A DNA stretch of 64,000 bases from NCBI GenBank assembly GCA_045636605.1, contig JAZTXV010000022.1:9883-73882 (forward strand), given 5' to 3'. Shown here one piece after another: positions 1 through 64,000 of the stretch. This DNA comes from Eubacteriales bacterium (GTDB lineage: Bacteria > Bacillota > Clostridia > Oscillospirales > CAG-272). A program made the translations under genes and the position numbers. How positions within the stretch are numbered: position 1 is the stretch's first letter; each line of letters opens with the position of its first letter. Under the pieces are notes generated by a model, which made no database searches, was not told where the DNA came from, and saw only the letters and a list, made by a program, of their open reading frames with translations.

Positions 1-73
1 ACTTTTTGCCCTTTTGGAGTTATAATAAAAAAGCAAAATAAATCGGTATAACCGAAAAATAAGGAGTTCAGAA

Positions 74-1087
74 ATGAAAAACACAATTAAACTTTTAGTG
101 TCAATCGTTTTGGTTCTCTCATTCGTTCTCGGTGGCTTCGTTGCCTGCGAGAAGGCAGCTATCGTAACATTTGATTACACAGCTGACGGCGAGTTTGAGG
201 ATGCAGAATGTGACGAGGATGAAAGAGAAGTAGTTGTCGGTGAAAAAATCGGCAAGCTTCCAAAGCCCGAGCTTGAGGGTTACACCTTCGTTGGTTGGTT
301 TACAGAGGAAGAATTCGAGCTTATCGTTGAGGGCGAGGATGCTTCAAAGGTTAAGTCAAGCATGAAGGTTGAAGAGGATATGACTCTCTACGCTTGGTTC
401 GAGGCAGAGGGCGCAGGCGACGAAAACGGCGACGAAAACAACGGCGGAAACAACGGCGGAAGCTCATGCAACCACACCTTCACAAAGTGGACATACGAGG
501 ATGCAACCTGCTTGAAGGTTGGATACAGATGGAGAGAGTGTGCAATCTGCGGTGAAAGACAGCAAGAGGATGACGCAACAAAGCCCGCAACAGGCCACTC
601 ATGGAACCCCGAAACAGACATCGCTATGGGTTCGAAGGTTACATGTAAGAACTGCCCTGAGGAAGAGGTTACAATGTACGAGAACATCACAGGTGTATCT
701 CTTGATGGTCAGCCCGTTCTCGGTGGCGCTTGGTACTCATATAACGGCTCAGGTGTACTTGTAAATGGTACATTTGACGATACCGGCTCAAGCGTTATCG
801 CTTGTAAGGCGGGTGGTGTTACTGTTACAGCTAAGTGTAAGACAGGCGTTAGCGCAGACTTCTTCTTCGTATCCGGAGACGGCGTAGGCTCATACACAGT
901 ACAGGTTCTTTACGCAGGCGACTCTGACTATACCGACGTAGGTATGGGCGGATTTGCAGCAGGCGGTAAGGTAACGAAGTTCAAGCTTGATCCAACAAAG
1001 AACATTCTTGAAATTCTTATCACACAGGCTGAGTCCGGTGACTCATCTGCTTACTGGAGTGAAATCGCTCTCGGTAAGATTAAATAA
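74..1087 (+). CDS. Surface lipoprotein with InlB-B/Flg_new repeat, CxxC repeats and C-terminal beta-sandwich (discoidin-like) domain
   Basis: RBS AAGGAG; signal peptide ending FVAC (lipobox-like); LPKPELEGYTFVGWF...LYAWF is an InlB B-repeat motif; ATC..G/CAICG motifs. Confidence 0.65.
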   Translation: MKNTIKLLVSIVLVLSFVLGGFVACEKAAIVTFDYTADGEFEDAECDEDEREVVVGEKIGKLPKPELEGYTFVGWFTEEEFELIVEGEDASKVKSSMKVEEDMTLYAWFEAEGAGDENGDENNGGNNGGSSCNHTFTKWTYEDATCLKVGYRWRECAICGERQQEDDATKPATGHSWNPETDIAMGSKVTCKNCPEEEVTMYENITGVSLDGQPVLGGAWYSYNGSGVLVNGTFDDTGSSVIACKAGGVTVTAKCKTGVSADFFFVSGDGVGSYTVQVLYAGDSDYTDVGMGGFAAGGKVTKFKLDPTKNILEILITQAESGDSSAYWSEIALGKIK

Positions 1088-1104
1088 TTAAAAAACCGAA
1101 AGTT

Positions 1105-1137
1105 TGTTCCCTCGGGGTTTTCCGAGGGAACATTTTT
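1105..1137 (+). terminator. Rho-independent terminator
   Basis: GTTCCCTCGG...CCGAGGGAAC hairpin followed by T-run. Confidence 0.75.
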
Positions 1138-1203
1138 ACTTAAAATATACGCAAAAAAACGGGCGCACACTCTTGCGCTCACAAAAAATTAGGAGAAACA
1201 AGT

Positions 1204-4200
1204 ATGAAGAAAAAAATATTATCCTTGCTTCTTATCGTTCTTTTGCTTGTGTCGGCACTTCTCGTTATCTCCTGTGATAACGGCGGAGGTGAAACCGAGG
1301 AAGTCGAATACACCGTTAAGTTCGATGTAAACGGCGGTGACAAGCTTAAAAAGAGCAGATATAAGATTTTAGAGGGTGAGCTTATCGAGGAATATCCCGC
1401 CGCTCCTACAAGAGAGGGATATGAATTCCTTGGCTGGTACTATGACGACGTTCTTTGGAACTTCGAGGAGGATATCGTCGAGGAGGATATGGAGCTCGTT
1501 GCTAAGTGGCAGGAAAAGAGCAAAATCTGCGCATGGGAGGATCATGATTGGGAGCCCGTGGGCAGAGAGGAGCCCACCTGTCTTAAGGCAGGCTACATTG
1601 ACTACAAATGTAAGGTTTGTGAGTTCACAAACAGAGAGTCCCTTAAAAAGCTCGGTCACGATCTCGTTCAGGAGCACGTAGATGCTACCTGCGGAACACG
1701 TGGCTATGACAGAGAATATTGCAGAAATGCAGGCTGTACTCATGATTTCACAACAAACGAGGTTCTCCCCTCGGGACTTCACCAGTACGACGAAACAACA
1801 TACATTCTTGTACGTGAGCCATCAAATTACCTTGACGGCCGTGAGGAAACTCGTTGTATGATTTGCGGAAGCGTAAAGGGTAAGGCTATTCCTGCTCTTA
1901 AGAGCGCTCAATTCGCATCAATAAACATCGGAAGCTACTCCTACACAGGCGGAAAATACACAACGGCTACTCCGTTTGTAAACCTTTCTACCTATGGTGT
2001 TGCTACCTTCTCGTCACATTACGCAGTTTGTGTCGGCTCAAATGCGATTGACGGCTCCGTTACATCATATTGGAGTGCGGATACTCTCGCTGACGGCTCT
2101 ACCTTCACGGGCGATTGGCTCGCAGTAGAGCTTGAGGACACCACCGATATCGGATGCGTTCAGCTCGTTGTTCCTAACTACAATCTCTGGGGACTTGGCG
2201 AAAACTGCTACATTTCCTTCGATATCGAGGCATATATTGACCAAACAGATGACGGTGTTGACAATCCTACATGGGTTAAGGTTGGCTCCGTTACAGATAA
2301 GGGAAGCTCGGAAAAGGCACAAAACGTAAGATTGGTGCTCGAACTTGCAGAGCCCGTTACCACAAACAAAATGAGAGCAGTTGTTACCAACTCGCTCCGT
2401 TATGCCCCCGCTATGATTTACGAGATGGAGGTTTACGGCTATGTTTCAAAGGTTGAGCGCTCCGTTCAATCCGTAGCATCAGAGGCATCATACACCGTTA
2501 CAGGTAAGTACAACTCTTACGCAGGTGGCGCAGATAAGCTCTATGATGGAAGCGAGGCATCCGGCTGGATGACAAATGCTCGTGAGTGGATGCGTGGCGG
2601 CAGAGATGTTACTGCATACGAGCATGACCTCGGCGGCGAAACAAAGCTTACTAAGGTTACAGTCAACGCAAAGAAGCTCGTTGGCGAAACCGTAACCGTT
2701 AAATATCTCGTTGAAAAGACTGTCGGCGAAAAGGTTGAGTCCTCTTGGGAGGTTCTTGCTACCTTCACAATAGACGCAGGTGCGGCAGATGATGTTGCGC
2801 TCGTTAAGGATTGCGACATTACCACCAAGAAGCTTCGCTTTGAGGTTGACAACTACGGCGACTGGGATAAGGAAGGCGCAAGAAATACCATTACTGATAT
2901 CGTATTGACAACGGCAGATGGCGACGCAGTAGTTGCTCCGTCTTGGGTTCTTCCCGCTACAACAAAGGCTACAATCAAATTCCCCGCTTCAAGATACGTT
3001 GCATGCGTAGAATGGATTACGGGATATACCGTTGGCAGAGAATTCTTGCTCGAAATCAAGGCAACTCCCGACGGCGAATGGCAGGAATACGGAACATTCT
3101 TGCTCGAGCAGCCCAACAATAACCCCAACATTGAGGAAAGAGTTATTGCGGGCAAGAGCGGCGCTGTAATCACGGTTGACCTTGATATGTTCGTTTCCGA
3201 AATCAGAATTACACTTACTAAGGAGCGTGTCGATTACGACAGCTACGTATACGAATTTACCCCATATGCAATCGTTGAAAAGGGCGTAGGAATCAACTCC
3301 TACGAGGGCTGTAAGCATGCTCTTGCAAGCAGAAGCGATAACGTTATCATCGCTCCTACCTGCGACAAGGCGGGCTATCAGGATACAGTTTGTATCACGC
3401 CTAACTGTGGCTTTAAGTACAGAACCGACGCAACGGACTGCACAGGACACAAATGGGGTGACTGGGGCGCTTATGCTCTCGGCGAGACTGCTGAGATGAG
3501 TCAACAGATCCGCTTCTGCGAGATTGACGACTGTGGCGAGCCTCAAATCCGTTCCTTCAAGAAGGGCTCAGAGCCCGCAACAATCACCGACTGGCTCAAC
3601 GACGGCACAGCCGCTTGGACACAGAGCCTTGACGACGGTAACTACCTTAGCACGTACGAATGGGGCATGAAGTTCTTCCCCAAGTATAACTGTAAGGGTA
3701 CAGCAATGCTCACCATCGGTATGATGGACGTTTATGTAGAAAATTGGAAGACATATATTGCTTCCGGCGCATTCGATATTGGCTCACACTCAACCACTCA
3801 CGATTCGATTTACAACTCAATCATCAGTGAAAAGGGTGGTCTTGCCGAGGTTGACTACGCATACTTCTGGCTTATGGCAACATTCCCGGGCTCAAGAGTT
3901 ATGGGCTTTGCAACACCTATGGGAGCTACAAGTAATAGCGCTGCAGGCTGGGTAACGGGCGTTCACGGTGGCGGAAGAAACGGTGGCGGAACAGCTACCT
4001 TCTACAAGACCTACGATATGCTCACCAACAGAGTTGAATGGGGTAACCTTAACTCCTACATCTCCAAGGCAGATCAAACAGAGGGTGTTTACGAGTATGT
4101 GGCAAAGGGCACAGCCGAGCATAACTGGGTTTATGACGCTGAGGCTAACAAGCTCGTTGACCAACCGACAATAGAGGGAACCTACTTCTATATAGCTGAC

Positions 4201-4767
4201 GAGTACAAGTACGAGTGGAGAGAGGTCGGCTCATACGATAAGCAGGGCGACAGCTACGTATTCCGCAACGACAACGAGGGCGAATACGTATATGTTCACT
4301 CCGAAAAGGGCTCATACGAGAAGGGAATTGACACTCTCGTTGCGGCTAACGGCTGGACAGTTGAGTGCTTGCACGAGGTTCGCGAGAGCAAGACAGGCAT
4401 TGGCGGAGTAATTCACTCATCCTATGACTCGACAATTTCAAAGCTTGAATATCTTACAAAGACAGGCGTTTGGATTGGCTCCTACACCGAGGTGATCCAA
4501 TACATCAAGGAAAATCAAACAGCCTTGGTTAGCACAGAGTCCTTTACGGACACATCCTTCACGCTTTCGCTCACGGACGCACGTGATAACGAGTTCTTCA
4601 ATCAGGCGCTTACTATCAAGCTCGATATTCCTGACGATTGGAACGGCGTTAGCGCAACTCAGGACGGCGAGGCGATTGACAGCTTCGTTAAGACTGTTGA
4701 TGGTAACAAGTTTGCATTTGTAAACGCAGTTCCCGATGCAGGCGAAATCGTAGTTGTTAAGAACTAA
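1204..4767 (+). CDS. Large lipoprotein: InlB-B repeat, Cys/His repeats, F5/8C-like domains, C-terminal polysaccharide deacetylase-like domain
   Basis: Lipobox LVISC; PTREGYEFLGWY; NAIDG...W and KLYDG...W discoidin motifs; SLDDG and GSHSTTH NodB-like motifs. Confidence 0.7.
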   Translation: MKKKILSLLLIVLLLVSALLVISCDNGGGETEEVEYTVKFDVNGGDKLKKSRYKILEGELIEEYPAAPTREGYEFLGWYYDDVLWNFEEDIVEEDMELVAKWQEKSKICAWEDHDWEPVGREEPTCLKAGYIDYKCKVCEFTNRESLKKLGHDLVQEHVDATCGTRGYDREYCRNAGCTHDFTTNEVLPSGLHQYDETTYILVREPSNYLDGREETRCMICGSVKGKAIPALKSAQFASINIGSYSYTGGKYTTATPFVNLSTYGVATFSSHYAVCVGSNAIDGSVTSYWSADTLADGSTFTGDWLAVELEDTTDIGCVQLVVPNYNLWGLGENCYISFDIEAYIDQTDDGVDNPTWVKVGSVTDKGSSEKAQNVRLVLELAEPVTTNKMRAVVTNSLRYAPAMIYEMEVYGYVSKVERSVQSVASEASYTVTGKYNSYAGGADKLYDGSEASGWMTNAREWMRGGRDVTAYEHDLGGETKLTKVTVNAKKLVGETVTVKYLVEKTVGEKVESSWEVLATFTIDAGAADDVALVKDCDITTKKLRFEVDNYGDWDKEGARNTITDIVLTTADGDAVVAPSWVLPATTKATIKFPASRYVACVEWITGYTVGREFLLEIKATPDGEWQEYGTFLLEQPNNNPNIEERVIAGKSGAVITVDLDMFVSEIRITLTKERVDYDSYVYEFTPYAIVEKGVGINSYEGCKHALASRSDNVIIAPTCDKAGYQDTVCITPNCGFKYRTDATDCTGHKWGDWGAYALGETAEMSQQIRFCEIDDCGEPQIRSFKKGSEPATITDWLNDGTAAWTQSLDDGNYLSTYEWGMKFFPKYNCKGTAMLTIGMMDVYVENWKTYIASGAFDIGSHSTTHDSIYNSIISEKGGLAEVDYAYFWLMATFPGSRVMGFATPMGATSNSAAGWVTGVHGGGRNGGGTATFYKTYDMLTNRVEWGNLNSYISKADQTEGVYEYVAKGTAEHNWVYDAEANKLVDQPTIEGTYFYIADEYKYEWREVGSYDKQGDSYVFRNDNEGEYVYVHSEKGSYEKGIDTLVAANGWTVECLHEVRESKTGIGGVIHSSYDSTISKLEYLTKTGVWIGSYTEVIQYIKENQTALVSTESFTDTSFTLSLTDARDNEFFNQALTIKLDIPDDWNGVSATQDGEAIDSFVKTVDGNKFAFVNAVPDAGEIVVVKN

Positions 4768-4775
4768 TAAAAATA

Positions 4776-4806
4776 AAATCACCCGACACCCGTCGGGTGA
4801 TTTTTT
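4776..4806 (+). terminator. Rho-independent terminator
   Basis: AAAATCACCCGAC/GTCGGGTGATTTT inverted repeat with T-run. Confidence 0.85.
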
Positions 4807-5070
4807 GCCTGCGCTTCAAGGAGAACATCATATTAAAAGGATTGAAAAAGTAAGACTAAACAGAGATAGATATTAGTTAGATAAGAAAATGAACGTGCGT
4901 GCGCTCACGCATCGCATACGATCGAGCGTCGTCACGGGAGTACGCATGCGTGAAAGTATAAAATCGTGCGCAAAATATGGCAAACGGGTGCTGAATGTGT
5001 TGAAAATGTGGTGAAAATAGCCCTTGTGTGAACGTTGTGTGAAAACTTGCCGAAAAGATAATGAAGTCTA

Positions 5071-5099
5071 TTGAAATTGGAAGGATTTTCACATATAAT
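5071..5099 (+). promoter_or_regulatory. sigmaA-type promoter not followed by a credible ORF (candidate sRNA promoter)
   Basis: TTGAAA-17 bp-TATAAT. Confidence 0.6.
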
Positions 5100-5103
5100 G
5101 ACA

Positions 5104-5240
5104 GTGCGGGGAGCAAAAGAACCCGCACCCAACAAATTCTCTAAATTCAGCCCCCAGCTTTTCGGGGCTATGACAAGAAGGAGCGTGAGCGACGAATTTC
5201 GCCTTGGAGAGCTTGGGAGCACCTCAAGCTTTTGGGCAGT
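5104..5240 (+). ncRNA. Candidate structured small RNA or long leader
   Basis: Starts at the expected +1 of the 5071 promoter; hairpins GTGCGGG/CCCGCAC, AGCCCC/GGGGCT, AGCTTG/CAAGCT followed by TTT; no family recognised. Confidence 0.35.
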
Positions 5241-5337
5241 TTTCACAAAAAATAAGCTTCAAAGAAAAAGTAAACATCGACTTTTTTGTGAAAAGTGCCA
5301 AAAATCGAAATAGCAGCGGTCAAAAAGCTATTTACGG

Positions 5338-5366
5338 TTGAAAAACATCGGACCGCATGCTATAAT
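5338..5366 (+). promoter_or_regulatory. sigmaA promoter of the MoxR-associated operon
   Basis: TTGAAA-17 bp-TATAAT with extended -10 TG. Confidence 0.7.
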
Positions 5367-5411
5367 ATTAATGTATATTTAGTTATTTAGTAACTGGAAA
5401 AGGAGTTAAAA

Positions 5412-8351
5412 ATGGATTTTAATGTAGCAATGAAGCCGTACAGATTGAGACTTATCATAGAAGCTCTTATCAAGGCTATTATGACAGGCTTGCTCTTCGG
5501 ACTCTCGCTTTCACTTTTGACTGCTTGTGGCTTTGTGTTCATCGCAAGAATGAACGATACACTTGCAATCGGCGTGACAATCGGAGTTGGAGCAGTAGCG
5601 GCAATCGCAATCGGCGTATCAACCTATTTGAAGCGCTTTAGAGCAAATCTTCAAAAGCTCGCAAAGAGAATCGACGCACTCGGTCTTGACGAGCGTGTAA
5701 CAACAATGGTTGAGTACAAAAGAGACCGTTCCTACGTTGCAAGAGTTCAACGTGAGGACACAATGGAGAGAGTTGCAAGACTCAATGTTAAGCAGTTCAA
5801 GATCAGACTTCCGATCATAAGAATTTCCGCCTGTGCAGCAATGCTCTTGGCAATCATTCTTTTGTTCTCGGTTCTCGCAAATGCACTTGCACCGGTTTTG
5901 ACCGATATGGAGGCTGCACACGAGCAAATCGAGATAATCAGAGATGAGCTTCATATGATTATCGACAATTCCGATACGGATGATGCCTTTAAGATAAAGG
6001 CTAAGGAACAGGTTGATAAGAGAATAGACGAGATTATCGCAGACGAGAACCTCGATCCCGCAACCAAGGTGTTCTTAGCACAGTCACTTAAGGCAAGGCT
6101 TGAAACCTCAATCGATATTCAAAAGCAAATTTACGAAATCCGCCAAATCATTGACGATGCCGCAGAGGTTGGACTTTCCGAGAACTTTATCGCAAAGCTC
6201 CACGCAATCGTTGACAAGCTTGTTGAAAGACTTGATGTAACAGAGAGCGACATCGAAAAGTACGAGGATATTCGTCAAACAAGAAAAGAAATTGAAAAGC
6301 TCATCGAGGAAGAGCTCTTGAAGATGGAAGAAACCATCGACCAAATGGAGCAGGACAACGAGGACCTCAAGGAAGAGCTTGAAAAGACCGAGAACGAAAC
6401 TCTTCAAGATATTGCAGATGCAATCGAGAAGATAGAGCAGGCTCAGGAGCAGCAGGACCAAGCTCAAACAGAGCAGGAAAAGCAAGAGGCTCAGGAGCAG
6501 CTTGAGCAGGCTAAGCAGGAGCTCAGCGATGCAATGGATCAAATCAAGGAAATGGATAAGGAAGAAATTAAGGATCTTATCGAGGACCTTGAGCAGGTAG
6601 TTGAAAACACCGAGGACTCACCTATGCAGGACGTTCTCGAGGATATGAAGGATAACCTTCAGGAAAACGTAGACCAGGCTGAACAGGAAAATCAGACTGA
6701 CGAGGAATTCAAGGAAAATGTTGAGCAGACCGTAGACCAAGCAAAGCAGGAAATGCAGGACACCCTTGAAACACAGGATAAGTTCGACGATATGGCTGAT
6801 GCGCTCGAAAAGGCTGAAAATGCTGAGACCGAGCAGGAAAAGCAAGAGGCTATGGATCAGTTCCAGCAAATCGTTGAGGATATGAAGCAGGACGTTCTTG
6901 AAAACTCATCAACCGAGCAAGAAAAGCAGGATAAGCTTGAGGACATCAAGGACGCACTTGAAAACGTTACCGAGCAATCACCCGACTCCGAGCTTAAGCA
7001 GGATATGGAGGACTTCAAGGAGTCCCTTGAGGACATTCTTGACTCTATGGAGCAGGGCGAAATCATGGACCAGGAAATCTCCGATGCCTTCGACCAATTC
7101 GAGCAGGATGTTCAAGACTCAATGGAGTCAATGGACGCACTCGAGCAGGTAGGACAGGAAATCACCGACAAGCTTGAGCAAAAGGAGCAGGAGCTTGCAG
7201 GCGACCAAAAGTTCACCGACGACATGATCGACGACATGAAGGAAACCGTTGACAAGTCCGAGGCAAGCCAAGAGGCTAAGGACCAAATGAACGAGGCTAT
7301 CGAGGACCTTGAAAACAAGCTCGACGATATCCATCAAAACGCTCAACAGGAAAAGAACGAAGCGATGGAAAACATCCAAAAGGATCCTAACATGACAGAG
7401 TCCGAAAAGCAGGACGCAATGCAGGATGCTATGGATAAAATAGACTCCGAAACTCGTGAAGAAATCAATCAAGAAATTTCTAACACCAAGAATGAGCTTG
7501 ATAACATGATTCAAGAGGATAAGGAAAAGCAAGAGAGCGCATCCGACTCAATGCAGGATAAGGAAAACGAAACCATGCAAGAGGTTGGAGACGCTATGGA
7601 AAAGGTTGAGAATGCAGAAACAGACCAAGAGTACGACGATGCTCAAGAGGAGCTTGACAATGCATTCGAAAACATGAAGGATCAGTATGAGAACCTCGAG
7701 GGCTCTGAGCTCAATGAAAAGCTCGAGGAAATCTCAAAGGATATGCAATCTGCAGCTGACCAGCTCCCACCTGAAAACGAATTCAAGGCACCTCTTGAGA
7801 ATGCAGCCGATCAAATGGAGCAAATCTCAAAGAACGAGAGCATGACCGACGAGGAGAAGAAGGAAGCGGCTGACCAAGTAATCGACGAGCTTAACAAGGA
7901 ATTTGACCAAGCAATCGACGAACAGCAGAAGCAGGAGCAAACAAGCGAACAGCTTAAGGATCAAATGCAACAGGCTCAGAACCAAATGAACCAACAGCAA
8001 AATCAACAGAATCAGCAACAACAAAACCAGCAAAATCAACAGGATCAGCAACAACAGCAACAGCCTTCAAAGGGAGAAACCGATAAGGAAGAGCCCGAGG
8101 AGGAAGAGGCTGAGAAGAACGAGGCATCTGACGGTACAAATGTTGGATCTGTAAATGGTGGCGTATTCGATCCCGAAACAGGAGAGCATGTTGATCTCGA
8201 CATATTCCTTGAGCAAAACCAAGGACATATCAATGACCAGCTTGATCACTCAAAGGGTGACGACAGCCTTACAGCTGAGGAGCAGGAGTTTATCAACAAC
8301 TACTTCGAGCAAATGAACGGCTGGAACTCATACGAGGGCTCAGGCAACTAA
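5412..8351 (+). CDS. Membrane-anchored acidic coiled-coil protein (DUF4175-like), MoxR/vWA operon partner
   Basis: Three N-terminal TM segments, AKRID..LGLDERVTTMVE motif, long E/Q/D-rich coiled coil, Q-rich tail, ending NYFEQM. Confidence 0.65.
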   Translation: MDFNVAMKPYRLRLIIEALIKAIMTGLLFGLSLSLLTACGFVFIARMNDTLAIGVTIGVGAVAAIAIGVSTYLKRFRANLQKLAKRIDALGLDERVTTMVEYKRDRSYVARVQREDTMERVARLNVKQFKIRLPIIRISACAAMLLAIILLFSVLANALAPVLTDMEAAHEQIEIIRDELHMIIDNSDTDDAFKIKAKEQVDKRIDEIIADENLDPATKVFLAQSLKARLETSIDIQKQIYEIRQIIDDAAEVGLSENFIAKLHAIVDKLVERLDVTESDIEKYEDIRQTRKEIEKLIEEELLKMEETIDQMEQDNEDLKEELEKTENETLQDIADAIEKIEQAQEQQDQAQTEQEKQEAQEQLEQAKQELSDAMDQIKEMDKEEIKDLIEDLEQVVENTEDSPMQDVLEDMKDNLQENVDQAEQENQTDEEFKENVEQTVDQAKQEMQDTLETQDKFDDMADALEKAENAETEQEKQEAMDQFQQIVEDMKQDVLENSSTEQEKQDKLEDIKDALENVTEQSPDSELKQDMEDFKESLEDILDSMEQGEIMDQEISDAFDQFEQDVQDSMESMDALEQVGQEITDKLEQKEQELAGDQKFTDDMIDDMKETVDKSEASQEAKDQMNEAIEDLENKLDDIHQNAQQEKNEAMENIQKDPNMTESEKQDAMQDAMDKIDSETREEINQEISNTKNELDNMIQEDKEKQESASDSMQDKENETMQEVGDAMEKVENAETDQEYDDAQEELDNAFENMKDQYENLEGSELNEKLEEISKDMQSAADQLPPENEFKAPLENAADQMEQISKNESMTDEEKKEAADQVIDELNKEFDQAIDEQQKQEQTSEQLKDQMQQAQNQMNQQQNQQNQQQQNQQNQQDQQQQQQPSKGETDKEEPEEEEAEKNEASDGTNVGSVNGGVFDPETGEHVDLDIFLEQNQGHINDQLDHSKGDDSLTAEEQEFINNYFEQMNGWNSYEGSGN

Positions 8352-8569
8352 TTAACCGAGCGTTAATATTAGTGGGGAGAATTTAGAGAAATGGGTAAAA
8401 TAACAGGATTCTAAAACCTGAATATAGGAGCATCTGTCGAAAAATCGCCAGATGCTTCTGCCACTAATATAAGATAGATTTCTACCGTGAAAAAGAGGGG
8501 CGAATGCCATCTTTCAACGGAAAAAATAAATATAAAAAACAGAAGAAAATTCTATAATGGAGGCAGAAA

Positions 8570-9889
8570 ATGATAAAGTCTAACAAGAAAAGACCGGCAC
8601 CCGCACAAGCACCGGCAGTAGAGGAAACACCAGTAGTAGAGGAAGTAACTCCCGTAGTTGAGGATGCTCCCGTAGTTGAAGAGGCAGCTCCCGTAGTTGA
8701 GGAAGCTCCCGTAGTTGAGGAGGCAGCTCCTGCAGTTGAAGAAGCAGCTCCTGTAGTTGAAGAAGCAGCTCCCGTAGTTGAAGAGGCAGCTCCTGTAGTT
8801 GAAGCAGCTCCCGCAGAAGAGGCTCCACGTACAGCAGAGGAGATCCATATGGATCAGGTAGCTGAGGAAGAGCTCAGAATGTTCGCTGACAAGTGTAAGA
8901 GAATCTTCGAAGAGGTTCGTAAGGATATGATCGGTCAAGAGGAGGTTGTTCAATCAACCATCGCCGCTATTATCGCCGGCGGTAACGTTCTTCTTGAGGG
9001 TGCTCCGGGACTTGGTAAAACACGTCTTGTAAGATCTCTCGGTAAGGTATTCGACCTTCCATTCTCACGTATTCAGTTTACTCCTGACTTGATGCCTGCC
9101 GACGTAACAGGTACCAACGTTATTACAAAGGGCGAGGACGGAAACTCAAGATTCGAATTCCAACCCGGTCCTATCTTCTCAAACATCGTTTTGGCGGACG
9201 AAATTAACCGTGCTACGCCTAAGACACAGGCAGCTCTTCTTGAGGCCATGCAGGAGCACAAGGTTACCGTTATGGGTGTAACCAGAAAAATGAGCGAGCC
9301 ATTCTTCGTTCTTGCTACACAGAACCCAATCGAGCAAGACGGTACATACCCACTTCCTGAGGCTCAGATGGACCGTTTTATGTTTAAGATTCTCGTTCCT
9401 AACCCATCAGCTGATGAGCTTGGACAAATCGTTAACATGACACATAAGACAATGGATGAAACAGCGCAAGCGGCTTGTAACGGTGAGGAGCTTCTCCGAA
9501 TGAGAGCAGTTGCTAAGACAATACCCGTATCAAGCGAGGTTCTTAACTATGCAATGATTCTTATCGCTTCAACTCACCCCGACAGTGAGGTTGCTACCGA
9601 AACAACAAAGAGATTTATCCGTGCAGGAGCTTCTCCTCGTGCGGCTCAGGCTATTATCACAGCAGGTCAGGTAAGAGCTCTTATCAACGGCAGATACAAT
9701 GTATCCTACGACGATATCAACTCCTTGGCAATCCCTGTTCTTCGTCACAGACTTAAGCTCGGCTTCGAGGCTGTAACATCTAAGATGACACCTGACGACG
9801 TAATCAGAAGCTTGATTGCAGACCTTAACAACACATCTACTGAGGCAGTAGAAAAAAGAGAAGCCAAGAAAAATAAGAAGAGAAGATAA
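8570..9889 (+). CDS. moxR: MoxR family AAA+ ATPase with N-terminal low-complexity extension
   Basis: GAPGLGKT Walker A, RIQFTPDLMPAD, ADEINRATPKTQAALLEAMQE, ATQNPIEQDGTYPLPEAQMDRF. Confidence 0.95.
   Translation: MIKSNKKRPAPAQAPAVEETPVVEEVTPVVEDAPVVEEAAPVVEEAPVVEEAAPAVEEAAPVVEEAAPVVEEAAPVVEAAPAEEAPRTAEEIHMDQVAEEELRMFADKCKRIFEEVRKDMIGQEEVVQSTIAAIIAGGNVLLEGAPGLGKTRLVRSLGKVFDLPFSRIQFTPDLMPADVTGTNVITKGEDGNSRFEFQPGPIFSNIVLADEINRATPKTQAALLEAMQEHKVTVMGVTRKMSEPFFVLATQNPIEQDGTYPLPEAQMDRFMFKILVPNPSADELGQIVNMTHKTMDETAQAACNGEELLRMRAVAKTIPVSSEVLNYAMILIASTHPDSEVATETTKRFIRAGASPRAAQAIITAGQVRALINGRYNVSYDDINSLAIPVLRHRLKLGFEAVTSKMTPDDVIRSLIADLNNTSTEAVEKREAKKNKKRR
8612..8826 (+). repeat. 18/21-bp tandem coding repeat encoding (A)PVVEE(A)
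   Basis: About 9-10 near copies of GCTCCCGTAGTTGAAGAGGCA. Confidence 0.85.
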
Positions 9890-9901
9890 TAGGCGGTTAA
9901 A

Positions 9902-10801
9902 ATGAAGAGAAGAATATTGGACGGTGCATTCCTTGACCGTCTTGATGCCGCTTCATTATTGCTAAAGAACCCTATGACGGGTTACTTCGGCGGTGGAAGA
10001 AAGGCTCGTTCATACGGAAACACGGTTGAATTTGCCGATTTCCGTGAGTACTTCCCCGGCGATGATATCAGACGTATCGACTGGAACGTATATGCTCGTT
10101 TTGAAAAGTACTTTATAAGACTTTTCACAGACGAAAGGCAGATGCACAACCACATTCTTGTGGACCTTTCGGCGTCTATGGCGTGCGGCGAGCCCGAAAA
10201 GGCTCAAGCGGCGCTTCGTATAGCGGCGGCATTCGGATATCTTTCGGTTTCAGCAATGGACAGAGTTACCTTCAAGCTCCTAAAGGGCGACAAGGCAGAG
10301 GACATTGGCGTTACTGTATATAACAAGGACTCCTTCTATCGTGCGGCTCAGGTTCTTGAGGACGTGGAGTTTGAAGGAGAAACAGACCTTGAAGCATCTA
10401 TAGTAGGCATTGAAAACCCCGGATATGACGACGGTTTAACAATTATAATTTCGGATTTCTTGACCGAGAGCAACTGGAAAAAGGCAGTAGATTATCTGAC
10501 GTACAAGCGCAGAGAGGTATTGATGATTCAGGTTTTGTCTCCGGATGAGCTATATCCAAACTTTGACGGACGTGTTCACATGGTTGACTCGGAGTCCATC
10601 AGCTTTGATGATCCCAAAAACATGAGAATGCGTGTCACCAGAAAAATGGTTGAGGCCTACCAGAGGGCGTTCGACGATTACGAGAAGGAGCTAATAGATT
10701 TCTGCGCTTCAAGAGAAGCAACCTTCTTCACCGTATCAAGTGACGATCCTATCGAAAAGGTTATATTTGGAAAGGGAGCAGAGGTGGAACTAATAAAGTA
10801 A
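9902..10801 (+). CDS. DUF58 domain protein
   Basis: EFADFREYFPGDDIRRIDWNVYAR, VDLSASM, IISDFL motifs; follows moxR. Confidence 0.92.
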   Translation: MKRRILDGAFLDRLDAASLLLKNPMTGYFGGGRKARSYGNTVEFADFREYFPGDDIRRIDWNVYARFEKYFIRLFTDERQMHNHILVDLSASMACGEPEKAQAALRIAAAFGYLSVSAMDRVTFKLLKGDKAEDIGVTVYNKDSFYRAAQVLEDVEFEGETDLEASIVGIENPGYDDGLTIIISDFLTESNWKKAVDYLTYKRREVLMIQVLSPDELYPNFDGRVHMVDSESISFDDPKNMRMRVTRKMVEAYQRAFDDYEKELIDFCASREATFFTVSSDDPIEKVIFGKGAEVELIK

Positions 10802-12858
10802 TGGATTTTAAATTAGCACTGGGCTTCCTTGGACTTCTTTCAGTACCGATTATCATCCTTATTTACATCCTTAAATCCAAGTATGTATCTAAGCCTGTAT
10901 CGAGTACGTTTATTTGGAAACGAAGCCTTAAATACGTAAAAAATCGCTTGCCTATCAACTTTGTATTTTCACTATTGCTCGTTTTGCAGATTTTGGCAGC
11001 TACTCTTGCAAGCTTTGCTCTTGCAAGACCGACAATTGTTCCGCTTTCCGCAAAGGATACGGTTATCATTCTTGACGCATCAGCCAGTATGATGACCAAA
11101 AACAGCGACGGAAAGACGAGATTTGAGCTTGCTGTACAGGAAATTGAGCAGCAGGCCGCCTTCGCGGGAGACAACCACAAGTTCACTATCATTTCAGCGG
11201 ATTCAAATCCGAGGGTTCTTGTTCGCTCCTCCGAGAAGGTTAAAATTGTAAGCGCCTTGAGCGAGGCACAATGTGGACTCGGCACAGCAGATATTGATGC
11301 TGCGCTCACCCTTGCAAATGATATTCAGGCGCAAAATCCCGATGCAAAGCTCGTGTTCTACACCGATAAGACCTATTTTGACGCAAGCGGCGTCGAGATA
11401 AAGGATTTCTCAGATGATGACGACTTCAATGCCGCTATCACTAACCTGACAGATTCCTATATGGGCGGAAAATACAGCTTTAACGCAACGGTTAATCTCT
11501 ACGGCCCTGCGCCGGAGGATCCAACGGCTGTAATTCAAAAGAACGTACAGCTCGTATTCTATCTCGATGGTCAAGAGGCATACCGTAAGGACGTTACTCT
11601 TAACCTCGGCAAGAACCAGGTTACCTTTACTCACAAGGAATCTCTTGTTGCCCCCGGAGATATTTATTATCAAATCAGCTCGTTAACCGAATACACAAGC
11701 GTAAAGGTTGAAATCGCAAAGCTGACAGAGGTGGACAACACCGAGGCAGTTATCGAGGACGGTCTTTTGGAGGATAACTCACGCTATGTATTTGCTAAGG
11801 AGGGCGAGAAGGTTAAGATTCTCGTTGTCAGCACATACGTAACAATGACAGGCGACGAGGAGGGCAAGCAGCCCGAGGCGTCAACCACAAAGACAACCTA
11901 TCTTATTACGCTCTTGCGTAACATCGGTTACACGCTTAGCAACAAAACCGACATAAAGAAGGAAATTAGCCAGGTAAATAACGGCGGAGCAATAGAGGGC
12001 TATAACCTCTACATCTTCGACGGAGTAATGCCGGAGGTTCTCCCGACAGATGGCGCTGTGTGGTTCCTTAACCCGCCGTCAAACCCTGTTGGAACGGATC
12101 TTGAAATTGATGCAAAGCCCTCAACACCGAAGGATTACGGCGAAACGACCTTCTATATGCTTCCATCACCTAACGAGGGAGGAAAGACCTCTGCGGGCAT
12201 AGAGGCATTCAAGACAATTACCAGAAACATTGCTAAGAGAAGAAATATCGCTATCGGTAAATTCCGTCCGATTTTCTTCACCAACTCGGACGATTATTAC
12301 GAAATGTTCTCATGTAACAACTCGTCTATTGTGGTGGCAGGAAGAGAGGCTAATGTAAGAATTGTATGTATGTCCTTTGACATTCACGATACAAACCTTC
12401 ATATGCTCGTTGACTTCCCGCTTCTTATCAACAATATGCTTACGTACTCACTTCCGAGCGTAGTTCCGAATCGCTCCTTTGACGTAGGTGAAACCATTAA
12501 GTTCAATGCGCCCGTTGGAGCTACAGAGCTGGAGTTCCAGTACCGTCATGAAAACGGAGATATCGACGTAAAGGATAGCTTCTCGGCAGAGGACGCATCA
12601 TTTACGCTTGAGCTTTTGGGTAACTATGCAATCGTAGTTAAATACGAAAACGGATACGAAAAGACAATAATGCTGCCAACTCACATTCCTGAGGATGAAA
12701 GCGATATCACTCTTATGGGAGAGTCAATCGAATCCAAGGAGATTATCCCGGGCAATGAAATCAAGCCCGATCCTATGGAAATTTGGCCGTATATTGTAAT
12801 GGCGCTTCTTGCCATACTTATAATTGAATGGGGGGTATATTATCGTGATGAATTTTAA
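10801..12858 (+). CDS. BatA N-terminal plus vWA domain membrane protein
   Basis: N-terminal BatA-like PIIILIYIL...LARP, MIDAS DASASM, C-terminal TM ending IEW. Confidence 0.85.
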   Translation: MDFKLALGFLGLLSVPIIILIYILKSKYVSKPVSSTFIWKRSLKYVKNRLPINFVFSLLLVLQILAATLASFALARPTIVPLSAKDTVIILDASASMMTKNSDGKTRFELAVQEIEQQAAFAGDNHKFTIISADSNPRVLVRSSEKVKIVSALSEAQCGLGTADIDAALTLANDIQAQNPDAKLVFYTDKTYFDASGVEIKDFSDDDDFNAAITNLTDSYMGGKYSFNATVNLYGPAPEDPTAVIQKNVQLVFYLDGQEAYRKDVTLNLGKNQVTFTHKESLVAPGDIYYQISSLTEYTSVKVEIAKLTEVDNTEAVIEDGLLEDNSRYVFAKEGEKVKILVVSTYVTMTGDEEGKQPEASTTKTTYLITLLRNIGYTLSNKTDIKKEISQVNNGGAIEGYNLYIFDGVMPEVLPTDGAVWFLNPPSNPVGTDLEIDAKPSTPKDYGETTFYMLPSPNEGGKTSAGIEAFKTITRNIAKRRNIAIGKFRPIFFTNSDDYYEMFSCNNSSIVVAGREANVRIVCMSFDIHDTNLHMLVDFPLLINNMLTYSLPSVVPNRSFDVGETIKFNAPVGATELEFQYRHENGDIDVKDSFSAEDASFTLELLGNYAIVVKYENGYEKTIMLPTHIPEDESDITLMGESIESKEIIPGNEIKPDPMEIWPYIVMALLAILIIEWGVYYRDEF

Positions 12859-15808
12859 TTTTATCCGCCCGTTCCTTGAGGCAGAGGCCCAAGAAATCGG
12901 TACAACCGTTCAAATGGGACGCCCTTGGCTGTTCCTTGTAATGATACCGGCATTTATACTTGCTATATTCCCGTTCTTCAGACTCCATAAGAGCCGTAGA
13001 TGGAAGGTAAAGCACGTAGTGCCGCTTATCATTCACCTTCTCATTCTCGCAATTGCGACGACCTTGATTACCGACATCAGACTTGTTGAGATATCAAAGG
13101 CGCCCGAGGAAACGAGAGTCGTAGTCCTTGCCGACATGTCGGATTCCAACTCCGCAATGAAGGACAAGATGAACGACTACATAAAGAGTCTTATGGAAAA
13201 CGCCGATGAAAAGACACAGATTTGCGTTGTTGCCTTCGCAAACGGACAGATAAAGACGTCCGATTACGGCGAGGTGCTCGATGACTATCTTAACATTTCG
13301 GGCGAGGATGTGGACTCTGTAAATACAAACATTCAAAATGCTCTTGACTACGTTATTGAGAACTTCTATGAGAAGAACCAAAATTACGATGACGTAAACA
13401 ACAGAGTAATCCTTCTCTCAGACGGTAGACAAACAGAGGGTAATGCCTTTGCTATGGCAAGAAAGCTCAGAGAAAAGGCCGTTCGCTTCGATACAGCGCA
13501 CTTCAACGTGCTTGAGGAGGACGTAATCTCTGAGGTTCAAATGCTTTCTATGACCTCAACCGTAATCGAGTCCAAGGATGCAAATGTTTCCGTTGACCTT
13601 GCCTTCACAAGCACAAGCAAGGACACGCTTACAGGAAAAATCACCTTCTACGAGGTTCCGCAATACTCCGAGGAAACAGGAGCCTCCGAGCCTAAGGAGG
13701 TATACTCCAGCAACGTCAGCATCAAGCAGGGAACTAACCAATATTCCTTCAAGTACATGGCTGAGGGCGCAGGAATTCACTCCGTATATGCAGTAATCGA
13801 GCCCGAGGAAAACGGCGATACGATTGCACAGAACAACGTTCTTTATTCGTGGTTCTCAATCGACGCAGTTGCAAATATCCTTCTCGTTGACGGCGACGGA
13901 AAGCAAGTTACCGACTCTATCAAGAAAATGGTAGAAAAGTCAGGCTGCACTTACACCGTAATCACAACAAAGGACAATGCAGATGCATTCCCTCACACAA
14001 TGGATGAGCTTCTTCCTTACGATGAGGTTGTTCTTATGAACATCGACTTCTCGAAGTTCCAAACAGGCGACACAGACCGCTTGAAGAGATACGTTGAGGA
14101 GCTCGGACGTGGAGTCGTATTCACCTGTGGTAGCAACACATACGACTACAACAGCAAGGATTACGCAAACAACCCACTTATCGACATTCTCCCTGTTGAC
14201 CTTAAAATCGACGAGAGAAGAGAGGTAATCGCAACAGTTATCACCGTTGACCTTTCATCGTCAATGGGACAGGAGGTTACAGGACAAACCAACCAATACG
14301 GTAAAAAGATGACTCGTTACGACATGGTCCTTCAGAGCGTTATTAAGCTTCTCGATACAAAGGAATTTGCCCCTGACGACTACATTGGACTTGTATTCTT
14401 CGATTCCGATGCAACGGTTGCTATGCCACTCACCCAGCTTCACGAGAAGGAATGGATGATACAGCAAATCAACTATGCATTTGAGTCATACTTCTATGCT
14501 CATACCGACGAAAAGAATCCGTCATACTCTAATCGTGTTAGCGTAACAAGCGGAACCAAGGATGCAAACGGTTATCAAATCAAGCCCTATGGTACAAACT
14601 ACAAGTTCGGTATTGATGCCGCTAACAGATTGCTATCGGAGTCTGATGCAGACCTCAAGCAGATGGTATTCCTCTCTGACGGTGAGCCGTCGGATAAGAA
14701 CTCCGGATACGATAACACCGTTCGTAGAATGGCTAACGCAGGTGTTACAACCTCGACTATCGCTATCGGTAGAGACCAGGCAACCATCTTGACAGACCTT
14801 CAAAGGCTTGCAACAATCGGACACGGTAACTTCAACTACGTATCATCATCGCTCGACCTTGAAAAGTCACTTGTCAAGATTGCGCAAATGATAAAGGGTG
14901 AGCCGATTAACGAAAGAGAAACTCAGCTTGAAAAGAGAGAGGACGGAAAGGTTCTCGTAGGAGTTGATCTCGGATCGGGCGACAACACCACCTTTGATAA
15001 GATTGGCGGATATTACGGAACCACAATCAAGAACGGAGCGACGACGGTTCTCTCTGCTGACGACCTAAGACCTATTATCGCAGAATGGGATTACGGCTTG
15101 GGACACACCACAGTATATATGAGTGACCTCGGCGGCGCTTGGTCAAGACCGTTGTTTAACGACAATGACGGCTTCGTAAACAGTGTAATCGTACAAAATC
15201 TTCTTCTAAACTCCTTGAACGAGGATGTTGGCTCGACAGGACTTATTATTGAAAGTAAGCGTGTTGAGGAGGTTACAAAGCTCACAGTTCAAACTCAAAA
15301 GAGACTAAGACAAAACGAGGTTATCGTAGTTTACGTTACAAGCTCCGACGGAGAGCGTGTAGAGTACAGAACCACCGATGACAATCGTTTGGCGGATACA
15401 AAGTACAGAATCGACCTCGAAACTGAGAACGAATCCGGTACATATCTTATTGAGGTTGAGCTTGTTGACGATACACCGGGCGCAAAGCAGGTGCTTGACA
15501 GAACACAGTATGCCGTTGTTGGCTTCTATCCCGACGAATACAACCTTGGCTTGATTAACGGCTATGCCGTAATGGAGGACCTCGCAACAGCAGGCGGCGG
15601 AAAGCTTATGGCTGATAGCGAAGCCTTCTACGATATCAAGAAGGATGAGTTCAGAGAAAATGTAACGGACATCTCAACCCCTGCGTTGATTATCCTTATC
15701 GTTTTGTTCTTGCTTGACATCATCTTCCGTCACTTCTCACCTAAGAAGAAGGACAAGAATAATCTGATGACCGAGGAAGAGCGTATCGCTTCCATGAGAG
15801 GTAGATAA
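12848..15808 (+). CDS. Double vWA domain membrane protein with glutamine-amidotransferase-like domain
   Basis: DMSDS/LLSDG and DLSSSM/FLSDG MIDAS motifs, YDEVVL...YVEELGRG, WDYGLG, C-terminal TM; start taken at ATG 12848 (uncertain). Confidence 0.8.
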   Translation: MNFNFIRPFLEAEAQEIGTTVQMGRPWLFLVMIPAFILAIFPFFRLHKSRRWKVKHVVPLIIHLLILAIATTLITDIRLVEISKAPEETRVVVLADMSDSNSAMKDKMNDYIKSLMENADEKTQICVVAFANGQIKTSDYGEVLDDYLNISGEDVDSVNTNIQNALDYVIENFYEKNQNYDDVNNRVILLSDGRQTEGNAFAMARKLREKAVRFDTAHFNVLEEDVISEVQMLSMTSTVIESKDANVSVDLAFTSTSKDTLTGKITFYEVPQYSEETGASEPKEVYSSNVSIKQGTNQYSFKYMAEGAGIHSVYAVIEPEENGDTIAQNNVLYSWFSIDAVANILLVDGDGKQVTDSIKKMVEKSGCTYTVITTKDNADAFPHTMDELLPYDEVVLMNIDFSKFQTGDTDRLKRYVEELGRGVVFTCGSNTYDYNSKDYANNPLIDILPVDLKIDERREVIATVITVDLSSSMGQEVTGQTNQYGKKMTRYDMVLQSVIKLLDTKEFAPDDYIGLVFFDSDATVAMPLTQLHEKEWMIQQINYAFESYFYAHTDEKNPSYSNRVSVTSGTKDANGYQIKPYGTNYKFGIDAANRLLSESDADLKQMVFLSDGEPSDKNSGYDNTVRRMANAGVTTSTIAIGRDQATILTDLQRLATIGHGNFNYVSSSLDLEKSLVKIAQMIKGEPINERETQLEKREDGKVLVGVDLGSGDNTTFDKIGGYYGTTIKNGATTVLSADDLRPIIAEWDYGLGHTTVYMSDLGGAWSRPLFNDNDGFVNSVIVQNLLLNSLNEDVGSTGLIIESKRVEEVTKLTVQTQKRLRQNEVIVVYVTSSDGERVEYRTTDDNRLADTKYRIDLETENESGTYLIEVELVDDTPGAKQVLDRTQYAVVGFYPDEYNLGLINGYAVMEDLATAGGGKLMADSEAFYDIKKDEFRENVTDISTPALIILIVLFLLDIIFRHFSPKKKDKNNLMTEEERIASMRGR

Positions 15809-15817
15809 TAAAAACAT

Positions 15818-15848
15818 AAAAATCCAAGGATTTCTCCTTGGATTTTTT
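15818..15848 (+). terminator. Rho-independent terminator
   Basis: AAAAATCCAAGGA/TCCTTGGATTTTT. Confidence 0.85.
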
Positions 15849-15858
15849 GTGTCAGGTA

Positions 15859-15887
15859 TTGAAAAAATGGCGAATATATATTAAAAT
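15859..15887 (+). promoter_or_regulatory. sigmaA promoter of xylAB
   Basis: TTGAAA-17 bp-TAAAAT. Confidence 0.55.
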
Positions 15888-15918
15888 ATAGATAACAATA
15901 ATTTAAGGAGAACTAATA

Positions 15919-17235
15919 ATGGAAATTTTCAAGAATATCCCACAAATTAAGTATGAGGGCCCAAAGAGCAAAAATCCTCTTGCCTTCAAGTATTATGATG
16001 CCGACAGAGTAATTCTCGGCAAAAAAATGAGCGAGCACCTTCCCTTCGCTATGGCGTGGTGGCACAATCTTTGCGCAACGGGCGTTGATATGTTCGGCCG
16101 TGGCGTTGCCGACAAGTCCTTTGGCGCTGCCGAGGGTACAATGGAGCACGCAAGAGCTAAGGTTGATGCGGGCTTTGAGTTTATGCAAAAGCTCGGCATT
16201 AAGTATTTCTGCTTCCACGACGTTGATATCGTTCCCGAGGCAGAGGACATTAACGAAACAAATCGCCGTCTTGACGAGATAACAGATTACATTCTCGAAA
16301 AGATGAAGGGCACGGATATCAAGTGCCTTTGGGGAACTGCTAATATGTTCTCAAATCCTCGCTTCGTAAACGGCGCAGGCTCGTCAAACAGCGCAGAGGT
16401 GTTCGCATTTGCGGCAGCTCAGGTTAAAAAGGCGCTCGAGCTTACAGTGAAGCTCGGTGGACGTGGCTACGTATTCTGGGGCGGCCGTGAGGGCTACGAA
16501 ACGCTTCTCAATACCGATATGGCATTCGAGCAGGACAATATCGCTCGCTTGATGAAAATGGCAGTGGCATACGGACGCAAGATTGGCTTTACGGGCGACT
16601 TCTACATTGAGCCGAAGCCGAAGGAGCCAATGAAGCACCAATATGACTTTGATGCCGCAACCGCTATCGGATTTTTGAAGGCGCACGGCCTTGAAAACGA
16701 TTTCAAAATGAACATTGAGGCAAACCACGCAACCTTGGCAGGCCATACCTTCCAGCATGACCTTCGTGTAAGCGCAATCAACGGAATGCTCGGCTCAATC
16801 GACGCAAACCAGGGCGATATGCTTCTCGGCTGGGACACAGACGAATTCCCATTTGATGTTTACACAGCAACAATGTGTATGTATGAGGTGCTTAAGGCAG
16901 GCGGACTTACCGGTGGCTTCAACTTCGATGCAAAGAACCGCCGTCCGTCATACACGGTTGAGGATATGTTTGAGGCATTCATTCTCGGTATGGATACATT
17001 TGCTCTCGGACTTATCAAGGCAGCAGAGATTATCGAGGACGGCAGAATAGATGCGTTTATCGAAAGAAGATACTCAAGCTATACAGAAACCGAAATCGGT
17101 AAGAAAATCATGAGTGATGGTGCAACACTCGAGGAGATTGCACAGTATGCAAGCGATAAGGGCGTATGCGCACTTCCCGGCAGCGGAAAGCAGGAAAGCC
17201 TTGAGGCTATAATCAATAGCATACTTTTTGGTTAA
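15919..17235 (+). CDS. xylA: Xylose isomerase (class II)
   Basis: [38 protein letters not shown]. Confidence 0.98.
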
Positions 17236-17236
17236 T

Positions 17237-18709
17237 ATGAACAGCTATATAGGAATAGACCTCGGCACATCATCGGTTAAGCTTCTATTGGTGAGTGCCG
17301 ACGGAAAAATCATAAAAAGCGAAAGCGCCGATTATCCAATCGCATACCCAAGAAATGGTTGGAGTGAGCAAAATCCGCAGGATTGGCTTGATGCAACGCT
17401 TCGTGCGCTAAATAAGCTTCTTGACGGCTATGATAGGTCGTGCGTTAAGGGAATCTCGTTCGGCGGACAGATGCACGGGCTTGTGGCTCTTGATAAGGAC
17501 GATAATGTAATTCGCCCTGCAATCCTTTGGAATGACGGAAGAACTCAAAGACAAAGTGATTATCTCAACGAGGTAATAGGAAAGAAAGTGCTCTCCGAGC
17601 GTACCGCAAATATCTCGTTTGCAGGCTTTACTGCGCCGAAAATCTTGTGGATAAGAGAAAACGAAAGCGAGAATTTTGCAAAAATTGCAAAAATTATGCT
17701 CCCCAAGGACTACCTCGCTTATATGCTGACAGGAGTCCACGCAACAGATTATTCGGATGCAAGCGGAATGCTTTTGCTCGACGTTAAAAACCGTAAATGG
17801 AGCGAGGAAATGATGGCTGTTTGCCACGTGAAGCCCGAATGGCTTCCTAAGCTCTATGAGTCCTATGAGCCGATAGGAACGCTTCTTCCCGAAATGGCAT
17901 CACGCACAGGGCTCAGCGAGAGCGTTGTCGTGTGCGCAGGCGCAGGCGATAATGCGGCGGCGGCAGTCGGTACGGGCACCGTCGAGGACGGCTCGTGTAA
18001 CATCTCTCTTGGCACAAGCGGAACAGTGTTTATTTCTAAAAACGATTTCTCCGTGGATAGCGCAAATGCGCTTCATAGCTTCTGCCACGCAAACGGCGCA
18101 TATCACCTTATGGGATGCATTTTGAGCGCTGCATCGTGCAATAAATGGTGGATGGAAAACGTTTTGCAAACAAGCGATTACGCAGGCGAGCAAAAGGGAC
18201 TCTATAAATATCTCGGCAAAAACAGCGTTTATTTTCTGCCGTATCTGATGGGCGAAAGAAGCCCTCATAATGACGTCGATGCAAGAGGCGCATTTATCGG
18301 AATGAACCCGGCAACAACGAGAGCAGAGCTTACACTCGCCGTAATGGAGGGAGTTACCTTTGCGCTTCGTGATTGCATCGAAATCGCTAAAAACAGCGGT
18401 GTATGTATCGAAAAAAGCCTTATTTGCGGAGGCGGAGCAAAGAATGAAATTTGGCGTATTATCTGCGCAAACGTTCTCGGAATAGAGATTTGCCGCCCCG
18501 AAACAGAGGAGGGCCCTGCCTACGGCGGAGCAATTCTTGCAATGGTCGGCTGTGGCGAATACGATAGTGTGTCAAGCGCCACCAAGGCTCTGATAAAAAT
18601 CAAGGATAGTATTCTTCCAAGCCCCGATCTCGTCGAGGCATACGAGAAAAAATACCAAGCCTTCAAAGCGCTCTACCCGGCATTAAAAAATGTCTATAAG
18701 CTAATTTAA
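17237..18709 (+). CDS. xylB: Xylulokinase
   Basis: IGIDLGTSSVK, GQMHGLV, ILWNDGR, PYLMGERSP; follows xylA; ATG at 17237. Confidence 0.96.
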   Translation: MNSYIGIDLGTSSVKLLLVSADGKIIKSESADYPIAYPRNGWSEQNPQDWLDATLRALNKLLDGYDRSCVKGISFGGQMHGLVALDKDDNVIRPAILWNDGRTQRQSDYLNEVIGKKVLSERTANISFAGFTAPKILWIRENESENFAKIAKIMLPKDYLAYMLTGVHATDYSDASGMLLLDVKNRKWSEEMMAVCHVKPEWLPKLYESYEPIGTLLPEMASRTGLSESVVVCAGAGDNAAAAVGTGTVEDGSCNISLGTSGTVFISKNDFSVDSANALHSFCHANGAYHLMGCILSAASCNKWWMENVLQTSDYAGEQKGLYKYLGKNSVYFLPYLMGERSPHNDVDARGAFIGMNPATTRAELTLAVMEGVTFALRDCIEIAKNSGVCIEKSLICGGGAKNEIWRIICANVLGIEICRPETEEGPAYGGAILAMVGCGEYDSVSSATKALIKIKDSILPSPDLVEAYEKKYQAFKALYPALKNVYKLI

Positions 18710-18718
18710 ATCACAATC

Positions 18719-18748
18719 AAAAGCCTCTTGCCACGCAAGAGGCTTTTT
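18719..18748 (+). terminator. Terminator after xylB
   Basis: AAAGCCTCTTGC/GCAAGAGGCTTTTT. Confidence 0.8.
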
Positions 18749-18887
18749 CAATAAATAACCCTTAAGCTCAAAAATCGTTCGATTTCAAAAACCGAAATCA
18801 ACAGAGCGAGCATATTTCAAAAGCATAACCATTTTGTAATCAACTTTATATCGAGCGCTATTCAGCACGCCTCTGGCGCCCCAAAAG

Positions 18888-18916
18888 AAAAAGCACAACC
18901 GAGAGTTGTGCTTTTT
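18888..18916 (-). terminator. Terminator of the cysE-holA operon
   Basis: AAAAAGCACAAC/GTTGTGCTTTTT. Confidence 0.8.
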
Positions 18917-18917
18917 A

Positions 18918-19505
18918 TTAAAATATGCCTTTGATTTTTTCCTCGATTTCCTCTTTTGAAAAGAGAATATTAAGTGCGCTCAGCATTGCGTTTGGTGTCA
19001 TATCGCAGGGGAGTCCGAGCGATGCTAAAAGACGTTCTCTTTTTGATTTGCTATCATCTCTGCCACTAAGCCCGAGAGCAAACAAATCCGCCTTTGTAAG
19101 CGGGGATTTCGGCGCTATGTCCTGTGCATCGGTACAAAACGGTAAAAGAAGCTCCTCTATTATATGCGCATCAATTCCCTCAACTCCGAGGTATCCCTGC
19201 TTAGAGGGCGTTCTTTTTCGTTTTTCCTTGCCCTGTGTCTTGGGAGTGTATAGATTGATAATCATATCCGGCGGAATTGATGTCTTGATGTGAGAGCGAA
19301 TCAGATGTCCGCCCCCGTCGGAATCGGTAAGCAAAATGATTTTTCCCGCCTTTGCGGCAAGAGAGCGAAAAAGCGCAAGACGCTCCTTGTTGTTGAAAAT
19401 CTCAAAGCCGTTCGTTACGATAACGTCGGCATCAAACAACGAGAGAATTTTGATTTTGTCATACTTACCCTCAACAATAATCGGGTATTTTATTCTTCTT
19501 TTCAT
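18918..19505 (-). CDS. rnmV: Ribonuclease M5-like TOPRIM + DUF4093 protein
   Basis: IIVEGKYD, ILLTDSDGGG, LGVEG, LFALGL; ATG at 19505. Confidence 0.8.
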   Translation of the reverse strand: MKRRIKYPIIVEGKYDKIKILSLFDADVIVTNGFEIFNNKERLALFRSLAAKAGKIILLTDSDGGGHLIRSHIKTSIPPDMIINLYTPKTQGKEKRKRTPSKQGYLGVEGIDAHIIEELLLPFCTDAQDIAPKSPLTKADLFALGLSGRDDSKSKRERLLASLGLPCDMTPNAMLSALNILFSKEEIEEKIKGIF

Positions 19506-19507
19506 AA

Positions 19508-20536
19508 TCAAAGCGCACACAGGGTGCTAATCAACCTTTCAAGCGCGCCGTAGGCGCTGAGATTTTGTGCCGATTTCGATTGCAAATCCGCATCCTGACA
19601 AAGCTCCAAGGCTCTTTCAATTCGTGCGGGAGTCGTGCGTGAAATCTTAGCAAGATATTTACCCACCTTGAACTCGTGAATTTTGAGTGCCGATGCAATC
19701 TGCGATTTGTTCATTCCCGACTGATAAAGACGGCACACCGCATAAAGCTCAGTGTAAAGCTTAACGACAGAGAACAGAATAACGTTCGGCGGCTCAAATG
19801 CCATACGTTGACGGCGAAGCGTCTCGAAAACCTGCTCAGTGCTTCCCTCGAGAAGCATGTTTGTCAGCTGAAAATCGTCGTACTCGATGGTTTTACAGCA
19901 TACATTGTCAATTATTTCCTTTGTCACAACAGAAATGTCGTTGGCCTTAGCATAGGCGCAAAGCTTCTCAATTTCGTTTGTGAGAGTCCACATGCTATGC
20001 CCGCAAATTTCAACAAGATACGGGGCGAGCGATGCGTCAAAGGCGATTTTTCCCTCGGCAAAGTGCCTTACAATCCAAGACGAAAGCCTGCTTGGCACAG
20101 GGAATGAAAATTCTACCGGCTTTACATGACGGGTAAGCGCCTTGAAAACCTCACTTGGAGCCTTAGGCCTACCTGCATCGAAAAGATGCGAATCTGCACG
20201 CAGAATTAAAATCGTGTGCTCGCAATCTTCAATGGTCGACACGGCCTCAACAAGAGCAGAAAGCTCGTCCTTTTTGAGCGCCCTAAAATCGAGCGAGCGT
20301 ACCTCGACCAGCTTTTTTTCGGCCATCATAGGAAGCGATGCAATAGCCTGTGAGAGCGCAGGCGCAGAGTAGTCCTCGCCATAGATTACGATGTGGTTGA
20401 AATCGTCAAATGTGCCGTCAAGTATGCGTTTTTTGACCTCTTTTGTGTAGGAAAGCTTCAAATAATCCTCGTCGCCGTAGAACAAATAGCCACCGCTAAG
20501 CGAGGAAAGCTCATTTCTAAATTCAGCCTCAGTCAT
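19508..20536 (-). CDS. holA: DNA polymerase III delta subunit
   Basis: YLFYGDEDYL, LPMMAEKKLV, NEIEKL; 342 aa. Confidence 0.92.
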   Translation of the reverse strand: MTEAEFRNELSSLSGGYLFYGDEDYLKLSYTKEVKKRILDGTFDDFNHIVIYGEDYSAPALSQAIASLPMMAEKKLVEVRSLDFRALKKDELSALVEAVSTIEDCEHTILILRADSHLFDAGRPKAPSEVFKALTRHVKPVEFSFPVPSRLSSWIVRHFAEGKIAFDASLAPYLVEICGHSMWTLTNEIEKLCAYAKANDISVVTKEIIDNVCCKTIEYDDFQLTNMLLEGSTEQVFETLRRQRMAFEPPNVILFSVVKLYTELYAVCRLYQSGMNKSQIASALKIHEFKVGKYLAKISRTTPARIERALELCQDADLQSKSAQNLSAYGALERLISTLCAL

Positions 20537-21029
20537 ATTTTTTAACTTCCAATTTCAGCTCTGTTTTTTGTGCGAGTGCTCCCTTGATTTCCACGATATA
20601 AAAAATTTCAAGAACTCCCTCGCTCAATATTCTGTTGTCAACTCTTTTTGCGTAAATGCCAAGCTCAAAGGGCATAAACGGAGTCTGATACACGGAAATC
20701 GTGCGTTCCCCTTGGGAAAACAGCATAATGGTGTTCACCTCGCCGGAGCGGGTAATGGTGACCTCTCTTGGCTCACTTATCTTAAAAGCGATAACGGCGT
20801 CAACACCCTCTGAGCCGTCTGCGCTGTCCTCGTGATAGGTAATGCGAGCATCATCCCCTTCAACGTTGATTTCTCCGTCGAAATAGGTGGTTATCGTGTC
20901 AATCTCGTTTGGATCAAGACCGTTATAGGGGTTGTCGAGCAACGGCTCGGAGGCGAAGAACGCATTGTCAAAAATTGAAAGCGCCTCGTCCTGTGCCTGT
21001 CTTGTTGTGGTAATTATTTTACATTTCAT
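20529..21029 (-). CDS. DUF1934 family protein
   Basis: ITY.E, VTITRSG, F..G....YQTPF..F motifs. Confidence 0.75.
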   Translation of the reverse strand: MKCKIITTTRQAQDEALSIFDNAFFASEPLLDNPYNGLDPNEIDTITTYFDGEINVEGDDARITYHEDSADGSEGVDAVIAFKISEPREVTITRSGEVNTIMLFSQGERTISVYQTPFMPFELGIYAKRVDNRILSEGVLEIFYIVEIKGALAQKTELKLEVKKYD

Positions 21030-21895
21030 TATTTCTTTTCCTTTATAATCAACTCGGGGAATTTAATGCTTACCCTTGCGCCGTCAGCAACACTCTCGCA
21101 AATGAAGGAGTTACCTCCGATAACAGCGCCCTCGCCGATGACTGTATCTCCGCCGAGAATAGACGCACCGGAGTAAATCGTAACGTTATCCATAATTGTA
21201 GGATGTCTTTTAACGCCGGACAAAATTTGTCCCTTTCTTGGAGAGAGCGCACCGAGTGTAACGCCCTGATAAAGACGAACACGCTTGCCGATAACGGTAG
21301 TTTCACCGATAACAATGCCTGTGCCGTGGTCGATAAAGAAGTATTCTCCAATCGTTGCTCCGGGGTTTATATCAATACCGGTAAGAGAGTGCGCATGCTC
21401 CGTCATAACTCGAGGAACGAACGGAACACCGTCACAATAGAGCAAATGTGCTACCCTGTATACGAAAATTGCATAAAATCCGGGGTAAGAGAACACAATC
21501 TCCTCTTTGCTTTGCGCCGCAGGATCTCCCTCGTATGCCGCTTCAACATCGGTCAAAAGCATTTTGTGAACGCTCGGAAGCGCTTCAATGAAGCGAGATG
21601 CAATAGCCTCTGCGTGCTCGGCAACGCTTTTCTTTTCCTTGAAGGAAAGAGAGAGGTGGATTTGCTTTTTGATGCGTCCGTAAATCGAGTATAAAAGTGT
21701 TTCCGCAAACGAGGCGCTATCCCCACGTATCTCGCCCGATGCAAAATATGCAGGGAACAAGAGTCTCTTAATGTCGTCTAAAATGCCGATAATTTCGTCC
21801 TTGTCGGGTAGGGCAAGCTCCTCGCTTATCATAGTGATTTTTGAGCCCTCGTAGCTCTCTCTCATTTCGAGAGCGATTTTGGAAATGTCAGCCAT
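21029..21895 (-). CDS. cysE: Serine O-acetyltransferase
   Basis: AYEGDPAA, SYPG, GIDINPGATIG, FIDHGTG, KRHPT. Confidence 0.95.
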   Translation of the reverse strand: MADISKIALEMRESYEGSKITMISEELALPDKDEIIGILDDIKRLLFPAYFASGEIRGDSASFAETLLYSIYGRIKKQIHLSLSFKEKKSVAEHAEAIASRFIEALPSVHKMLLTDVEAAYEGDPAAQSKEEIVFSYPGFYAIFVYRVAHLLYCDGVPFVPRVMTEHAHSLTGIDINPGATIGEYFFIDHGTGIVIGETTVIGKRVRLYQGVTLGALSPRKGQILSGVKRHPTIMDNVTIYSGASILGGDTVIGEGAVIGGNSFICESVADGARVSIKFPELIIKEKK

Positions 21896-22103
21896 ATTTT
21901 CTCCTTATCCGTATAAGTTAGTCATGCTCTCGACGCAACACAGCCCGAAAGCCAAAATATTCTAATACTAATCATATCATAACTGCTTGATATTTTCAAG
22001 GCATTGTGCTATAATTTTTTAAATAAGAGCCTGTTTCACAATGGTGATTGTGTAACAGACGAGAAAAGAAAATTCCAAAAACGAAATTTTATAAAGAGGA
22101 AAA

Positions 22104-22898
22104 ATGAAGCTAAACCTAAAAACAGTAAAAAACGCACGTGACCTCGGAGGACTGGCAACATATGACGGCAGAAGCGTCAAATACGGACGGTTGCTCCGCA
22201 CGGGTAACATGTCAATGCTAAGCGAGGACGACATTGAGGCTCTGAGAGCCTATAATCTCAAAAGAGTACTCGATTTTCGCACACAGACCGTGATAAATGC
22301 AACGCCCAACGTCAAAATTGACGGTGTGGAGTATATACACGTGCCGATAGTTAAGGAGCTTGCATCAAGGGTGATGAGCCGTGGCGACTACGAAACAAAA
22401 ACGATAGGCGAAATTCTTTTGCGCTTTACCGCCGACTTTGAGGGCAAGGGCTATGAGTGGATGCAGGCATTTTATCGTGATTTGTTTTCAAGCGATTATT
22501 CGCTCTCACAATATAAAATCTTCCTTGATTACCTCAAAAAAACGACACAGGGTGCGACCATTTTTCATTGTACAGCAGGAAAGGACCGCACAGGAGTTGG
22601 GGCAATATTCCTTCTTCTGCTTCTCGGAGTCAAAAGAGAGCAAATTCTTGAGGATTATCTCAAAACCAACGAAAGCGCAATAATTGACGTGCGTCAAGCG
22701 CAGGAGCTTGGAATATCGCTCGGCTATGATGATGAAATCATAAGGGACATCGAGAGAGTGAATTGCGTGCTTAGCGACTACGCAGATATGGTTTTTTCAT
22801 ATGTTGACAGCTTTGGCACTCCCGAGCAGTTTTTTAAGGAAAAAATGGGAATTGACGATACATATATCGCTCAAATGCGCCAAAACTATCTCGAATAG
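22104..22898 (+). CDS. Tyrosine-protein phosphatase (Y_phosphatase3/IphP-like)
   Basis: NARDLGG, FHCTAGKDRTG active-site loop, DYLKTN. Confidence 0.92.
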   Translation: MKLNLKTVKNARDLGGLATYDGRSVKYGRLLRTGNMSMLSEDDIEALRAYNLKRVLDFRTQTVINATPNVKIDGVEYIHVPIVKELASRVMSRGDYETKTIGEILLRFTADFEGKGYEWMQAFYRDLFSSDYSLSQYKIFLDYLKKTTQGATIFHCTAGKDRTGVGAIFLLLLLGVKREQILEDYLKTNESAIIDVRQAQELGISLGYDDEIIRDIERVNCVLSDYADMVFSYVDSFGTPEQFFKEKMGIDDTYIAQMRQNYLE

Positions 22899-23120
22899 CT
22901 TATACAAATCTCTTTTGAGCAAAAAAGCAAGGGTAACCATTTACGTAACCTCTTGATTTGGACGGATTTGTTTGTTAAAGGATTTCAAATCGGCATTTTT
23001 TTCGAATCCTTGCGAGAATTTGCTCTTTTTCAGTGGCTTTTGTTTTCATATTGACAAATCTATGCATTTTATGATAATATTATATGGAAAGAATTTTATG
23101 CCTAACAGAGAGGAAAATTT

Positions 23121-24686
23121 ATGAAGAGAAAACTAATCGTTTTGGCGGTTATGGTGATTGCAATAATGACTGCTTTTGCAATTTCTGTCAGTGCCGCAAC
23201 CTATTACGTTGACGGGGACGGAGCCCTCGTTGACTCAACAAGCGATAAAATCGCATACGAATATGAGCTAAGCTCAAAGGGATTCATCCCCGATATTTAT
23301 TTACACGATACAACGGTGACCAAAATCGTAATTCCCGATATGCCTGATTTTACGGGAACCGTTCAGCTTCAATCGGGATATTCCGCAAGCCTTGGCGTTT
23401 ACGCAATAGCTGATAAGGAAGCAAAGACAACTAATCTTATGACTCAAATCACCGAGGTCGAAATTCACGAAAATATGTATCTTGACGGAGCATATACTGT
23501 CGGAGTGTTTGCAGGCTATACTTCACTTGAGAAAATATCCTTCTATGCTAAGGTGTCAGTCGCAAGCAAGGGGGGATTTTTCCAGAATTGTAATGCGCTT
23601 TGTGAGCTTCACTTCTACGGACAGGACATTTCTGTTCCAAGCACGCTTATAAACACCCTCAAGCATACAAATGAGGTAACGATTGCATTTCACGAGGGCT
23701 CAAGCGGAACACTTTCGACAGGCAGCGAAACCTTGCCTACCTTCAGCACTCTTAACAACTGGAAAATTATAATCAACCCCAATATTACCCCATCAAATAT
23801 GAGTGATACAAGGCTTGGACACAAATGGGGAGCAGGAGTTCTTACGACAACCGGTTGGGAGCTTATTATGGCGTGCGATCCTTCTCTTTACACGCAACAG
23901 GAGCTTGAAGCGCTCAAAACAAGCCACTGCTTCCGATCAAGAGCAGAATTTCTTGAAGGGGCAAGCATTAAGGAAGCGACAGTTATGTCCTACTGCGATG
24001 CACTCTACAACGGAGCGCACAACGGGGCGAAGGACGATAACAACTGCGAAACATCTGTTGATTGCACAAGATGCTCATTTACTATCAAAGAGGCAAGCGC
24101 GCACAATATAAAAACCGTGATTACATACGAAAACGGCTTTGGCAAGGACGGCAAGAAGCTTTGTGATTGCGTCAGCGAGGGCTGTACCGTTGTTGATACC
24201 GATACAGTAGCTCCCGCATTTTTTGAATGTCTTGGCTATTCCGTGCCCGAGGACAACAGATACGACGGGCTTTATGTTGCCTTCAATGTTTCAAATCTTA
24301 ACGCATATATTGAATATGTCAGCGTTATGGGTGAGTTTAAATACGGAATTGCAATAGCAAATGCAAAGGGCGTAGGCTCGCTTATCTCACTTGAGGGCGA
24401 CGAATGTGTGTTCTCGGCAGAAAAGGGCTTATGTGCAGATATGACAGGCTCGGAGTACACGACCTTTAAGCTTTCAATTATGGGCTTTAACGAATCAGTT
24501 GCCGATACACTCGACCTTGTAATTGCGGCATATGCGGCAGCAGATTACGGTGCCGACGGAGAAGCAGAGGTCAAATTCATTCAGCACGAGCTCGCAAACG
24601 AACCGAATAAAATCGTAAACGGCTTCAATACCGTAAGCCTCAACAGGGCCTACTATAACCTCTATCCCTCAAAAAAGGAAGACTAA
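23121..24686 (+). CDS. Secreted/surface hypothetical protein with degenerate LRR-like and Cys-rich segments
   Basis: Signal peptide ending SVSA; F.GYTSLEKI and FQNCNAL BspA-like units; CETSVDCTRC; TTGACA promoter element at 23051. Confidence 0.55.
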   Translation: MKRKLIVLAVMVIAIMTAFAISVSAATYYVDGDGALVDSTSDKIAYEYELSSKGFIPDIYLHDTTVTKIVIPDMPDFTGTVQLQSGYSASLGVYAIADKEAKTTNLMTQITEVEIHENMYLDGAYTVGVFAGYTSLEKISFYAKVSVASKGGFFQNCNALCELHFYGQDISVPSTLINTLKHTNEVTIAFHEGSSGTLSTGSETLPTFSTLNNWKIIINPNITPSNMSDTRLGHKWGAGVLTTTGWELIMACDPSLYTQQELEALKTSHCFRSRAEFLEGASIKEATVMSYCDALYNGAHNGAKDDNNCETSVDCTRCSFTIKEASAHNIKTVITYENGFGKDGKKLCDCVSEGCTVVDTDTVAPAFFECLGYSVPEDNRYDGLYVAFNVSNLNAYIEYVSVMGEFKYGIAIANAKGVGSLISLEGDECVFSAEKGLCADMTGSEYTTFKLSIMGFNESVADTLDLVIAAYAAADYGADGEAEVKFIQHELANEPNKIVNGFNTVSLNRAYYNLYPSKKED

Positions 24687-24703
24687 CCCTTAATAAATAC
24701 CCC

Positions 24704-24728
24704 CAAAGCGCTCCCACGGAGCGCTTTT
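24704..24728 (+). terminator. Terminator
   Basis: AAAGCGCTCC/GGAGCGCTTTT. Confidence 0.75.
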
Positions 24729-24789
24729 CCTTTGCCATAGCTCGCATTAAATGAACAAAATTACAGCCCTTTTGAAAAATCAAATAGTA

Positions 24790-24818
24790 TTGACAAAGCA
24801 GAGAAAGGGTGCTAATAT
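24790..24818 (+). promoter_or_regulatory. sigmaA promoter upstream of the MATE leader
   Basis: TTGACA-17 bp-TAATAT with extended -10 TG. Confidence 0.6.
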
Positions 24819-24844
24819 GAAATTAGGTAAATAGTGACTTTAAG

Positions 24845-25004
24845 CGTTGCTGATAAGGCAATGGCGAGAATTACTGAAGGTTAGACAGGCTTTTGGTAAT
24901 CTCGGCGATTTCGTACTTTGGTCGCAAGCTCGTCAAATGACGGGAAAACTGTCTGTTTTTCGTTATTCGGCACCTTGCGGTCTATTGAACGCAGGTGTTT
25001 TTTT
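24845..25004 (+). promoter_or_regulatory. Structured 5' leader with intrinsic terminator (candidate riboswitch/attenuator)
   Basis: Several hairpins, then CACCTTGCG/CGCAGGTG stem plus T7 ending ~40 nt before the MATE start. Confidence 0.55.
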
Positions 25005-25042
25005 GTCCTTTTTATCAATTCATTATCAAGGAGGAAACAAAT

Positions 25043-26368
25043 ATGTTTTCCAAAATCAATCTGTCACTCAAGCGCATCAACTACAAGCTCTTTTTTGCAC
25101 TACTTGTCCTCGGATTAGCCCCCACCATTTACACAACGGCTCGTGTGTTTTTCTTAGGACAATTACCGGGCGAATGGTCTTTCTCAATCGCAGGTCAGCT
25201 TTCGTGGGTTAACCTCTTATACGAAATTCTTAACGAAGCAATCATATTGCCGTTGTTCTATTTCGTAGGCAAGGTAAAGCACGACGAAGAAGAGCTTTCA
25301 AACAGAGTTCGAACAGGCATGCTAATCTCGTTTGGCACATATGCGGTTCTTTCGACGGTCGTATTTATCTTTGCCGAGCCACTACTGAATTTAATGGCAA
25401 CCGATGCAAGCATTATCGAAGCATCAATATCTTACATACGCATTGAAAGCATCGCAAATGTATTTGCAATTTTAACGCAGTTTGCACTCGTTGCGCTTGT
25501 AGCAGTTAGGAAAAGCAAATACCTTTATGCACTCACGGGAGTAAAGCTTGTGTTGTGCCTCGTGTCCGATACTTTTCTCGTTTCAAGCCTACCCGTGTCG
25601 CTAAATTTAGGTGTAAACGGAATAGGCTACTCGAATATTATCGTAAACGCAATCCTTCTTGCCGTGTCAATCGTGCTGCTCGCAGTTGAAGGGATCAATG
25701 TCTTTGCAAAGGTAAAGCTCAATTTCTCTTGGGCAAAGGAATTTGCAAAAATTGGCGGTGTTTCGGGCATAGAATCGCTTGTACGTAATGTCGCATATAC
25801 GATTATGATTGCACGAATGGTGAATGTCGTAGGCGAGCAGGGAACATACTGGGTTGCAAACAATTTTATTTGGGGGTGGCTTCTTTTGCCGGTAATTCAG
25901 CTTGGCGAGCTTATCAAGCAAGAGGTATCAACCGACAAAGAAAATGTCCGTCGCAACTCGCTCGGCTATTTTGGCATAACAGCCATTATATCAGTGCTGT
26001 GGCTTGTCACCATACCGACTTGGAAGCCGTTTATGACACATGCTTTGGGCTTTACCGATGTGGATAAGCTCTTCAACCTTGTTATGATTCTTGTTGGATT
26101 CTATGTGCTTTACGCATTCCAAAATGTGTTCGACTCCACATTCTACGGTCTTGGTAAGACAAATTATATGCTCTTTGAATCGGTAGTAACAAACACAATC
26201 TACTATGGCATCGCATTTCTCCTCTACACAACAGGCGTGTGGACTCCAACTCTTACGGGAATCGCCTTGCTCTTCGGCATCGGTAACGCCTTTGACAGCA
26301 TAGTTTCCCTTGTCGCATATCTATATCTGCTGAAAAAAGAGAAAATCAACATCCTAAAAACTGAATAA
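25043..26368 (+). CDS. MATE family efflux transporter
   Basis: About 12 TM segments in ~440 aa, LNLGVNGIGYSNII, two-fold MATE repeat; RBS AGGAGG before ATG 25043. Confidence 0.8.
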   Translation: MFSKINLSLKRINYKLFFALLVLGLAPTIYTTARVFFLGQLPGEWSFSIAGQLSWVNLLYEILNEAIILPLFYFVGKVKHDEEELSNRVRTGMLISFGTYAVLSTVVFIFAEPLLNLMATDASIIEASISYIRIESIANVFAILTQFALVALVAVRKSKYLYALTGVKLVLCLVSDTFLVSSLPVSLNLGVNGIGYSNIIVNAILLAVSIVLLAVEGINVFAKVKLNFSWAKEFAKIGGVSGIESLVRNVAYTIMIARMVNVVGEQGTYWVANNFIWGWLLLPVIQLGELIKQEVSTDKENVRRNSLGYFGITAIISVLWLVTIPTWKPFMTHALGFTDVDKLFNLVMILVGFYVLYAFQNVFDSTFYGLGKTNYMLFESVVTNTIYYGIAFLLYTTGVWTPTLTGIALLFGIGNAFDSIVSLVAYLYLLKKEKINILKTE

Positions 26369-26369
26369 C

Positions 26370-26403
26370 AAAAATCGCCGACGATTACTCGTCGGCGATT
26401 TTT
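26370..26403. terminator. Bidirectional terminator
   Basis: AAAAATCGCCGACGA/TCGTCGGCGATTTTT between convergent genes. Confidence 0.85.
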
Positions 26404-26431
26404 ATGTATAACTCCACAAAGCCGAGGACGG

Positions 26432-27724
26432 TTAATCCAAGCTATCAGACGGGGGAAGGATTGATTCTGTCGAGAGGTCGTCGAGAGCGGTTATTTCACG
26501 TAGCTTGGCGTTTATCATTCTCGTTCTTGTGCCGACGAGCCTTTCAAGCTCCTCGCTTGCCTCGTCAAATTTCTTTTGTGCCTTTGAAAGCACCTCACCG
26601 AATTTTCCAAACTCTGCCTTAACTGCGCCTAACAGCTCAAATACCTGAGATGAGCGCTTTTGAATTGCAAGAGTGCGGAAGCCCATTTGAAGTGAATTCA
26701 AAAGTGCGCTGAGCGTTGATGGGCCCGCTACCGTGATTTTATACTCTCGCTGAAGCTCCTCGAAAAGCCCCAAGCTAAGCACCTCGGAATAAAGCGACTC
26801 TATTGGCAAAAACATAATGGCGAAATCGGTAGTTCTTGGTGGCTCTATGTATTTGTCGTGAATTTTCTTGGCAAATTGCTTGATTGTGGAGCGAAGCGCC
26901 TTTTTTGCACTCTCAAGGCGTTCCCTGTCAAGCGCATCTGCGGCATCTCTGAGCTCGTGATACGGTTCAAGCGGGAATTTTGCATCAATCGGTAAATATA
27001 CCACGCTATCACTCGCCCCGGGCATTTTTATCGCAAATTCGACAGGATCGTGCGAGGTGGATTTGGTGACAATGTTCGTTTCATATTGCTCAGGCGTCAA
27101 AAGCTCACAAATGATGCTTTCAAGCGCAATTTCACCCACAATACCCTTTGTTTTTACGTTCGTCAGCACACGGTTTAGCGAGCTTACATCTGATGCAAGC
27201 GTCTTTATCTCGCCGATTGCAACACCAACATCGGCAATCTGCCGTATCACGCTATCAAACGATGCCTTGAGCCGAGCGCCTAAGGTTGCATCAAGCTTTT
27301 CGCCGACGATTTTTTGGATTTCCTCAAGCCGTTCTCGAACCTGCGTGCGTATCGTGTCAAGCCCCGTATCGAGCCTGGTAAGCATTGCATCGTTGTTTTG
27401 TCGCTCCGCTTCGGTGATTTTGGCGAAGCTGTCGGCGAGCGTTTTTAAAATCTCGAGATGATTCGTGGCGCTACCGTCGCCAAGACGGCGCATTTCTGTC
27501 TCGAGATGCTCGATTTGCGTGCCGATTGCGGCAATAAGCGATGCATTAGATGCCATAACCGACGAGCTAACCGATGAGCTAAGCTCTCCGATAGTACGGC
27601 TTACGGCAAGGCCTATCTCGCTTTTATCAATCTCGACGGGCATTCGGCGCTTGAAGATCAAGGCACAAACACCTATAAGGACAAGCGAGGTGAAAATTAA
27701 ATTTAAAATCAAAAGCAGCTCCAT
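26432..27724 (-). CDS. rmuC: DNA recombination protein RmuC
   Basis: N-terminal TM, KTKGIVGE, LPIDAKFP, KYIEPPRTTDFAIMFLPIESLY. Confidence 0.93.
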   Translation of the reverse strand: MELLLILNLIFTSLVLIGVCALIFKRRMPVEIDKSEIGLAVSRTIGELSSSVSSSVMASNASLIAAIGTQIEHLETEMRRLGDGSATNHLEILKTLADSFAKITEAERQNNDAMLTRLDTGLDTIRTQVRERLEEIQKIVGEKLDATLGARLKASFDSVIRQIADVGVAIGEIKTLASDVSSLNRVLTNVKTKGIVGEIALESIICELLTPEQYETNIVTKSTSHDPVEFAIKMPGASDSVVYLPIDAKFPLEPYHELRDAADALDRERLESAKKALRSTIKQFAKKIHDKYIEPPRTTDFAIMFLPIESLYSEVLSLGLFEELQREYKITVAGPSTLSALLNSLQMGFRTLAIQKRSSQVFELLGAVKAEFGKFGEVLSKAQKKFDEASEELERLVGTRTRMINAKLREITALDDLSTESILPPSDSLD

Positions 27725-27904
27725 AATTTCTCCTTGGTGGGTATTCCACATTCATATTTTTCTAATTTGATTTTATCACATATAAAATGGTAGCGCAACA
27801 GAAAAATTTTTTCTCCTGTCGTAAAATTTTAACATTTATACTATTGAAACTTTGGGCATAGTATGGTAAAATTTAAGTAACTACAAAAAAAGAAGGCGAC
27901 AGAT

Positions 27905-29317
27905 ATGAGAAAAACCAAAATTGTATGCACAATAGGACCTGCCTGCAACAACGAGGCAACCTTAACACAGATGGCTCTTGCCGGAATGAACGTGGCAAGG
28001 CTTAACTTCTCTCACGGAACGCACGAAGATCACCAACGCAACGTTGATATGCTCAAGCGTGTACGTCGTGAGCTTAATATTCCTCTTGCAATTATGCTTG
28101 ATACAAAGGGCCCGGAGTACCGTATCGGCACATTTGAAAACGGAAAGGAAATGATAAAGGAGGGCGATACCTTTACCTTCACCACCCGTGACGTTGTAGG
28201 AACAAATCAAATCGTATCGGTGAGCTATAAAAACCTCGCCGCCGAGCTTGATCCGGGTGATAAAATACTTGTAAACAACGGACTTTTGGTCTTTAGGGTT
28301 GAAAAAATCGAGGATACCGAGATTATTTGCCGTGTAATTGCCGGCGGAGAAATCTCCAACCGTAAGAGCATGAGCTTTCCTGGACAGGTAATGAACCAAA
28401 TCTACCTGAGTGAGCAGGACAAAAAGGATCTTCTTTTTGCTATTGAAAACGATTTCGAGTATATCGCTTGCTCGTTCGTATCCAGAGTTCAAGACATCCT
28501 TGACGTAAAGGACTTTTTAAAGATCAACGGAGCAAACAATATCGGCATTATCGCAAAGATTGAAAATCAATCGGGTGTTGATAATATCGAGCAGATTTGC
28601 GCCGAGTGTGACGGAATTATGATAGGCCGTGGAGATATGGGCGTTGAAATTCCGTTTGAGGAGGTTCCTGCCATCCAAAAGAAGATAATTACAAAGTGCC
28701 GTATGCTCGGAAAGAGAGTTATAACGGCTACGGAAATGCTTGAGAGCATGACAACCAATCCCCGTCCGACAAGAGCCGAGATTTCCGACGTTGCAAACGC
28801 AGTTTTCGACGGCACCAGTGCAATAATGCTTTCCGGTGAAACGGCGGCGGGAAAATATCCTGTTCTCACCGTTCAAACGATGTCAAAAATTGCGGAGCAG
28901 GCGGAGAAAAACGTGGATTACAGAAAAATCTTCTATACCACCGATTTCAAAATTAAGAATTCCATGGATGCGATTTCTCACTCCGTGTGCGGAATGGCAA
29001 TGGATATTGATGCGAAGGCTATCGTCGTTTGCTCGATGTCGGGAATGACTGCAAGAATGGTATCCCGCTTCCGTTCGCCTGTTGATATTGTGGGACTTAC
29101 CGTTAGCGAAAAAACGTGGCATCAGCTTTCGCTTTCTTGGGGCGTAATTCCCGTTATGTGCGAGGTGTATCCGCAGATTGAGGTGCTTTTCTATACCGCA
29201 AAGAACCTTGTAAAGAACAAGCTTGGACTTAGCGCAGGCGATAAAATTGTTATCACGGGCGGCTCACAGACGGGTGCAAGCGGAAATACAAACACAATCA
29301 GAATGGAAACGATTTGA
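27905..29317 (+). CDS. pyk: Pyruvate kinase
   Basis: RKTKIVCTIGP, ARLNFSHG, IAKIEN, RGDMGVE, MLSGETA. Confidence 0.98.
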   Translation: MRKTKIVCTIGPACNNEATLTQMALAGMNVARLNFSHGTHEDHQRNVDMLKRVRRELNIPLAIMLDTKGPEYRIGTFENGKEMIKEGDTFTFTTRDVVGTNQIVSVSYKNLAAELDPGDKILVNNGLLVFRVEKIEDTEIICRVIAGGEISNRKSMSFPGQVMNQIYLSEQDKKDLLFAIENDFEYIACSFVSRVQDILDVKDFLKINGANNIGIIAKIENQSGVDNIEQICAECDGIMIGRGDMGVEIPFEEVPAIQKKIITKCRMLGKRVITATEMLESMTTNPRPTRAEISDVANAVFDGTSAIMLSGETAAGKYPVLTVQTMSKIAEQAEKNVDYRKIFYTTDFKIKNSMDAISHSVCGMAMDIDAKAIVVCSMSGMTARMVSRFRSPVDIVGLTVSEKTWHQLSLSWGVIPVMCEVYPQIEVLFYTAKNLVKNKLGLSAGDKIVITGGSQTGASGNTNTIRMETI

Positions 29318-29362
29318 TGCGTTTTTGCAAAACATATGAAATTTCGTTCATATAATAAATGA

Positions 29363-29393
29363 CAAAAAGTCCGCTTAACAAGCGGACTTTTTT
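29363..29393. terminator. Bidirectional terminator
   Basis: AAAAAGTCCGCTT/AAGCGGACTTTTT. Confidence 0.85.
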
Positions 29394-29452
29394 GCATTAC
29401 ACCTCAATATATTCTAAATATGAACATATTAGCATATATTTATATGAATGAG

Positions 29453-31084
29453 TTATTTCGAAAGGTCAAGACCTCGAACAATCTCTCTTAGTCGTAGAAT
29501 ATAAACAGGAGAAACGGAAAGCTCGTCAATGCCCATTCTCAAAAAATCTTCTGTCAGGGACAAATCGGAGGCAAGCTCTCCGCAAATGCCAATCCAACCT
29601 CCGTGAGCGTGAATTGACCTCGCCGACATCTCAATAAGCTTAAAAATCGAATCGTGATGCGTGTCGCAGAATTCGTCAAGAAACGGACTTTGCCTGTCGC
29701 ACGCAAGCGTGTATTGCGTCAGGTCATTCGTTCCAACGCTAAAAAAGTCAACGAGTGTGGCAAGCTCGTCGCTTATAAGCGCAGATGCGGGCGTTTCTAT
29801 CATAATTCCTATTTGAATGTCATTCGATATGGGTATTTGCTCACTAATAAGCTCGCTTTTGGCATCATTTAGCAAGTCAAGCGCCCTTTCAAGCTCGCTT
29901 TTGCTCGTTATCATAGGAAACATAATTCCGAGATGTCCGTGAGCGCTTGCACGAAGAAGGGCTCTGAGCTGCTCCTTGAAAAGCTCGGTTCTTTGAAGGC
30001 ACAGGCGTATTCCGCGAAGCCCCAACGCCGGATTTTCCTCCTTTGGCAAATCAAGATACGGCACAACCTTATCTGCGCCGATATCCAACGTGCGTATAAC
30101 GGTAAGGCGTTCTCCCATTGTTTCCAAAATTCTTTTATAAATGGAGAATTGCTCGTCCTCGCTCGGAGCACTGTCCCGTTCAAGATACAAAAATTCGCTC
30201 CTGAAAAGGCCGATGCCCTCGGCATCGCTCAAAAGCGCCTCTCCAACCCCCGCAATACTGCCCACATTTGCAAAAAGCTTGATTTTCGTTCCGTCAAGGG
30301 TTACCGTGTCTTTGCCTCGAAGCAGGGTTAGACGCTCCTTTGATTCGATATCGGCGCTTTGCCGTTGTACGAAGCTCTCGAGAGTCTTTGCATCGGGATT
30401 TATTACAACCTCTCCCGTGTAGCCGTCAACGCATAGCATATCACCGTCACTAAGACAGGATAAAAACCGTTCTCCCACCGAAACGACGGCGGGAATTGCC
30501 ATATTCCGTGCCAAAATCGCACTGTGAGAGGTGAGTGAGCCTCCCGAGGTCACAAACGCTAAAATCTGAGCCGTATCAAGAGATATCGTTTCGCTCGGAG
30601 TCAGCTCGTCGGAGCAGATAATGTGCCCTGTTGATGCATCAACAGGCACACTCTCCCCCTGCAAAATCGAAATCAAACGAGAGGAAACATCCTCAATATC
30701 GGCTGCTCTCGCCCTCATATACGGATCGCTCATAGACGAAAAAAGATACGAGAAATTCTCGCACGCAACAGATACGGCATACTCAGCATTGACGCTCTGC
30801 GTGCGAATAATGCTTGTTATAGAGTCATTGTAATCCTCGTCGTCAAGCATCATTTTGTGAATTTGAAAAATCTGTGCATTCGCCTCTCCAAGCTCGCTTT
30901 TCGCCCTTGCATATATTGCATCAAGCTCCCTTGATGCCTCAAGCTTAGCCTCAGAAAGCCTCAAAATCTCATTACTCGGACTTGGAATTTTGAATTTCTT
31001 CGGCTTTTTTCGGGATTTCTTCAAAAGCCTCACACGTCCTATTGCAATAGCCCCGTAAACGCCCTTACCCTTGAATTTTATCAT
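29453..31084 (-). CDS. ptsI: PTS enzyme I (PEP-protein phosphotransferase)
   Basis: TSHSAILAR phospho-His motif, GLFRSEF, ENPALGLRGIR, SVGTNDLTQY; ATG at 31084. Confidence 0.96.
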   Translation of the reverse strand: MIKFKGKGVYGAIAIGRVRLLKKSRKKPKKFKIPSPSNEILRLSEAKLEASRELDAIYARAKSELGEANAQIFQIHKMMLDDEDYNDSITSIIRTQSVNAEYAVSVACENFSYLFSSMSDPYMRARAADIEDVSSRLISILQGESVPVDASTGHIICSDELTPSETISLDTAQILAFVTSGGSLTSHSAILARNMAIPAVVSVGERFLSCLSDGDMLCVDGYTGEVVINPDAKTLESFVQRQSADIESKERLTLLRGKDTVTLDGTKIKLFANVGSIAGVGEALLSDAEGIGLFRSEFLYLERDSAPSEDEQFSIYKRILETMGERLTVIRTLDIGADKVVPYLDLPKEENPALGLRGIRLCLQRTELFKEQLRALLRASAHGHLGIMFPMITSKSELERALDLLNDAKSELISEQIPISNDIQIGIMIETPASALISDELATLVDFFSVGTNDLTQYTLACDRQSPFLDEFCDTHHDSIFKLIEMSARSIHAHGGWIGICGELASDLSLTEDFLRMGIDELSVSPVYILRLREIVRGLDLSK

Positions 31085-31228
31085 AAGATTACTCCTCGTT
31101 AAATTATTGGAATTTACAAAAAGTATTCCCAAAAAAACGCACAATACGCAAAAAAGAGCCACACTCTCTTGAAAATTTAATACGAAGGTGTTAAAATATA
31201 TACATAAAATTATGAAAGAGGTGCTTTT

Positions 31229-31933
31229 ATGAAAATTTTGACTATTGGAAACAGCTTTTCGCAGGATGCAACGAGATATTTAAGAGAGGTGTCGAACGAT
31301 ACACTTTTTGTTCGTAATCTTTGTATTGGCGGATGCTCGCTTGAAACGCACGCAAAAAACATAGCAGAGGGCAACGCATTTTACTCATACGAAATAGATG
31401 CACAATCAATAGCGATTAAGTCAATAAACGAGGTGCTTACCCTTGAAAAATGGGATTACATTACCATACAGCAGGTAAGTCATTTTTCGGGAATTGAATG
31501 GACATATGAGCCGTTTATCGCATACGTGCTCGACTATATCAAGGCAGCCTGCCCGGATGCCAAAATCGCCTTTCACAGAACGTGGTCGTACGATCCGTCA
31601 TCTGATCACGGCGGATTTCCGTACTATAACAGAAATACAAATTTGATGTATGAAAAAATCGTCGAGGCATCAGATAAAATCACGAAAAAATACAATCTCC
31701 CGATAATCGACAACGGCACGGCAATTCAAAGGGCAAGAGAGCTTGATTACTTCAACGTGGAGAAGGGCGGAATTTCTATCAACCGTGACGGCTTCCACCT
31801 CTCACTCGATTACGGCAGATATCTTGCCGCACTCACAATGTATGAATTCTTCACGGGCAAGAGCAAGAAAACGGTCACCTTCGCACCCGAGGGCACGGAT
31901 CCGCAGATTATCGAGGCACTCAAAAATCTTTAA
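31229..31933 (+). CDS. SGNH/GDSL-type hydrolase (DUF4886-like)
   Basis: IGNSFS, WDYITIQQ, RDGFH. Confidence 0.8.
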   Translation: MKILTIGNSFSQDATRYLREVSNDTLFVRNLCIGGCSLETHAKNIAEGNAFYSYEIDAQSIAIKSINEVLTLEKWDYITIQQVSHFSGIEWTYEPFIAYVLDYIKAACPDAKIAFHRTWSYDPSSDHGGFPYYNRNTNLMYEKIVEASDKITKKYNLPIIDNGTAIQRARELDYFNVEKGGISINRDGFHLSLDYGRYLAALTMYEFFTGKSKKTVTFAPEGTDPQIIEALKNL

Positions 31934-32093
31934 TGCCACGATAGCCCCTCGCTTGACGAAACGGAAGCACCGAGGTAGCAGGCGGAGCATTCGGTGATTT
32001 GGACCGAGCAACTCACTCTGATATTGCGAAAATTATGGCATCGCATAAGATAGTAAAGGTTGAAATCGCATAACAATTTGAACGAAAAAGCAG

Positions 32094-32121
32094 AAAAGCT
32101 CGACACAGGTCGAGCTTTTTT
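32094..32121. terminator. Bidirectional terminator
   Basis: AAAAGCTCGAC/GTCGAGCTTTT. Confidence 0.8.
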
Positions 32122-32125
32122 ATGT

Positions 32126-33400
32126 TTATATTCTGACAACCTTGCCCCACGGGGGCGTAGCATCGTCATTGTTTATTATCCAAAGCACAGGAATATCCAT
32201 AGCATCCTGCTTTTGAGGGAATGGCGCATAGCCGTCGGTTAAAATTATAACGCTTGCGGGAGGTGTGTCCATTTTGGAGCGTATGTATTGGAAAATACAG
32301 TGAAAATTCGTTCCGCCGCCGCCGATGGGACGTATGATATCAAGCTCGTCGATTGACGAAAAGGGGACAGGAGGAATGACGGTTGCGTCGAAAAAGCCGA
32401 GCCACCCCTCAAGGTGCCCGTTGAATTGCAGAAGTGCACCGCGTACCTCGTTAAAGGCGTCTGTTACCATTTCATCACTCATAGATCCCGATGTGTCAAT
32501 CATGAACAGAATGTTCTTGACGCTATCGTCACATTCGTTGTAATCGGGCAAAAAGAAATCAAAATCCCCAAATCGCTTATCGGGAGGAGAGAAGGAATAG
32601 TCGTTTATCTCCTCCTGAACGAAGCTGTTCAGCACCTCTCTCCAATTTATTTTTGCACGGCTCCTTTCAAGCAGAATCCTTTGTGCAAAGGCAGGAATAT
32701 TGCCCCACGTGTTTGACGGCTCGGAAATGGAGATTACTCTCACCGCATCCTCAAATCGCCCCGCCCATGTATCTATTATTTCGTTATCAATGTCACCCTC
32801 CACCCATCTTGAATGGTCGTCGATTGTGGAGTATTTTCCCGATGTAGAGGAGCTTCCTCGTCTTTCAAGTGTGCCGTTGCCGTCATTTTCCGAGCCGTCG
32901 CCGTCACCTGTGCCCGCACCCGTACCATCGCCCTTCTTCAAGCTGTCGGGCAGCATCTCGTAGACCTCCTCGGCAGTGTAAAGGTAGCCCTCCTTGCCGT
33001 TAGGAGCAAGATGCATAGACTCGCCGCCTGCGCTTCTTACGGTGATTTTGCTCACATTGTTGCCACAGCTGTGCAAAATATTCGAATTTACCACAATATC
33101 GCAGGCAATATTGAATGCATCGGGATTCCTTTTCCCCTCACGGAAGCAATGCTGAAGCACCACGTGTAAAATCTCGTGCATCATAACGAAATCAAGCTCT
33201 GTGTCCGAGAGTGTGTCAAGAAATGACGGCGAAAAATAGATTTTCCTTGCATCCGTTGCCGCCGTGTCAATCGTTTCGTCAAGCGCAAAGCTCATATGAG
33301 ATAAAAGAAGCCCATAGAAGCCGTGATTTGCGAGAATACGAAGCCTCGACATCAGAAGCCGAGATGCACACGCACGTGCTGTATCGGAGTTAATTGCCAT
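32126..33400 (-). CDS. DUF2201-type HExxH metallopeptidase fused to vWA-like domain
   Basis: TAATD, HEILHVV, NIACD..VN, IDDH..W, IDTSGSM, GGGGTNF, LTDGY. Confidence 0.9.
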   Translation of the reverse strand: MAINSDTARACASRLLMSRLRILANHGFYGLLLSHMSFALDETIDTAATDARKIYFSPSFLDTLSDTELDFVMMHEILHVVLQHCFREGKRNPDAFNIACDIVVNSNILHSCGNNVSKITVRSAGGESMHLAPNGKEGYLYTAEEVYEMLPDSLKKGDGTGAGTGDGDGSENDGNGTLERRGSSSTSGKYSTIDDHSRWVEGDIDNEIIDTWAGRFEDAVRVISISEPSNTWGNIPAFAQRILLERSRAKINWREVLNSFVQEEINDYSFSPPDKRFGDFDFFLPDYNECDDSVKNILFMIDTSGSMSDEMVTDAFNEVRGALLQFNGHLEGWLGFFDATVIPPVPFSSIDELDIIRPIGGGGTNFHCIFQYIRSKMDTPPASVIILTDGYAPFPQKQDAMDIPVLWIINNDDATPPWGKVVRI

Positions 33401-34502
33401 TTAAAAGTTTCCCCTTTGAATTAAGCCATTTCGTAAAAGACGGAATACTCATAAGATATCTTTTGAAATCCTCGTCAATCGCCATATAGTTTTTAAGAAG
33501 CACAACGGAGAAGTCCGCAGGAAGCCTCATGCCGTATTGTATTGATGTTTCAATGGCGCGCACGTTGTCCCTATGCTCGCTCACGTATGAGGTCATTGAC
33601 GAGATAAGAGCATACAAAACGTCTGTTTCTCTTGGTATTTCGGTGTATTTGCCCGAGAAAACATCCTCAATTCTCGGTAGCTTGTCAAACACTCTGCACC
33701 AGGAGCAGAACTCCGTTGCCGTACCGCCGCCGATGCATCCTGAGATGAGCGGATAAATTGATGTCGGATCATCTCCCGATACACGCAAAAGATTACTTAC
33801 CATCTCCCACGAGCGAGGAGTCGGGAATGCCTGATTGTCGCTTGACGTGTCGCTGTCAAGGAGCAAATCGTGCCTGAAGGACAAAAAGCCCGTAATCTTC
33901 GGCGAAATGCCGTGGGATACAGCCCAACGAAGCCACGAATCGAAGCTCGCCTCAATCTCGATGTGGCAAAGACGGTTTGCCAGAGCTCTTGGCATCTTGT
34001 ATGCAACGCTTTTGTCGGTAACCCTGTTTCCTGCAGCTATTACGATACAGTTGTCGGGAAGCCTATGCTCTCCTACAACTCTGTCAAGGGTAATCTGATA
34101 TGCCGCCGCCTGCACCGATTGAGGTGCGGCGGAAATCTCGTCGAGGAACAAAATGTTCACCACGTCATCGCTCTCGTTCATTTGGAATATCTTGGGCTTT
34201 AGCCACACTGCAAGGGTTTTGTCCTCGTTTGCCGTCGGTATTCCTCGCAAATCAATAGGATTGAACAGAAGCAGACGCACGTCAGTTACCACACACTCTC
34301 TGCCCGTAGCATCGGTGATTTCGCCTGCCAGCTGACGAACAAGCTGGGATTTACCGATACCCGGTGCACCCCAGAGCATAACAGACGGCAGATTCTTGAA
34401 CGGCGTACCCGATATGACAGCCGATATGTAAATTTTCGAAAGAGAGTCAACCGTACGGTCAACACTCAAGATAGGAATGTTCATTTTTCCGAAATCCTTC
34501 AT
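33390..34502 (-). CDS. AAA ATPase (MoxR/AAA_5-like) partner of DUF2201
   Basis: WGAPGIGKS, DLRGIP, LFLDE, IAAGNR, ALANR, FPTPRSWE. Confidence 0.92.
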   Translation of the reverse strand: MKDFGKMNIPILSVDRTVDSLSKIYISAVISGTPFKNLPSVMLWGAPGIGKSQLVRQLAGEITDATGRECVVTDVRLLLFNPIDLRGIPTANEDKTLAVWLKPKIFQMNESDDVVNILFLDEISAAPQSVQAAAYQITLDRVVGEHRLPDNCIVIAAGNRVTDKSVAYKMPRALANRLCHIEIEASFDSWLRWAVSHGISPKITGFLSFRHDLLLDSDTSSDNQAFPTPRSWEMVSNLLRVSGDDPTSIYPLISGCIGGGTATEFCSWCRVFDKLPRIEDVFSGKYTEIPRETDVLYALISSMTSYVSEHRDNVRAIETSIQYGMRLPADFSVVLLKNYMAIDEDFKRYLMSIPSFTKWLNSKGKLLNGN

Positions 34503-37500
34503 TGTGTAACTCCCAATTCATTGTCTATTCTTTTTATTTCAGCCATAAGCTGCTCGATTTTCGAGGAGTACGTATCGTCCTCGCCGAGCGCAATTTCAAT
34601 GTCTCTTTTCTTGATAAGAAGCGCCTCAAGACCTTCCTCAAGTCGCCCAAGGTGCTTTTCAAGGGCATCGAGGAAATTATCGATACGAGGCAGATAGCCT
34701 ATGCTCGAATCACCTAATTCAAGGTGATATTTTCCCTCTCTTACAAGCCAAATAAACGGCTTGTCGGCGTTCATTGCTGCGCCGAGAGTAATCATAAAGC
34801 CACGGTGCTCGAAAAGAGGCGTTTCCGTCGTCTCAAGAAGATTGTCACGCAACGCAAGCTCAAGGCGCTCTCTAAATCGCTTTCTTTGCTCCTTGTCAAG
34901 CTCCTTGTAGGTGCTTTCTCTTAAAAATTCGAGGTCACGTATCGCTTTTTCGATAATTTTCCTTTGAGTTTCTATAAGTGACGGAAGTGTATCAAGCTCA
35001 ATTCTGAGCATCTCGTGACGGCGGATTCTCTCACGCTTCAAAATAAGCAGTCTGTCAAGCTCGTTTGCCCTTTCAACCCTTTCCTTTACCAAGGGATTGC
35101 CGATAGCGATTGCCTTTACCTCGGCATAGGACAGAACCGTGTCGCAAACGTCGCTTCCCTCTCGCTCGTACATATGCCCCGAGAGAATAGAGGAAATAAA
35201 GCGTTGCTTCGTTTCGAGAAGCTGCCATGAATATGCATCAAAGCTTCCGGAGGTTATATACCTGTATATGAAAACCTTTTCGTTTTCGTTGCCCTGACGC
35301 AAAATTCGTCCCTCACGCTGTGTCATATCGGCAGGACGCCACGGCACGTCAAGGTGGTGAATTGCAATAAGCTTGTCCTGAACGTTTACGCCAAGACCGA
35401 GCTTGAATGTCGAGCCGATAAGAACCCTGATTTCGCCCTTTCTTGTCGCTTCAAATAGCCTCTCCCTTGCGCTTGGAGTGCCTGCGGAGTGTATAAATGC
35501 AATTTGCTCATACGGAATACCCCTTGTCACAAGAAGCGATCTCAGCTCGTCGTAAATGTTGAAGGATGCCTTCGGAGTGGAGTAGTCGCAGAAAACAAGC
35601 TGCGTGCCTTTTGTTTCATTGTATTCAAAATAAAGCCTTGCCACATTGTCGGCGCACGCCTCTGACTTTGAGCATCTCTGAGGTGGTATTCCCTCGTCGA
35701 TAAGACGCATATCAAGCGCCGCCTTTCGTCCGTCGGTGGTAATCATGAGCATATTGTCCTCGCTTCGCTTCACCTTGTGCGAGCGCACCTGCTCTGCACG
35801 CTCGGAGATTACCTTGAGGTAGTCCTCAAAAACCTCTGCTCGCTCGGTTACCGTATCGATGTAGCCGTCAAAAGCAGGAACGCCGGCGCTTTCGTCAACG
35901 ATGTGGAAATCTGCCACGCTCGCCAAAAGTGAGGTAAGCTCAGGCAGATTGTGAAATTTCGAGAAGCGGGAGGTGAGTCGGTACGAGCTTGTATCAACAT
36001 CAATTTCAAACTCCGTTCGCTTCTCGGCAAACATACCAATCCAACCGTCAAAGCTTGAAAGACCGAGAAGCTTCAAATCTCCGTCCTGCAGATATTTCTG
36101 CATAACAAACGCATCTGTTATGGAGTTGGTTATCGGCGTTCCCGTTGCAAGAACTACTCCACGTCCGCCGTTTTTTCGCTGAACGAAGCGTATCTTGTTC
36201 AAAATGTCCTGACATTTCGGGCTGCCCGAGGAGCTGATGCCGAGAACTCTGCCCGTATGGGTGTGTAGCGGCACGTTTTTATAGTTGTGCGCCTCGTCAA
36301 TGAAAATCGTATTTATGTCAAGCTCGTCGAAAAATATCGTGCCAAGCGACACCTCGGGCGATGCTCTTAGCGCCTCGATTTTCTTTTCGAGCGCCTTAAT
36401 TTGCCTTCCGTAACGATTGGTATATAGATTGCTCATCGCTTTGTTGTATTCCTCTATTTCGTTTTCGAGCAGCTCAATTTGCGACCGCTTTGAGAAGGGA
36501 ATAAGCTCAAAGGAGCTGTATGCCATAATTATTCCGTCGAAATCCTCGTCACGAATTTGCTTTAGCACACCTATTCGCTTCTTTGGAGTAAAGCTCTTTG
36601 GCTCTACGCAAAGAAGATTGGCATTCGGGTACATAGACAGGAAAATTTGCTTCCATTGACCTATAAGATTGTTCGGTACAACGAAAATGTTCTTTTTGGA
36701 TATGCCCGTACGCCTGAGCTCCATAGCCCCCGCAATCATAATATAGGTTTTTCCGCTTCCCACATCGTGAGCGAGCAGAGTGTTGGGTGTAAAAAGAATA
36801 CGGGCAACGGCATTTCGCTGATACGGATAGAGATTTATCTCAGGGTTAAGTCCCGGCAGAGTCAAAAACGAGCCGTCAAAATGTCTTACTCTGTTCGAGG
36901 AATATCTCGTTTCATAGATTCTTTCAAGCTCCGCCTTGCGCTCCGGCGAGGTCCAAATCCAATCCTTGAACGCTTTTACGATAATTTCCTGCTTTTCAAG
37001 CACACGCAAGGTTTTTGCCTCATTTAGACGCTTTTCCGTTTTGCCCGGAGTTGTCCTTGACGGAATCTCGTCAAACACCTCGACAGGCGACTGATTGAGC
37101 GTTTTTTCAATGATTACAAGTGCGTTCATATAGCGAGTGCCGTACGTATCGTAGCATCTGCCGCTGTATTGCGTGCCGTCGTATCTGCTCAACACGGGAA
37201 TTTCCCATATGCCCCGTCCCTCGTCGTGATAGCAGTTAAGCGCACCCGAGGGGTATTTGAAGCTTATATTGCCGAGCAGGTAAGTGATAAAATCGTCAAT
37301 CACTGAGGTGGGTAGCCACGGAGAGCCGAGAGTTACGTATATGTCATCTGTTGCAAGCCGCTTCGGCATAACCCTTTTCAACGCCTCGACGTTTTGTGAA
37401 AAGTAGCCCTTATATTTTTCATTTGCCTCTGTGGCAACACGGAGCTTTTCACGAAGCGAGCCGCTAAGGTATTCGTCCGCCGTTTCCCAGCCCTTATAGA

Positions 37501-37999
37501 AGCATTCTCCCCACGTTAGCGGATTTTGATATATAGAGCCTCGCAGGGACATGATGACGCTTTTGTAGTCTAAGCCCGTGATTGCGGCTATATATTCGAT
37601 ATCAACCCTTGCAAGCGTGTTAAGCGAGGAAATAAGCGCATCTGCCACATCGTCAGTATGCTCAAGCGGAGCACTTTGATTTGTAACGAACAGATTTTCA
37701 AAATCGGACGGCAAATCCATACAGGTGATTTCCGCAATTCGCTCATCCTCAAGGCGCTGAGCCTCCTCTAACTCGGCCATTTCATGCGCCTCTCGCATCG
37801 TAGCAAGCTCAAGAAGCCTTTTCTGCTCGGCAAGCATTCTTGCTTCCTTTTCCGCCTTGGCTCTTTCTCGTAAAGAGCGAAGCTCTAAAATAAGGTCCTC
37901 GGGATGCTGTGCGTAGTAGTTCACCTCAGACACACTTAATCGACGGTACGTCTTGAGCTCTGCCAAAAACAGCTCCAAATATTTTTGTGAAATCTTCAC
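34499..37999 (-). CDS. SNF2/DarB-like superfamily 2 helicase without methyltransferase domain
   Basis: ADEYLSG, LGSPWLP, LLAHDVGSGKT, DEAHNYKN, ATGTPITNS, DGRKAALD, GVNVQDK, PWRPADMTQREGRILRQGN; no NPPF/Y motif; GTG start with RBS AAAGGA. Confidence 0.88.
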   Translation of the reverse strand: MKISQKYLELFLAELKTYRRLSVSEVNYYAQHPEDLILELRSLRERAKAEKEARMLAEQKRLLELATMREAHEMAELEEAQRLEDERIAEITCMDLPSDFENLFVTNQSAPLEHTDDVADALISSLNTLARVDIEYIAAITGLDYKSVIMSLRGSIYQNPLTWGECFYKGWETADEYLSGSLREKLRVATEANEKYKGYFSQNVEALKRVMPKRLATDDIYVTLGSPWLPTSVIDDFITYLLGNISFKYPSGALNCYHDEGRGIWEIPVLSRYDGTQYSGRCYDTYGTRYMNALVIIEKTLNQSPVEVFDEIPSRTTPGKTEKRLNEAKTLRVLEKQEIIVKAFKDWIWTSPERKAELERIYETRYSSNRVRHFDGSFLTLPGLNPEINLYPYQRNAVARILFTPNTLLAHDVGSGKTYIMIAGAMELRRTGISKKNIFVVPNNLIGQWKQIFLSMYPNANLLCVEPKSFTPKKRIGVLKQIRDEDFDGIIMAYSSFELIPFSKRSQIELLENEIEEYNKAMSNLYTNRYGRQIKALEKKIEALRASPEVSLGTIFFDELDINTIFIDEAHNYKNVPLHTHTGRVLGISSSGSPKCQDILNKIRFVQRKNGGRGVVLATGTPITNSITDAFVMQKYLQDGDLKLLGLSSFDGWIGMFAEKRTEFEIDVDTSSYRLTSRFSKFHNLPELTSLLASVADFHIVDESAGVPAFDGYIDTVTERAEVFEDYLKVISERAEQVRSHKVKRSEDNMLMITTDGRKAALDMRLIDEGIPPQRCSKSEACADNVARLYFEYNETKGTQLVFCDYSTPKASFNIYDELRSLLVTRGIPYEQIAFIHSAGTPSARERLFEATRKGEIRVLIGSTFKLGLGVNVQDKLIAIHHLDVPWRPADMTQREGRILRQGNENEKVFIYRYITSGSFDAYSWQLLETKQRFISSILSGHMYEREGSDVCDTVLSYAEVKAIAIGNPLVKERVERANELDRLLILKRERIRRHEMLRIELDTLPSLIETQRKIIEKAIRDLEFLRESTYKELDKEQRKRFRERLELALRDNLLETTETPLFEHRGFMITLGAAMNADKPFIWLVREGKYHLELGDSSIGYLPRIDNFLDALEKHLGRLEEGLEALLIKKRDIEIALGEDDTYSSKIEQLMAEIKRIDNELGVTQ

Positions 38000-38154
38000 T
38001 TAGTCATCCTTTCTAAAATTGCGTGTCGGGAAAGCCAACGCAGGCCCGACACAAAAAACAGTATGCCGATGCTATTATTGTAGCATCGGCCGGAATAGGA
38101 AATGTCCTGGTTCTTGTGACATTTCCAAATGGGCGTTACGCCCGATTTGCAGGT

Positions 38155-38775
38155 CTATTTCTGCGAGGGAAAATATCTATCTCGCTCCTCACCTATGGTG
38201 GTGCTGTCTCCGTGTCCGGGGTAAACAGATAAGGACGCATCAAGCGACAAAATTCTCTTTAACGACTCCGATAAAAGCCTGAAATCGCCACCCTTTAGGT
38301 CTGTTCTGCCGTAGCCGCCTTTGAAAAGCGTATCGCCGACAAAAATTGCGCCCTCGCTCCTTGCCAAAACGCAAATTCCCCCGGGTGTGTGTCCCGGTGT
38401 GTGCATAATCTCTGCGACGACTTGCCCAACACGCAGGCTATCTCCTTCTTCAACGGTATGAAAATCTCCCTCGTATGCGTGCGGATGTGACAAAAGCGCA
38501 GTCGCATTGGACACACTGTCACGCAAGAAGGGAACCTCGCTTGTGTGACAAATCAACGTGGCATCGGGGAAAATAGAAGCATATTTATTGAAGTATTCCG
38601 CATGGTCAAAATGACCGTGAGTCAAAACGATATATTTGAGAGAAAGCCCTTGATTTGTCAAAAAGTCGCAAATCGGTGTACATTCCACACCGCAATCAAT
38701 GAGCATCGCCTCTTTCGAGTCGTAAAGCAAATATGAGCAGGAGCCAAGCAGTCCTGCGCCAAAGCATTTAATCAT
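38155..38775 (-). CDS. MBL-fold metallo-hydrolase (glyoxalase II-like)
   Basis: THGHFDH, TPGHTPG, GDTLF, PGHG. Confidence 0.92.
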   Translation of the reverse strand: MIKCFGAGLLGSCSYLLYDSKEAMLIDCGVECTPICDFLTNQGLSLKYIVLTHGHFDHAEYFNKYASIFPDATLICHTSEVPFLRDSVSNATALLSHPHAYEGDFHTVEEGDSLRVGQVVAEIMHTPGHTPGGICVLARSEGAIFVGDTLFKGGYGRTDLKGGDFRLLSESLKRILSLDASLSVYPGHGDSTTIGEERDRYFPSQK

Positions 38776-38969
38776 AAAATCACCTCAAGGCTTAATTTTC
38801 GCATTTGCTGCGCATATGTCAATATTCTATCATATGCGACAGATTAAGTCAAATGGTAAGTGTGACATTTTTTGCACAATCGCAGGAAATTTTGTGCATT
38901 TTTAGCAAAAAAGGTCGAATTTGTGCAATCTGCATAAAAACAAATAACAGAATTTGGTCAATGTGCTAA

Positions 38970-38999
38970 TTGACAGCATAAAAAGTAATATAGTATAAT
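38970..38999 (+). promoter_or_regulatory. Consensus sigmaA promoter of the FtsK/WXG-like operon
   Basis: TTGACA-18 bp-TATAAT. Confidence 0.7.
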
Positions 39000-39096
39000 A
39001 TTATTATATATCGGGCGTAAAATACTTTTTGCGCCCGCCTTGTAGTTTTAAAGGGACATAATTCGACATAATTCGATATAAAAAGAGAGAAATATT

Positions 39097-39462
39097 ATGA
39101 AAGAGAAGCAAACGACAATGGCGGAATGGCCGCCGACGGGTAAGACTCCGTTCAAGGAGTATATAGAGGAGCAAATGCTTTGCGCCCACGCCGAAATGTA
39201 TTCGGGAGAGACCGCATCTCCGTATTCGAGCGAGCCGTGTAGCATTGGCGACACCGCCGAGTATGAAAAAAAGCTGAGGGCATATCGCAGATGGGCAAGA
39301 AGAATAAAGAAAATACTCCAAAACGCTATTGCCGTAATTCAGCAGAAAATAGAAACACAAGCCTACAAGCTCGAAAGAGTTCGGCGTAGCCGAAAGGAAA
39401 GGGCGCAAAGGCTTATGCTCTTTGAGGACGGGGCATCGCTTAGAATAATGGCATTCAACTAA
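39097..39462 (+). CDS. Hypothetical soluble protein; apparent stand-alone copy of the N-terminal domain of the 49180/50954/53986 membrane proteins
   Basis: In-register F..I...EM.S..T.SPY...Y..K..AY pattern shared with those proteins. Confidence 0.6.
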   Translation: MKEKQTTMAEWPPTGKTPFKEYIEEQMLCAHAEMYSGETASPYSSEPCSIGDTAEYEKKLRAYRRWARRIKKILQNAIAVIQQKIETQAYKLERVRRSRKERAQRLMLFEDGASLRIMAFN

Positions 39463-39489
39463 ACGAAATTTTTAACAGGAGAAATAAAT

Positions 39490-42400
39490 ATGATAGAAAT
39501 CACAAAAATTATGGAAGTGATCGGTAGGATCAACTCCAACTGTACGACCATTGACAACCTCGAGGTAAAGTTGACAACAGAGTACAAAAGAGAAAAGAGA
39601 ACGGTAGAGTCATCGTGTACCGAAATGGTTGCGGAAATGCGACAAAAATACGATGCGTTCAAGGATAAGCATTTCCTTAGCATCAAAAGAGATATTAACG
39701 AGCTGATAGACCTTTTGAAAAAGGACTACTCTCAGGAATGGGCAAGCGTAAGTGTAAGCACCGCCGAGTTCTCTCGTAACAGCTACGAGGAAAACGAGAA
39801 GCTTCTTCACAAGATAATAGACGAGCTCAATACCGGCATCGGCAAGCTCAACGCAGTTGACTTTGATAAGCTCGTTCCACCGGTTAAAATCGAGGTAAAC
39901 GGAGAAACCTTCACAACCTTCACGGGCAATCACGAGAACAAGACAACCTACGATACCTCGACACGCAAAAGAGAGATGATAAGAGATCCCCTTCCCATCA
40001 AGGAGCTTGCAACCGAGGTGTTCGGTCACTGTAAGAGAGCCCTTGCGTGCATCGACGCATTGATTATGCTTTACGACAGACAGTTTGACATAGGCAGCTT
40101 CGCAGCCTTTGTTGACGACAGTGCGGCGGCTTGGATGGCAGAGTTTGAGTCGAAAATCCGTACAAGGTACGTAAAGAGCTTTGATGAGCTTTTTGTTGAC
40201 GAAACAGCCGGCGCAATTCCCAAGAGCTTCTTTGTGGAGCTTGACGAGGACGGCAAGAACTCCGATGTCGATGTTGTTGTAGGAGCAAGCGGCTTCAACA
40301 GAAGCATCAACATAGGTGATATCAAGCTTCTCGTTGAGGACGAGCCGAAGCACCTTAAGTACATTCAGGGAAGCCCTGTGCTTGACAGATATCTTGAAAA
40401 CGGATATCTCAGCGCACCGCTTATTCTCGACCTGAAAAAATGCGGAAATATCGTTCTTAATGTTGACGAGGAGAATTACTCCGACAAAACGATTGATTTC
40501 GTAAATCAGCTCATTATGCAATTCCTTCTTTCCTTCCCGGCAAACAGAATCAATTTCTGTCTTGTTGACGTTGATAATAAGATGGAATTTTCACAGTTCA
40601 AGAAGCTCACAAAGATAAATAATGATATCCTTCTCGGCGGCATCGTTCGTGACGACCGTAAGCTCGAGGACACAATTAAGGATATGGAAATGAGAATGTA
40701 TAAGGTAAACGACGACGTTCTCAGCTATAACGGAGTAGAGGACATCTACGAGTACAACGATCGCTTCAAGGCGAACCCGCAAAACGTTCACCTCTTTGTT
40801 CTCTCCAACTTCCCGTCGGGAATGAGAGATGAAACCGCAAGAAAGGTTCTCAAGCTCATTCAGGCAGGAAACAAGGCAGGTATTTACACAATCGTTATCA
40901 ATAACGAGTCCTGCAACCTCGGTTCAATGTTCAAGGCAAACGAATATCAGCACTTTATGCAGAACGTATCAAGCAATGCGCTTGTAATCAATAAGGTTGG
41001 CGACAGATTCACCCTTGACCTTGACACGCCAAACTACTTCGAGCCCAAGACAGACATCAGAACCTCACAGCTTGATAGCATTATCGAAATGCTCAAGGAT
41101 CACGCAACTCAGCTCAACAAGGTTGTTATTCCTCTTGAGCAAATGTTTGAGGACACCGATGCTATGGAAAAGAGCCCGAAGGGTATTCCTCCGACAGCCT
41201 CGCTTGTCGAGATTCCTATCGGTGCAAGAGGCGGAGAGCTTCAAACCCTTGCGTTGCCTACAAACGGAGACGTTCACGCAGTTGCGATCGGTGGTACCGG
41301 CTCAGGTAAGTCCAACCTCCTCCACACAATTATTATGAGCGCCTGCTACAAGTACAGCCCCGAGGAGCTCAACATTTACCTGCTTGATCTTAAGGAGGGC
41401 GTAGAGTTCAAGTATTACGAGAACCACCGTCTGCCGCACATCAAGCTTCTTGGTGTTGATCTTAAGGAGGATATCTTCTCAGCGCTCGCAATTCTTAAAA
41501 ACCTTCAAAACGAAATCACCCGCCGTGGTGCTATATTCAGAGAATGTGGCGTTTCGCAGATTGACGAATACGTTGCTAAGGGCAAAAAGATGCCGAGAAT
41601 TCTCGTTATTATCGACGAAATTCAAGAGCTCTTTGAGATTGACGAGAAAATTGGTCAAGAGGCAGTTGCTCAGCTTGCAACCTTGTTCAAGCAGGGACGT
41701 GCATTCGGTATTAACATTCTTTGGGCTTCGCAGAACGTGCCTAACTTCCCCGGACTTAAGACAAAGGTTCTCAGCCAAATTAAGAACAGAATCAGCTTGC
41801 GTCTTAACGATCCCGACGACGCTCTCAGCATAGGAATTGATCCTAAGGCAGTTAAGAACCTCAACAGACCTGAAAAGGGACTTGGTGTTATCAACGATAT
41901 TCGTTACGGTAACGACAGCGTTGAGTTCCGTGTTGCTTACGCATACGGCGTTGATGAGCGTACCACCTTCTCCGACAAGATTGTCAAAAAGTGGAAGAAG
42001 GTTACCGATGCAGTACCGCAAGCCCCGATGTTTATCGTCGGCGGAAACGAGGATCCGTCACCTATCGAGGGCGAAACACTCTTTACTCGTATTCCAACTG
42101 AAAACGACATCGTTTACAACGAGAGCGGAATGTATAACATCCAGCTCGGTCAGGACTACGTTGCAGGAAAGCCGTTTAATATCAATATTCCCATTGGCGG
42201 CGAGAAGGCAAACGTTATCGTTGCCGGCGTAGATGTCGAGATTTCAAGAGATATGATGGGCTATGCGCTCCTTTCGCTTATCGCAAACAGAGTTACCGAT
42301 AGCCAGAGCGCAAGGGAGAACGCAAAGATCTACTACGCAAACGGCGAGATGATCAACCCGAGAAACAGCTCAGATTTGTTCAACGTAATCCGTACGGATT

Positions 42401-43077
42401 TCGAGGGCTTGGTAGAGCCTGTATCGTCGGTTGAAAGGTTTAAGCTTTGCATAAAGGATCTTTACAAGCTCTATAAGGACAGAGTTGCTCAGCGTAACGA
42501 AAGTGAGGAGCTTACAGAGTTCACACCTCGCTTCCTCGTTGTTCACTCAATCCAAAGATATGCGAGCATCTTTAATGAAAACCCAACGCTTAGCCTGAGC
42601 GACGAGGGCACCCCCAACAGCGAACCGAGCGCACCGACGCCCGCCGCAACGGGAAGCCTGTTCACCGCAGGAAGCCTGTTCTCAAGCGCATCGGCTCCCG
42701 TTACTCCGTCAAGTGCGCCGAAATCTGTATCAAGCATCCTGTTCAACTCCGCAGTTAAGGAGCTTCTCACCGAGGGCGGAGCATACGGAATTCATTTTAT
42801 CGTATCAATCGACAATCCTCTCGGCATCGGTGCTATCAAGGAGGACCTCAAGAGCAGTATGTCGATCAAGCTTCTTACAAAGGGTATTGACAGCAACGCA
42901 ACGGCTCACCTTTTGAGTGGTGACTATAAGGCGGCAGGAAGCCTCAACAACCCGAAGGTTGCTCTTGTTGCTATTGCCGATGAGCGTACTAAGATAAGAG
43001 TTTACCGCTACGATGCAGAGCAGGACGGCGGCTGGTACAAGAGGCTTTGCGAAGCATACAAGAAGCTCGGAGGCTAA
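39490..43077 (+). CDS. FtsK/SpoIIIE-family (EssC/EccC-like) ATPase, soluble
   Basis: GGTGSGKS Walker A, YSPEELNIYLLDLKEGVEF, IIDEIQELF, KQGRAFGI..ASQ; degenerate ATPase-like domains on both sides; no TM stretch seen. Confidence 0.9.
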   Translation: MIEITKIMEVIGRINSNCTTIDNLEVKLTTEYKREKRTVESSCTEMVAEMRQKYDAFKDKHFLSIKRDINELIDLLKKDYSQEWASVSVSTAEFSRNSYEENEKLLHKIIDELNTGIGKLNAVDFDKLVPPVKIEVNGETFTTFTGNHENKTTYDTSTRKREMIRDPLPIKELATEVFGHCKRALACIDALIMLYDRQFDIGSFAAFVDDSAAAWMAEFESKIRTRYVKSFDELFVDETAGAIPKSFFVELDEDGKNSDVDVVVGASGFNRSINIGDIKLLVEDEPKHLKYIQGSPVLDRYLENGYLSAPLILDLKKCGNIVLNVDEENYSDKTIDFVNQLIMQFLLSFPANRINFCLVDVDNKMEFSQFKKLTKINNDILLGGIVRDDRKLEDTIKDMEMRMYKVNDDVLSYNGVEDIYEYNDRFKANPQNVHLFVLSNFPSGMRDETARKVLKLIQAGNKAGIYTIVINNESCNLGSMFKANEYQHFMQNVSSNALVINKVGDRFTLDLDTPNYFEPKTDIRTSQLDSIIEMLKDHATQLNKVVIPLEQMFEDTDAMEKSPKGIPPTASLVEIPIGARGGELQTLALPTNGDVHAVAIGGTGSGKSNLLHTIIMSACYKYSPEELNIYLLDLKEGVEFKYYENHRLPHIKLLGVDLKEDIFSALAILKNLQNEITRRGAIFRECGVSQIDEYVAKGKKMPRILVIIDEIQELFEIDEKIGQEAVAQLATLFKQGRAFGINILWASQNVPNFPGLKTKVLSQIKNRISLRLNDPDDALSIGIDPKAVKNLNRPEKGLGVINDIRYGNDSVEFRVAYAYGVDERTTFSDKIVKKWKKVTDAVPQAPMFIVGGNEDPSPIEGETLFTRIPTENDIVYNESGMYNIQLGQDYVAGKPFNINIPIGGEKANVIVAGVDVEISRDMMGYALLSLIANRVTDSQSARENAKIYYANGEMINPRNSSDLFNVIRTDFEGLVEPVSSVERFKLCIKDLYKLYKDRVAQRNESEELTEFTPRFLVVHSIQRYASIFNENPTLSLSDEGTPNSEPSAPTPAATGSLFTAGSLFSSASAPVTPSSAPKSVSSILFNSAVKELLTEGGAYGIHFIVSIDNPLGIGAIKEDLKSSMSIKLLTKGIDSNATAHLLSGDYKAAGSLNNPKVALVAIADERTKIRVYRYDAEQDGGWYKRLCEAYKKLGG

Positions 43078-43079
43078 CC

Positions 43080-43355
43080 GTGGCAGACGTAATTATTGAC
43101 GAGAGGGCGTTAGAGGAAGCCTCAGCGACCGTTAGAGTCTATCTATCAGGCTTAGACAGCGTCCTTAACGACGCCATAAGAAAAATCCAAGCATCCGCAG
43201 GAGATTGGAACGACGAGGACTACGAAAATCTGTTATCTGCCATAAGCTCATTTATGGCAGATATGGAGTCCCTCAAGGCAGGCGGGGAAGAGATTTTGTC
43301 AAGACTAAACGCAAAGATAGAGGCAATCCACAGATTGCGAAACATAACCATTTGA
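43080..43355 (+). CDS. WXG100-like helical hairpin protein (WND)
   Basis: 91 aa, amphipathic helices, central W-N-D; GTG start 2 nt after the ATPase stop. Confidence 0.7.
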   Translation: MADVIIDERALEEASATVRVYLSGLDSVLNDAIRKIQASAGDWNDEDYENLLSAISSFMADMESLKAGGEEILSRLNAKIEAIHRLRNITI

Positions 43356-43365
43356 GGTGACCTTT

Positions 43366-44283
43366 ATGGAATTTACAGGCATAGAGCAAGAGAATATCCT
43401 TACTGTCGAGAGGCTGTTTGAGAAAATCGACATTCAGGCAAGCGCCTCTGCCGAGGACATCACGGAGAGGGACGGACTTGACATTCCCGTCGGCATACGA
43501 GACGAGGATGGTGAAATACAGAATATTGTCCTTAAATCAAGCCTTTGTATAAGCAGCGTAGTCGTTGCGGGTAGTACAGGAACGGGAAAAACCAACCTTC
43601 TTAACACGATTTTGCTCAGCGCCTGCTACAAATACAGCCCCGAGGAGCTTGAGGTATATATTCTCGATTTCAATCAATATCATAGCGGATACGATCTTTA
43701 CAGGGATTGTCATCTTCCGCATCTGAGCCTGTTTAAGCCCTGCTTGGATAAAAACCCCTTCGATTTGCTTGATGTCCTAAGGGGCTTTGAGGACGAGATG
43801 ATTCGACGTGTCCAAGCATTTAATGAGGGCGGCGTCCGCCACGATTTTGACAGCTACATTCGCGCAGGCAACAAAATGAAAAGAATTCTCGTTATCGTTG
43901 ACGCAATTGAGGAGCTTTTCAGAAACGAGCAGGTAGCGGACGAGGCAGCCGATTTGCTCCGCAGCATTATAAATCGGGCAAGGCTAACAGGAATTCATTT
44001 TGTGCTTTCATTTGAGGATCTTATCTGTGTTCCGAGAATGAAAATGAAGGTGATAGCGGGACTCTGCGCAAGAGTTAGCTTACAGCTTGCCGATCCGTAC
44101 GATGCCTGCGTGCTAATGTTAAATCCCGATTCGGTTAAGGAGCTTGACGGCATCGCAGCTGCAGTTATAAATGATACTCGGTACGGCAGAGAATGTATCA
44201 AATTCCGCACAGCATACGCACACCCCACTGAGCGAAGGGCAGAGCTTGCTTTGCAAATCGCTGAAAAATGGAGAAAAATATAA
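43366..44283 (+). CDS. Single-domain FtsK paralog with degenerate Walker B
   Basis: GSTGTGKT, SACYKYSPEEL identical to the large ATPase, IVDAIEELF; RBS GAGGTG before ATG 43366. Confidence 0.85.
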   Translation: MEFTGIEQENILTVERLFEKIDIQASASAEDITERDGLDIPVGIRDEDGEIQNIVLKSSLCISSVVVAGSTGTGKTNLLNTILLSACYKYSPEELEVYILDFNQYHSGYDLYRDCHLPHLSLFKPCLDKNPFDLLDVLRGFEDEMIRRVQAFNEGGVRHDFDSYIRAGNKMKRILVIVDAIEELFRNEQVADEAADLLRSIINRARLTGIHFVLSFEDLICVPRMKMKVIAGLCARVSLQLADPYDACVLMLNPDSVKELDGIAAAVINDTRYGRECIKFRTAYAHPTERRAELALQIAEKWRKI

Positions 44284-44303
44284 ACATTACAAGGAGAAAA
44301 AAG

Positions 44304-44570
44304 ATGGCTTTTACTATTTCAGCAGAAGCGGCTAACAAGGCTATACAGTATTCGTCTGAGGCAATTCAAAGCCTTGCAGCCAACATAAACACGATGGACA
44401 CAGTTGTAAACTCAAACTTTTCGGGCCTGCAGGACCCGTCATTCCGTCGATATATCGAGCTTTCCGAGCAAATGCAGGGAATGCTAAGACAGGTTGGCAC
44501 TAAGATTGAAGCAGTCCAGGAATATTGCCAAAAGGTAATCAGATGGATTCAAGAATACGGAGAAACCTAA
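44304..44570 (+). CDS. WXG100-like small protein (LQD)
   Basis: 88 aa helical, central GLQD; RBS AAGGAG. Confidence 0.65.
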   Translation: MAFTISAEAANKAIQYSSEAIQSLAANINTMDTVVNSNFSGLQDPSFRRYIELSEQMQGMLRQVGTKIEAVQEYCQKVIRWIQEYGET

Positions 44571-44585
44571 TAGGAGGACGAAAAA

Positions 44586-44861
44586 ATGGACGCATTAAAG
44601 CTGGATCCCAATTTGCTTGACGAAACGGCTCAGGCAATCACAAATTATTGCAATATGCAAAACCAGGTAATCGAGGATTATCTTTCAAAAATGAGCGCAC
44701 TTCAGGGCGAGTGGACAGACGACCAAACAATAGGGCCGCTTCTTGAGGAGATAAGGAATCTCAAATCCTCTGTTGTCGAGCTTATGGGACAAATCAACGG
44801 CTACTACCCCGGCTATTTCAGACAAAAGGCTGAGGAAATCAGAAACAGACCTACATTCTAA
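44586..44861 (+). CDS. WXG100-like protein (WTD)
   Basis: 91 aa, LDPNLL start, central EWTD; paralog of the N-terminus of 47271. Confidence 0.75.
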   Translation: MDALKLDPNLLDETAQAITNYCNMQNQVIEDYLSKMSALQGEWTDDQTIGPLLEEIRNLKSSVVELMGQINGYYPGYFRQKAEEIRNRPTF

Positions 44862-44881
44862 TCAGGCAAAAGAGAGAAAGC

Positions 44882-45136
44882 ATGGAACAGTACGGAGCAT
44901 TTTCTCAAGCCATCATCTCGCTTGACGGTGGCTTGAGCGAGGTAAGGGCGGCTTGGCAAGACCAAACCGCTCAAACCTACGATTCGATAAACGAAAATAT
45001 GAAGGCCTGTGCGGCAGCCGTATGGCAGGTTTATACAAACGCCGCAGGCCTTTACGAAATGGAAAAGAAAAACTATAACGAGAGCGAGTTTGAGCAATAC
45101 ATAAACGAGCTCGGCGCAAGAGCATCGGCGGTGTGA
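44882..45136 (+). CDS. WXG100-like protein (WQD)
   Basis: 84 aa helical, AAWQD motif. Confidence 0.65.
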   Translation: MEQYGAFSQAIISLDGGLSEVRAAWQDQTAQTYDSINENMKACAAAVWQVYTNAAGLYEMEKKNYNESEFEQYINELGARASAV

Positions 45137-45137
45137 T

Positions 45138-46820
45138 ATGGCAAGTATAAGGGCAGTAATGTCTGCAATAGAAAAATTTAATAGCCAAAGCAACGCAGGA
45201 TATTCGGAGCTGCTCGCTATGGCAAACGAAATCCTGGCACAAACCGAAAGGCTGTGTATGGAGGTCAAGGCAGATAAGGAAACGATAGACAATCAAATAT
45301 GTCGTGCATCTGCAATAAGGGACGAGGTCTCTCAAAAGGCAAGCTTCTACGAGCATCAAATGAACGGATATTATTCGGATATGAAGCGTGCCGAGGAGGA
45401 GATAGAATATGTAATGTCCCATCCGAAAACGAGAACAGTCACCGACGACGATGGTAATTCGTACGAGGTGGAGGAAATAGATTACGGCGCACTTGCCGCA
45501 GCCGAAAGAAGATACGAAAGCGCAAAGGAAAGCTATTATCATTTTGCGAACAAATATCAAGAAGCAGCGACAATAGCAGCCGATGCAGTACAGGTAATTG
45601 CAAAATTCGAGTCAATGGGAAAGGCAGTGGCATACGTTGCGGACTCCATTGAAGCGGCAACATACGAAATCAGAAAATTCATAAGACTTATGGAGGAGGA
45701 GGCAGAATACAACCTCCAAGCGCTCTCTGCGCTTATAAGCAGACTTGGAGAATATCTGTCCTCAAAGCCGATATTCCACCCCACAGGCTCAATTTCACTG
45801 AGCGCATCAGGTGGCGCATCAGGTGGCGCATCGGTCGGCTCGTCATCCTCGGTCGGCTACTCCGCCGGAGGTAGCTCTGCTTCGTCATCATCGGGAGTCA
45901 CAAGCGGCGCTGCGACCTCGGGTGGACCAAAGGAAGGCTTTTTAAGTGATTTGTTTTCTAAATGCTTCAACAGGGAAAACACTAAGTCTAAAGAAACTGT
46001 TGATATCGAAAATGCGGCTCACGAGGAATTTAAAAAATTATTAGCGTCTAAGAAAGAGATCGATATTGAAGCTCGAAATAAGGACACTTATGATTCAAAT
46101 AATGATATTGCGGGTGATGGCAATCTTTTCTACGGCGTTGGTGGAAAGCACTTAAAGCAAGCGAAAAAGGAGCTTTTGTGCAAGCAAGGCAACAATTCTC
46201 GAAATAAATTGATGCTTGCAAGCGAGAAAAAGGGCAAGAAAGAATATGCATATACCTTTAGCGGCACATGCGGACCAACAACTCTTGCCAATACCGGAAG
46301 ACAGCTCGGACTGTCAGAGTTAACCGAAGATAAGGTAGTAACCCTTGCATGTCAACTTGGATTGTGCAGACAACCCTCATATTCAGAGGATGGTAAGTAT
46401 ATTCTGCACACCGGTGGAGGAACGAATAACGAACAGATTGTGGCATTGGCGAAGCACCTTGAGCTTGAAGCGGCATATTCTCCGAGCTTAACTCTTGAAG
46501 AGCTTGACGAAACAATCAAGCGTGGAGGAGCTATGATGATGAGCGTGTATAGCGAGGATTTATCATCGAAATCGAACCCCGCAGAAAGAAAATTTAAGAA
46601 CACAAACCACTGGGTTACCGTCACAGGAGTTACAAGAGATTCTAACGGAAAAATAGCAGGAATAATGATTACCGATACGGGAGGACACGTCGAAAGCTGT
46701 GACGGTACCGATATCATCAGCATAGAAAAATTCAATGCGATGAGAAAAAATTCGGGTGATTTTGCAGGTGTTTGCCTATTCAAGCCTGAAGCTGAGGTTA
46801 AAAAAGGAGACGACGAATGA
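45138..46820 (+). CDS. Putative polymorphic effector: helical N-terminus, G/S linker, papain-like C39-type peptidase C-terminus
   Basis: KQG..GTCGPTTLAN (Cys), TNHWVTVTG (His), ITDTG (Asp). Confidence 0.7.
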   Translation: MASIRAVMSAIEKFNSQSNAGYSELLAMANEILAQTERLCMEVKADKETIDNQICRASAIRDEVSQKASFYEHQMNGYYSDMKRAEEEIEYVMSHPKTRTVTDDDGNSYEVEEIDYGALAAAERRYESAKESYYHFANKYQEAATIAADAVQVIAKFESMGKAVAYVADSIEAATYEIRKFIRLMEEEAEYNLQALSALISRLGEYLSSKPIFHPTGSISLSASGGASGGASVGSSSSVGYSAGGSSASSSSGVTSGAATSGGPKEGFLSDLFSKCFNRENTKSKETVDIENAAHEEFKKLLASKKEIDIEARNKDTYDSNNDIAGDGNLFYGVGGKHLKQAKKELLCKQGNNSRNKLMLASEKKGKKEYAYTFSGTCGPTTLANTGRQLGLSELTEDKVVTLACQLGLCRQPSYSEDGKYILHTGGGTNNEQIVALAKHLELEAAYSPSLTLEELDETIKRGGAMMMSVYSEDLSSKSNPAERKFKNTNHWVTVTGVTRDSNGKIAGIMITDTGGHVESCDGTDIISIEKFNAMRKNSGDFAGVCLFKPEAEVKKGDDE

Positions 46821-47245
46821 ATAACATAGAAAAAATAATATCGGCATGTCACTACCATAGAGAAAAAAGTCAATCGTTGTCCGTTCCGTTTATTGTCAAT
46901 GACAACGGAACAGCAAAGATATCATGCTTCACTTATGACGAGCAGGAATTTGACGATAAGAACATTGTTATATCTGTTGGCGAGGCTTTTTTGACCGATT
47001 ATGAAAAAATGCAGCTTGAAATTCTTAAGGTTACAGCTCAGCCCGACATTTTCCCGCTTGAAATCGTATATGACGATTCGGTAAGCATCACAAGAGAAAG
47101 CATAGATGCGTACTATGACTACCTTGACGAGATTATGTCAAACGGAAAAATAGACAAGGAAAAATACAAGAAACTCTTTTATACGATTTGCCCTAAAAGC
47201 CTGAAGCCTATTTATGACTTCTTCGGCGCAGAATTTATAGATTGA
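46817..47245 (+). CDS. Putative immunity protein for 45138
   Basis: Small acidic ORF overlapping the effector stop (ATGA). Confidence 0.55.
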   Translation: MNNIEKIISACHYHREKSQSLSVPFIVNDNGTAKISCFTYDEQEFDDKNIVISVGEAFLTDYEKMQLEILKVTAQPDIFPLEIVYDDSVSITRESIDAYYDYLDEIMSNGKIDKEKYKKLFYTICPKSLKPIYDFFGAEFID

Positions 47246-47270
47246 CACCTCTTTCAAAACGGAGAGAAAA

Positions 47271-48365
47271 ATGGACGAGCTTATTTTAGATCCCAACGCT
47301 CTTGCCGAGCTGGCAAGAATAATCGAAGAATATTGTGACAAGCAGTCGGCAATTCTTGAGGAATACCAATCGAATATGTTATCCCTCGAGAGCGAATGGG
47401 ATGACGACCAAACCTTTGGCGAAATGCTAAAGGAAATATTGTCGCTAAAGCAGCAAATCCAACAAATGCTTGGGCAATTCAAGGGCTTTTACCCGCAATT
47501 TTTCAGAGAAAAAGCAGAAAAAATCGCAGGACGCCCGATATTTACAGGCGCATCGGGCGGAATTGGCTCCTTTGGCGGATTTGTCAGTGGTGGCTATGGC
47601 TCGGGTGGCGCATCCTTTGGCGGAGCATCCGGTGGTGCTTCGGGCGCAGGCTCATTCGGCTCATCCCCGTCAAGTGTGGCGGGTGGCGATTTCGTCTCTG
47701 ACGGCAAAAGACCGACCTCGCTTAAAAAAACAAGACAAGAGTGGCATATCGACGGCTATGTCAAGACCTTCAACACCCCCGTTGAAACCGGAAAGCTGCT
47801 CAACTCCAACCAAGGCGTTCCGAAATCGCTTGGCGGAGAGGGCATTGACGGATTCAGAGGAACGTGCGGACTTGTCAGCGTCGAAAACGTCTTGCGTATG
47901 GCAGGCGTAAAAATCACCGAGGCGGAAATTGTGGAATACGCAAGAACGCATATCGGCAAGGGAGAAAGAATGCTCTGCACAACAAATAATACCCCGGGCA
48001 GAAACGGCGGCACGTACCCGGAGGACAGACAGGCAATTTTAAGACACTTCGGCATTGAATCCACAATCGAAAAATATTCCCTTGATACAATGGCGTCAGC
48101 CGTTGAGCAGGGCAGAGGAGTTATCGTGTCGGTTGATGCAAACGTGCTATGGCACGGCATAAGCGTAGCAGATAAGGCGTATCACGCCGTTACGGTAACA
48201 AGCATACAAAGAGATAAAGCAACGGGCGAAATCACAGGCGTTTACGTCTGCGACTCGGGCGCAAGAGGAAGCTCAAGCGCCGTGCTTGTCCCCGTTGAAA
48301 AAATGACCTATGCCCTTGAAAACGGCACAGGTAAAATGAACGTAACAAGCACAATAATAAGGTAA
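47271..48365 (+). CDS. Putative effector: WXG100-like domain, G/S linker, C39-type peptidase
   Basis: EWDDDQT N-terminal domain; NQG..GTCGLVSVENV, YHAVTVT, VCDSG triad. Confidence 0.75.
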   Translation: MDELILDPNALAELARIIEEYCDKQSAILEEYQSNMLSLESEWDDDQTFGEMLKEILSLKQQIQQMLGQFKGFYPQFFREKAEKIAGRPIFTGASGGIGSFGGFVSGGYGSGGASFGGASGGASGAGSFGSSPSSVAGGDFVSDGKRPTSLKKTRQEWHIDGYVKTFNTPVETGKLLNSNQGVPKSLGGEGIDGFRGTCGLVSVENVLRMAGVKITEAEIVEYARTHIGKGERMLCTTNNTPGRNGGTYPEDRQAILRHFGIESTIEKYSLDTMASAVEQGRGVIVSVDANVLWHGISVADKAYHAVTVTSIQRDKATGEITGVYVCDSGARGSSSAVLVPVEKMTYALENGTGKMNVTSTIIR

Positions 48366-48377
48366 GGGTGGTGCGAT

Positions 48378-48872
48378 ATGGAATATAACGAAATCATAAA
48401 CAGAGCAATGGATGCGTTTTATGAAAGCGGCAGAGATTTCCCATCCACTATGCTTTGCCCGATATTAGAGCACGATAACGAAGGCAACGTGGTTGACAGA
48501 TTTTTGATGTGTGACGTCGTACGAAATTTCCAAAACGGAAAAATCGAAGGCATTGACGGCCCATACGAAATTTATCAGCAACGAACAGATACAGATACCA
48601 TAGGCGAATTTTTGAAGCCCGAGCAAGTAAGGTCAACTCCAAAGGAGAATGCGCCTCCTCTCACAGACGGAGTGAGCATCTCGGAATTTTCGGCGCTTTA
48701 TTTGCAGGTAAGAGAATTCGTATTCAAAAAACAGATAACAAATGCTCAAGCGGAGGCTCTTGTAAGACTCTTAACCATTTACGAGGAGCTTTTTGAGGCG
48801 GAATTTCAAGCGTTGTATCAAAGCTACGGCGCAGGCTTCTTCGATTGGGCACATTCTACGGTAAGGAGTTAA
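48378..48872 (+). CDS. Putative immunity protein for 47271
   Basis: Directly downstream of the effector; weak similarity to 46817 (P....DN.G; Y..[FY]GA.F). Confidence 0.55.
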   Translation: MEYNEIINRAMDAFYESGRDFPSTMLCPILEHDNEGNVVDRFLMCDVVRNFQNGKIEGIDGPYEIYQQRTDTDTIGEFLKPEQVRSTPKENAPPLTDGVSISEFSALYLQVREFVFKKQITNAQAEALVRLLTIYEELFEAEFQALYQSYGAGFFDWAHSTVRS

Positions 48873-48876
48873 GATA

Positions 48877-49170
48877 ATGGACAAAATAAGTGTAACCGAC
48901 GGCGCACTCTCATCTGTCAGAAGCACACTTGAGGCGCTAAAGAGTGAGCTTAGCACGGTAACGGGGCAATGCTCCTCGACTCTGAACGGAGCGCTTGACA
49001 GCTTAGACGAAAGCATAAGGGGCGCAATCGCAGAATTCGCCGAGGCAATCCAAGCCTTCAGTCAAGCGGTGGCAAACTGCGTTGACGAAAACGTTGCCGC
49101 AATCGACGAGAGACTTTCGAAGCTTCCCCCGTACGAATCACAAATATATCAAAGAAGAAATATAGGTTAA
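48877..49170 (+). CDS. WXG100-like small helical protein (LDE)
   Basis: 97 aa, ISVTDGAL start, two long amphipathic helices. Confidence 0.6.
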   Translation: MDKISVTDGALSSVRSTLEALKSELSTVTGQCSSTLNGALDSLDESIRGAIAEFAEAIQAFSQAVANCVDENVAAIDERLSKLPPYESQIYQRRNIG

Positions 49171-49179
49171 GCGAAGGAA

Positions 49180-50943
49180 ATGGATTTTAAAAAGTCAATA
49201 ACACAGCATTTAGAACGAAAATATGTTCAAATGCTTAACAGAGAAGCGCCGATACCATATACAGAGGCAGTCGGCATTGATAACAGCGACTCGTATAGCG
49301 AGAAAAGAGAAAAATATTACAGTCGACTCTCTCGGGAAAAGAACGAGTTTAACCAATCGGTAGTCAAAATAACAGATGCCGAGGCGGCTCGCTTGGGCGC
49401 AGAAAATGACGAGCTTGAAAGAATAGCGATGGCGAAATTCAGAAGGACAAGGGCAATAAGAACAATACTGTTCATTTTGCCCGTGATAGTTGCCGCCCTC
49501 GTCGGACTTGACGTGTTCACCGAATCGCACGGCCACATGGATACAATCCAATACGATTTGGGAATAGACCTTGGATGGATAATATTCTTCTATGTTTTAT
49601 TCTGCCTTGCGGCGCTCGTCGGATCGGCAATTCTGCTCAACATTTCAATGTACTCAAACGAAATGTACATAGATCGCACAACGATAATCGGCAAGAAAAA
49701 ATACAACACAATAGCTATCGTTGTATTCGCTCTTACCTTAATAATCGTGCTGATTAACGCATTTCAGCTTATTCAAAATCTCGGCAAAGGCAAGATCGTT
49801 TTGGTAGGCGCTGACCGCAGAGAGATAAAATATTTTGAAAGCGGCACGGAGTTTGTTTTCCCCGAGCCAAAAAAGGCTGACGAGAAAAAAGAGGACCATT
49901 TCATAAGATACACCTTCACGCATTGGGAAATAGGAGATGAAAAATACAATGCGGGAGATACCATAGCCCTTGACGGCTGGTACACTGCAACCGCTGTTTT
50001 TGAGGACAGAAAATGGGCAACCCTTTCGTTTTCATTCTCCAATTCGTCAATGTCCGTTGAATATGACGGCAAGACAATCAGTGTAAAATCGGGCGACCAA
50101 ATTGAGATTCCGTGCGGAACGCAGGTTAAGGTAGAGGTGGATTTCTATTATTCGGATACCTCGTTTACCGTGAACGGTAGCAGTGCAAAAAACCCGCATA
50201 GCTTCACACTGTCCTCGAACATGAGGTTCTCTGCTACAAGCTCCAGCCCGGGATGTATCGCTCCCGGAACGGAAATCGTTCTTTTTGACGGAACGGTAAA
50301 GCTTGTCGAGGAGCTTGAAATGGGAGATATGCTCCTGGTGTTCAACCACGAAAGCGGAAAATACGAGGCGCATCCGCTTCTTGCCAATATTCACGCAAAT
50401 ACAGCGCCCGACTACTTTGATGTAATAAAGCTCACGTTCTCAAACGGCAAGGAGCTTAAAATAATTGACGAGCACGGGCTTTTTGATAAGAGCCTGAATC
50501 GCTATGTTTACCTGAACGCAGAAAATGCGGGTGATTTCATAGGTCACCGCTTTGCTTGCGTTGAGCGTAGCGGCTCAGATGTGGTAACCTCGGATACAGT
50601 CTTGGAGAGCGTTACCATAACAAACGAGCTTACAAAAATCTACAATCCCGCATCAATTTGGCATATAAACCTCGTTGCAAACGATTTTCTGACGCTTTCG
50701 GCAGGTATGGTGAATTTGTTTGAATACGACGAGAATATGAAATACGATGAGGAAAAAATGCTAAGCGATATTGAAAAATACGGCTTGTTCACCTACGAGG
50801 ATTTCAAGGACTACGTGCCGTATGAGGTATATCAGATATTCCCATTCAAGTATTATAAGGTAGCAATCTCAAAGGGAGAGTTTACATACCAACGATTGCT
50901 CGGACTTATAGCGCTATACAATAACCCGGACTCTATAAGGTAA
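49180..50943 (+). CDS. Membrane protein: shared N-terminal domain, 3 TM, InlB-like repeats, Hint autoprocessing domain and C-terminal tail
   Basis: PG/CIAPGTEIVLFDGTVKLVEELEMGD (Hint block A), ELKIIDEHGLF (block B), KIYNP...NLVANDFLT. Confidence 0.8.
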   Translation: MDFKKSITQHLERKYVQMLNREAPIPYTEAVGIDNSDSYSEKREKYYSRLSREKNEFNQSVVKITDAEAARLGAENDELERIAMAKFRRTRAIRTILFILPVIVAALVGLDVFTESHGHMDTIQYDLGIDLGWIIFFYVLFCLAALVGSAILLNISMYSNEMYIDRTTIIGKKKYNTIAIVVFALTLIIVLINAFQLIQNLGKGKIVLVGADRREIKYFESGTEFVFPEPKKADEKKEDHFIRYTFTHWEIGDEKYNAGDTIALDGWYTATAVFEDRKWATLSFSFSNSSMSVEYDGKTISVKSGDQIEIPCGTQVKVEVDFYYSDTSFTVNGSSAKNPHSFTLSSNMRFSATSSSPGCIAPGTEIVLFDGTVKLVEELEMGDMLLVFNHESGKYEAHPLLANIHANTAPDYFDVIKLTFSNGKELKIIDEHGLFDKSLNRYVYLNAENAGDFIGHRFACVERSGSDVVTSDTVLESVTITNELTKIYNPASIWHINLVANDFLTLSAGMVNLFEYDENMKYDEEKMLSDIEKYGLFTYEDFKDYVPYEVYQIFPFKYYKVAISKGEFTYQRLLGLIALYNNPDSIR

Positions 50944-50953
50944 GGAGATAAAA

Positions 50954-53833
50954 ATGAACTTCAGACAATCAACCACACAGCACGCAGAGCAAAAATACAC
51001 AAAAATGCTTGACAGAGCAACACCCTCGCCCTACACCAAGGGCGTCGTCGTTGACTCGAGTGGCACATATAGCTCAAAGCGTGACTCATACTATAGCCGC
51101 CTTTCTCGTGAAAAAAATGAATTCAACAAGGCCCTAAAAGAGGTAAAGGACGCAGAGGCGGCTCGCCTTGGCGCTGAAAACGAAAGGCTTGAAGCGGCGG
51201 CAAGGGCAAAATACAGGATTTTCAAGACATTAAAAATCCTTACATTTTTGCTTCCGATTTTAATGGCGGCTATCACGGGAGTTGAGATTTTCTCCCAAAA
51301 AGCTCTTTTTGATCAAATGACAGATGTACCCTATATTTTCTTCTGGGTAGTATTTTCTCTTGTGTCGCTTATTGCATCAATCAGGCTTATTACCTCACTC
51401 AACAACAATCAAATCTACTATAACAGAAATCACATATCCGAAAGCGCAAAATACACCACCCTTGCGATAGTCACAACGGCTGTCGTTTTGGGAATACTTA
51501 TATTCTTCTTCTCGCTTACAGGCTCAATTTTGCCACAAAAGCACGATTTCGTGTTCGTGGAAAGAGGCGGAGAATACTACCTCACAGGCTACACGGGAAA
51601 CAGCCCGCTTTTAGTCTTGCCCGAGGATTACGAGGGACAATCCTACCGTATCGCTGAAGGCGCATTCCAGGATCTTGACGAGGCAACAAGCGTCAGAATT
51701 CCGGAAAAGGTGCTTTCAATCGACAACGATGCCTTCGACGGCTGTAATCTTACGAGCATAACAATTCTCAACAAGGATATCGAGCTCAGAGGAAGCCGCG
51801 CCTTTGGCGATTCCTACGATAACAAAAATATTGAATACATCGAAGCGCCCACGCAGGTGTTGAGCCAGCTCCATCTTGGCAACGCACTCAAAACGGCAAT
51901 TGTTACCGGTGGCGAAACCGTTCCCGCAAACGCCTTCAAAAGCTGCTACTCAATAGAAACACTTAAGATTGCAAGCAGTGTAACCTTGCTCGAGGCAGGC
52001 GCATTCAACACAAGCCTTGCTCCCACTCACATCGACGTTCCGGCATATGCGCTTAAAATTATAGGCTCAAAGAATTTTGAAACCGTAGTTATAAACACGG
52101 GATATAACATTCTTGACAATTCCTTTTCGGGCGCATCCAAGCTTACAAGCGTAAAGCTTCCAAACACACTGCAAACAATAGGCGAAAAGGCGTTCTATAA
52201 CTGCACCTCTCTTACAAGCGTGGAAATCCCAAGCGGAGTAATCTCGATTGGCGCAAACGCATTCTACAACTGCCCAATCGAAAGCATAAGCATTCCAAAC
52301 GGAGTAACCGTTATACCCGAGCAGGCATTTGCAGGCACCGCTCTTAAAGCGGTGGAGATTCCCGAGAGCGTAACCGAAATCGGCACGTATGCGTTTAGCG
52401 ATTGCACCGCTCTTAAAACGGTAGAAATTTCCGAGGGCGTAACCGACATCGGCACGTATGCGTTTAGCAATTGCACCTCTCTTGAAAGTGTAAGCATTCC
52501 GTCCACGATGACAAAAATCAATGAAAGAGCCTTCAAAAACTGCTCCTCACTTAAGAGCATAGAAATTCCCAAGAATGTAACCGAAATTGGCTCATCTGCC
52601 TTCTACGGCTGCAGCTCACTTACAAGCGTTGTCGTTCCCGAGTCCGTAACTGCAATTGGATACGGTGCCTTCTGTGGCTGCAATTCTCTTGTGGAAATAA
52701 CACTTCCGTTCATCGGAAAAGATTATTCTCCCGCCGAGGTGCGTTGGACTACCTTCGGTTACATATTCGGCGACAAGGATGATGACGGCTATATGTCCTC
52801 ATCATACAGCAGCACCTATAAAACAAGCGATTCAAGCGAATATACAACTCAAAACGGTTATTACTTCTATATCCCCGATTCGCTCAAAAAGGTAACGATA
52901 ACAAATCAGTCAACCGTGTGTGATTATGCCTTTGCAAACTGCGATTTGATTGAAACCATCGAATATTCAAACGACATAACCTCACTTGGCAAATACGCAT
53001 TCTCAAATTGCGGCTCTATTGAGCAAATCCCCGATCTTAAAATAACATCAATCCCCGAAAGGGCATTCTCTGCGTGCTACGCTCTTACAAGCATAGAAAT
53101 CCCCGAGGACATAACCGAAATCGGCACGTATGCGTTTAGCGATTGCAGCACCCTTACAAGCATAGTATTGCCCGTGTCATTGGGAAAAATATACTCTTAC
53201 GCCTTTAGCAACTGCACGTCACTTGAAAGCCTCGTAATTCCAAAAAATGTAACAGAAATAGGAACAGGCGCATTCTCGGGCTGCACAGCTGTTACGGAGA
53301 TTGCCTTCAATGCATCAACAATGAACGACCTAAAAAGCTCCAACTACGTATTTTACAACGTTGGAAAGGAAGCGGACGGAATAAAGCTTACAATAGGCAA
53401 TAGCGTAACAAAAATTCCGGCATATCTGTTCTACCCATACAGTAGCTCATCATATGCTCCGAAAATAACGAGTGTTTCCTTTGAGCAGAACAGCGTATGT
53501 CAGAGCATAGGAAATTACGCCTTTAACTGTTGCTCATCGCTTGTGAGCATAGTATTCCCAACCTCGCTCACCGAGATAGGCTATGCGGCATTTACGAGCT
53601 GCACATCTCTTACAACGATAGATATTCCAAGCAGCGTAAAATACATCGGCGCATACGCATTCCAGGCCTGCTCATCTCTTACAACTGCAATCTTTGCAGT
53701 ACCAAGCGGATGGTTCCGTACGTCAAGCAGCACAGCGACAAGTGGAACGGTTATCAATAACCTCGGCAATACCTCAACTGCTGCACAATACCTAAAATCA
53801 ACCTATTACAACTACTACTGGAAGCGCAGCTGA
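50954..53833 (+). CDS. Membrane protein: shared N-terminal domain, 3 TM, BspA-type LRR_5 array
   Basis: Many L.S..IP.SVT.IG..AF..C repeats. Confidence 0.88.
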   Translation: MNFRQSTTQHAEQKYTKMLDRATPSPYTKGVVVDSSGTYSSKRDSYYSRLSREKNEFNKALKEVKDAEAARLGAENERLEAAARAKYRIFKTLKILTFLLPILMAAITGVEIFSQKALFDQMTDVPYIFFWVVFSLVSLIASIRLITSLNNNQIYYNRNHISESAKYTTLAIVTTAVVLGILIFFFSLTGSILPQKHDFVFVERGGEYYLTGYTGNSPLLVLPEDYEGQSYRIAEGAFQDLDEATSVRIPEKVLSIDNDAFDGCNLTSITILNKDIELRGSRAFGDSYDNKNIEYIEAPTQVLSQLHLGNALKTAIVTGGETVPANAFKSCYSIETLKIASSVTLLEAGAFNTSLAPTHIDVPAYALKIIGSKNFETVVINTGYNILDNSFSGASKLTSVKLPNTLQTIGEKAFYNCTSLTSVEIPSGVISIGANAFYNCPIESISIPNGVTVIPEQAFAGTALKAVEIPESVTEIGTYAFSDCTALKTVEISEGVTDIGTYAFSNCTSLESVSIPSTMTKINERAFKNCSSLKSIEIPKNVTEIGSSAFYGCSSLTSVVVPESVTAIGYGAFCGCNSLVEITLPFIGKDYSPAEVRWTTFGYIFGDKDDDGYMSSSYSSTYKTSDSSEYTTQNGYYFYIPDSLKKVTITNQSTVCDYAFANCDLIETIEYSNDITSLGKYAFSNCGSIEQIPDLKITSIPERAFSACYALTSIEIPEDITEIGTYAFSDCSTLTSIVLPVSLGKIYSYAFSNCTSLESLVIPKNVTEIGTGAFSGCTAVTEIAFNASTMNDLKSSNYVFYNVGKEADGIKLTIGNSVTKIPAYLFYPYSSSSYAPKITSVSFEQNSVCQSIGNYAFNCCSSLVSIVFPTSLTEIGYAAFTSCTSLTTIDIPSSVKYIGAYAFQACSSLTTAIFAVPSGWFRTSSSTATSGTVINNLGNTSTAAQYLKSTYYNYYWKRS

Positions 53834-53985
53834 CCTTGAATTAAAGCAAGTCAAAGGCCAAGCAAAAAACCTAAGCGAATTTGAAATCGCAGGAACATAT
53901 TTAGGAAAGAACCGGCGAGCATGAGCAGATTGGTCGGGAGCTTCGTAAATGGCGTTGCTACAAAAACAAACACAAGGAACAAACA

Positions 53986-54810
53986 ATGAATTTTGGACAG
54001 TCAATCCTAAAACACACAGAGAAAAAATATACCGATATGCTAAGCAGAGCAACACCCTCGCCCTATACCAAGAGCGAGAGTGTTGACTCAAGTAATCCGT
54101 ATAGCTCTAAGCGTGATGCATACTACAATCGCCTCGCTCGTGAAAGACGGGAGTTCAACGGTGCGCTTGATACGATTTTAGACACAGAGGACGCTCGTTT
54201 AAGAGAAGAAAGAAATCTAAAGGAAAGAAAGCGCCGCGACCGTCGCCGTGCAAGGAAAGTAAACCTTCCGTTTATTCTGTCAATTATTCTTTCCCTTGCC
54301 GTGACCTTTGTGGTTGTGCCTCTCGAGGCATACGCCTGGGTGGCAGAAACGCTCATACCCTCGGCTTCACTTGCAAATTTCTTTAACACCGGGCCAAACG
54401 GAGAGGGAATTCTCGCATTACAACTAACCCTTGCGCTATTTTTGATAAGCTTGCTAATAGCAATAATTATCATGATAAAAAAAGAGGGATTTTTGGCTTT
54501 CTTGGGGTTCATTTGGACAAGCTTTTTAGTGCTTTTGTTCCTTGGCTCAATCATTTTGGGAATTCTGTTCTGCGTATTTAGATTTTTGGTATTTTTGATT
54601 TCGTACGTATCGTTTGCACTTGTCAGCTCTGTTGCCCCGTTGGCGCTCGGAGTGGCATCGATCACCCTTATGATAATATACGGCAGGGGAATGGAGCTTA
54701 AGCGCAACAAGGCTAAGACCGCTATAAAAATCGTGGCAGGCGTTTTGATAGCCGTAGTTCTTTTCGGCTTGGCAGACAGCGCAATGCCATACTATTACTC
54801 AATTTTCTAA
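53986..54810 (+). CDS. Membrane protein: shared N-terminal domain plus ~5 TM helices
   Basis: N-terminus clearly similar to 50954, then hydrophobic segments only. Confidence 0.8.
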   Translation: MNFGQSILKHTEKKYTDMLSRATPSPYTKSESVDSSNPYSSKRDAYYNRLARERREFNGALDTILDTEDARLREERNLKERKRRDRRRARKVNLPFILSIILSLAVTFVVVPLEAYAWVAETLIPSASLANFFNTGPNGEGILALQLTLALFLISLLIAIIIMIKKEGFLAFLGFIWTSFLVLLFLGSIILGILFCVFRFLVFLISYVSFALVSSVAPLALGVASITLMIIYGRGMELKRNKAKTAIKIVAGVLIAVVLFGLADSAMPYYYSIF

Positions 54811-54822
54811 TAGCTAAAAAAT

Positions 54823-54853
54823 AAAACGGACTGCCGTCGGGCAGTCCGTTTTT
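54823..54853 (+). terminator. Terminator ending the FtsK/WXG-like operon
   Basis: AAAACGGACTGCC/GGCAGTCCGTTTTT. Confidence 0.85.
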
Positions 54854-54956
54854 GAATCCCCTGTGCTCAAATTCCAACTAACTATTGCGACACGATGGTT
54901 TTTGTGCTATACTATAATTGTATATATTATATTAAGGAAGAAAGTGCGGCCGAAAA

Positions 54957-57032
54957 ATGATAATAAACGATAACGAAATTTACGAAAAGGCGCAAAAAAT
55001 AATAAATGAGCTTTTTGGCGAGGGTGCAGCCTTCCGAGAGGGACAATACGAGGCAATCGAGGCGACAATGACAAGACCTCGCACACTCGTCGTTCAACGC
55101 ACGGGCTGGGGAAAGAGCCTCGTCTATTTTGCCTGCACCAAGCTTCTTCGCCAAGGAGGCGAGGGCATAACGGTCGTTATCAGTCCGCTTCTTGTGCTAA
55201 TGCAAAATCAACTTGAGGCGGCCAAGGCACTCGGCCTTAGGTGCGAGGTGCTAAACAAAACAAGCATTGAGCGCCACGCAGAAATCCTCAAAAAAATCAA
55301 GCGCCAAGAGCTTGATATAGTCCTCATAACCCCCGAAACGCTTTTCAAGGACGAGATTTTATCCGAGATAAAAAACGCAAAAATCGGACTTTTCGTCATT
55401 GACGAGGCGCACTGTATCTCCGATTGGGGACACGATTTCAGAGTGGAATACAGTCGCTTGCGAGAGGTTATATCACAGCTTGATCCCGAAATCCATATTC
55501 TTGCAACCACCGCCACGGCAAACAACAGAGTTGTCGAGGACTTGACGGCGCAGCTCGGAGATGACGTTTACGTTTCCAGAGGCCCGCTTACAAGGCAAAC
55601 ACTTTCAATTCAGGTGCTTAATATGCCGTCGAGAGCGCAAAGATATGGCTGGATTTTGGAAAACATAGGCAAGCTCGAGGGTAGCGGAATAATCTATTGT
55701 CTGACTAAAAGAGATTGCCAGAGCCTTGCCGATTTCTTGACAAGGAACGGCGTGAGCGTTATGCCCTATTATTCCGAAAAGGGCTTGGAGGAGCGCAACG
55801 CCGAGGCGGAGCGTGCTTTTAAAAATAACGAAATCAAGGCACTTGTAGCTACAATCAAGCTCGGCATGGGCTATGATAAGGGCGATATTTCCTTCGTCAT
55901 ACACTACCAAATGCCGTCAAGCATCGTATCATACTATCAGCAAATCGGCAGAGCGGGCAGAAGCATAGATAACGCAAATGTCTTTCTTATGTACGGCAAG
56001 GAGGATATGACGATTGTAAACTACTTTATAGACGTCATATTCCCATCAAGAGAGGACGCATACGGTATTTTCGATCTGATTTGTCAATCAAACGGAATAA
56101 AAATAAGAGCTATTGAGGCATCGCTCAACATAACCAAAAGACGAATAGAGCGCACGGTTGAATTTCTCGAGAGTCAGGGAGTTATCGAGGTGCGCTCAGG
56201 TAAATATTTTGCCACCGGTAAGGAGCTTTTTTATGACGGGGAAAGGTACGAAAAAATCCTTGCCCTTCGTCGCTTCGAGGCAAGACAAATGTATGATTTG
56301 TCAACACAGAACGGTTGCCTTAGCAGGTATATTGTCAACGCAATCGACGATTTTAGCGCCACTGACTGTGGCAGATGCACAAGCTGCACGGGCAGACTGA
56401 TTTTGCCCGATACCGTATCGGCTGAATATGAGCAAAGGGGCGCAGATTATATAAATCACCTAATCCACACCATAGCGCCACGCAAGATGTGGCCGTCGCT
56501 TGAGGAGCTTCCCGCATCAAAAATAGAGTATGTAAACGAGTGCGGAATTTGCCTTTGCCAATATGGAGAGGTTGGATACGGGGCTCTTGTGAAGCGGGCA
56601 ATCGAGTGTGGCGAGCGCATAAGCGACGAGGTCATAGCAAGAGCCGTAGAGCTTCTTTTGCCGTTGATTGCCGAAAATAACATAAAATATCTCACCGTCG
56701 TTCCCTCGTCAAGGCAGTCACAGCTGCTTGATGCGGCAGAGCGAATTTGCGCCGCCTGCTCCATTACCTTAGTGGAGCTTCTTGAAAAGAAGCCCTCGCC
56801 GACTCAGTCGCAAATGGAAAACGGCGCACATAAGTGTGCAAATGCACTCGGCGCATATTCTGTCAGAGACGATATATGCCGAAAAACAGACACATCACAG
56901 GGTATAATCCTGCTTGACGATACGGTAAGCTCCCGTTGGACAATGACCGTGTGCGGATATAGGCTTATGCAAAACGGTGTGCCGAGAGTTTTCCCTGTCG
57001 CACTTGCCGATACGAGCGAGAGCGAGCAGTAA
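54957..57032 (+). CDS. RecQ-family helicase with C-terminal PRTase/ComF-like domain (RqlH-like)
   Basis: QRTGWGKS, DEAHCISDWGHDFR, GMGYDK, YYQQIGRAGR, CGRCTSC; C-terminal ILLDDTVSSRWT. Confidence 0.88.
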   Translation: MIINDNEIYEKAQKIINELFGEGAAFREGQYEAIEATMTRPRTLVVQRTGWGKSLVYFACTKLLRQGGEGITVVISPLLVLMQNQLEAAKALGLRCEVLNKTSIERHAEILKKIKRQELDIVLITPETLFKDEILSEIKNAKIGLFVIDEAHCISDWGHDFRVEYSRLREVISQLDPEIHILATTATANNRVVEDLTAQLGDDVYVSRGPLTRQTLSIQVLNMPSRAQRYGWILENIGKLEGSGIIYCLTKRDCQSLADFLTRNGVSVMPYYSEKGLEERNAEAERAFKNNEIKALVATIKLGMGYDKGDISFVIHYQMPSSIVSYYQQIGRAGRSIDNANVFLMYGKEDMTIVNYFIDVIFPSREDAYGIFDLICQSNGIKIRAIEASLNITKRRIERTVEFLESQGVIEVRSGKYFATGKELFYDGERYEKILALRRFEARQMYDLSTQNGCLSRYIVNAIDDFSATDCGRCTSCTGRLILPDTVSAEYEQRGADYINHLIHTIAPRKMWPSLEELPASKIEYVNECGICLCQYGEVGYGALVKRAIECGERISDEVIARAVELLLPLIAENNIKYLTVVPSSRQSQLLDAAERICAACSITLVELLEKKPSPTQSQMENGAHKCANALGAYSVRDDICRKTDTSQGIILLDDTVSSRWTMTVCGYRLMQNGVPRVFPVALADTSESEQ

Positions 57033-57079
57033 AATCAAACGAAAAGCCCAAAAGACTGAAGGGGGGAAAGGAAGTCCAA

Positions 57080-58216
57080 ATGAGATTTGTCCATCTGTCC
57101 GATTTGCATATCGGTAAGAGAGTAAACGAGATGTCAATGCTTGATGACCAGGCATACATTCTCAAAAAAATATTGTCAATAATAGACCAGACGTCGCCCC
57201 ACGCCGTAGTTATAGCGGGGGATGTGTACGATAAAAGCGTTCCAAGCGCCGAAGCAGTGGCTCTTTTTGACGATTTTCTTGTCAGCCTGGCAAAAAGACG
57301 CCTTCAGGTGTTCATAATCAGCGGAAATCACGATTCTGCCGAGCGACTTGCCTTCGCATCAAGAATTATAGATGTAAGCGGAATACACATCTGTCCTGTA
57401 TATAGCGGAGAAATACATCCTATAACCCTTGCCGACTATCACGGCGAGGTGGATGTGTGGATGCTCCCGTTTGTCAAGCCGGCGCACGTTCGTCGCTACT
57501 GTGACGCACAAATTGACACCTATACGGATGCAATCCGTGAGTGCATAGCTCAAATGGCGCTTGACACAAGTAAAAGAAATGTTTTGATTACCCACCAATT
57601 CGTCACAGGCGCAAGCCGAACGGAAAGCGAGGAAATCTCCGTTGGTGGCACAGACAACGTTGATGCATCCGTTTTAGAGGTGTTTGATTATGTGGCGCTC
57701 GGTCACATTCACCGCCCCCAAGCCTGCGGAAGCGAAAAAATCAGATATTGCGGCACTCCTCTGAAATATTCGTTCAGCGAGGCGGGCGACAAAAAGTCCG
57801 TCACTGTGGTCGATATTGGCATCAAGGGTGAGCTTAAAATAGACACAGTCCCCCTCGTTCCGCTTCACGATATGGTGGAGCTCAGAGGAAAATATGACGA
57901 GCTTATGCTAAGGAGCTTCTATGAGGGCACGAGCTACACCGAGGACTACACCCACATAACCTTGACCGATGAGGAGGATGTGCCTGATGCCATATCTAAG
58001 CTGAGGGTTGTGTATAAGGGGCTTATGCGACTTGATTACGATAACACAAGGACACGCACAAGCGCACAAATAGATGCCTCGACCGATGTCGAGAAAAAAT
58101 CCCCCGCACAGCTTTTTGCAGAGCTTTACGAGGCGCAAAACGGCAAGGAGCTTACCCCCGAGCAGAGCGCGCTTCTTGCGGACATGATTGAAAAAATATG
58201 GGAGGGCGACAAATGA
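57080..58216 (+). CDS. sbcD: Exonuclease SbcCD subunit D
   Basis: HLSDLHIG, IAGDVYD, GNHDS, LGHIH, GTPLKYSFSE. Confidence 0.96.
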   Translation: MRFVHLSDLHIGKRVNEMSMLDDQAYILKKILSIIDQTSPHAVVIAGDVYDKSVPSAEAVALFDDFLVSLAKRRLQVFIISGNHDSAERLAFASRIIDVSGIHICPVYSGEIHPITLADYHGEVDVWMLPFVKPAHVRRYCDAQIDTYTDAIRECIAQMALDTSKRNVLITHQFVTGASRTESEEISVGGTDNVDASVLEVFDYVALGHIHRPQACGSEKIRYCGTPLKYSFSEAGDKKSVTVVDIGIKGELKIDTVPLVPLHDMVELRGKYDELMLRSFYEGTSYTEDYTHITLTDEEDVPDAISKLRVVYKGLMRLDYDNTRTRTSAQIDASTDVEKKSPAQLFAELYEAQNGKELTPEQSALLADMIEKIWEGDK

Positions 58217-60975
58217 GACCGATAACTCTTACAATGTCGGCCTTCGGGCCATATGCCGACAGGGTGGTCGTGGAGCTTGATAAGCTTGGAGAAAGCGGAG
58301 TATACCTTATAACAGGCGACACAGGTGCGGGCAAAACCACTATTTTTGACGGAATAATATACGCCCTTTACGGTGAGCCGAGCGGAAATAACCGTGACGA
58401 TAAGATGCTTCGCTCAAGATACGCATCCCCCGAGACGCCCACCGAGGTGGAGCTTGTCTTTGAATGTAGAGCAAAAGCATACAAGGTGTGGCGCTCCCCC
58501 GAATACGAAAGACCGAAGGCAAGAGGTGAGGGCACGACAAAGCACGCAACAGAGGCGTGTCTTACTATGCCGGACGGCTCGGTTATTACAAAAATCGCAG
58601 ACGTTACCGCCCAAATAGAGCAAATAATCGGCATCAACCGAGAGCAGTTTATGCAGATTGCAATGATTGCGCAGGGAGATTTTTTGAAGCTTCTTTTCGC
58701 ATCCACAAAGGAAAGAATAGAAATATTTAGGCATCTGTTCAAAACAGAGCCGTACAGACAGCTTCAGGAAAAGCTCAAAGAGCTGAAGGGAGCCCTTGAT
58801 GCAAAATGCACCGAGGCACGCAGAAGCATAGAGCAGTATATTGGCGAAATTATGGTTGATGGGGACAGTGCGCTGTCAGTTCTGCTTTCGAGCGCCAAAA
58901 ACGGAGAAATGCCCGTTTGCGAGATAATCGAGCTCATTCACCGAATTCTAAGTGAGGATGCCGATGCGTCGGGGCGCTTAAGCGAGCAAATGACAGAGCT
59001 TGAAGCGAGCCTTGATACAGTAAAAAAAGCGCTCGCAATAATTGAAACGCAAAGAAAAAATACCCTTGAGCTTAAGGCGACATCTGAGCTGATTGACATC
59101 AAGACAGCCCGCCTCGTTACATTGAAGACAACGCTTGACGAGGCTATGAAGGGAAAAACGGCTCTTGAGGCGCTTTCGAGGGAAATTACAACAATCGAAA
59201 ATGACCTGCCAAAGTACACCGAGCTTTCCGCCGAGAAGAGCGAGCTCGAAGCAATTTTCGGCGAGATTGAGAGCAGGAGTGCCAAAAAAATAAAGGCGCA
59301 AAATCAAAGGGACAAGCTCACGGCAGATATTGCCACCCTTACAGCCGAGGCCGAAGATACGCAGAGCATACCTCAGAAAAAGCAGGAGCTGATAGGACAA
59401 AGGGCAGAGCTTGTAGCTCAAAAAACGACACTCCGTGACATTTTGGACAAGCTTGATGCTCTTGAAAAAGAGATTGAAGCGCTGACGAAGGCACAGAAAA
59501 AATTTCTCGAGCTCCAAAGAATTTACCTTGAAGCAGACGAGGAGTACAAAAGAAAGCACTCCGCATTTTTGCGTGAGCAGGCGGGAATATTGGCGCTTGG
59601 CTTAGAGGATGGTATGCCGTGTCCTGTGTGTGGCTCCCTCTCTCATCCGAAAAAGGCGACCACATCTGAGGGTGCGCCGAGCGAGGCGGAGCTTAATCTT
59701 TTGGAAAAGCGCCTTAACGAGGAAAGGGATAATGCACAGGCATCATCAAAGACCGCCGCCGAGCAGAAAAGAACGGTTGAGCTTTTGGAGGCGGATGTTA
59801 TAAAGGCGCTCGCCACTCTCTCAATTAACAAAATAGAGGGCGCCGCCGACAAGCTTTTTGCTATGATGCAGGAGCTTGATGCCAAGATTGCAGATACAGA
59901 TGCGCTAATTTCGGAGTGCGACAGTAAAATTAAACGTCTTGAGCAGATAAGGGAGCTTCTTCCCAAGCTTCAAGGTGAGCTTGAAATGTCAAGGGAGCAA
60001 ATATCGGCTCTTGAAGCGCAAATAAGCGCTCTTGAGGCAAAAAAACAGAGCGCAATCAAAAGAATTGCTTCGTTATCGTCAGCTCTTAAGCTTGAAAGCG
60101 AAGCACTTGCGAGGGCAAGGATTGACGAGCTTAGAGAGAGCGCAAAAAAAATAACAGAGCAAATCGACAACGCAACCGAGGCATACCTTGAGTGCGAAAG
60201 AGAAATTACTGCGCTTAAGGCGAAAATTGAGGAGCTTACAAGACAGCTTCGGGATTCTCGTGATATTGACGAGGATGCAGAGCTTGCTAAAAAGGCAGAG
60301 CTTGAAGCACAAAGGATAGCCCTTGTCGAGAAATCAACGCAAATCAGTGTTCGTCTTGAAACCAACAGACGACTCCTTTCGGAGATTGAAAAACGCTCGC
60401 ACGAGCTGATTTCGCTCGAGGAGGAGTACCAAATGGTAAGGTCGCTTTCCGACACGGCAAACGGCTCGCTCTCGGGTAAGGAAAAAATAATGCTCGAAAC
60501 CTATATTCAAATGACCTATTTTGACAGAATAATCGTTCGTGCCAATCGCCGTCTTATGATAATGTCGGCAGGTCAATACGAGCTTAAGCGTCGCCGTGAC
60601 GGAACCAAAAACAAGCAGGGCGGACTTGACCTTGATGTAATCGACCACTATAACGGCACGCACCGTGATGTAAAATCACTTTCGGGCGGAGAATCCTTTA
60701 AGGCGTCGCTTTCCTTGGCGCTCGGACTCTCAGATGAAATACAGTCAACCTCGGGTGGCGTAAGACTTGATACAATGTTCGTTGACGAGGGCTTCGGCTC
60801 ACTTGACGAGGAGTCACTCGAGCAGGCTATGAGGGCGCTTTACAGTCTTGCAGACGGCAAGCGTCTTGTCGGAATAATATCTCACGTAAGAGAGCTGAAG
60901 GAGAAAATAGGCAAGCAAATTATTGTTACCAAATCCAAGACCTCGGGCAGCTCCGTGAAAATAGTCACAGATTGA
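58213..60975 (+). CDS. sbcC: Exonuclease SbcCD subunit C (SMC-like ATPase)
   Basis: [19 protein letters not shown] zinc hook, [14 protein letters not shown]. Confidence 0.96.
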
Positions 60976-60994
60976 TTTTTATCCTTCAAAAATG

Positions 60995-61023
60995 AAAAAC
61001 AGCCACATATGTGGCTGTTTTTT
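60995..61023. terminator. Bidirectional terminator
   Basis: AAAAACAGCCACA/TGTGGCTGTTTTT. Confidence 0.85.
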
Positions 61024-61078
61024 GCTTGATTGTAAAAGCTTCCCTTGCGAGAAATCATTGACGGTAAAAGCTATTAGC

Positions 61079-61234
61079 TTATTGCTCTGAGAAGTTATCC
61101 TTGCCAACTCCGCAAAGAGGGCATTCGAAGTCATCGGGAAGGTCCTCGAATTTTGTTCCGGGCTCAATTCCGTACTCGGGAGCGCCTTCCTGCTCGTCGT
61201 ATTCCCAACCGCATACATCGCATACGTATTTCAT
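61079..61234 (-). CDS. rub: Rubredoxin (51 aa; not in the supplied ORF track)
   Basis: Hand translation [51 protein letters not shown]; RBS AAGGAGGA. Confidence 0.95.
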
Positions 61235-61317
61235 AGTGTATATCCTCCTTTTAAAATGATGTGTTATTCTTCAGATGTCGCACAAATGCACAGCGCCTGA
61301 TTTTACTGAAAATAAAA

Positions 61318-63108
61318 TTATTTCAATTCCTCAAAGTCCGCATAGCCATGCTTACAGAGAGGACAAACTATGTCCTCGGGAAGCTCCTCACCCTCGTAAA
61401 TCCAACCGCAAATCTTGCACACGTAGCCCTTTTTGCCGTTTGAAACGGGCTTCGGCTTTACGTTCTCGTGGTAATAGGTGTAGGTCATGCTTTCCTTGTC
61501 GGAGATTACTCTTGACTCGGTAACGGAGCAGATGAACATTCCGTGCGTATCAAGGTCGATATATTGCTCCACCTTGAGAGAAATGAACGAGTTTATATAT
61601 CTCGGTAAGAATACCAAGCCGTTATCGGAACGAAGCGGCTCGCAGTTTTCGAACTTATCAACGTTTCTTCCGCTTTGGAAGCCGAATGTTTCAAACACGG
61701 AGAACGGCGCATCGGTTGTTAAGAAGTTTACGTTCATAATTCCCGTCTGCTTGATTACATGGTGAGAGTAGTTTTCCTTGTTTATGGTAACGGCAATTCT
61801 GTTTGGCATATTGGTTACCTGAGTTACCGTATTTACGATAAGACCGTTATCCCTTTTGCCGTCGTTCGAGGTTACAACATAAAGACCGTAGCCGATATTG
61901 AAAAGAGCGCTGAGGTCATTTTTATTTGCAGTTGCGCTATCAATCGCCAAATACTCGTGACAAAGCTCGTCGGCAAGAGCCTCAAGAGCCTTGGAGCTCT
62001 CCTCGCTCAGCGAGCTCAAAATTCTTACGGTATTTGTAGCATAGGTGAGATTTTTTGAGCCCTCGAGCATTTCTCTCATAACCTTCGCTGCCAAGGGAGC
62101 CCAGCTTCCGTTTTCAACAAACGCAACGGTTCTGTTTTTGAAATCTCTTTCTGTCAGATGGTGAATAAATTCACGCATAAATGGGAAAACGCCCGCATTG
62201 TAGGTGGTGGTAGCCAAAATGAGCTTGCTGTAACGGAATGCATCCTCAACCGCCTCGGCCATATCGCATCTTGCGAGGTCGTTCACAACAACCTTGGGAC
62301 AGCCTCTCGCTCTTAGCATATCTGCTAAAATCATAACTGCCTTTTTCGTGTTTCCGTAAACGGAGGTGTAGGCAATAACGATGCCCTCCTCCTCAGGCAC
62401 GTAGCTTGACCAGGTGTTATAAAGTCCGATATAATAGCCGAGATTTTCGCTTAGCACAGGGCCGTGAAGCGGGCAAATTTTTTGAATGTCAAGACCGCTT
62501 GCCTTTTTGAGAAGCGCCTGCACCTGTGCGCCGTACTTTCCGACAATGCCGATATAGTAGCGTCTTGCCTCGCACGCCCATTCCTCCTCGACATCAAGTG
62601 CGCCGAATTTGCCGAATCCGTCGGCGGAGAAAAGAACCTTGTCGTATGAGTCGTAGCTGACAATAACCTCGGGCCAATGAACCATAGGAGCGGTAACAAA
62701 TGTAAGCGTGTGCTTTCCGAGGCAAAGCGTATCACCCTCGTCAACCACGATACGTCTGTCGGCAAAATCCGTGCCGAAGAAGTTCTTCATCATCACAAAT
62801 GCCTTAGCAGATGAAACGATTTTTGCGTTCGGGAACGCCTTTGCAAATGTGAGTATGTTTGCCGAGTGGTCGCTTTCCATATGCTGAACAACAAGATAAT
62901 CGGGCGCTCTTTTTCCAAGCACGCCTTGAATGTTGTCGAGCCATTCGTGTGAAAAGCTTGCGTCAACTGTGTCCATAATAGCAACCTTGTCATCGAGAAT
63001 TACGTAAGAGTTGTACGAAATTCCGTTTGGAACAATATACTGTCCTTCAAAGAGGTCGATATTGTGGTCGTTTACGCCAATGTACTTGATTGTGTCTGTG
63101 ATAATCAT
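61318..63108 (-). CDS. fprA: Flavodiiron protein (FprA) fused to flavin-reductase and rubredoxin-like domains
   Basis: HMESDH, MVHWPE, SADGFG, flavodoxin YTSVYGNT, YGLYVVT...GFQSGR, CKICGW..CPLC; ATG at 63108. Confidence 0.9.
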   Translation of the reverse strand: MIITDTIKYIGVNDHNIDLFEGQYIVPNGISYNSYVILDDKVAIMDTVDASFSHEWLDNIQGVLGKRAPDYLVVQHMESDHSANILTFAKAFPNAKIVSSAKAFVMMKNFFGTDFADRRIVVDEGDTLCLGKHTLTFVTAPMVHWPEVIVSYDSYDKVLFSADGFGKFGALDVEEEWACEARRYYIGIVGKYGAQVQALLKKASGLDIQKICPLHGPVLSENLGYYIGLYNTWSSYVPEEEGIVIAYTSVYGNTKKAVMILADMLRARGCPKVVVNDLARCDMAEAVEDAFRYSKLILATTTYNAGVFPFMREFIHHLTERDFKNRTVAFVENGSWAPLAAKVMREMLEGSKNLTYATNTVRILSSLSEESSKALEALADELCHEYLAIDSATANKNDLSALFNIGYGLYVVTSNDGKRDNGLIVNTVTQVTNMPNRIAVTINKENYSHHVIKQTGIMNVNFLTTDAPFSVFETFGFQSGRNVDKFENCEPLRSDNGLVFLPRYINSFISLKVEQYIDLDTHGMFICSVTESRVISDKESMTYTYYHENVKPKPVSNGKKGYVCKICGWIYEGEELPEDIVCPLCKHGYADFEELK

Positions 63109-63198
63109 AAAATTCTCCTTCTTGTGCAGGCCGTGCCATCGGACACAACCCATACATAATATAATTATTTCAAAAAAATTTCTAAAAAAATCAAAAAT

Positions 63199-64000
63199 TC
63201 AAAATAATTTGTCGGTCATATAGCCCAAATGGTCAAGCCAGATAAGCACGTGAGAGGCAAAGCCGTGATTACAGCTTGCACACCTTGCAACGTATTCCCA
63301 AAGAGTACCCGTTTCAAGCGCCATATAGTCAAAATAGTCACGAATATTTTTGTCAAGACGCTCGTTTTCGCCGTTTATCTTCAAAAGCTCGCACCTCAGA
63401 TAATTTCCGATAAACGCATTCGAAAAGTGAATGCTCGGCCATTTTCCGCTTTCGTGTCTTTGCGGGCCGAAATCCTCAAGAAGCGTTTCCCACAGCTCCT
63501 TGTCCTCATCTGTTGTTGCAACACCCGTAAAGAATGCGTAATATTGGCACGTTTCGCTTATCTGTCCCGACATCACGTACTCGCCCGCATCATTTTTGAC
63601 AGCATTATCTCCAAAGAACAGACCGAGCCTTGCCCTGCGTCTTATTGCCTCACGGCTAAGAGTCGCCTCACGGGTAAGCGCCTCATCTCCGTAAAGCTCG
63701 CCAACAACCCTTTTCAGCATACAATAGAGCATATTGGTCGGGTAGCTTATGTCACGCACGAGATTGTTGCACTCGCTCCACTCAACAAAAATCCACTTTT
63801 CAAGGCTTATAAGAATTCCGTCGGAGTCCTCAAAGGCTCTGAAATAGTCGATAAGCTCATAAATTCTGTCACGAATACTCAAGGCAAAATCCGTATCGCC
63901 CGTTCTTTTTACGTATTCGCTAAGCTCAAGCACGTACCACATGGCCCAGTTCGGAATAAAATTGCCATCGGCGTGGTCGGCAGGATAGCACATAGGTAGC
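63199..64000 (-). CDS. Alpha-L-rhamnosidase-like GH78 C-terminal part (truncated by window edge)
   Basis: IPNW, FVEWS, TGTLWE...SCNHGF motifs of the (alpha/alpha)6 domain. Confidence 0.7.
   Translation of the reverse strand, partial: LPMCYPADHADGNFIPNWAMWYVLELSEYVKRTGDTDFALSIRDRIYELIDYFRAFEDSDGILISLEKWIFVEWSECNNLVRDISYPTNMLYCMLKRVVGELYGDEALTREATLSREAIRRRARLGLFFGDNAVKNDAGEYVMSGQISETCQYYAFFTGVATTDEDKELWETLLEDFGPQRHESGKWPSIHFSNAFIGNYLRCELLKINGENERLDKNIRDYFDYMALETGTLWEYVARCASCNHGFASHVLIWLDHLGYMTDKLF

Follow-up and report, generated by a model that had tools for sequence, protein, structure and literature searches.

The window is a 64,000-nt stretch from a Eubacteriales bacterium (JAZTXV010000022.1:9883-73882 of GCA_045636605.1), and the features that concern us are collected in Table 1. 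Genes and their products are named here by the first nucleotide of the gene. The gene at 39097 has an ATG start and 121 codons on the + strand, and the gene for a large ATPase (1195 codons) starts 27 nt past its stop. A promoter-like match lies approximately 100 nt upstream of the start codon. This arrangement agrees with a preliminary description of the region, drawn up from the sequence alone, in which 39097 was taken to be the first gene of an operon. A hairpin after the last module-bearing gene is likely to be the operon end, and downstream of it are a RecQ-like helicase and SbcCD-like genes. No GC anomaly was found over the operon.

Table 1. Features of the operon and its 5' leader, in window coordinates (TM, transmembrane).
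Feature	Coordinates	Strand	Basis
Promoter-like TTGACA-18-TATAAT	38970..38999	+	12/12 sigma-70 consensus positions; consensus match only
Stem-loop in 5' leader, 11 pairs	39012..39037	+	Sequence
Predicted 121-aa TM-less paralogue of the N-terminal module	39097..39462	+	BLASTP, HMM, hhalign, hydropathy scan
FtsK/SpoIIIE (EssC/EccC-like) ATPase, 1195 aa, without TM segment, residues 1-560 family-specific	39490..43077	+	PF01580 E 5.1e-33
Small helical protein, 102 aa	43047..43355	+	Weak WXG100 match E 0.043, below cut-off
Single-domain FtsK/SpoIIIE ATPase, separate gene, 308 aa	43357..44283	+	PF01580 E 5.2e-15; EssC model E 1.3e-19, below cut-off
Three small helical proteins, 100, 91 and 84 aa	44268..45136	+	WXG100-like at best
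Candidate effector, 560 aa: helical N-terminus, G/S-rich linker, Peptidase_C39_2-like C-terminus	45138..46820	+	PF13529 E 2.2e-5, 25.5 bits vs cut-off 24
142-aa protein, candidate immunity partner	46817..47245	+	Gene order only; no family match
Candidate effector, 364 aa: G/S-rich linker, Peptidase_C39_2-like C-terminus	47271..48365	+	PF13529 E 5.3e-8
164-aa protein (candidate immunity partner, by position) and 97-aa helical protein	48378..49170	+	Gene order, sequence
Membrane protein, 587 aa: N-terminal module, 3 TM-like segments, Hint-like domain	49180..50943	+	Hint E 8.7e-4, below cut-off
Membrane protein, 959 aa: N-terminal module, 3-4 TM-like segments, BspA-type LRR region	50954..53833	+	LRR_5 E 1.9e-142
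Membrane protein, 274 aa: N-terminal module and multi-helix membrane domain	53986..54810	+	Hydropathy scan, AF2
GC-rich hairpin, 13 pairs, right after last module gene	54823..54852		Sequence

An alternative start for the 39097 ORF is possible at M8 (position 39118), which would give a protein of 114 aa, and a 114-aa version recorded on a 100.9-kb contig implies use of this codon. We favour the start at 39097 because residues 1-5 (M-K/R-E-K-Q) are conserved with P0089, one of the relatives described below. In the leader (39012-39077) the stem-loop is followed by a 10-nt tandem repeat, ACATAATTCG x2, which is polymorphic between strains. A search of the leader against Rfam returned only tpke11 (E 0.054), under its gathering score. 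Variation was read from contigs of four runs, all animal gut or faecal metagenomes by record. The 300 nt upstream of 39097 contain four indel rows at three places (one 1-nt insertion and three 10-nt deletions). The insertion, a T after 39025 in the loop of the stem-loop, is present in contigs from 4/4 runs, and the deletions at 39055-39068 remove one copy of ACATAATTCG, with a single copy found in contigs from 3/4 runs. Inside the ORF the same data contain 11 variable sites and zero indels or stops. Four of these sites are synonymous and seven nonsynonymous (mostly conservative), giving a pN/pS of approximately 0.45 from this small number of sites. The ORF is predicted to be a real gene for a cytoplasmic protein of 121 aa.

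A hydropathy scan of 15 operon proteins placed TM-like segments only in 49180, 50954 and 53986. The count of 3-4 for 50954 in Table 1 reflects an overlap between two of its four TM-like windows. In 49180 the Hint-like match covers residues 351-441, an arrangement that recalls self-cleaving polymorphic toxins. The operon also encodes five small helical proteins of 84-102 aa, two of which match WXG100 (PF06013) below cut-off, the 84-aa protein at E 0.012 and the 102-aa protein at E 0.043; no WXG100 match was found for those of 100 and 91 aa. The 102-aa ORF has a TTG start and a 31-nt overlap with the 3' end of the ATPase gene, and its true start may be further in. The N-terminus of the 364-aa candidate effector is a paralogue of the free 91-aa protein, encoded at 44586-44861.

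From these sequences we infer that the operon encodes a toxin-export system of T7SS-like (type VII) character. The EssC/EccC equivalog models match the 39490 ATPase far under their cut-offs, and its solved relatives in the PDB are EccC, YukB and FtsK. TM-like segments were absent from both operon ATPases in the hydropathy scan. A search with ATPase residues 1-560 recovered 86 proteins at E<=0.001, including the window's own. Matches to 83 of the others are strong (31-70% identity) and two are weak, most of these proteins are 1190-1280 aa long, and their sources are named only as Clostridia or Lachnospiraceae MAG proteins. TM-like windows were flagged in 22/86 homologues, mostly a single internal window at about residue 341 of proteins of ~1,205 aa, which we read as a buried helix. 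Some homologues (P0135, P0136, P0139, P0142, P0149 and P0166) carry N-terminal additions, either helix-like and of ~63 residues or of ~320 residues with Sel1 repeats, and P0135 has a fused copy of the single ATPase domain ahead of the main ATPase. None of the 86 is a fusion of the ATPase with the N-terminal module of the membrane proteins (best E 0.14 with HMMs of the soluble and membrane forms of the module), and by the same test the ~63-residue extensions are not related to the 39097 protein. Searches of the genome (73% complete) revealed neither YukD/EsaB (PF08817) nor EssB/YukC (PF10140), and a tblastn search of plasmids and phages with the ATPase N-terminus gave no match.

The preliminary description had proposed that the product of 39097 is a free, soluble copy of a domain that heads the membrane proteins, on the strength of an alignment with 53986. 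That ungapped alignment of 25 residues is exact as described, with F, I, M, S, T and SPY identical (8/25), and the further match of YEKKLRAY to YSSKRDAY is indeed one residue out of register. The absence of a TM segment was likewise borne out, since no TM-like segment appears in the 39097 protein with a 19-residue hydropathy window and a cut-off of 1.6. The strongest pairwise partner is 49180, not 53986. BLASTP aligns the 39097 protein with 49180 at E 8e-7 (26% identity over 97 residues), from F19 of the soluble protein to just short of the TM1 start of the membrane protein; the corresponding values are E 0.024 for 53986 and only E 0.55 for the N-terminus of 50954.

Two further module-bearing proteins are encoded on other contigs of the genome (a 1.6-Mb assembly). 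These genes (C33:21328-22590 and C27:22706-24538 of G000; loci L003 and L005) encode the module fused to BspA-type LRR regions, and they adjoin unrelated housekeeping-type genes outside the operon. An HMM of the genome's five modules scored the 39097 ORF at 20.0 bits, a value equalled by 0/5000 shuffles (4985 scored, maximum 11.1), and over the six-frame genome found the same ORF at E 1.1e-3.

A five-row profile of the genomic modules was searched against 1.84 billion representative proteins. It recovered 124 proteins at E<=1e-3, including 68 at E<=1e-10. The module starts at residue 1 in nearly all of them, and a TM-like segment, usually starting at residues 86-96, follows it in 109/124. The 39097 protein is unlike these 109, as its module begins at residue 19 and is followed by no TM-like segment. 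A closer look at the 15 members without a TM-like segment reveals eight that are fragment-like (<=93 aa), four oddities (P0050, P0075, P0108, P0119) and three that resemble the 39097 protein. These three are P0089 (124 aa, E 1.3e-7), P0112 (119 aa, E 9.7e-5) and P0120 (115 aa, E 3.3e-4), and BLASTP aligns them to the 39097 protein at E 3e-12, 4e-13 and 2e-20, respectively, with 30-36% identity. All four soluble proteins have an N-terminal extension of ~18 residues, a DMY-G-T-SPY loop and a C-terminal RKER..RLL(L/F)(Y/F) patch. P0089, P0112 and P0120 are encoded on ENA/Logan contigs of 0.7-3.8 kb.

Other searches with these proteins returned little. A locus search with the soluble subfamily found nothing in genome contigs or metagenome contigs. 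Word-based protein searches recovered only the protein's own 97%-identical cluster with the 121-aa protein, and no protein of 55-175 aa with the 100-aa module. PHROGs gave no match for the 121-aa protein. Neither module nor soluble protein matched a Pfam family at E<=0.1 or an NCBIfam family at E<=0.01, and both therefore belong to unannotated families.

For profile comparison and phylogeny, 71 membrane-form modules were taken from P0003-P0088 (86 proteins) once proteins of <180 aa, soluble proteins and five whose N-termini were offset had been removed. An HMM of these modules found the 39097 ORF at E 5.1e-9 among the 18,586 six-frame ORFs of the genome, and its only matches there were this ORF and the five paralogues. 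Reciprocally, an HMM of the soluble proteins recovered all five paralogues (E 2.5e-10 to 7.7e-5) and no further genome ORF at E<=0.1. In hhalign, the four soluble proteins aligned with the 71 modules over 87 columns with a probability of 99.2% (E 6e-20); the comparison was weaker (49.8%, E 1.7e-4) with just the five genomic paralogues as the profile. The profile comparison suggested in the preliminary description as a check is thus significant. In a maximum-likelihood tree (75 rows, 104 columns) the four soluble proteins fall on a single branch (ultrafast bootstrap 98, SH-aLRT 89), which recurs in 96% of the 200 bootstrap trees. This branch sits apart from the window's own paralogues and has a membrane form of 203 aa as its sister. 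As profile searches, hhalign and tree agree, the 39097 protein is almost certainly homologous to the ~90-residue cytoplasmic N-terminal module of 49180, 50954 and 53986. Moreover, because the four TM-less proteins form a clade of their own, the soluble form appears to be an old lineage and not a local truncation.

Structure prediction gave a similar picture. The AF2 model of the 39097 protein (61-row alignment; pLDDT 85.5, pTM 0.51) has helices at residues 19-26, 29-36 and 53-120, with SPY in the loop before the long helix. In that of the 53986 protein (48-row alignment; pLDDT 90.9) the helices span 3-10, 13-19 and 37-110, the last of which continues directly into TM1. The order of elements is identical in the two models, with an offset of 16-17 residues, but it is the order that was compared, and the likeness is partly a product of the input because the alignments share many rows. 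The soluble and membrane forms are not predicted to differ in fold, as their secondary-structure order matches. In these models the family module is a 'head-and-stalk', in which a G-x-T-P-x-P-Y/F loop connects a pair of short helices to a long, basic one. With Foldseek, neither model matched a PDB structure at E<=0.001; coiled coils or ABC-transporter helices came closest (E ~1-4). Searches of the ESM Atlas were uninformative (scores 0.79 and 0.84).

Both the module and this type of ATPase are rare in the genomes searched. For the module, 0/40 relatives gave a match, and the other 399 genomes scored from the class gave one that was marginal. One marginal match to the ATPase N-terminus came from 400 other genomes of the order, and 0/163 genomes matched in the family of G811. 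An ATPase-based locus search found only locus L011 and an unrelated partial match (L012), and a search of metagenome contigs with the ATPase N-terminus found nothing. L011 is from a Clostridia MAG. Its ATPase homologue has 38% identity across residues 1-560 (45% for the best segment by tblastn) and is followed by four small helical proteins. Further downstream are genes for two membrane proteins that bear the module, a 142-aa protein with a single TM segment and a 484-aa protein containing a PDZ domain. The upstream flank of L011 (876-4247) encodes a KilA-N protein, a reverse transcriptase and a 385-aa FtsK-gamma-domain protein, and the downstream flank (12636-17120) a SUFU-like protein and an SNF2-type helicase; by sequence, these flanking genes are mobile- or defence-looking. 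In both genomes with readable context, that of the window and that of L011, the ATPase type and the module therefore occur within one gene cluster. The earlier proposal that 39097 ties the two ends of the operon into one system gains from this, as the two ends are linked by homology and the pairing of ATPase type with module-bearing membrane proteins is seen again in L011. A soluble copy of the module is absent from L011 and from its whole genome. As this genome has the ATPase and modules without it, the soluble copy is not a universal part of the system.

Column statistics identify a conserved module head (F3, Y15, M18, G21, P26, Y39, Y46, R49, L50, E53, F57, N58, A60) and a charged stalk of low conservation at positions 73-88. 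The 39097 protein keeps 11 of the 22 module columns with >=60% consensus. From the tested conserved set it retains F, M, G, P, Y, Y and A, and has L in place of F57. Four further residues are replaced, namely R49 (71/71 modules) by W66, E53 (70/71) by I70, N58 (68/71) by Q75 and L50 (64/71) by A67. All four of these are kept in P0089 and P0112, and are lost also in P0120. If R49, L50, E53 and N58 make contact with a partner, the 39097 protein cannot bind that partner in the same way, since it has lost them. The preliminary description had envisaged a soluble decoy or adaptor that competes with the membrane versions for the ATPase. A free, TM-less copy of the module is indeed present. However, with the most invariant module residues lost and the soluble proteins in a separate, old clade that has an N-terminal extension and a C-terminal motif of its own, a simple decoy role is unlikely.

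We propose instead that the module would be the cytoplasmic contact at which the membrane components meet the soluble ATPase. The soluble paralogue would be made off the same transcript, just ahead of the ATPase, and may contact the N-terminal region of the ATPase, where its role would be that of an adaptor or an assembly regulator and not that of an exact competitor. A co-fold of the 39097 protein (4-row alignment) with ATPase residues 1-560 (16-row alignment) scored 0.56, 0.54 and 0.60 (median 0.56) vs 0.00 for the best of three controls, with contact agreement of >=87% across the three runs and a partner pLDDT of >=69. The pass mark used is reached by 58/80 solved complexes and 2/110 mismatched pairs, and the passes scoring <=0.60 comprise 7/80 solved complexes and both passing mismatches. 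Because few solved complexes and both mismatches pass in this range, the verdict on the co-fold is 'weak support'; passes this weak are wrong in the majority of cases, unless the pairing was already likely on other grounds. The co-fold model nudges the odds toward binding between the 39097 protein and the ATPase. Counting against a dock for the ATPase are the two module paralogues outside the operon, which lie by unrelated genes and are fused to LRR surface domains. On sequence, such placement is equally compatible with a dock for the ATPase and with a module for anchoring or targeting in general. Taken as a whole (homology, module as ATPase contact, and 39097 protein as ATPase-binding adaptor or regulator), the proposal is tentative and stands somewhat short of probable. 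A wider scheme, in which a soluble EssC-like ATPase would be recruited to interchangeable membrane 'ports' (a shared module with an LRR, Hint, PDZ or multi-TM outer domain) and the soluble paralogue would gate or prime the process, must be considered rather speculative and is, on balance, unlikely.

The 39097 protein might instead have the membrane proteins, not the ATPase, as its target, with helix 53-120 pairing with the juxtamembrane helices of the membrane paralogues and thereby adding a TM-less head to a heteromeric bundle or capping that bundle. A single 68-residue helix (pLDDT 91-98 over residues 51-110), together with the low pTM of 0.51, is as expected of an elongated chain that needs a partner. 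Moreover, the family helix is amphipathic (periodicity peak 3.6 residues) with conserved L50, F57, A60, L61 and I64, and the C-terminal RLL(L/F)(Y/F) patch aligns to the TM1 start of the membrane forms. However, an ATPase co-fold above its controls is not something that such pairing requires, and we think this reading unlikely. Alternatively, the module may be a recognition tag which the ATPase reads on client membrane or surface proteins, with the soluble copy a competitor, chaperone or pilot that tunes the clients. The module heads very diverse C-termini in proteins of 53-1601 aa, and its carriers include the off-operon LRR proteins, the Hint-like protein and the PDZ protein of L011; it is characteristic of polymorphic toxin and surface-protein families that variable cargo follows an N-terminal trafficking domain which stays constant. 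Yet TM segments come directly after the module, which should therefore remain cytoplasmic. In addition, N-in signal-anchor proteins need no special exporter, and the hydropathy scan revealed no other candidate membrane conduit in the operon. We judge a tag of this kind to be about as unlikely as stalk-pairing, and both are serious rivals of the preferred reading.

The protein might be a non-functional remnant, a membrane paralogue cut off at TM1 and drifting, given that its alignment stops where TM1 begins, that the most invariant module residues are gone and that the pN/pS of ~0.45 is based on only 11 sites. However, four TM-less lineages at 30-36% identity share length, N-terminal extension and C-terminal motif in one clade, and contigs from the four runs have an ORF free of indels and stops beneath an upstream spacer with indels. 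The strong promoter match and the tight spacing to the ATPase gene also speak against decay, and we regard a remnant as very improbable. The Arg/Lys-rich residues 58-105, and the position of the gene first in the operon behind a stem-loop leader, could also suggest a regulator whose very basic long helix binds DNA or RNA and controls the operon. Against this, the protein matched no DNA-binding family at E<=0.1 (Pfam) or E<=0.01 (NCBIfam), nor any PDB structure with Foldseek, and its basic helix derives from the juxtamembrane stalks of membrane proteins, in which topology leads one to expect positive charge. Such a regulator seems highly unlikely.

The preferred reading, a module that links the ATPase to the membrane with a soluble paralogue acting on the same ATPase, can be set against known systems. 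In T7SSb, EssB/YukC is described as a membrane protein whose cytoplasmic pseudokinase domain contacts the FHA domains of EssC (main text of PMC11217815). Like EssB/YukC, the module proteins have a cytoplasmic N-terminal domain followed by a TM segment, are encoded with an EssC-like ATPase and, as proposed here, may link that ATPase to the membrane. Unlike EssB/YukC, the module is of ~90 residues, purely helical in prediction and without sequence relation to it, and PF10140 was not found in the genome; the ATPase, unlike EssC of T7SSb, is without FHA domains and without TM segments. We know of no soluble EssB paralogue.

The main text of Garrett, Higginson & Palmer (2024, PMC11217815) sets out T7SS subtypes a-j; the ATPase is membrane-bound in every one of them, and a YukD-like protein occurs in most. 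The operon shares with them a multi-domain FtsK/SpoIIIE ATPase related to EssC/EccC, clusters of helical proteins of ~100 aa and candidate toxin-immunity pairs. It differs from the subtypes described there in that its ATPase is without TM segments and has a family-specific N-terminus of 560 residues, and in that one ATPase domain is a separate gene. Unlike in most of those subtypes, YukD was not found in the genome (73% complete), and neither was YukC. The operon does not fit any of the ten subtypes as described in the main text of that account. Within the full-text literature searched, no description was found of a TM-less EssC-like system or of a head-and-stalk module.

The small soluble accessory proteins of T7SSs, namely EsaB/YukD, EsaE and EspG, are cytoplasmic, have genes next to that of the ATPase and are believed to function in assembly or in the delivery of substrates (PMC11217815). 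The 39097 protein resembles EsaB/YukD, EsaE and EspG in that it is small, predicted to be cytoplasmic and encoded next to the ATPase. However, it is unrelated to them in sequence, is predicted to form a helical head on a long single helix and, on the homology above, is a paralogue of a domain that belongs to membrane proteins of the same system.

Known type VII systems have a motor ATPase held in the membrane by TM helices of its own, and work continues on how it is coupled to the remaining membrane components. The ATPase of this operon is predicted to have no anchor, and the sole membrane proteins of the operon share a small cytoplasmic module of which a free copy is also present. If the module is the docking point, then the ~90-residue module and the ATPase N-terminal domain would make a simple, separable pair for studies of ATPase recruitment, and a further architecture would be added to the T7SS family in gut Clostridia.

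Follow-up and report, generated by a model that had tools for sequence, protein, structure and literature searches.

Within the window, i.e., the whole stretch of 64,000 nucleotides analyzed in this study, an island of about 16 kb resembling toxin-export loci was observed in the metagenome-assembled genome of an uncultured gut Clostridia bacterium. According to the ORF listing of the window, it consists of 15 co-directional, tightly packed open reading frames (g1 to g15) on the forward strand between positions 39097 and 54810, with intergenic gaps of −4 to 27 nt and a single exception of 152 nt upstream of g15. This arrangement agrees with the co-directional, mostly tightly packed operon of the original prediction, in which 14 genes had been counted; the uncounted one is most likely g4, encoding a second FtsK-like ATPase. 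At position 38970, where a consensus promoter had been proposed, a sigma-70-type promoter-like site (TTGACA, 18 nt, TATAAT; 38970–38999, forward strand) was found, assigned by consensus match only and matching at 12 of 12 positions. Promoter-like sites numbered 34 overall, compared to 24.5 ± 4.8 in shuffled sequences, so that weight was given to the perfect match at 38970 alone. The terminator expected at 54823 was recovered as a terminator-like, G+C-rich palindromic hairpin of 13 pairs with A and T runs on its flanks (54823–54852), scored on the reverse strand in the hairpin search. Because its palindromic stem has AAAA/TTTT ends, this hairpin could work in both directions.

In the related genome G820, genes encoding an MBL-fold protein and a RecQ-like protein border the island, and the same flanks lie about 120 bp apart in the island-less congener G810. 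The g1–g15 block behaves as a single accessory insertion/deletion unit. Neither an integrase nor flanking repeats of at least 9 nt were found in the window, and profile searches of the island proteins revealed no relaxase, VirB4 or replication genes. Furthermore, searches of phage, plasmid and viral collections did not recover the island, and the genes flanking it in the window are of the repair and housekeeping type, not those of a defence island.

FtsK-type ATPases

The first gene, g1 (39097–39462), encodes a soluble protein of 121 aa without a family match, whose orthologue in G820 (38% identity) is located upstream of FtsK. It is followed by g2 (39490–43077), encoding a 1195-aa protein. 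The original prediction of a three-domain FtsK ATPase without transmembrane (TM) or FHA region was confirmed for g2 by profile searches, hydropathy and an AF2 model. The protein matches Pfam FtsK_SpoIIIE (5.1e-33); its top NCBIfam matches are EssC (4.8e-32), EccCa and EccCb, and its top PDB profile matches EccC 4nh0 (2.1e-35), EccC5 and YukB. In the AF2 model (pLDDT 82), a helical N-domain (about residues 4–257; helices 4–86, 99–122, 171–236 and 245–257) precedes three alpha/beta domains, and the best Foldseek match in the PDB is the three-ATPase cytoplasmic domain of EccC (4nh0; E 3.4e-27, 1020 columns). D1 and D3 are degenerate, whereas D2 is of the active type, featuring Walker B (705–710) and the sole Walker A of g2 detected in a motif scan (601–608). 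With an EssC equivalog score of 110 bits compared to a cut-off of 778, g2 is not an EssC orthologue. The maximum mean Kyte-Doolittle hydropathy over 19-residue windows is 1.35, no window reaching 1.6, compared to 2.7–3.0 for g13–g15, and an FHA domain was not matched in Pfam and NCBIfam profile searches. Among the 120 g2-family homologues in the matches listed, six have any 19-residue window at or above 1.8, with a single such segment each. In summary, g2 represents a triple ATPase of the EccC/EssC type that lacks a membrane anchor, Walker A being retained in the middle domain only. The sole other FtsK match in the same genome is a 955-aa frame on contig C35.

A single FtsK-like ATPase domain of 308 aa is encoded by g4 (43357–44283; Pfam FtsK_SpoIIIE 5.2e-15), which is paralogous to D2 of g2 and has its Walker A at residue 72. 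Its orthologue is present in G820, and none was found within the examined stretches of G088 (locus L084) and L091.

Motors of this class may also pump or sense DNA, as in the conjugation of integrative elements or in segregation. An FtsK_gamma winged-helix protein is encoded directly upstream of FtsK in G088 (6.4e-22), and FtsK_gamma lies within the N-terminal extension of the homologue P0111 according to precomputed domains. Moreover, a tyrosine integrase gene (Pfam) directly precedes the FtsK gene in L090, an N-terminal sequence resembling that integrase, as judged by sequence likeness, precedes FtsK in L091, and TcpA and FtsK motor domains are among the lower-ranked structural matches of g2. 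However, three ATPase domains of which one is active represent the layout of EccC/EssC and not of DNA translocases. Together with the lack of relaxase, VirB4 and replication genes in the island and of an integrase or flanking repeats in the window, as well as the absence of matches in plasmid and phage collections, this makes a DNA-handling or mobile-element function very improbable.

Small helical proteins and peptidase toxin candidates

The five stand-alone helical (WxD) proteins of the original prediction correspond to g3, g5, g6, g7 and g12, which are 84–102 aa long and can be aligned around a centrally located W-x-D or L-x-D turn. Among these, g3 (43047–43355; start codon uncertain) encodes a WxD helical hairpin protein and g5 (44304–44570) a protein of 88 aa, whose ATG is preceded by AGGAGG and for which a longer ORF version begins at 44268; both have orthologues in G820, G088 and L091. 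The WxD helical hairpin protein g6 (44586–44861) is a paralogue of the g10 N-terminus (49% identity to g10 residues 1–91). Orthologues of g7 (44882–45136) occur in G820 and G088, as do same-position orthologues of g12 (48877–49170), the 97-aa protein closing the WxD/toxin module. The small proteins of the window match Pfam WXG100 only below threshold (g7, 0.012, below the gathering score; g3, 0.043), which counts against reading the island as an export system. Across all loci, 10 of 31 small proteins match this family at E ≤ 0.05, the best at 4.6e-10. Furthermore, an hhalign chain leads from a Pfam-significant WXG100 protein via a WXG-like pair of genome G783 (80%) to g3 (90%) and on to the g6 family (96%); g12 is linked to the G783 pair at 58%, and for g5 and g7 no link to a WXG100 profile was obtained by hhalign.

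Two protease effectors, each followed by a small gene, had likewise been predicted. The toxin candidate g8 (45138–46820; 560 aa) is composed of a helical N-domain (about residues 1–215), a Gly/Ser linker and a C39-like peptidase domain (Cys378, His491), and g10 (47271–48365; 364 aa) of a WxD hairpin, a Gly-rich linker and a C39-like peptidase domain (Cys199, His305). Both exceed the Peptidase_C39_2 (PF13529) gathering score of 24 bits (g8, 25.5; g10, 34) and share GTCG...H.VTVT motifs, the Cys and His residues being located in conserved motifs. Based on these sequence features, g8 and g10 are predicted to represent papain-fold (C39-like) peptidases. The candidate immunity gene g9 (46817–47245; 142 aa) overlaps g8 by 4 nt, and g11 (48378–48872; 164 aa), the candidate immunity gene for g10, is located downstream of g10 in the window as well as in G820 (44% identity). 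Both products lack TM segments, and g11 has no family or Atlas match. The N-domain of g8 is conserved, while its C-terminus is different or missing in G088 and G820; G820 has neither the g8 peptidase domain nor g9. None of 70 homologues of the g10 peptidase domain features an N-terminal signal peptide or TM segment. A hairpin of the g6 type is present in about 13 of them, and the others, as far as their N-termini were inspected, look helical at this end. These proteins define a putative peptidase toxin family with WXG/LXG-like heads.

Membrane proteins and predicted docking of the ATPase

Alignment and hydropathy support the earlier claim of three membrane proteins with one common N-terminal domain. 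Residues 1–88 are common to g13, g14 and g15, and TM segments begin at about residue 89, so that the common module comprises an 88-residue cytosolic domain and three TM segments, followed by a Hint-like part, BspA-type LRR repeats or no C-terminal domain. The Hint-like part of g13 (49180–50943; 8.7e-4) is a weak match, scoring 19.4 bits compared to a gathering score of 29.7. LRR repeats are present in g14 (50954–53833; LRR_5, PF13306, 1.9e-142, seven matched stretches), whose residues 1–199 were modelled by AF2 with a pLDDT of 85. As deduced from alignment and hydropathy, g15 (53986–54810) is a short form consisting of the N-domain and a multi-pass TM region without a large C-terminal domain; its G820 equivalent, a 281-aa frame, is the last island gene. 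With 78 representative clusters in a set of 1.84 billion proteins, the family is rare. Two more genes for the membrane domain are located amid housekeeping genes in the same genome, which speaks against the export reading.

The original prediction had also proposed that separate membrane proteins dock the soluble ATPase, and complex prediction is in line with this. The g2 N-domain was placed on the g14 membrane-protein domain with ipSAE values of 0.76, 0.76 and 0.75, the best control reaching 0.01, with a partner pLDDT of 91 and contacts agreeing by at least 95% between runs. Of 80 solved complexes, 58 attain the ipSAE mark applied, as do 2 of 110 mismatched pairs; since own alignments were used, this calibration is only roughly valid here. 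Across the 120 homologues listed, conservation is higher at the interface positions of g2 than over the remainder of residues 1–300 (0.547 vs. 0.425, Mann-Whitney p = 2e-5). Thus, the g2 N-domain is predicted to dock onto the 88-residue domain shared by the membrane proteins, a contact compatible with secretion, with signalling and with binding of a substrate by the ATPase.

The membrane proteins might also themselves be cargo, the N-domain serving as recognition tag and the ATPase aiding insertion or display of LRR and Hint-like proteins, with the toxins as unrelated co-passengers. The architecture, in which the N-terminal module stays the same and the C-termini vary, is in accordance with such a role: C-terminal extensions are present on 48 of the 78 representatives, and LRR_5 and Hint were detected in 17 and 3 (best 4.7e-6), respectively, of the 67 members scanned. 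However, 25 of the 78 are short forms displaying nothing, including g15 and its G820 equivalent. Moreover, no dedicated export route is required for three hydrophobic TM segments that follow a cytosolic domain. In EccC complexes of known structure, binding of the substrate signal involves the last ATPase domain and not the N-terminus (title of PDB entry 4n1a), and cargo is considered improbable.

Co-occurrence of the membrane domain with the ATPase was observed within the genus. Of 50 genomes of the genus, only the two harboring the close FtsK orthologue possess the membrane domain, and it is encoded downstream of FtsK in three of four close-orthologue loci with downstream DNA. One carrier deviates: G088 (97% complete) contains the FtsK/WxD/g8/g12 core and no membrane-domain gene in the whole genome, so the family is not obligatory for the core. 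Among the 120 homologues listed, residues 114–205 of g2 are lost, by internal deletion and not truncation, only in P0098, which is taken to be the G088 protein. The absence of this segment from a genome without the membrane family is in line with the docking prediction.

Relation to known systems and proposed function

Of the canonical partners EssA, EssB, EsaA and EsaB, which had not been recognized in the locus, profile searches found none in trans either: YukC/EssB (PF10140) and YukD/EsaB (PF08817) were detected in none of six carrier genomes (own genome 73% complete, two others 97–98%), and EssA (PF10661) and EsaA (TIGR03929) not in the own, 73% complete genome. TM-less EssC-like ATPase/WXG100 operons have been noted computationally in CoCoNuT type III-A extensions (Bell et al. 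2024, PMC11090510), where, in the passages on this module, the way they work is left open and Anantharaman, Iyer and Aravind (2012) are credited with regarding the operon as a mobile, stand-alone module. As such operons have already been noted, the island represents a further variant of them. Compared by description in these passages, both feature three ATPase domains of which only the central one is predicted to be active, an extended helical or coiled-coil region at the N-terminus, where EssC has its FHA and TM parts, WXG100-like small neighbours of which one or more lack WxG, a fusion of a helical domain to an effector followed by a small gene, and a patchy, mobile distribution. Unlike that module as described, the island has no McrBC, VWA or TerY-P context (none in profile searches of the island proteins), its effectors are C39-like peptidases instead of nucleases, and it encodes the 3-TM family predicted to bind the ATPase N-domain as well as a linkage to BspA-type LRR proteins. 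The distant G783 locus contains a kinase, PP2C and FHA. The rare membrane family, with its cytosolic domain predicted to bind the motor N-domain, offers a testable answer to how TM-less EssC-like ATPases work.

The LRR linkage also permits a different explanation, namely intracellular conflict or defence coupled to receptors. LRR sensors would switch the EssC-like ATPase upon ligand binding, and the W-x-D proteins and peptidases would act in the producer under the restraint of g9 and g11; the sensors may be placed outside the membrane via the 3-TM/N-domain anchor, be soluble with zinc ribbons, or be fused to the ATPase. Four distant paralogues are flanked by arrays of at least three BspA-LRR genes, the products featuring an N-terminal zinc ribbon and neither TM segment nor signal peptide. 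These paralogous systems belong to the same genus and lack a membrane gene in cis, which argues against export. The homologues P0071, P0073, P0017, P0042 and P0044 carry LRR_5 or Sel1 repeats as an N-terminal fusion to the TM-less ATPase, an architecture that is easier to reconcile with a cytoplasmic sensor than with a translocon. Thus, the ATPase superfamily is linked to BspA-LRR proteins more widely than to any membrane protein, a recurrent partnership in ruminant-gut Clostridia. Further points in favour are weak NACHT and nSTAND1 matches of g4, matches of the ATPase domain to the defence-system ATPases SspH (5e-23) and mad8 (2.9e-22), the docking prediction, which equally suits signalling, and the TM-less EssC-like/WXG100 modules described within restriction-type loci (PMC11090510). 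The link of ATPase and LRR by fusion, neighbourhood or TM anchor is analogous to NLR/TLR-type systems, although the ATPase here is of the FtsK/HerA and not the STAND class, the LRRs are of the BspA type and ligand sensing is hypothetical. NLR/TLR-type architectures combine an NTPase with LRR sensors. Against this explanation, secretion ATPases are the best matches of g2, phage, plasmid and viral collections gave no match to the island, and its flanks are of the repair and housekeeping type. In addition, a toxin with swappable C-terminus and adjacent small gene is a hallmark of exported polymorphic toxins, and effectors of defence systems are not usually accompanied by cognate immunity genes. 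A conflict function, the main rival of export, is considered rather unlikely.

The original prediction had left the choice between a distinct secretion architecture and a receptor-triggered conflict system; of these, the former is placed ahead. A split, non-canonical type VII-like system for toxin export is proposed for the island, with about an even chance of being correct. The helical N-domain of g2 is predicted to clamp the 88-residue cytosolic domain of g13, g14 or g15, bringing the motor to the membrane, and docking on a membrane protein would stand in for the FHA and TM regions present in EssC. WXG100 and Lap partners form targeting complexes for LXG toxins; by analogy, the W-x-D proteins (g3, g5, g6, g7, g12) may form targeting complexes with the helical N-domain of g8. 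The ATPase would export the C39-like peptidase toxins g8 and g10, against which the producer would be shielded by g9 and g11. Ectodomains (BspA-LRR, Hint-like or none) would be located outside the cell and may serve adhesion or targeting. A more specific version is possible, although we lean against it: a soluble EssC-like hexamer would plug into interchangeable 3-TM subunits with different ectodomains, making the channel or anchor a swappable component in trans and linking the recognition of targets outside the cell with the delivery of toxins. Relatives with soluble or fused LRRs would then represent cytoplasmic versions of the ATPase-LRR partnership.

In the type VII systems described in the literature considered here, the ATPase itself is membrane-bound, while the predicted anchor is separate here. 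As described by Garrett et al. 2024 (PMC11217815), all ten subtypes T7SSa–j possess a membrane-bound ATPase and most a YukD-like protein; compared to that description, the island differs from T7SSc–j in having neither a membrane-bound TsxC-type ATPase nor a YukD-like TsxB. With the Firmicute T7SSb it shares an EssC-type ATPase, adjacent immunity-like genes, the lack of signal peptides and, as in LXG loci, small WXG100-superfamily proteins upstream of toxins with a long helical N-domain and variable C-terminal toxin part; unlike T7SSb, it lacks FHA and TM regions in the ATPase, detectable EssA, EssB, EsaA and EsaB, and a Pfam LXG match. A separate soluble ATPase polypeptide is also known from the split EccCa1/EccCb1 of mycobacterial ESX-1, g4 being an extra stand-alone domain here; EccCb1 structures are among the PDB matches of g2. 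In ESX-1, the TM helices stay on the ATPase-bearing EccCa1 chain, whereas the predicted membrane partner in the island is devoid of any ATPase domain.

Island layout and unity

On the plus strand of the window, 15 ORFs (g1–g15) were listed between positions 39097 and 54810, separated by −4 to 27 nt with the exception of a 152-nt gap ahead of g15. The island is preceded by a perfect consensus match to a sigma-70-type promoter (38970–38999) and followed, 3' of the last gene g15, by a 13-pair hairpin (54823–54852). Furthermore, an 11-pair hairpin without T run (39012–39037) was located in the interval between promoter and g1, the presumed 5' leader. The mostly tightly packed, co-directional genes described in the original prediction were thus confirmed, while its count of 14 genes has to be corrected to 15. 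The missed gene is most likely g4, which encodes a stand-alone FtsK-like ATPase domain of 308 aa.

The source genome comprises 1.61 Mb on 40 contigs and is estimated to be 73% complete, the window being part of contig C22. DNA of the locus was found in goat, sheep and other gut and faecal metagenome runs (DNA runs only; no RNA run was listed), and seven runs from five studies contain at least one fifth of the sampled words of the locus. The related genome G820 shows the same 15-gene order as the window, followed by four tandem membrane-domain genes, and in both cases MBL-fold and RecQ-like genes border the island. Since these flanking genes lie within about 120 bp of each other in G810, where the system is absent, g1–g15 represent a single insertion/deletion unit. 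Direct repeats of ≥9 nt common to both island borders were not found, and one 9-nt inverted match between the borders (TATAGTATA) is probably due to chance. Mere coincidence in the neighbourhood of the membrane protein genes g13–g15 was rejected as an explanation because of the insertion/deletion of the entire island and the co-occurrence within the genus.

Upstream of the island, three co-directional genes (32126–37999, minus strand) encode a 1166-aa SNF2/ResIII-type helicase, a MoxR-like AAA protein and a DUF2201 metallopeptidase/VWA-like protein. Between them and the island stands the MBL-fold gene.

The ATPase g2 and its predicted membrane partners

The g2 protein (1195 aa) matched FtsK_SpoIIIE of Pfam (5.1e-33), and its nearest named families are type VII ATPases, namely EssC (4.8e-32), EccCa (1.5e-27) and EccCb (6.8e-23), all matches being far under the equivalog cut-offs. 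Likewise, EccC (4nh0, 2.1e-35), EccC5 and YukB ranked above DNA translocases when a 13-sequence profile was searched against the PDB. The AF2 model of g2 (pLDDT 82) consists of a helical N-domain (about residues 4–257) and three alpha/beta domains, and Foldseek aligned it over 1020 columns (E 3.4e-27) with the cytoplasmic part of EccC, which contains three ATPases. The sole Walker A motif (601–608) and the Walker B motif (705–710) are both located in the middle domain. Neither a TM segment (maximum KD 1.35 vs 2.7–3.0 for g13–g15) nor an FHA match was obtained for g2, which bears out the predicted three-domain FtsK protein devoid of both. At least 382 members of the g2 family were recorded in metagenome and MAG data, 120 of them listed; because only 6 of these 120 show a single marginal hydrophobic 19-mer, absence of a TM anchor is a trait of the family.

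Models of the canonical components YukC and YukD had no match in the source genome, G088, G820, G815, G795 and G783, and those of EssA and EsaA had none in the 73% complete source genome. Besides the island, the source genome yielded a single further FtsK match, a frame of 955 aa on contig C35. Absence of a partner is no proof in an incomplete genome; G088 and G783 are 97–98% complete. These results agree with the original prediction, in which EssA, EssB, EsaA and EsaB had not been recognised. Moreover, its interpretation withstood the searches for TM and FHA regions, for partners acting in trans and for co-occurrence of the membrane genes.

As had been proposed for the three membrane proteins, g13, g14 and g15 have one N-terminal domain (residues 1–88) in common, followed by TM segments. 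In the AF2 model of g14 residues 1–199 (pLDDT 85), two short helices, an extended stretch and a long helix (36–114), which passes from the cytosol into TM1, precede TM2 and TM3. No PDB fold matched this N-domain model at E ≤ 0.001. If the N-terminus lies inside, the three TM segments should place the LRR and Hint-like parts on the extracellular side. With 78 representative clusters in 1.84 billion proteins, the family is rare. The membrane-domain match begins at the protein N-terminus in 76 of the 78 representatives; TM segments, mostly starting at residues 86–96, are present in 73, and 25 are short forms, while 48 carry C-terminal extensions. Among 67 members scanned, LRR_5 was detected in 17 and Hint in 3.

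In g13 (49180–50943), the predicted external part contains a Hint-like module starting with CIAPGTE (about residue 351) and then a tail of ~80 residues. Hint modules are able to self-cleave, and the tail might therefore be released. Two more members of the family are encoded in the source genome, each isolated in a housekeeping context (neighbours judged by eye to be RuvB-like and MetG-like): a protein of 421 aa (C33, 21328–22593, plus strand) and one of 611 aa with LRR (C27, 22703–24538, minus strand).

Complex prediction for g2 residues 1–300 and the 88-residue membrane domain resulted in docking scores (ipSAE) of 0.76, 0.76 and 0.75 vs 0.01 for the best control. In the calibration, which is only rough because our own alignments were used as input, 58 of 80 solved complexes attained this score mark, as did 2 of 110 mismatched pairs. 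Partner pLDDT was 91, and at least 95% of the contacts were common between runs. The modelled complex supports binding of the g2 N-domain to the membrane domain, in line with the earlier proposal that separate membrane proteins would dock the soluble ATPase. Across the 120 homologues listed, g2 interface residues are better conserved than the rest of residues 1–300 (0.547 vs 0.425, p = 2e-5). Residues 114–205 form the core of the predicted interface, and P0098 is the sole homologue of the 120 that lacks them by internal deletion, not truncation. Identified by its length, P0098 is taken to be the protein of G088, a genome in which no membrane-domain gene was found. Accordingly classified, the window, G820 and the metagenome locus L090 have both docking segment and membrane-domain gene, and G088, the only other close-orthologue locus with downstream DNA, has neither. 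Interface conservation and the P0098/G088 deletion are two independent observations that agree with the docking prediction.

Small helical proteins, toxin candidates and proposed export

The five small WxD proteins of the original prediction were recovered as g3, g5, g6, g7 and g12, which are helical, 84–102 aa long and align, together with their counterparts of seven other loci, on a central W-x-D or L-x-D turn. WXG100 was the commonest Pfam match of the small proteins (10 of 31 at E ≤ 0.05, best 4.6e-10), but those encoded in the window itself gave sub-threshold matches. A shallow profile–profile chain leads from a Pfam-significant WXG100 protein to a pair from G783 (80%), on to the g3 family (90%) and from there to the g6 family (96%). 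The link of g12 is weak (58%), and none to WXG100 was obtained for g5 and g7.

Both predicted protease effectors, g8 and g10, possess Peptidase_C39_2 domains exceeding the gathering score, with GTCG and H.VTVT motifs that align. The g10 N-terminus is a paralogue of g6 (49% identity). Among 70 homologues of the g10 peptidase domain, an N-terminal signal peptide or TM segment was found in none; a g6-type hairpin starts ~13 of them, and the other N-termini inspected look helical. The g8 N-domain (about residues 1–215), for which a census of toxins recovered only three proteins, is kept in G820 and G088, where the C-terminus is missing or different. Moreover, G820 lacks both the g8 peptidase domain and the candidate immunity gene g9 and retains both g10 and the candidate immunity gene g11. 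Comparison of the g8 N-domain with PDB sequences returned coiled-coil noise only (best 0.042), and the ESM Atlas yielded no usable match for g11. A constant N-domain, a variable C-terminal toxin and an adjacent immunity gene constitute the pattern of polymorphic toxins; by analogy, g8 and g10 are candidates for such toxins, and g9 and g11 for their cognate immunity genes.

A split type VII-like toxin export system, in which the g2 motor would dock on separate 3-TM proteins and the toxins would be exported, is regarded with moderate confidence as the most likely mechanism.

Occurrence, relatives and the rival reading

Among 49 other genomes of the genus, a close FtsK orthologue was detected in G820 only, and no genus genome besides the window's and G820 contains the membrane domain. 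With the FtsK N-region as query, 1 of 398 other genomes in the class sample, 1 of 400 in the phylum sample (a distant relative), 0 of 400 in the order sample (E ≤ 1e-20) and 0 of 24 other genomes of G088's family were positive. Outside the genus genomes the system is very patchy, and few gene neighbourhoods were obtained because the wide genome samples were so seldom positive. Plasmid, phage and viral-contig collections gave no match. A metagenome search with the family-specific alignment yielded only two loci, and a genome-contig search with the full-length FtsK alignment, whose search patterns fell on the P-loop, only generic EccC-type loci among the matches listed, nearly all from Actinobacteria. 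In L090 the FtsK gene is preceded by one for a tyrosine integrase, and locus L091 has a similar protein in that place. The FtsK frame of L090 (9122–11688) ends after 712 aa, with an LRR fragment and a 197-aa membrane-domain gene behind it; this copy beside an integrase looks rearranged or decaying.

In the relevant part of Garrett, Higginson and Palmer 2024 (PMC11217815), T7SSc-j are all described with a membrane-bound ATPase. The section of Bell et al. 2024 (PMC11090510) on CoCoNuT extensions reports EssC-like ATPases with three ATPase domains, only D2 being active, and an N-terminal coiled coil replacing FHA and TM regions. Their neighbours are two WXG100 genes, a coiled-coil-nuclease and then a small gene, and a mechanism unlike EssC is judged likely there. 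As cited in the same section, Anantharaman et al. 2012 described the EssC-like/WXG100 operon as mobile and able to stand alone. Furthermore, WxG and FtsK are named as the minimal T7SS set in a passage of a Helicobacter pylori pan-genome paper (PMC4978471). No description of the membrane partner family, the LRR link or the peptidase toxin family was found in the literature texts searched. The island is a new variant of a kind so far known from computation.

Distant TM-less FtsK paralogues (1029–1098 aa) were found in four loci of four genus genomes, namely L102 (G815:C100), L105 (G795:C131), L106 (G790:C28) and L104 (G806:C11). LRR_5 (BspA-LRR) genes surround them, and the L102 stretch examined contains as many as nine. 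Most of the encoded LRR proteins combine N-terminal zinc ribbons (CPKC...FCxxCG) with an acidic or Ser-rich linker that bears a recurring FDFS(S/A)L-like motif, and none has a TM segment or signal peptide. All of these stretches except L106 also contain small W-x-D/WXG100 genes, which are followed in L102 and L105 by genes for a ~340-aa helical protein and a ~95-aa protein.

LRR_5 repeats (P0071, P0073) or Sel1 repeats (P0017, P0042, P0044) are fused to the ATPase N-terminus without TM segments in five homologues among the matches listed, and the 360-residue N-terminal extension of P0003 has precomputed domains including NACHT, nSTAND and a Zot-type P-loop; these six extensions were seen in protein sequences and are possibly gene-calling artefacts. 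In G088, the gene immediately before that of the ATPase (L084, 9793–10893, minus strand, G088:C2) encodes 366 aa and contains an FtsK_gamma winged-helix domain (6.4e-22), and in P0111, which has a 370-residue N-terminal extension, FtsK_gamma is fused to the ATPase. Both occurrences hint at DNA binding in some family members. Of the proteins scanned with PADLOC, g2 and g4 gave generic ATPase-domain matches only, the ATPase domain also matching defence ATPases, and g1, g8–g11, g13 and g15 gave none.

The main rival to the export reading, a receptor-coupled intracellular conflict system, is considered rather unlikely. It stays alive because the core is present in G088 without any membrane-domain gene, and because of the LRR-flanked paralogues, the LRR and Sel1 fusions, FtsK_gamma, the defence-ATPase matches and the two solitary membrane-domain genes of the source genome.

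At locus L107 (G783:C34), an 842-aa FtsK-like ATPase and two WXG-like genes have a ClpB-type AAA+ protein, a radical-SAM activase-like protein, a zinc-ribbon-FHA protein, a PP2C phosphatase and a Ser/Thr kinase as neighbours. The locus joins this kinase/phosphatase/FHA theme, known from published T7SS variants, to a short ATPase without a detected TM segment.

Follow-up and report, generated by a model that had tools for sequence, protein, structure and literature searches.

A stand-alone, putatively non-hydrolysing FtsK/EssC-type domain encoded beside a type VII-like ATPase in gut Clostridia

Degenerate ATPase domains are central to the gating and cargo choice of type VII secretion ATPases. 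In the studied systems, these domains are fused to the motor and are therefore hard to separate from it genetically. In S. aureus, a variable C-terminal EssC module lies beside variable cargo genes. A variable C-terminal EssC module next to variable cargo genes has also been described for group B Streptococcus. Two of the degenerate domains have been solved, and both were found to bind ATP with little hydrolysis (PMC4925161, PMC6954902). According to the accessible text of these sources, EssC D2 of G. thermodenitrificans carries Asp-Asn at Walker B and holds ATP (PMC4925161), while ATPase3 of M. tuberculosis EccC has the sequence hhhhDD, shows little activity and binds the tail of EsxB (PMC6954902). 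The latter source also describes the split of ESX-1 EccC into EccCa1 and EccCb1 and implicates EccCb1 in cargo recognition (PMC6954902).

Here, we describe a locus where the degenerate domain is a gene of its own, found in some lineages and missing in most, with intermediate states of catalytic loss in close relatives. The gene lies in a window of 64,000 nucleotides, the whole stretch of DNA analysed, within a cluster whose toxin-export system is not mentioned in the accessible portion of the T7SSa-j paper. We put the chances at slightly better than even (about 0.55) that its product is a soluble, folded protein made of one FtsK/EssC-type P-loop domain, derives from a duplicated middle domain of the neighbouring ATPase, and assists a type VII-like toxin-export machine as an accessory subunit without hydrolysing ATP. 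The locus may offer a natural add-and-remove experiment on the contribution of a non-hydrolysing FtsK-like domain, and a way to study how uncultured ruminant-gut Clostridia export toxins.

The gene and its neighbourhood

The gene runs from an ATG at 43366 to a stop codon ending at 44283 (all features described here lie on the + strand of the window) and encodes a stand-alone FtsK/EssC-type P-loop domain of 305 aa, an assignment based on translation, Pfam, BLASTP, AlphaFold and Foldseek. We refer to this protein as P0002, to its genome as G000 and to a sister species as G041. A ribosome-binding site read directly from the sequence, GAGGTG (43354..43359), is located 6 nt ahead of the ATG, and the same 305-aa start was chosen by gene callers in public data, both for P0004, a strain variant 98% identical to P0002, and for P0154. 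Pfam detected FtsK_SpoIIIE (PF01580) with 55.9 bits and an E value of 5.2e-15 (cut-off 24). The AlphaFold model is confident (pLDDT 86.5, pTM 0.89) and, together with Foldseek, predicts a RecA-like FtsK motor fold, the best matches being EccC (4nh0_A; E 8.1e-17, TM 0.70) and FtsK (2ius; E 3.7e-16, TM 0.72). The profile search against the PDB gave an E value of 1.5e-53 for EccC (4nh0) versus 2.1e-21 for FtsK (2ius). The best NCBIfam matches were type VII EssC/EccC models (TIGR03928, TIGR03924 and TIGR03925) with one domain covered, and the score against full-length TIGR03928 was below the cut-off (69.4 versus 778.4 bits). No membrane anchor consisting of two transmembrane helices was found in the protein, the highest 19-residue Kyte-Doolittle mean being 1.49 (threshold 1.6). 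PADLOC models of defence systems (SspH, mad8/MADS, HerA) matched it as well, with E values of 3.7e-13 for mad8 and 6.9e-11 for SspH. These matches are generic, at the level of the domain, and weaker than the match to EssC, and no partner genes of the SspH, mad8 or HerA anti-phage systems were found within the cluster; we rejected this reading.

A sigma-70-type promoter agreeing with the consensus at 12 of 12 positions (38970..38999) lies upstream of the cluster. The large EssC/EccC-like ATPase (39490..43077; 1195 aa; labelled P0001) contains FtsK-like domains in a weak-strong-weak order: Walker A and Walker B are present in the middle domain only, and the flanking domains lack Walker motifs and give weak HMM matches. 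Its G041 orthologue has three hmmsearch domains with E values of 1e-05, 5e-94 and 3e-07. No transmembrane segment was found in the ATPase (maximum 19-residue Kyte-Doolittle mean 1.35, threshold 1.6), which with 110.6 bits is also below the TIGR03928 cut-off. Directly upstream of the gene under study, a 91-aa helical protein is encoded (43080..43355), with its GTG at 43080 preceded by GGAGG; it is 50.5% identical to its G041 orthologue, and its Pfam WXG100 match (E 0.033) is below the cut-off. Downstream, three ORFs (44304..45136), all conserved in G041, encode small helical proteins (88, 91 and 84 aa), and the last gives a WXG100 match at E 0.012, also below the cut-off; these proteins are likely cargo partners. 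Two toxin-like proteins of 560 and 364 aa with C39-like peptidase domains follow (45138..48872), each with a small immunity-like gene after it, and score 25.5 and 34 bits with Pfam PF13529 (cut-off 24). The position of the gene in the operon is tight: 10 and 20 nt separate it from its two neighbours, and between 42961 and 45300 no terminator-like site was found on the + strand.

Catalytic motifs and kinship with the motor

The motif comparison is an alignment of 128 related domains. Walker A, GSTGTGKT (residues 69-76; 43570..43593), conforms to GxxxxGK[ST] and is intact, as the original prediction had stated for GTGKT; its Lys is found in 128 of 128 domains. At Walker B, VIVDAIEE stands in place of the VIIDEIQE of the middle domain of the motor. 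Asp179, a residue kept in 126 of the 128 domains, is retained, and Ala180 replaces the catalytic Glu (43900..43905). This Glu is present in 106 of the 128 domains, and Ala occurs solely in P0002 and P0004 and in none of the other 126. The Ala-Ser-Gln stretch of FtsK-like domains, which we take to be a sensor, is occupied by Ser215-Phe216-Glu217 (44008..44016), that is LSFED versus WASQN in the motor; the Gln is present in 107 of the 128 domains. The changes of DEIQ to DAIE and of ASQ to SFE had been noted before and are both seen in the alignment. The third change, a loss of the Motif-1 Lys, was absent from that earlier observation. Motif 1, a name taken from the accessible text of PMC6954902, is Asp-x-Lys/Arg in active domains; here it reads Asp101-Phe-Asn103 (43666..43674; LDFN versus LDLK in the middle domain of the motor) and has lost the basic residue. 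Lys is found in 105 of the 128 domains and Asn solely in P0002 and P0004.

These three positions co-vary. Walker B Glu and sensor Gln are both present in 105 of the 128 domains, and the 22 comparison domains without the Glu, which come mostly from related giant multi-domain proteins and are not independent, lack the Gln in 20 cases and the Motif-1 Lys in all 22, with Asp or Glu at the Gln position in 12. P0002 matches this Glu-less class at all three positions while keeping Walker A, and the marks of a competent D1-type domain (hhhhDE, [AS][ST]Q and a Motif-1 Lys/Arg) are all absent from it. With the three co-varying positions changed and the Walker A Lys and Walker B Asp kept, the sequence strongly favours the earlier view that the domain is catalytically dead. 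A non-hydrolysing helper rather than a second motor is probable, because three residues normally kept together are lost and the nucleotide-binding loop is retained.

The protein is paralogous to the only active domain of the motor, the middle one (41125..42003; motifs GGTGSGKS, IIDEIQE and LWASQN), and not to the degenerate ones. In BLASTP, residues 14-308 of the GTG-numbered ORF align with residues 546-838 of the ATPase with 108 of 298 identities (36%, E 1e-61), in agreement with the description of the protein as a copy of the central ATPase domain. The alignment contains the shared INDxRYG and FRxAYA that had been pointed out, and the DNA of SACYKYSPEEL is near-identical as claimed, with 31 of 33 nt matching (43618..43650 and 41338-41370). 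All arginines common to the active domains are retained in the alignment as well. Gene conversion was considered as the source of SACYKYSPEEL and rejected. Identical codons encode 9 of its 11 residues, which, against a background of 51 of the 108 identical residues over the whole alignment, is unremarkable for a window picked post hoc, and the peptide is kept family-wide (it is usable as a scan pattern); hence a clear sign of gene conversion is absent.

The term duplicate, used for this gene in the original prediction, holds in the sense of homology but not in that of a recent event, as the branch of the protein measures about 2.1 substitutions per site versus a median end branch of about 0.5 over all rows of the trees. 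Neither of the stand-alone proteins of G000 and G041 is nearer to the motor of its own species than to that of the other species. The long branch and the absence of closer kinship to the species' own motor rule out a recent tandem duplicate. An ancient separate lineage is not needed either: a tree that places both stand-alone proteins in one clade with the middle domains of the two motors is not rejected by the AU test (p 0.46), a placement made unsure by the long branches.

Distribution and rate of evolution

G041 encodes an intact 294-aa orthologue at the same slot, between genes for 92-aa and 88-aa proteins. Of the three positions, only the Gln is lost there, Walker B still reading Asp-Glu and Motif 1 still having its Lys. 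Catalysis was therefore lost in one lineage, and its loss does not define the gene as such. Five aligned sequences all agree in Walker A, the Walker B Asp and five arginines, and P0004 differs at 6 of 305 residues with its motifs unchanged. The gene is the fastest-evolving of the cluster, with 30.5% identity between G000 and G041 versus 66% for the motor, and a dN of 0.71 versus 0.18 for the paralogous domain of the motor. For the same pair, pN is 0.457 (unsaturated) and pS 0.741 (saturated); since dS is saturated, no dN/dS estimate is available for this comparison. The evolution of the gene is very fast but constrained.

The gene is dispensable for the family. No stand-alone FtsK-like ORF was found at 17 of 19 P0001-like loci from other genera, and the only such ORF at one further locus of the 19 is unrelated and catalytically intact. 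The original prediction was to count as refuted if relatives lacked the gene and neutral decay was seen as well; the absence is seen at these 17 loci, but in G041 the gene is intact, syntenic and constrained. The word-indexed protein search returned 2 matches among 3732 candidates (P0004 and one FtsK fragment), so that an exhaustive search was required in addition, and a metagenome scan with the protein yielded three loci, all matching large ATPases. Among the differences listed for four metagenome runs, with full cover of the gene in X3 and X4 and partial cover in X6 and X7, there are no indels inside it, and no position within 43366-44283 is among the read differences listed. In total, one metagenome contig shows 18 differences over 42503-44253 and another 58 over 40900-44104. 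According to their labels, the runs containing the stretch come from goat, sheep, bovine or other animal gut or faeces.

Stand-alone FtsK-like ORFs are also present in a second subfamily of the same genus, in genomes G005 (314 and 329 aa) and G047 (358 aa). Like P0002, they are catalytically degenerate single FtsK-like domains; their genes are immediately preceded by that of an EssC-like ATPase without transmembrane segments and followed by genes for small helical proteins and a C39-like toxin. Neither Walker A nor Walker B is left in them, in contrast to P0002, which keeps Walker A. Nevertheless, their dN/dS of 0.19, versus 0.17 for their motor, indicates purifying selection. They are nearer to the ATPase of their own subfamily (E 1e-18 to 1e-26) than to P0002 (1e-9 to 1e-11), and their sequences suggest that they are probably duplications independent of the gene described here. 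The loss of motifs is thus graded: one of three residues in G041, three of three in G000, and all motifs in G005 and G047.

Possible function and comparison with described ATPases

In the reading we favour, duplication of the motor's active middle domain together with its N-terminal linker gave rise to the protein, which would still bind nucleotide without turning it over. It may dock on the large ATPase, whose sole nucleotide-binding domain is the middle one, and act in the manner of EccC/EssC D2/D3 or EccCb1, either as a gate for the motor or in the choice of cargo among the small helical proteins and toxins whose genes lie downstream. Co-assembly as an inhibitor or specificity adaptor is suggested by the operon position and by analogy to EccCb1 and EssC D3. 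We do not commit to either role, although an adaptor that faces the cargo is made slightly more likely by the fast divergence.

It is unlikely that the protein is still a working ATPase, a second, separately encoded motor subunit in which another carboxylate, for example Glu182 (two residues past the Ala) or Glu217 at the sensor, takes over water activation. Such activity would fit the fact that Walker A and the Walker B Asp are retained along with every arginine common to active domains, the Gln-to-Glu changes that put a new acidic residue both at the sensor and at +3 from the Asp, and the Asp-Glu still present in the G041 orthologue; in some ASCE ATPases, moreover, the catalytic Glu lies off the Walker B strand. 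However, the joint loss of three co-varying positions is the pattern of the 22 Glu-less domains among the 128, and the solved EccC ATPase3 and EssC D2, which have such sites, are described in the accessible text of the sources as showing little or no turnover (PMC6954902, PMC4925161). The Glu at +4 is not a replacement, as active domains carry Glu there too (DEIQE). Very doubtful is the view that the gene is a duplicate on its way out, perhaps transcribed with the operon and without a selected function, for whose removal too little time has passed; were it such a relaxed duplicate, the finding would be ordinary. The highest rate in the cluster, which is also expected under relaxed constraint, the absence from 17 of 19 related loci and the stepwise catalytic loss, from the Gln in G041 to the Lys, Glu and Gln in G000, speak for decay. 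Against it, full-length ORFs (305 and 294 aa) occupy the same slot in both species despite saturated synonymous sites, pN (0.457) is well under pS (0.741), and the five aligned sequences agree in Walker A, the Asp and five arginines. The confident AlphaFold model, the lack of indels in the gene among the differences listed for four metagenome runs (two with partial cover) and the dN/dS of 0.19 for the comparable copies without motifs in G005 and G047 argue in the same direction.

Rather improbable, too, is a negative regulator, a "poison" subunit that enters or caps the hexamer of the large ATPase and stalls it until cargo or a signal arrives. Paralogy to the only active domain and not to the degenerate ones would suit such a subunit, as would the arginines it retains and two surface peptides conserved in the family, SACYKYSPEEL and INDxRYG. 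Work by Rosenberg and colleagues from 2015 is said to have found that a neighbouring domain holds EccC ATPase1 inactive. The present data do not separate a poison subunit from an adaptor, but a pure inhibitor has no obvious need to outpace every other gene of the cluster.

Beyond the non-hydrolysing accessory subunit that we favour for this locus, a broader proposal can be made, though we consider it less likely than not. In gut Clostridia of this genus, whose type VII-like toxin exporter would work with an ATPase lacking a membrane anchor, the active motor domain may have been copied at least two times independently into free-standing genes that lost catalysis stepwise, first the Gln only, then the Lys, Glu and Gln, and finally the whole of Walker A and B, the copies evolving fast and serving as exchangeable cargo-specificity or gating subunits. 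If true, they would be the unlinked counterpart of EssC D3 as a variable module, and would form a natural series leading from an ATPase to a pseudo-enzyme adaptor.

The closest described counterparts are the D2/D3 domains of EccC/EssC, which share with P0002 the FtsK/SpoIIIE fold, the retained Walker A and the replacement of the Glu after the Walker B Asp, by Asn in EssC D2, Asp in ATPase3 and Ala here. Those domains are a covalent part of a membrane-anchored multi-domain protein, whereas the product described here is a separate polypeptide of 305 aa, whose sequence points to the active, D1-type domain of the motor beside it, and not to a D2/D3 lineage, as its origin. Like EccCb1, it is a soluble, separately encoded FtsK-like protein whose gene adjoins the main ATPase gene. 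However, EccCb1 consists of the split-off ATPase2 and ATPase3 and completes the standard domain count, while here a single duplicated domain is extra to a large protein that is complete without it in most relatives (17 of 19 loci). The locus also resembles the T7SSb subtypes of staphylococci and streptococci, with their variable C-terminal EssC modules, in that the fastest-diverging ATPase part adjoins variable cargo genes, which suggests a role in specificity. In contrast to those modules, which are fused to EssC and exchanged as units from strain to strain, the domain described here stands apart from the motor, and its versions in different species diverge through point substitutions.

The stand-alone domain and its gene cluster

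The gene at 43366-44283 (+ strand) is a 305-codon ORF with an ATG start after GAGGTG, on which the public gene calls (P0004 and P0154) agree. Its product, P0002, aligns over its whole length with residues 546-838 of the 1195-aa large ATPase encoded at 39490-43077 (+) (108/298 identities, E 1e-61, BLASTP), which bears out the original prediction that it is a copy of the central domain of that protein. P0002 matches Pfam FtsK_SpoIIIE (55.9 bits, cut-off 24), and its best NCBIfam models are type VII EssC and EccC, with scores far under the full-length cut-offs. In a PDB profile search, EccC (4nh0, E 1.5e-53), EccC5 and YukB rank above FtsK (2ius, 2.1e-21). The AlphaFold model is confident (pLDDT 86.5, pTM 0.89) and superposes on the motor domains of EccC and FtsK. 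The motifs SACYKYSPEEL, INDxRYG and FRxAYA, noted at the outset as common to both proteins, are confirmed by the alignment, as is the near-identity of the DNA under the first (31/33). SACYKYSPEEL is conserved family-wide and 51/108 codons are identical elsewhere, so that recent gene conversion at this peptide is not indicated.

The surrounding cluster is densely packed, with all genes on the + strand. A 91-aa helical protein (43080-43355) is encoded between the large ATPase and P0002, and three more helical proteins of 88, 91 and 84 aa (44304-45136) follow P0002 directly. Further downstream are two toxin-like proteins with C39-like peptidase domains (Pfam PF13529), with a small immunity-like gene behind each (45138-48872), then an ORF for a 97-aa helical protein, and three ORFs for membrane proteins with a common N-terminal domain (49180-54810). 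Only 10 and 20 nt separate the P0002 gene from its neighbours, a consensus promoter (12/12) lies ahead of the cluster at 38970-38999, and no terminator-like site was found on the + strand within 42961-45300; co-transcription of the P0002 gene with its neighbours is therefore most likely. A single-base deletion at 44285, seen in one metagenome contig of run X6, falls just past the P0002 stop, in the intergenic stretch between 44283 and 44304.

The 91-aa helical protein at 44586-44861, which stands free, is paralogous to the first ~90 residues of the 364-aa C39-like toxin-like protein (47271-48365). This targeting-type domain is thus found on its own as well as fused via a Gly/Ser-rich linker. 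The 560-aa toxin-like protein (45138-46820) has a helical N-terminus, a Gly/Ser linker and a C39-like domain; its counterpart in the sister species G041 (locus L019) is a 249-aa ORF with the helical N-terminal part only, and the immunity-like gene at 46817-47245 has no counterpart in the G041 gene order. The membrane proteins (49180-50943, 50954-53833 and 53986-54810) have a conserved N-terminal domain of ~90 aa and then three or four hydrophobic segments, and differ in their C-termini: Hint-module-like (sub-threshold, 19.4 bits, cut-off 29.7), BspA-type leucine-rich repeats, or nothing. G041 encodes a 1550-aa version. All three may be cargo of the large ATPase or its partners in the membrane. 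A 1166-aa SNF2/ResIII-type helicase with weak PADLOC matches to DrmD and BrxH models, a MoxR-like AAA protein and a DUF2201 metallopeptidase/VWA protein (32126-37999, - strand) may form a defence-type module beside the secretion cluster. The remaining window is ordinary chromosome (pyruvate kinase, PTS enzyme I, DNA polymerase III delta, SbcCD) from a 1.6 Mb, 73% complete assembly. The closest public contigs are, by title, Clostridia or Christensenellales MAGs from animal guts, and the metagenome runs containing the stretch are labelled goat, sheep, bovine or other gut or faeces.

Active sites of P0002 and the large ATPase

An exhaustive search of 1.84 billion representatives gave 12,633 matches at E ≤ 1e-3; the best-matching domains of 128 proteins, taken from the best 150 matches and having at least 200 aligned residues, were aligned. 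The Walker A Lys (128/128; GSTGTGKT in P0002) and the Walker B Asp (126/128) are kept in P0002. The residue after this Asp is Glu in 106/128 and Asn in 15/128 domains, and Ala only in P0002 and its 98% variant P0004; the sensor position, Gln in 107/128, is Glu in P0002; and the Motif 1 (Asp-x-Lys) Lys, present in 105/128, is Asn only in P0002 and P0004. These last three residues co-vary. Glu and Gln are both present in 105/128 domains; Glu is absent in 22/128, and there Gln is also lost in 20/22 and Lys in 22/22, with Asp or Glu at the sensor position in 12, although the 22 come largely from related giant multi-domain proteins and hence do not represent 22 independent events. As all three residues are changed (Lys to Asn, Glu to Ala, Gln to Glu) while Walker A and the Walker B Asp are kept, P0002 carries the full signature of the naturally non-catalytic class. 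The motif changes first reported thus agree with the alignment, and the proposed catalytic death is well supported by sequence.

Giant proteins (P0006-P0013, 2000-3075 aa; locus L043, 3688-12291), one of which is on a contig titled Anaerolineae, have seven or eight tandem FtsK-like domains. In P0006-P0013, the best-matching domain is without the Motif-1 Lys, and its Walker B is degenerate (Asp then Asn, Asp or Ser).

The large ATPase consists of a coiled-coil N-terminus followed by degenerate, active and degenerate FtsK-like domains, without an FHA domain; no transmembrane segment is predicted in it (maximum 19-residue hydropathy 1.35). In orthologues, an active-domain profile finds three FtsK-like domains, a strong match between two weak ones (in G041, E-values of 1e-05, 5e-94 and 3e-07). 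Walker A (GGTGSGKS) and Walker B (IIDEIQ) are present in the middle domain and in neither flanking one, so that P0002 is the only other P-loop domain in the machine. Proteins of this family (about 1150-1550 aa) occur in Christensenellales/Clostridia and some Bacilli gut MAGs (L022-L040). A related 1029-aa transmembrane-less ATPase (L016, G007:C131) stands alone, surrounded by numerous BspA-type leucine-rich-repeat proteins that carry zinc-ribbon motifs at the N-terminus; no small helical proteins and no stand-alone domain are found near it.

Divergence, distribution and parallel copies

P0002-type proteins are rare. P0004 differs at 6/305 residues and has the same degenerate motifs; besides it, the nearest relatives among the best 150 of 12,633 matches are middle domains of ~1150-1250-aa family proteins (34-39% identity). 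A stand-alone relative, P0052 (294 aa, 31%), occupies the same slot of the syntenic G041 cluster, between 92-aa and 88-aa genes. Between the two species it is the most diverged cluster gene: amino acid identity is 30.5% (dN 0.71), versus 66.4% (dN 0.26) for the large ATPase, within which the middle domain reaches 76-85%, 77% (dN 0.18) for that domain taken by itself, and 39-57% for the other cluster genes compared (dN 0.37-0.54, seven computed). Synonymous sites are saturated (pS 0.58-0.79), and for this reason no dN/dS is given for the stand-alone gene.

In trees, P0002 and P0052 branch basally to the family's middle domains, with very long branches of 2.1 and 2.9 where the median end branch over all rows is ~0.5; grouping them with the corresponding domains of the two species' motors is not rejected (AU test, p 0.46). 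Each is no nearer to the motor of its own species than to that of the other. A single duplication in the common ancestor of the two species, with rapid divergence afterwards, is the simplest account. In the G041 copy, Asp-Glu and the Motif-1 Lys remain and Gln alone is lost. The losses therefore came in steps, and the fully degenerate site is confined to the species of the window.

Beyond this genus the additional gene is absent: among 19 family loci (L022-L040, one genome per species, 1,981 to 8,097 nt of downstream sequence), 17 had no further FtsK-like ORF (hmmsearch E ≤ 1e-2). One of the others is G041 itself. The second, L034 from a Bacilli MAG, has an unrelated, catalytically intact 252-aa FtsK-like ORF 4.7 kb downstream of the ATPase (9838-10596; GQSGSGKS, IIDEYAD and STQ), apparently a different, active small ATPase. 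L034 shows the usual order of ATPase, ORFs of 93, 88, 93 and 85 aa and a 441-aa ORF; compared with this, the window has the stand-alone gene as an insertion behind its first small gene. Nothing further on distribution came from three metagenome loci, of which two end within 1.3 kb of the ATPase. The original prediction had looked to absence from relatives together with neutral decay as evidence against it; the absence is found in those 17 loci, but the decay is not. The P0002 and P0052 ORFs have kept their full length and can be aligned from one end to the other, with Walker A, the Asp and five arginines invariant, and pN (0.457) is well under pS (0.741); this is not neutral decay.

EssC-like matches (E ≤ 1e-14) occur in 10/50 genomes of the genus, including that of the window. 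Two of six loci from other subfamilies (L015-L018, L020, L021) have stand-alone FtsK-like ORFs directly after the ATPase, two in G005 (314 and 329 aa) and one in G047 (358 aa), all without Walker A and Walker B. The orthologous pair is 65% identical with dN/dS 0.19 (0.17 for their motor). As each of these ORFs is nearer to the ATPase middle domain of its own subfamily than to P0002, independent duplications are probable. Free-standing dead motor-domain copies are evidently kept by selection in this family. The most interesting aspect of the finding is the stepwise series of degenerating free-standing copies within one genus.

Proposed role and relation to known systems

P0002 folds as an FtsK-type domain whose P-loop is intact and whose catalytic site is degenerate. 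Its gene is kept in the sister species, evolves fast but under constraint, and shares an operon with those of an EssC-like ATPase that lacks transmembrane segments, of small helical proteins and of toxin/immunity pairs. We favour, with a probability of about 0.55, its being a non-hydrolysing accessory subunit. It would bind nucleotide without turnover and act on the large ATPase in trans, the part played in classical systems by D2/D3 or EccCb1, either gating the active domain or presenting cargo. In multi-domain EccC-type proteins, the linker before the active domain packs on the preceding domain; as the alignment begins at residue 546, the duplicated segment includes this linker, which by analogy suggests that P0002 docks onto the motor. 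The high substitution rate is as expected of a cargo-facing surface, and relaxed constraint explains it too.

The co-assembling adaptor or inhibitor originally proposed is plausible, the two being inseparable within the accessory-subunit reading. A purely inhibitory 'poison' subunit, which overlaps this reading, we consider unlikely. That P0002 is still an active ATPase would fit its Walker A and the better preserved G041 site, and is made rather improbable by the loss of all three co-varying residues. Still less credence is given to a functionless decaying duplicate, to which its fast evolution and its absence from 17 of the 19 loci would point and against which the constraint on the gene speaks.

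Non-hydrolysing domains have precedents. D2 of G. thermodenitrificans EssC, with an Asp-Asn site, was crystallised with ATP bound, and its authors state that the equivalent Glu-to-Gln change stops hydrolysis, not binding (PMC4925161). Mycobacterial EccC ATPase3 (Walker B hhhhDD) holds intact ATP with very little activity and binds the C-terminal tail of EsxB, and in ESX-1 the EccC protein occurs naturally as two pieces, EccCa1 and EccCb1 (PMC6954902).

PADLOC gave generic FtsK-domain matches only, and the WXG100 link of the small helical proteins is sub-threshold (E 0.033 and 0.012). The paper on T7SSa-j, in which T7SSc-j are defined, describes membrane-bound ATPases. Its available text makes no mention of a transmembrane-less ATPase system, and the terms Walker, soluble, split and Christensenell do not occur there; this family could be among the accessions of its supplement. 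No paper joining type VII secretion, Christensenell and WXG100 was found, and none describing, by title or abstract, such an FtsK/WXG100/polymorphic-toxin system lacking transmembrane segments. P0002, like the large ATPase, stays below the cut-offs of the full-length EssC/EccC models and has no membrane anchor. P0002 may work like EccC/EssC D2/D3 and EccCb1 without belonging to their lineages: it is a single domain encoded by a separate gene, descends from its own motor's active domain, and is optional in the family.

What the first reader, a model, noticed from the sequence alone, without database searches (positions are those of the whole stretch)
49180..54810. Three membrane proteins share a novel ~90-aa N-terminal domain with swappable C-terminal modules
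Seen: all three begin M.F..S...H.E.KY..ML.R..P.PYT.....D.S..YS.KR..YY.RL.RE..EFN.......D.E.ARL..E, followed by TM helices. They then diverge: InlB-like repeats plus Hint, an LRR array, or additional TMs only. DNA identity persists (CAGAGCAACACCCTCGCCCTA at ~51013 and ~54045). Inference: a constant, probably cytoplasmic coupling module joined to variable outward sensors or adhesins, and a possible substrate for recombinational shuffling.
Basis: partly seen in the sequence, partly recalled or inferred. Interest (0 to 1): 0.85.

Follow-up and report, generated by a model that had tools for sequence, protein, structure and literature searches.

The report
New membrane-protein family in secretion cluster
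An undescribed 90-residue cytoplasmic domain heads the only membrane proteins of a type VII-like secretion gene cluster whose motor ATPase has no membrane anchor, so it may be the piece that ties motor, membrane and cell-surface adhesin modules together.

Summary
ORFs 49180-50943 (587 aa), 50954-53833 (959 aa) and 53986-54810 (274 aa) share a ~92-aa N-terminal domain ("N-dom") that matches nothing in Pfam, NCBIfam, PADLOC, PHROGs or PDB sequences.

A profile search of 1.84 billion representatives found 121 relatives. The domain sits at or near the N-terminus (start by residue 23) in 119 of them and is nearly always followed by 1-5 TM helices. Downstream modules vary: BspA LRR, Hint, C-type lectin, RHS, or TM only.

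A fourth, TM-less copy (39097-39462) opens the same operon.

In 7 genomes and one metagenome contig, N-dom genes close a conserved cluster: TM-less EssC-like ATPase, four small helical proteins, polymorphic toxin-like genes, a conserved 97-aa protein, then N-dom protein(s). They are the only membrane proteins in these clusters.

ATPase and N-dom co-occur. Both were found in 7 of 7 carrier genomes. Neither was found in 199 other family and 400 order genomes.

Best reading (about 0.5): N-dom proteins are the membrane part of an undescribed T7SS-like variant. N-dom would be the cytoplasmic docking handle and the ectodomains swappable surface modules. Binding is not shown.

Evidence for recombinational shuffling is weak: one 21-nt identity (shuffle P about 0.013) and a whole-gene replacement in one strain.

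The parts
38970..38999 (+). Promoter-like site (TTGACA-18-TATAAT, 12 of 12) upstream of the first gene of the cluster
   Evidence: Consensus scan only.
39097..39462 (+). 121-aa stand-alone N-dom protein without TM helix ('Nsol'), first gene of the cluster
   Evidence: hmmsearch against the N-dom profile built from A8: E 5.5e-11, residues 19-104. BLAST to the TM-less family members P0118, P0110 and P0085. No TM. An ortholog sits upstream of the ATPase in G967.
39490..43077 (+). 1195-aa FtsK/SpoIIIE-type ATPase, closest to EssC/EccC, without TM helices
   Evidence: PF01580 E 5e-33. TIGR03928 EssC E 4.8e-32 and EccCa/EccCb, all below curated cut-offs. Maximum 19-aa hydropathy 1.35. Orthologs are also TM-less.
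43047..43355 (+). 102-aa small helical protein (s102, conserved W-x-D-E-D motif)
   Evidence: Orthologs found in 4 other clusters at the first blast (G156, G966, G968) and in 5 with the fuller loci. Alignment A14.
43357..44283 (+). 308-aa second FtsK-type ATPase domain protein (present only in G000 and G967)
   Evidence: PF01580 E 5e-15. 36% identical to residues 546-838 of the large ATPase. G967 ortholog.
44268..44570 (+). 100-aa small helical protein (s100)
   Evidence: 49-58% identical orthologs in 5 clusters.
44586..44861 (+). 91-aa WXG100-like protein (s91, E-W-x-D-D-Q-T motif); the same domain heads the 364-aa toxin-like protein
   Evidence: Only non-significant full-length PDB matches to the WXG100 proteins SAG1039 (E 0.56) and EsxB (E 0.89).
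44882..45136 (+). 84-aa small helical protein (s84)
   Evidence: Orthologs in 4 clusters.
45138..46820 (+). 560-aa polymorphic toxin-like protein: conserved helical N-terminal 218 aa, Gly/Ser linker, C-terminal Peptidase_C39_2-like domain
   Evidence: N-terminal 218 aa conserved in all 7 other loci while the C-termini differ. PF13529 E 2.2e-5.
46817..47245 (+). 142-aa candidate immunity protein
   Evidence: Position after the toxin-like gene only. No family hit. Inference.
47271..48365 (+). 364-aa toxin-like protein: s91-type N-terminal domain plus Peptidase_C39_2-like C-terminus
48378..48872 (+). 164-aa candidate immunity protein
   Evidence: Position. Ortholog only in G967, which carries the same toxin type.
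48877..49170 (+). 97-aa conserved helical protein (s97), always directly upstream of the first N-dom membrane gene
   Evidence: 8-row alignment A7 with 13 invariant columns. Position conserved in all 8 loci.
49180..50943 (+). 587-aa N-dom protein, 'Hint class': N-dom 1-92, 3 TM helices (about 95-195), beta-rich ectodomain 204-355, Hint fold about 358-506 with Cys359, helical tail 524-580
   Evidence: Full-length orthologs at 46-67% identity in G967, G968 and G969, and 24 further proteins of 578-611 aa that carry N-dom. Cys359 is invariant in 32 of 32 rows.
50954..53833 (+). 959-aa N-dom protein, 'LRR class': N-dom, 3 TM helices, BspA-type LRR ectodomain
53986..54810 (+). 274-aa N-dom protein, 'multi-TM class': N-dom plus 4 or more TM helices, no ectodomain
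   Evidence: Full-length ortholog (49% identity) in G967 and a partial one in G969.
54823..54852 (.). 13-bp-stem GC-rich hairpin with flanking A/T runs, terminator-like, directly after the last N-dom gene
   Evidence: Consensus scan only.

Best explanation
The three proteins belong to an undescribed family defined by a ~90-residue N-terminal cytoplasmic domain (N-dom). In the model, N-dom is a short helix, a loop, and then one long helix that runs straight into the first TM helix. In this organism and its relatives, N-dom proteins are the membrane-embedded components of an undescribed type VII-like secretion cluster. The EssC-type ATPase of that cluster has lost its own TM helices. I propose that N-dom is the cytoplasmic handle by which the soluble ATPase, with or without the conserved 97-aa protein encoded just upstream, is held at the membrane. 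The conserved TM bundle would provide, or contribute to, the passage for the small helical proteins and toxin-like proteins of the cluster. The variable C-terminal parts (BspA LRR array, Hint module, or none) would be exposed on the cell surface as alternative adhesion or processing modules. Shown here: the family, its topology signature, its modularity, its synteny and its co-occurrence with the ATPase. Inferred: docking, channel function, secretion itself and the role of the ectodomains.
For: (1) A real but rare family with a constant position. 121 of 1.84e9 representatives match at E<=1e-3. The match starts within the first 23 residues in 119 of 121; the exceptions are P0108 and P0119.
(2) N-in/C-out topology. 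K+R is 5.1 before TM1 and 5.0 in loop 2, against 1.3 and 1.5 on the other side, in 35 three-TM members. The AF2 model (pLDDT 83.5) has helix 36-114 continuous from cytoplasm into the membrane.
(3) Conserved synteny in 7 genomes and 1 metagenome contig. The order is ATPase, s102, s100, s91, s84, toxin-like gene(s), s97, N-dom protein(s).
(4) N-dom proteins are the only ORFs with predicted TM helices on the coding strand of all 7 complete clusters, apart from frames nested inside other genes and one non-TM ATPase motif. The minimal clusters G965 and G966 have a single N-dom 3-TM protein.
(5) The ATPase lacks TM helices in the window and in 3 other loci. Among 84 family members no pair of TM helices was seen. 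21 have a 19-aa window of at least 1.6: 18 are one conserved polar-containing motif, 2 are Lys-containing segments and 1 is an N-terminal stretch in a 678-aa fragment.
(6) Co-occurrence. Of 201 family genomes, N-dom is in G000 and G156 only, and a close ATPase relative is in the same two. Among 400 other order genomes there were 0 N-dom matches and no close ATPase match; one 22%-identity hit, G402. All 11 N-dom matches in 5 further genomes lie on the ATPase contig.
(7) 16 of 18 membrane N-dom genes counted lie inside such a cluster.
(8) Eight Hint-class N-dom proteins and eight ATPase relatives share identical 'longest contig' lengths, and one pair carries NCBI locus tags IJF11_05510 and IJF11_05570.
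(9) No YukC/EssB, YukD or Pfam WXG100 match anywhere in this genome, so no canonical membrane partner was found.
(10) The TM bundle is itself conserved (45% identity over residues 1-191 between the 587-aa and 959-aa proteins), which is more than a passive anchor would need.
(11) A consensus promoter at 38970 and a hairpin at 54823 bracket all 16 genes.
Against: No binding or secretion evidence exists. Two LRR-class N-dom genes of this genome lie among housekeeping genes on other contigs (C33, C27), so the domain can be encoded away from the cluster. The small proteins do not reach Pfam WXG100, and no LXG family was reported for the toxin-like proteins; 'type VII-like' therefore rests on the ATPase type, gene sizes, motifs and the polymorphic-toxin layout. 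The ATPase scores far below the curated EssC/EccC cut-offs. The genome is 73% complete, so missing canonical components are not proven absent. The loci were found with a degenerate DNA pattern that matches only 50 of the 121 family members, and all come from related gut Clostridia; synteny could partly reflect shared descent of one island. Integrase-like genes sit next to the cluster in G156 and G968. The Hint plus tail module also occurs in about 40 proteins with ordinary signal-anchor N-termini, so the ectodomains do not need N-dom.
Confidence: 0.5

Rival explanations
1. N-dom proteins are clients rather than parts of the machine. N-dom, perhaps bundled with the 97-aa protein as Lap proteins bundle with LXG domains, would be a targeting signal. 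Through it the ATPase would recognise surface or membrane proteins for insertion, sorting or co-delivery.
For: The pattern of a constant ~90-aa helical N-terminus with polymorphic C-termini (LRR, Hint, RHS, lectin, Laminin G) is that of polymorphic T7SS substrates. A small helical gene (s97) always lies directly upstream. Unlinked paralogues exist, as is usual for substrates. A soluble N-dom-only protein exists.
Against: The cluster would then have no membrane component at all. The predicted topology places N-dom in the cytoplasm of the producer with the rest exported by ordinary signal-anchor logic. The Hint-class and multi-TM-class proteins are conserved orthologues at fixed positions rather than variable cargo.
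Confidence: 0.2
2. N-dom plus TM is a general membrane anchor or oligomerisation module for surface proteins with no functional tie to the ATPase. The genes would travel with the toxin cluster as part of one mobile competition and adhesion island.
For: 2 of 5 membrane copies in this genome are unlinked. Integrase-like genes flank the cluster in G156 and G968. The distribution is very patchy: 2 of 201 family, 1 of 401 order and 1 of 400 class genomes, counts including G000. In one strain the first N-dom gene is replaced as a cassette. The commonest partner is an adhesin-type LRR (22 of 105).
Against: The gene order is kept at 47-66% ATPase identity and with different flanks. N-dom genes are retained even in the minimal 6-7-gene clusters. 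A TM-less N-dom gene sits at the head of the operon next to the ATPase in two genomes. No alternative membrane partner for the ATPase was found.
Confidence: 0.17
3. The multi-TM N-dom proteins are membrane immunity proteins against a membrane-acting toxin of the cluster, present in several paralogous copies as in some T7SSb loci.
For: They are paralogous polytopic membrane proteins at the end of a toxin cluster. The minimal clusters show no separate immunity gene between toxin and s97. That such arrays are typical of T7SSb loci is recalled knowledge, not tested here.
Against: N-dom and s97 stay conserved while the toxin C-termini differ between loci, whereas immunity proteins normally co-vary with their toxin. 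Large LRR and Hint ectodomains are not expected of immunity proteins. The toxin domains recognised here are peptidase-like, not membrane-acting.
Confidence: 0.05

Closest known systems
Type VII secretion systems of Bacillota, T7SSb and the variants T7SSc to T7SSj (Garrett, Higginson and Palmer 2024, PMC11217815; I read the abstract, Results parts 1-2 and a term search)
   Same: An EssC/EccC-like FtsK-type ATPase. Several ~90-100-aa helical proteins. Larger proteins with a helical N-terminal domain and variable C-terminal toxin-like domains, followed by small candidate immunity genes. Subtype-specific membrane proteins with cytoplasmic and extracellular parts.
   Different: In that paper every subtype has a 'membrane-bound ATPase'. 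Here the ATPase has no TM helices. No YukD-like, EssB/YukC or Pfam WXG100 protein was found. The membrane proteins belong to a family not mentioned there; the terms 'soluble', 'no transmembrane', 'Hint' and 'Christensenell' occur 0 times in its main text. Its supplementary accession lists could not be seen.
EssB and EsaA (T7SSb), TscD and TsdI (T7SSc/d): accessory membrane components
   Same: Single- or multi-pass membrane proteins encoded in the cluster, with a cytoplasmic N-terminal domain said to contact the ATPase (EssB pseudokinase with the EssC FHA domains, as stated in PMC11217815), or a long extracellular part proposed to span the envelope.
   Different: There is no sequence relation (PF10140 not found). 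N-dom is a ~90-aa two-helix element, not a kinase fold. It occurs in several paralogues per cluster, with interchangeable ectodomains.
LXG toxins with their Lap targeting partners (PMC10801868; I saw only the search listing and the start of the abstract)
   Same: A constant N-terminal helical domain, small helical partner genes directly upstream, and polymorphic C-termini.
   Different: N-dom is followed by TM helices with a positive-inside signature that keeps it in the producer's cytoplasm. No LXG family match was reported.
BspA-type leucine-rich-repeat surface proteins (Pfam LRR_5)
   Same: The 959-aa protein, two unlinked paralogues and 22 of 105 family members carry this array.
   Different: They are anchored by N-dom plus 3 TM helices at the N-terminus. 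That other LRR_5 proteins usually have a signal peptide with a cell-wall or C-terminal anchor is recalled, not tested.
Hint / bacterial intein-like (BIL) autoprocessing domains
   Same: The fold matches inteins, Hedgehog Hint and BIL domains (Foldseek E 7e-8 to 4e-5). The first-residue Cys is invariant.
   Different: The Pfam score is below cut-off. The C-terminal catalytic motif is unclear. The domain is followed by a conserved ~70-aa helical tail of unknown role that travels with it in other surface proteins.

Membership tests
Type VII secretion system (as defined in PMC11217815: membrane-bound EccC/EssC ATPase plus WXG100 protein, usually a YukD-like protein) | FtsK/SpoIIIE-family ATPase of the EssC/EccC type | tested here: inconclusive
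   The best NCBIfam matches are EssC (E 4.8e-32), EccCa and EccCb, ahead of DNA translocase FtsK (E 7e-8). All are far below the curated cut-offs, and only one ATPase domain is matched.
Type VII secretion system | The ATPase is membrane-bound through TM helices | tested here: not met
   There is no 19-aa window with hydropathy of at least 1.6 in the window's ATPase or in 3 orthologues. No TM pair was seen in 84 family members. This is a hydropathy test only; no dedicated TM predictor was available.
Type VII secretion system | WXG100-family protein | tested here: inconclusive
   PF06013 was not matched by any cluster protein or anywhere in the genome. Five ~84-102-aa helical proteins are present, three with a central W-x-D motif. 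The PDB profile matches to WXG100 proteins are not significant (E 0.56 and 0.89).
Type VII secretion system | Ubiquitin-like YukD/EsaB component | tested here: not met
   PF08817 was not found in the genome, which is 73% complete.
T7SSb membrane core | EssB/YukC | tested here: not met
   PF10140 was not found in the genome, which is 73% complete. EssA and EsaA were not searched.
LXG polymorphic toxins | N-terminal LXG domain, variable C-terminal toxin, adjacent immunity gene | tested here: inconclusive
   No LXG family was reported by Pfam at E<=0.01. The layout fits: a conserved 218-aa or 91-aa N-terminus, variable C-termini between loci, and small genes after them.
BspA-type LRR proteins (PF13306) | Repeated LRR_5 units above the gathering score | tested here: met
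   The 959-aa protein scores E 1.9e-142, 467.8 bits, with 7 stretches.
Hint / intein-like domain (PF01079 and relatives) | Hint fold with an N-terminal Cys/Ser nucleophile | tested here: met
   The fold is met: 44 PDB matches at E<=1e-3, led by inteins, Hedgehog Hint and BIL domains. Cys359 is invariant in 32 rows. The Pfam sequence score is below cut-off (19.4 against 29.7). Autoprocessing itself is not testable here.
Any curated family for the N-terminal domain | Match of residues 1-92 to a Pfam, NCBIfam, PADLOC or PHROGs model, or to a PDB sequence | tested here: not met
   There was no hit on residues 1-92 for the window proteins. Among 105 relatives the only hits overlapping it were weak and below cut-off: DUF6161, DUF2207_C, DUF3671 and DUF3043. 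The PDB profile's best match was E 0.21. Foldseek's best was E 1.3. The ESM Atlas's best score was 0.78.
Known anti-phage defence systems (PADLOC) | Cluster proteins match defence models beyond the generic P-loop | tested here: not met
   Only the two ATPases match (SspH, mad8 and HerA P-loop regions). The 13 other proteins have no match.

The most novel reading that the evidence does not exclude
This would be a new architecture of type VII-like secretion. The hexameric EssC-type motor is soluble and is recruited through a dedicated ~90-aa handle (N-dom) to interchangeable membrane conduits. Each conduit carries its own surface module (LRR adhesin, lectin, RHS, Hint). Target recognition is therefore built into the translocon, and a cell can run several 'aimed' versions of one machine, including copies encoded elsewhere in the genome. 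The TM-less N-dom protein at the head of the operon would act as a competitor or assembly factor for the same docking site.
Probability: 0.22. Interest if true: 0.9.

Novelty: new variant of a known kind. Interest (0 to 1): 0.72.

Why it matters
All type VII systems described so far, in the paper read here, have a membrane-anchored ATPase. What forms the channel is still debated. A natural variant in which the motor is soluble, and the only membrane proteins share one small cytoplasmic domain, separates 'motor' from 'membrane part'. It also names a candidate docking interface that can be tested directly.

The finding adds an unannotated domain family, currently labelled 'hypothetical protein'. 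The family links BspA-type adhesins, Hint autoprocessing modules and other surface modules to a toxin-export cluster in uncultured gut Clostridia of ruminants, rabbits, mice and humans.

If the ectodomains aim the system, it would be a new way of coupling adhesion to contact-dependent antagonism in Gram-positive gut bacteria.

Tried and rejected
**Complex prediction.** N-dom (A8, 95 aa) with the 97-aa protein (A7): score 0.01, verdict 'no answer'. This is neither for nor against binding.

**Fold and library searches on N-dom**
- Foldseek of the N-dom plus 3-TM model against PDB: nothing at E<=1e-3, only generic helical membrane proteins.
- PDB sequence-profile searches for N-dom, s91, s100, s102 and s97: only helical-bundle noise.
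- ESM Atlas with the 274-aa protein: best score 0.78, uninformative.

**Locus searches that failed or added little**
It found nothing with the 5-row alignment, whose pattern was too specific.
- Viral contigs hold no match to the degenerate N-dom pattern.
- The metagenome scan gave 5 stretches, of which only 1 was real.
- Class-level genome search: 0 of 399 other genomes, which adds no loci.

**Ideas rejected**
- A defence-system or phage origin: only P-loop matches.
- N-dom as a known T7SS component: no family match.
- The 21-nt identity as proof of recent recombination: P about 0.013 under a shuffle that ignores uneven amino-acid constraint, and the flanking DNA is only about 70% identical.

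**Sequencing runs.** No RNA holder is listed for the stretch, so expression is untested. Contigs of four gut runs cover parts of the stretch. Uncovered parts are not evidence.

**Earlier findings.** The earlier-findings store was not open.
Full report
**Observation**

The window holds three consecutive + strand ORFs at 49180-50943 (587 aa, 'A'), 50954-53833 (959 aa, 'B') and 53986-54810 (274 aa, 'C'). Their first ~92 residues align almost without gaps, with 40 invariant columns. Hydropathy windows find 3, 3 and 4 TM helices after that domain.

B carries a BspA-type LRR_5 array (E 1.9e-142). A has a sub-threshold Hint match. C has nothing more.

They are 45% identical over ~190 residues, that is N-dom plus a 3-TM bundle.

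**How many copies**

A search of the window's own genome (1.6 Mb, 40 contigs, 73% complete) found five membrane copies. Three are in the window. Two LRR-class genes lie on contigs C33 (421 aa) and C27 (611 aa) among housekeeping genes.

Later I found a sixth copy. The 121-aa ORF at 39097-39462, directly upstream of the ATPase gene, matches the N-dom profile (E 5.5e-11) and three TM-less ~115-125-aa family members. It has no TM helix.

**The family**

N-dom has no match in any library searched:
- Pfam, NCBIfam, PADLOC and PHROGs gave nothing on residues 1-92.
- The PDB sequence profile's best match was E 0.21.
- Foldseek's best match was E 1.3.
- The ESM Atlas gave nothing useful.

A 5-row profile searched against 1.84e9 representative proteins gave 121 hits at E<=1e-3 (59 at E<=1e-10). 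In 119 of these the match begins within the first 23 residues.

By hydropathy, the 121 hits divide as follows:

| Class | Number of 121 |
|---|---|
| 3 TM helices | 41 |
| 4 TM helices | 20 |
| 5 TM helices | 15 |
| 1 TM helix | 19 |
| 2 TM helices | 3 |
| 6 TM helices | 1 |
| 0 TM helices | 1 |
| Shorter than 190 aa (fragments or the soluble form) | 21 |

I scanned 105 of the 121 with Pfam. I left out 13 short ones, and 3 more to meet a size limit. The results at E<=1e-4:
- 22 carry LRR_5.
- 2 carry Hint.
- One each carries Lectin_C, DUF6273, GLUG, RHS_repeat, Laminin_G_2 and PDZ_2.
- 72 have no family at all.

The 'constant head, variable body' picture therefore holds for the whole family.

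**Shape and topology**

The AF2 model of B residues 1-200 (28-row alignment, mean pLDDT 83.5) has these elements:
- helix 3-19
- a loop at 20-35
- one helix 36-114 that runs from the cytoplasmic part straight into TM1
- TM2 (127-152)
- a short hairpin
- TM3 (164-191)

In 35 three-TM members, mean K+R is 5.1 in the 15 residues before TM1 and 5.0 in loop 2. It is 1.3 in loop 1 and 1.5 after TM3. This is the positive-inside signature of an N-in/C-out protein.

The conserved residues of the long helix (Y39, R43, Y46, L50, E53, F57) are spaced 3-4 apart. They therefore lie on one face, as expected of a helix-helix interface. That last step is my inference.

**Surroundings in the window**

All genes from 39097 to 54810 are on the + strand with short gaps. 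In order they are:
- the soluble N-dom protein
- a 1195-aa FtsK-type ATPase, whose best family matches are EssC and EccC (below cut-offs)
- a 102-aa helical protein
- a 308-aa second ATPase
- helical proteins of 100, 91 and 84 aa
- a 560-aa and a 364-aa protein, each with a helical N-terminus, a Gly/Ser linker and a Peptidase_C39_2-like C-terminus, and each followed by a small ORF
- a 97-aa helical protein
- then A, B and C

None of the proteins before A has a TM helix. A 12-of-12 promoter consensus at 38970 and a 13-bp hairpin at 54823 bracket the set; these are consensus scans only. YukC, YukD and Pfam WXG100 were not found anywhere in the genome. The only other FtsK-family gene is an ordinary one on contig C35.

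**Other genomes**

The family is rare among species representatives. Counts include G000:

| Sample | Genomes with N-dom |
|---|---|
| Same family | 2 of 201 (G000, G156) |
| Same order | 1 of 401 |
| Same class | 1 of 400 |

A degenerate DNA pattern for the motif, which matches 50 of the 121 members, gave:
- 0 stretches in viral contigs
- 1 true locus among 5 stretches in metagenome contigs (L020)
- 7 true stretches among 8 in genome contigs. These are three rabbit-gut Clostridia MAGs, a goat-colon Clostridia MAG (two stretches, four genes), a mouse Christensenellaceae MAG, and L028. L028 lies on a contig of the same length as G156:C4; I took it to be that locus and did not analyse it separately. 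The eighth stretch, from Micromonospora, was a chance match.

After fetching the full clusters, a blast-labelled map shows the same order in G000, G156 and G965-G969, and in the L020 fragment. That order is ATPase, s102, s100, s91, s84, toxin-like gene(s) with variable C-termini, s97, N-dom membrane protein(s).

The Hint class (A) has full-length orthologues in G967, G968 and G969 (46-67% identity). The multi-TM class (C) has orthologues in G967 and G969. The smallest clusters (G965, G966) have a single N-dom 3-TM protein.

On the coding strand of all seven clusters, only the N-dom proteins have predicted TM helices. The exceptions are frames nested in other genes and one non-TM ATPase motif.

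**Co-occurrence**

- The ATPase's distinctive N-terminal 570 aa has close relatives in the same two of 201 family genomes; there was also one weak hit at 21% identity.
- It has no close relative in the 400 order genomes; there was one 22%-identity hit in a 1482-aa frame.
- In the five further genomes, all 11 N-dom matches lie on the ATPase contig, downstream of the ATPase.
- Counting membrane copies, 16 of 18 lie inside such a cluster. The two outside are the unlinked LRR genes of G000.
- Eight Hint-class proteins and eight ATPase relatives from the large protein collection share identical longest-contig lengths. One pair has NCBI locus tags 12 genes apart, if tags step by 5.
- The ATPase family (84 clusters at E<=1e-10) is annotated 'DNA translocase FtsK', 'AAA family ATPase' or 'hypothetical protein'. 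It shows no TM pair.

**The ectodomain of A**

The full-length model (32-row alignment, pLDDT 84.1) has beta-rich domains at 204-355, a beta domain at about 358-506 and a helical tail at 524-580.

Foldseek matches the beta domain to inteins, Hedgehog Hint and bacterial intein-like domains: 44 matches at E<=1e-3, the best at 7e-8. Cys359, at the position of the Hint nucleophile, is invariant in 32 of 32 rows.

The Hint plus tail module also occurs in about 40 proteins that begin with ordinary signal-anchor sequences and have no N-dom. Some carry Flg_new (InlB B-repeat) or Big_2 domains. It is therefore an independent extracellular module.

**Shuffling**

The N-dom DNA of the three genes is 60-70% identical. 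The 21-nt exact run between B and C is longer than expected under codon-position-preserving shuffles (P about 0.013). That control ignores uneven protein constraint, so this is a hint at most.

I laid contigs of four animal-gut runs on 48800-55000. In one run (X5) the contig leaves the window sequence right after the s97 stop (49171). It continues with a different gene whose first codons read M-D-F-K-Q. Similarity resumes at 50950, just before B. So the first N-dom gene is replaced as a whole cassette, with intergenic break points. Contigs cannot show rare variants, so nothing more can be said.

**What it most likely is**

Garrett, Higginson and Palmer (PMC11217815; I read the abstract and Results parts 1-2 and ran a term search) describe ten T7SS subtypes. 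All have a membrane-bound ATPase, and they have subtype-specific membrane partners. No subtype has a soluble ATPase or a component like N-dom. Two full-text searches found no paper on such a variant. The paper's supplementary lists could not be seen.

The cluster here has the ATPase type, the small helical proteins and the polymorphic toxin layout of a T7SS. It fails two defining features: an ATPase with TM helices and a Pfam WXG100 protein. I therefore call it type VII-like, not a member of a described subtype.

Within it, N-dom proteins are the only candidates for the membrane part. My best reading (about 0.5) is that N-dom is the cytoplasmic docking handle for the soluble ATPase and/or s97. 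The conserved TM bundle would contribute the passage, and the ectodomains would be surface modules.

The rivals are:
- clients or substrates (0.2)
- an unrelated anchor module travelling on the same island (0.17)
- immunity proteins (0.05)

The single complex prediction I could run (N-dom with s97) gave no verdict and counts for nothing.

**Verdict**

It is a new domain family marking a new variant of a known kind of system, found in uncultured gut Clostridia.

Noticed in passing
window 53839-53964: A 124-nt stretch of the B-C intergenic region is missing, replaced by 5 other letters, in contigs of three of the four gut runs laid (X1, X3, X5). The window's strain therefore carries an extra intergenic insert, or the others carry a deletion.
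   Followed up: partly
window 49171-50950 (run X5): In one run the 587-aa Hint-class gene is replaced by a different gene that also starts with the N-dom motif. The break points lie in the two intergenic spacers.
   Followed up: partly
window 43047-44283; G967:C12:47991-49177: An extra pair, a 102-aa helical protein followed by a ~300-aa single-domain FtsK-type ATPase, follows the large ATPase only in G000 and G967. The small ATPase is 36% identical to residues 546-838 of the large one.
   Followed up: partly
G156:C4:30710-31654 and G968:C2:99762-100730: A ~315-aa integrase-like gene with similar N-terminal sequence in both genomes lies directly upstream of the ATPase. This hints that the cluster can sit on a mobile element. 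G000 and G967 instead share chromosomal flanks: a helicase and SbcCD-like genes on one side, a metallo-beta-lactamase-fold gene and an SNF2-type helicase on the other.
   Followed up: no
P0150-P0193: The Hint domain plus its conserved ~70-aa helical tail is a widespread module. It ends about 40 other large surface proteins of gut bacteria that have ordinary signal-anchor N-termini. The role of the tail is unknown.
   Followed up: partly
P0131 (875 aa): In one relative an LRR-like stretch of ~290 aa precedes N-dom, so N-dom is internal. This may be a fused gene call or a real variant with a cytoplasmic LRR.
   Followed up: no
window 32126-37999, - strand: Three co-oriented genes lie next to the cluster: DUF2201 metallopeptidase/VWA-like (424 aa), an AAA ATPase (370 aa) and a 1166-aa SNF2/ResIII helicase. 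They look like a separate module, possibly for defence or repair.
   Followed up: no
window 45138-46820 and 47271-48365: Both toxin-like proteins end in a Peptidase_C39_2-like cysteine-peptidase domain (E 2e-5 and 5e-8). I have not seen this C-terminal module discussed for T7SS toxins in the text I read.
   Followed up: no
P0205, P0221, P0234: Some ATPases of this subfamily are ~1520 aa long and carry Sel1 repeats (PF08238).
   Followed up: no
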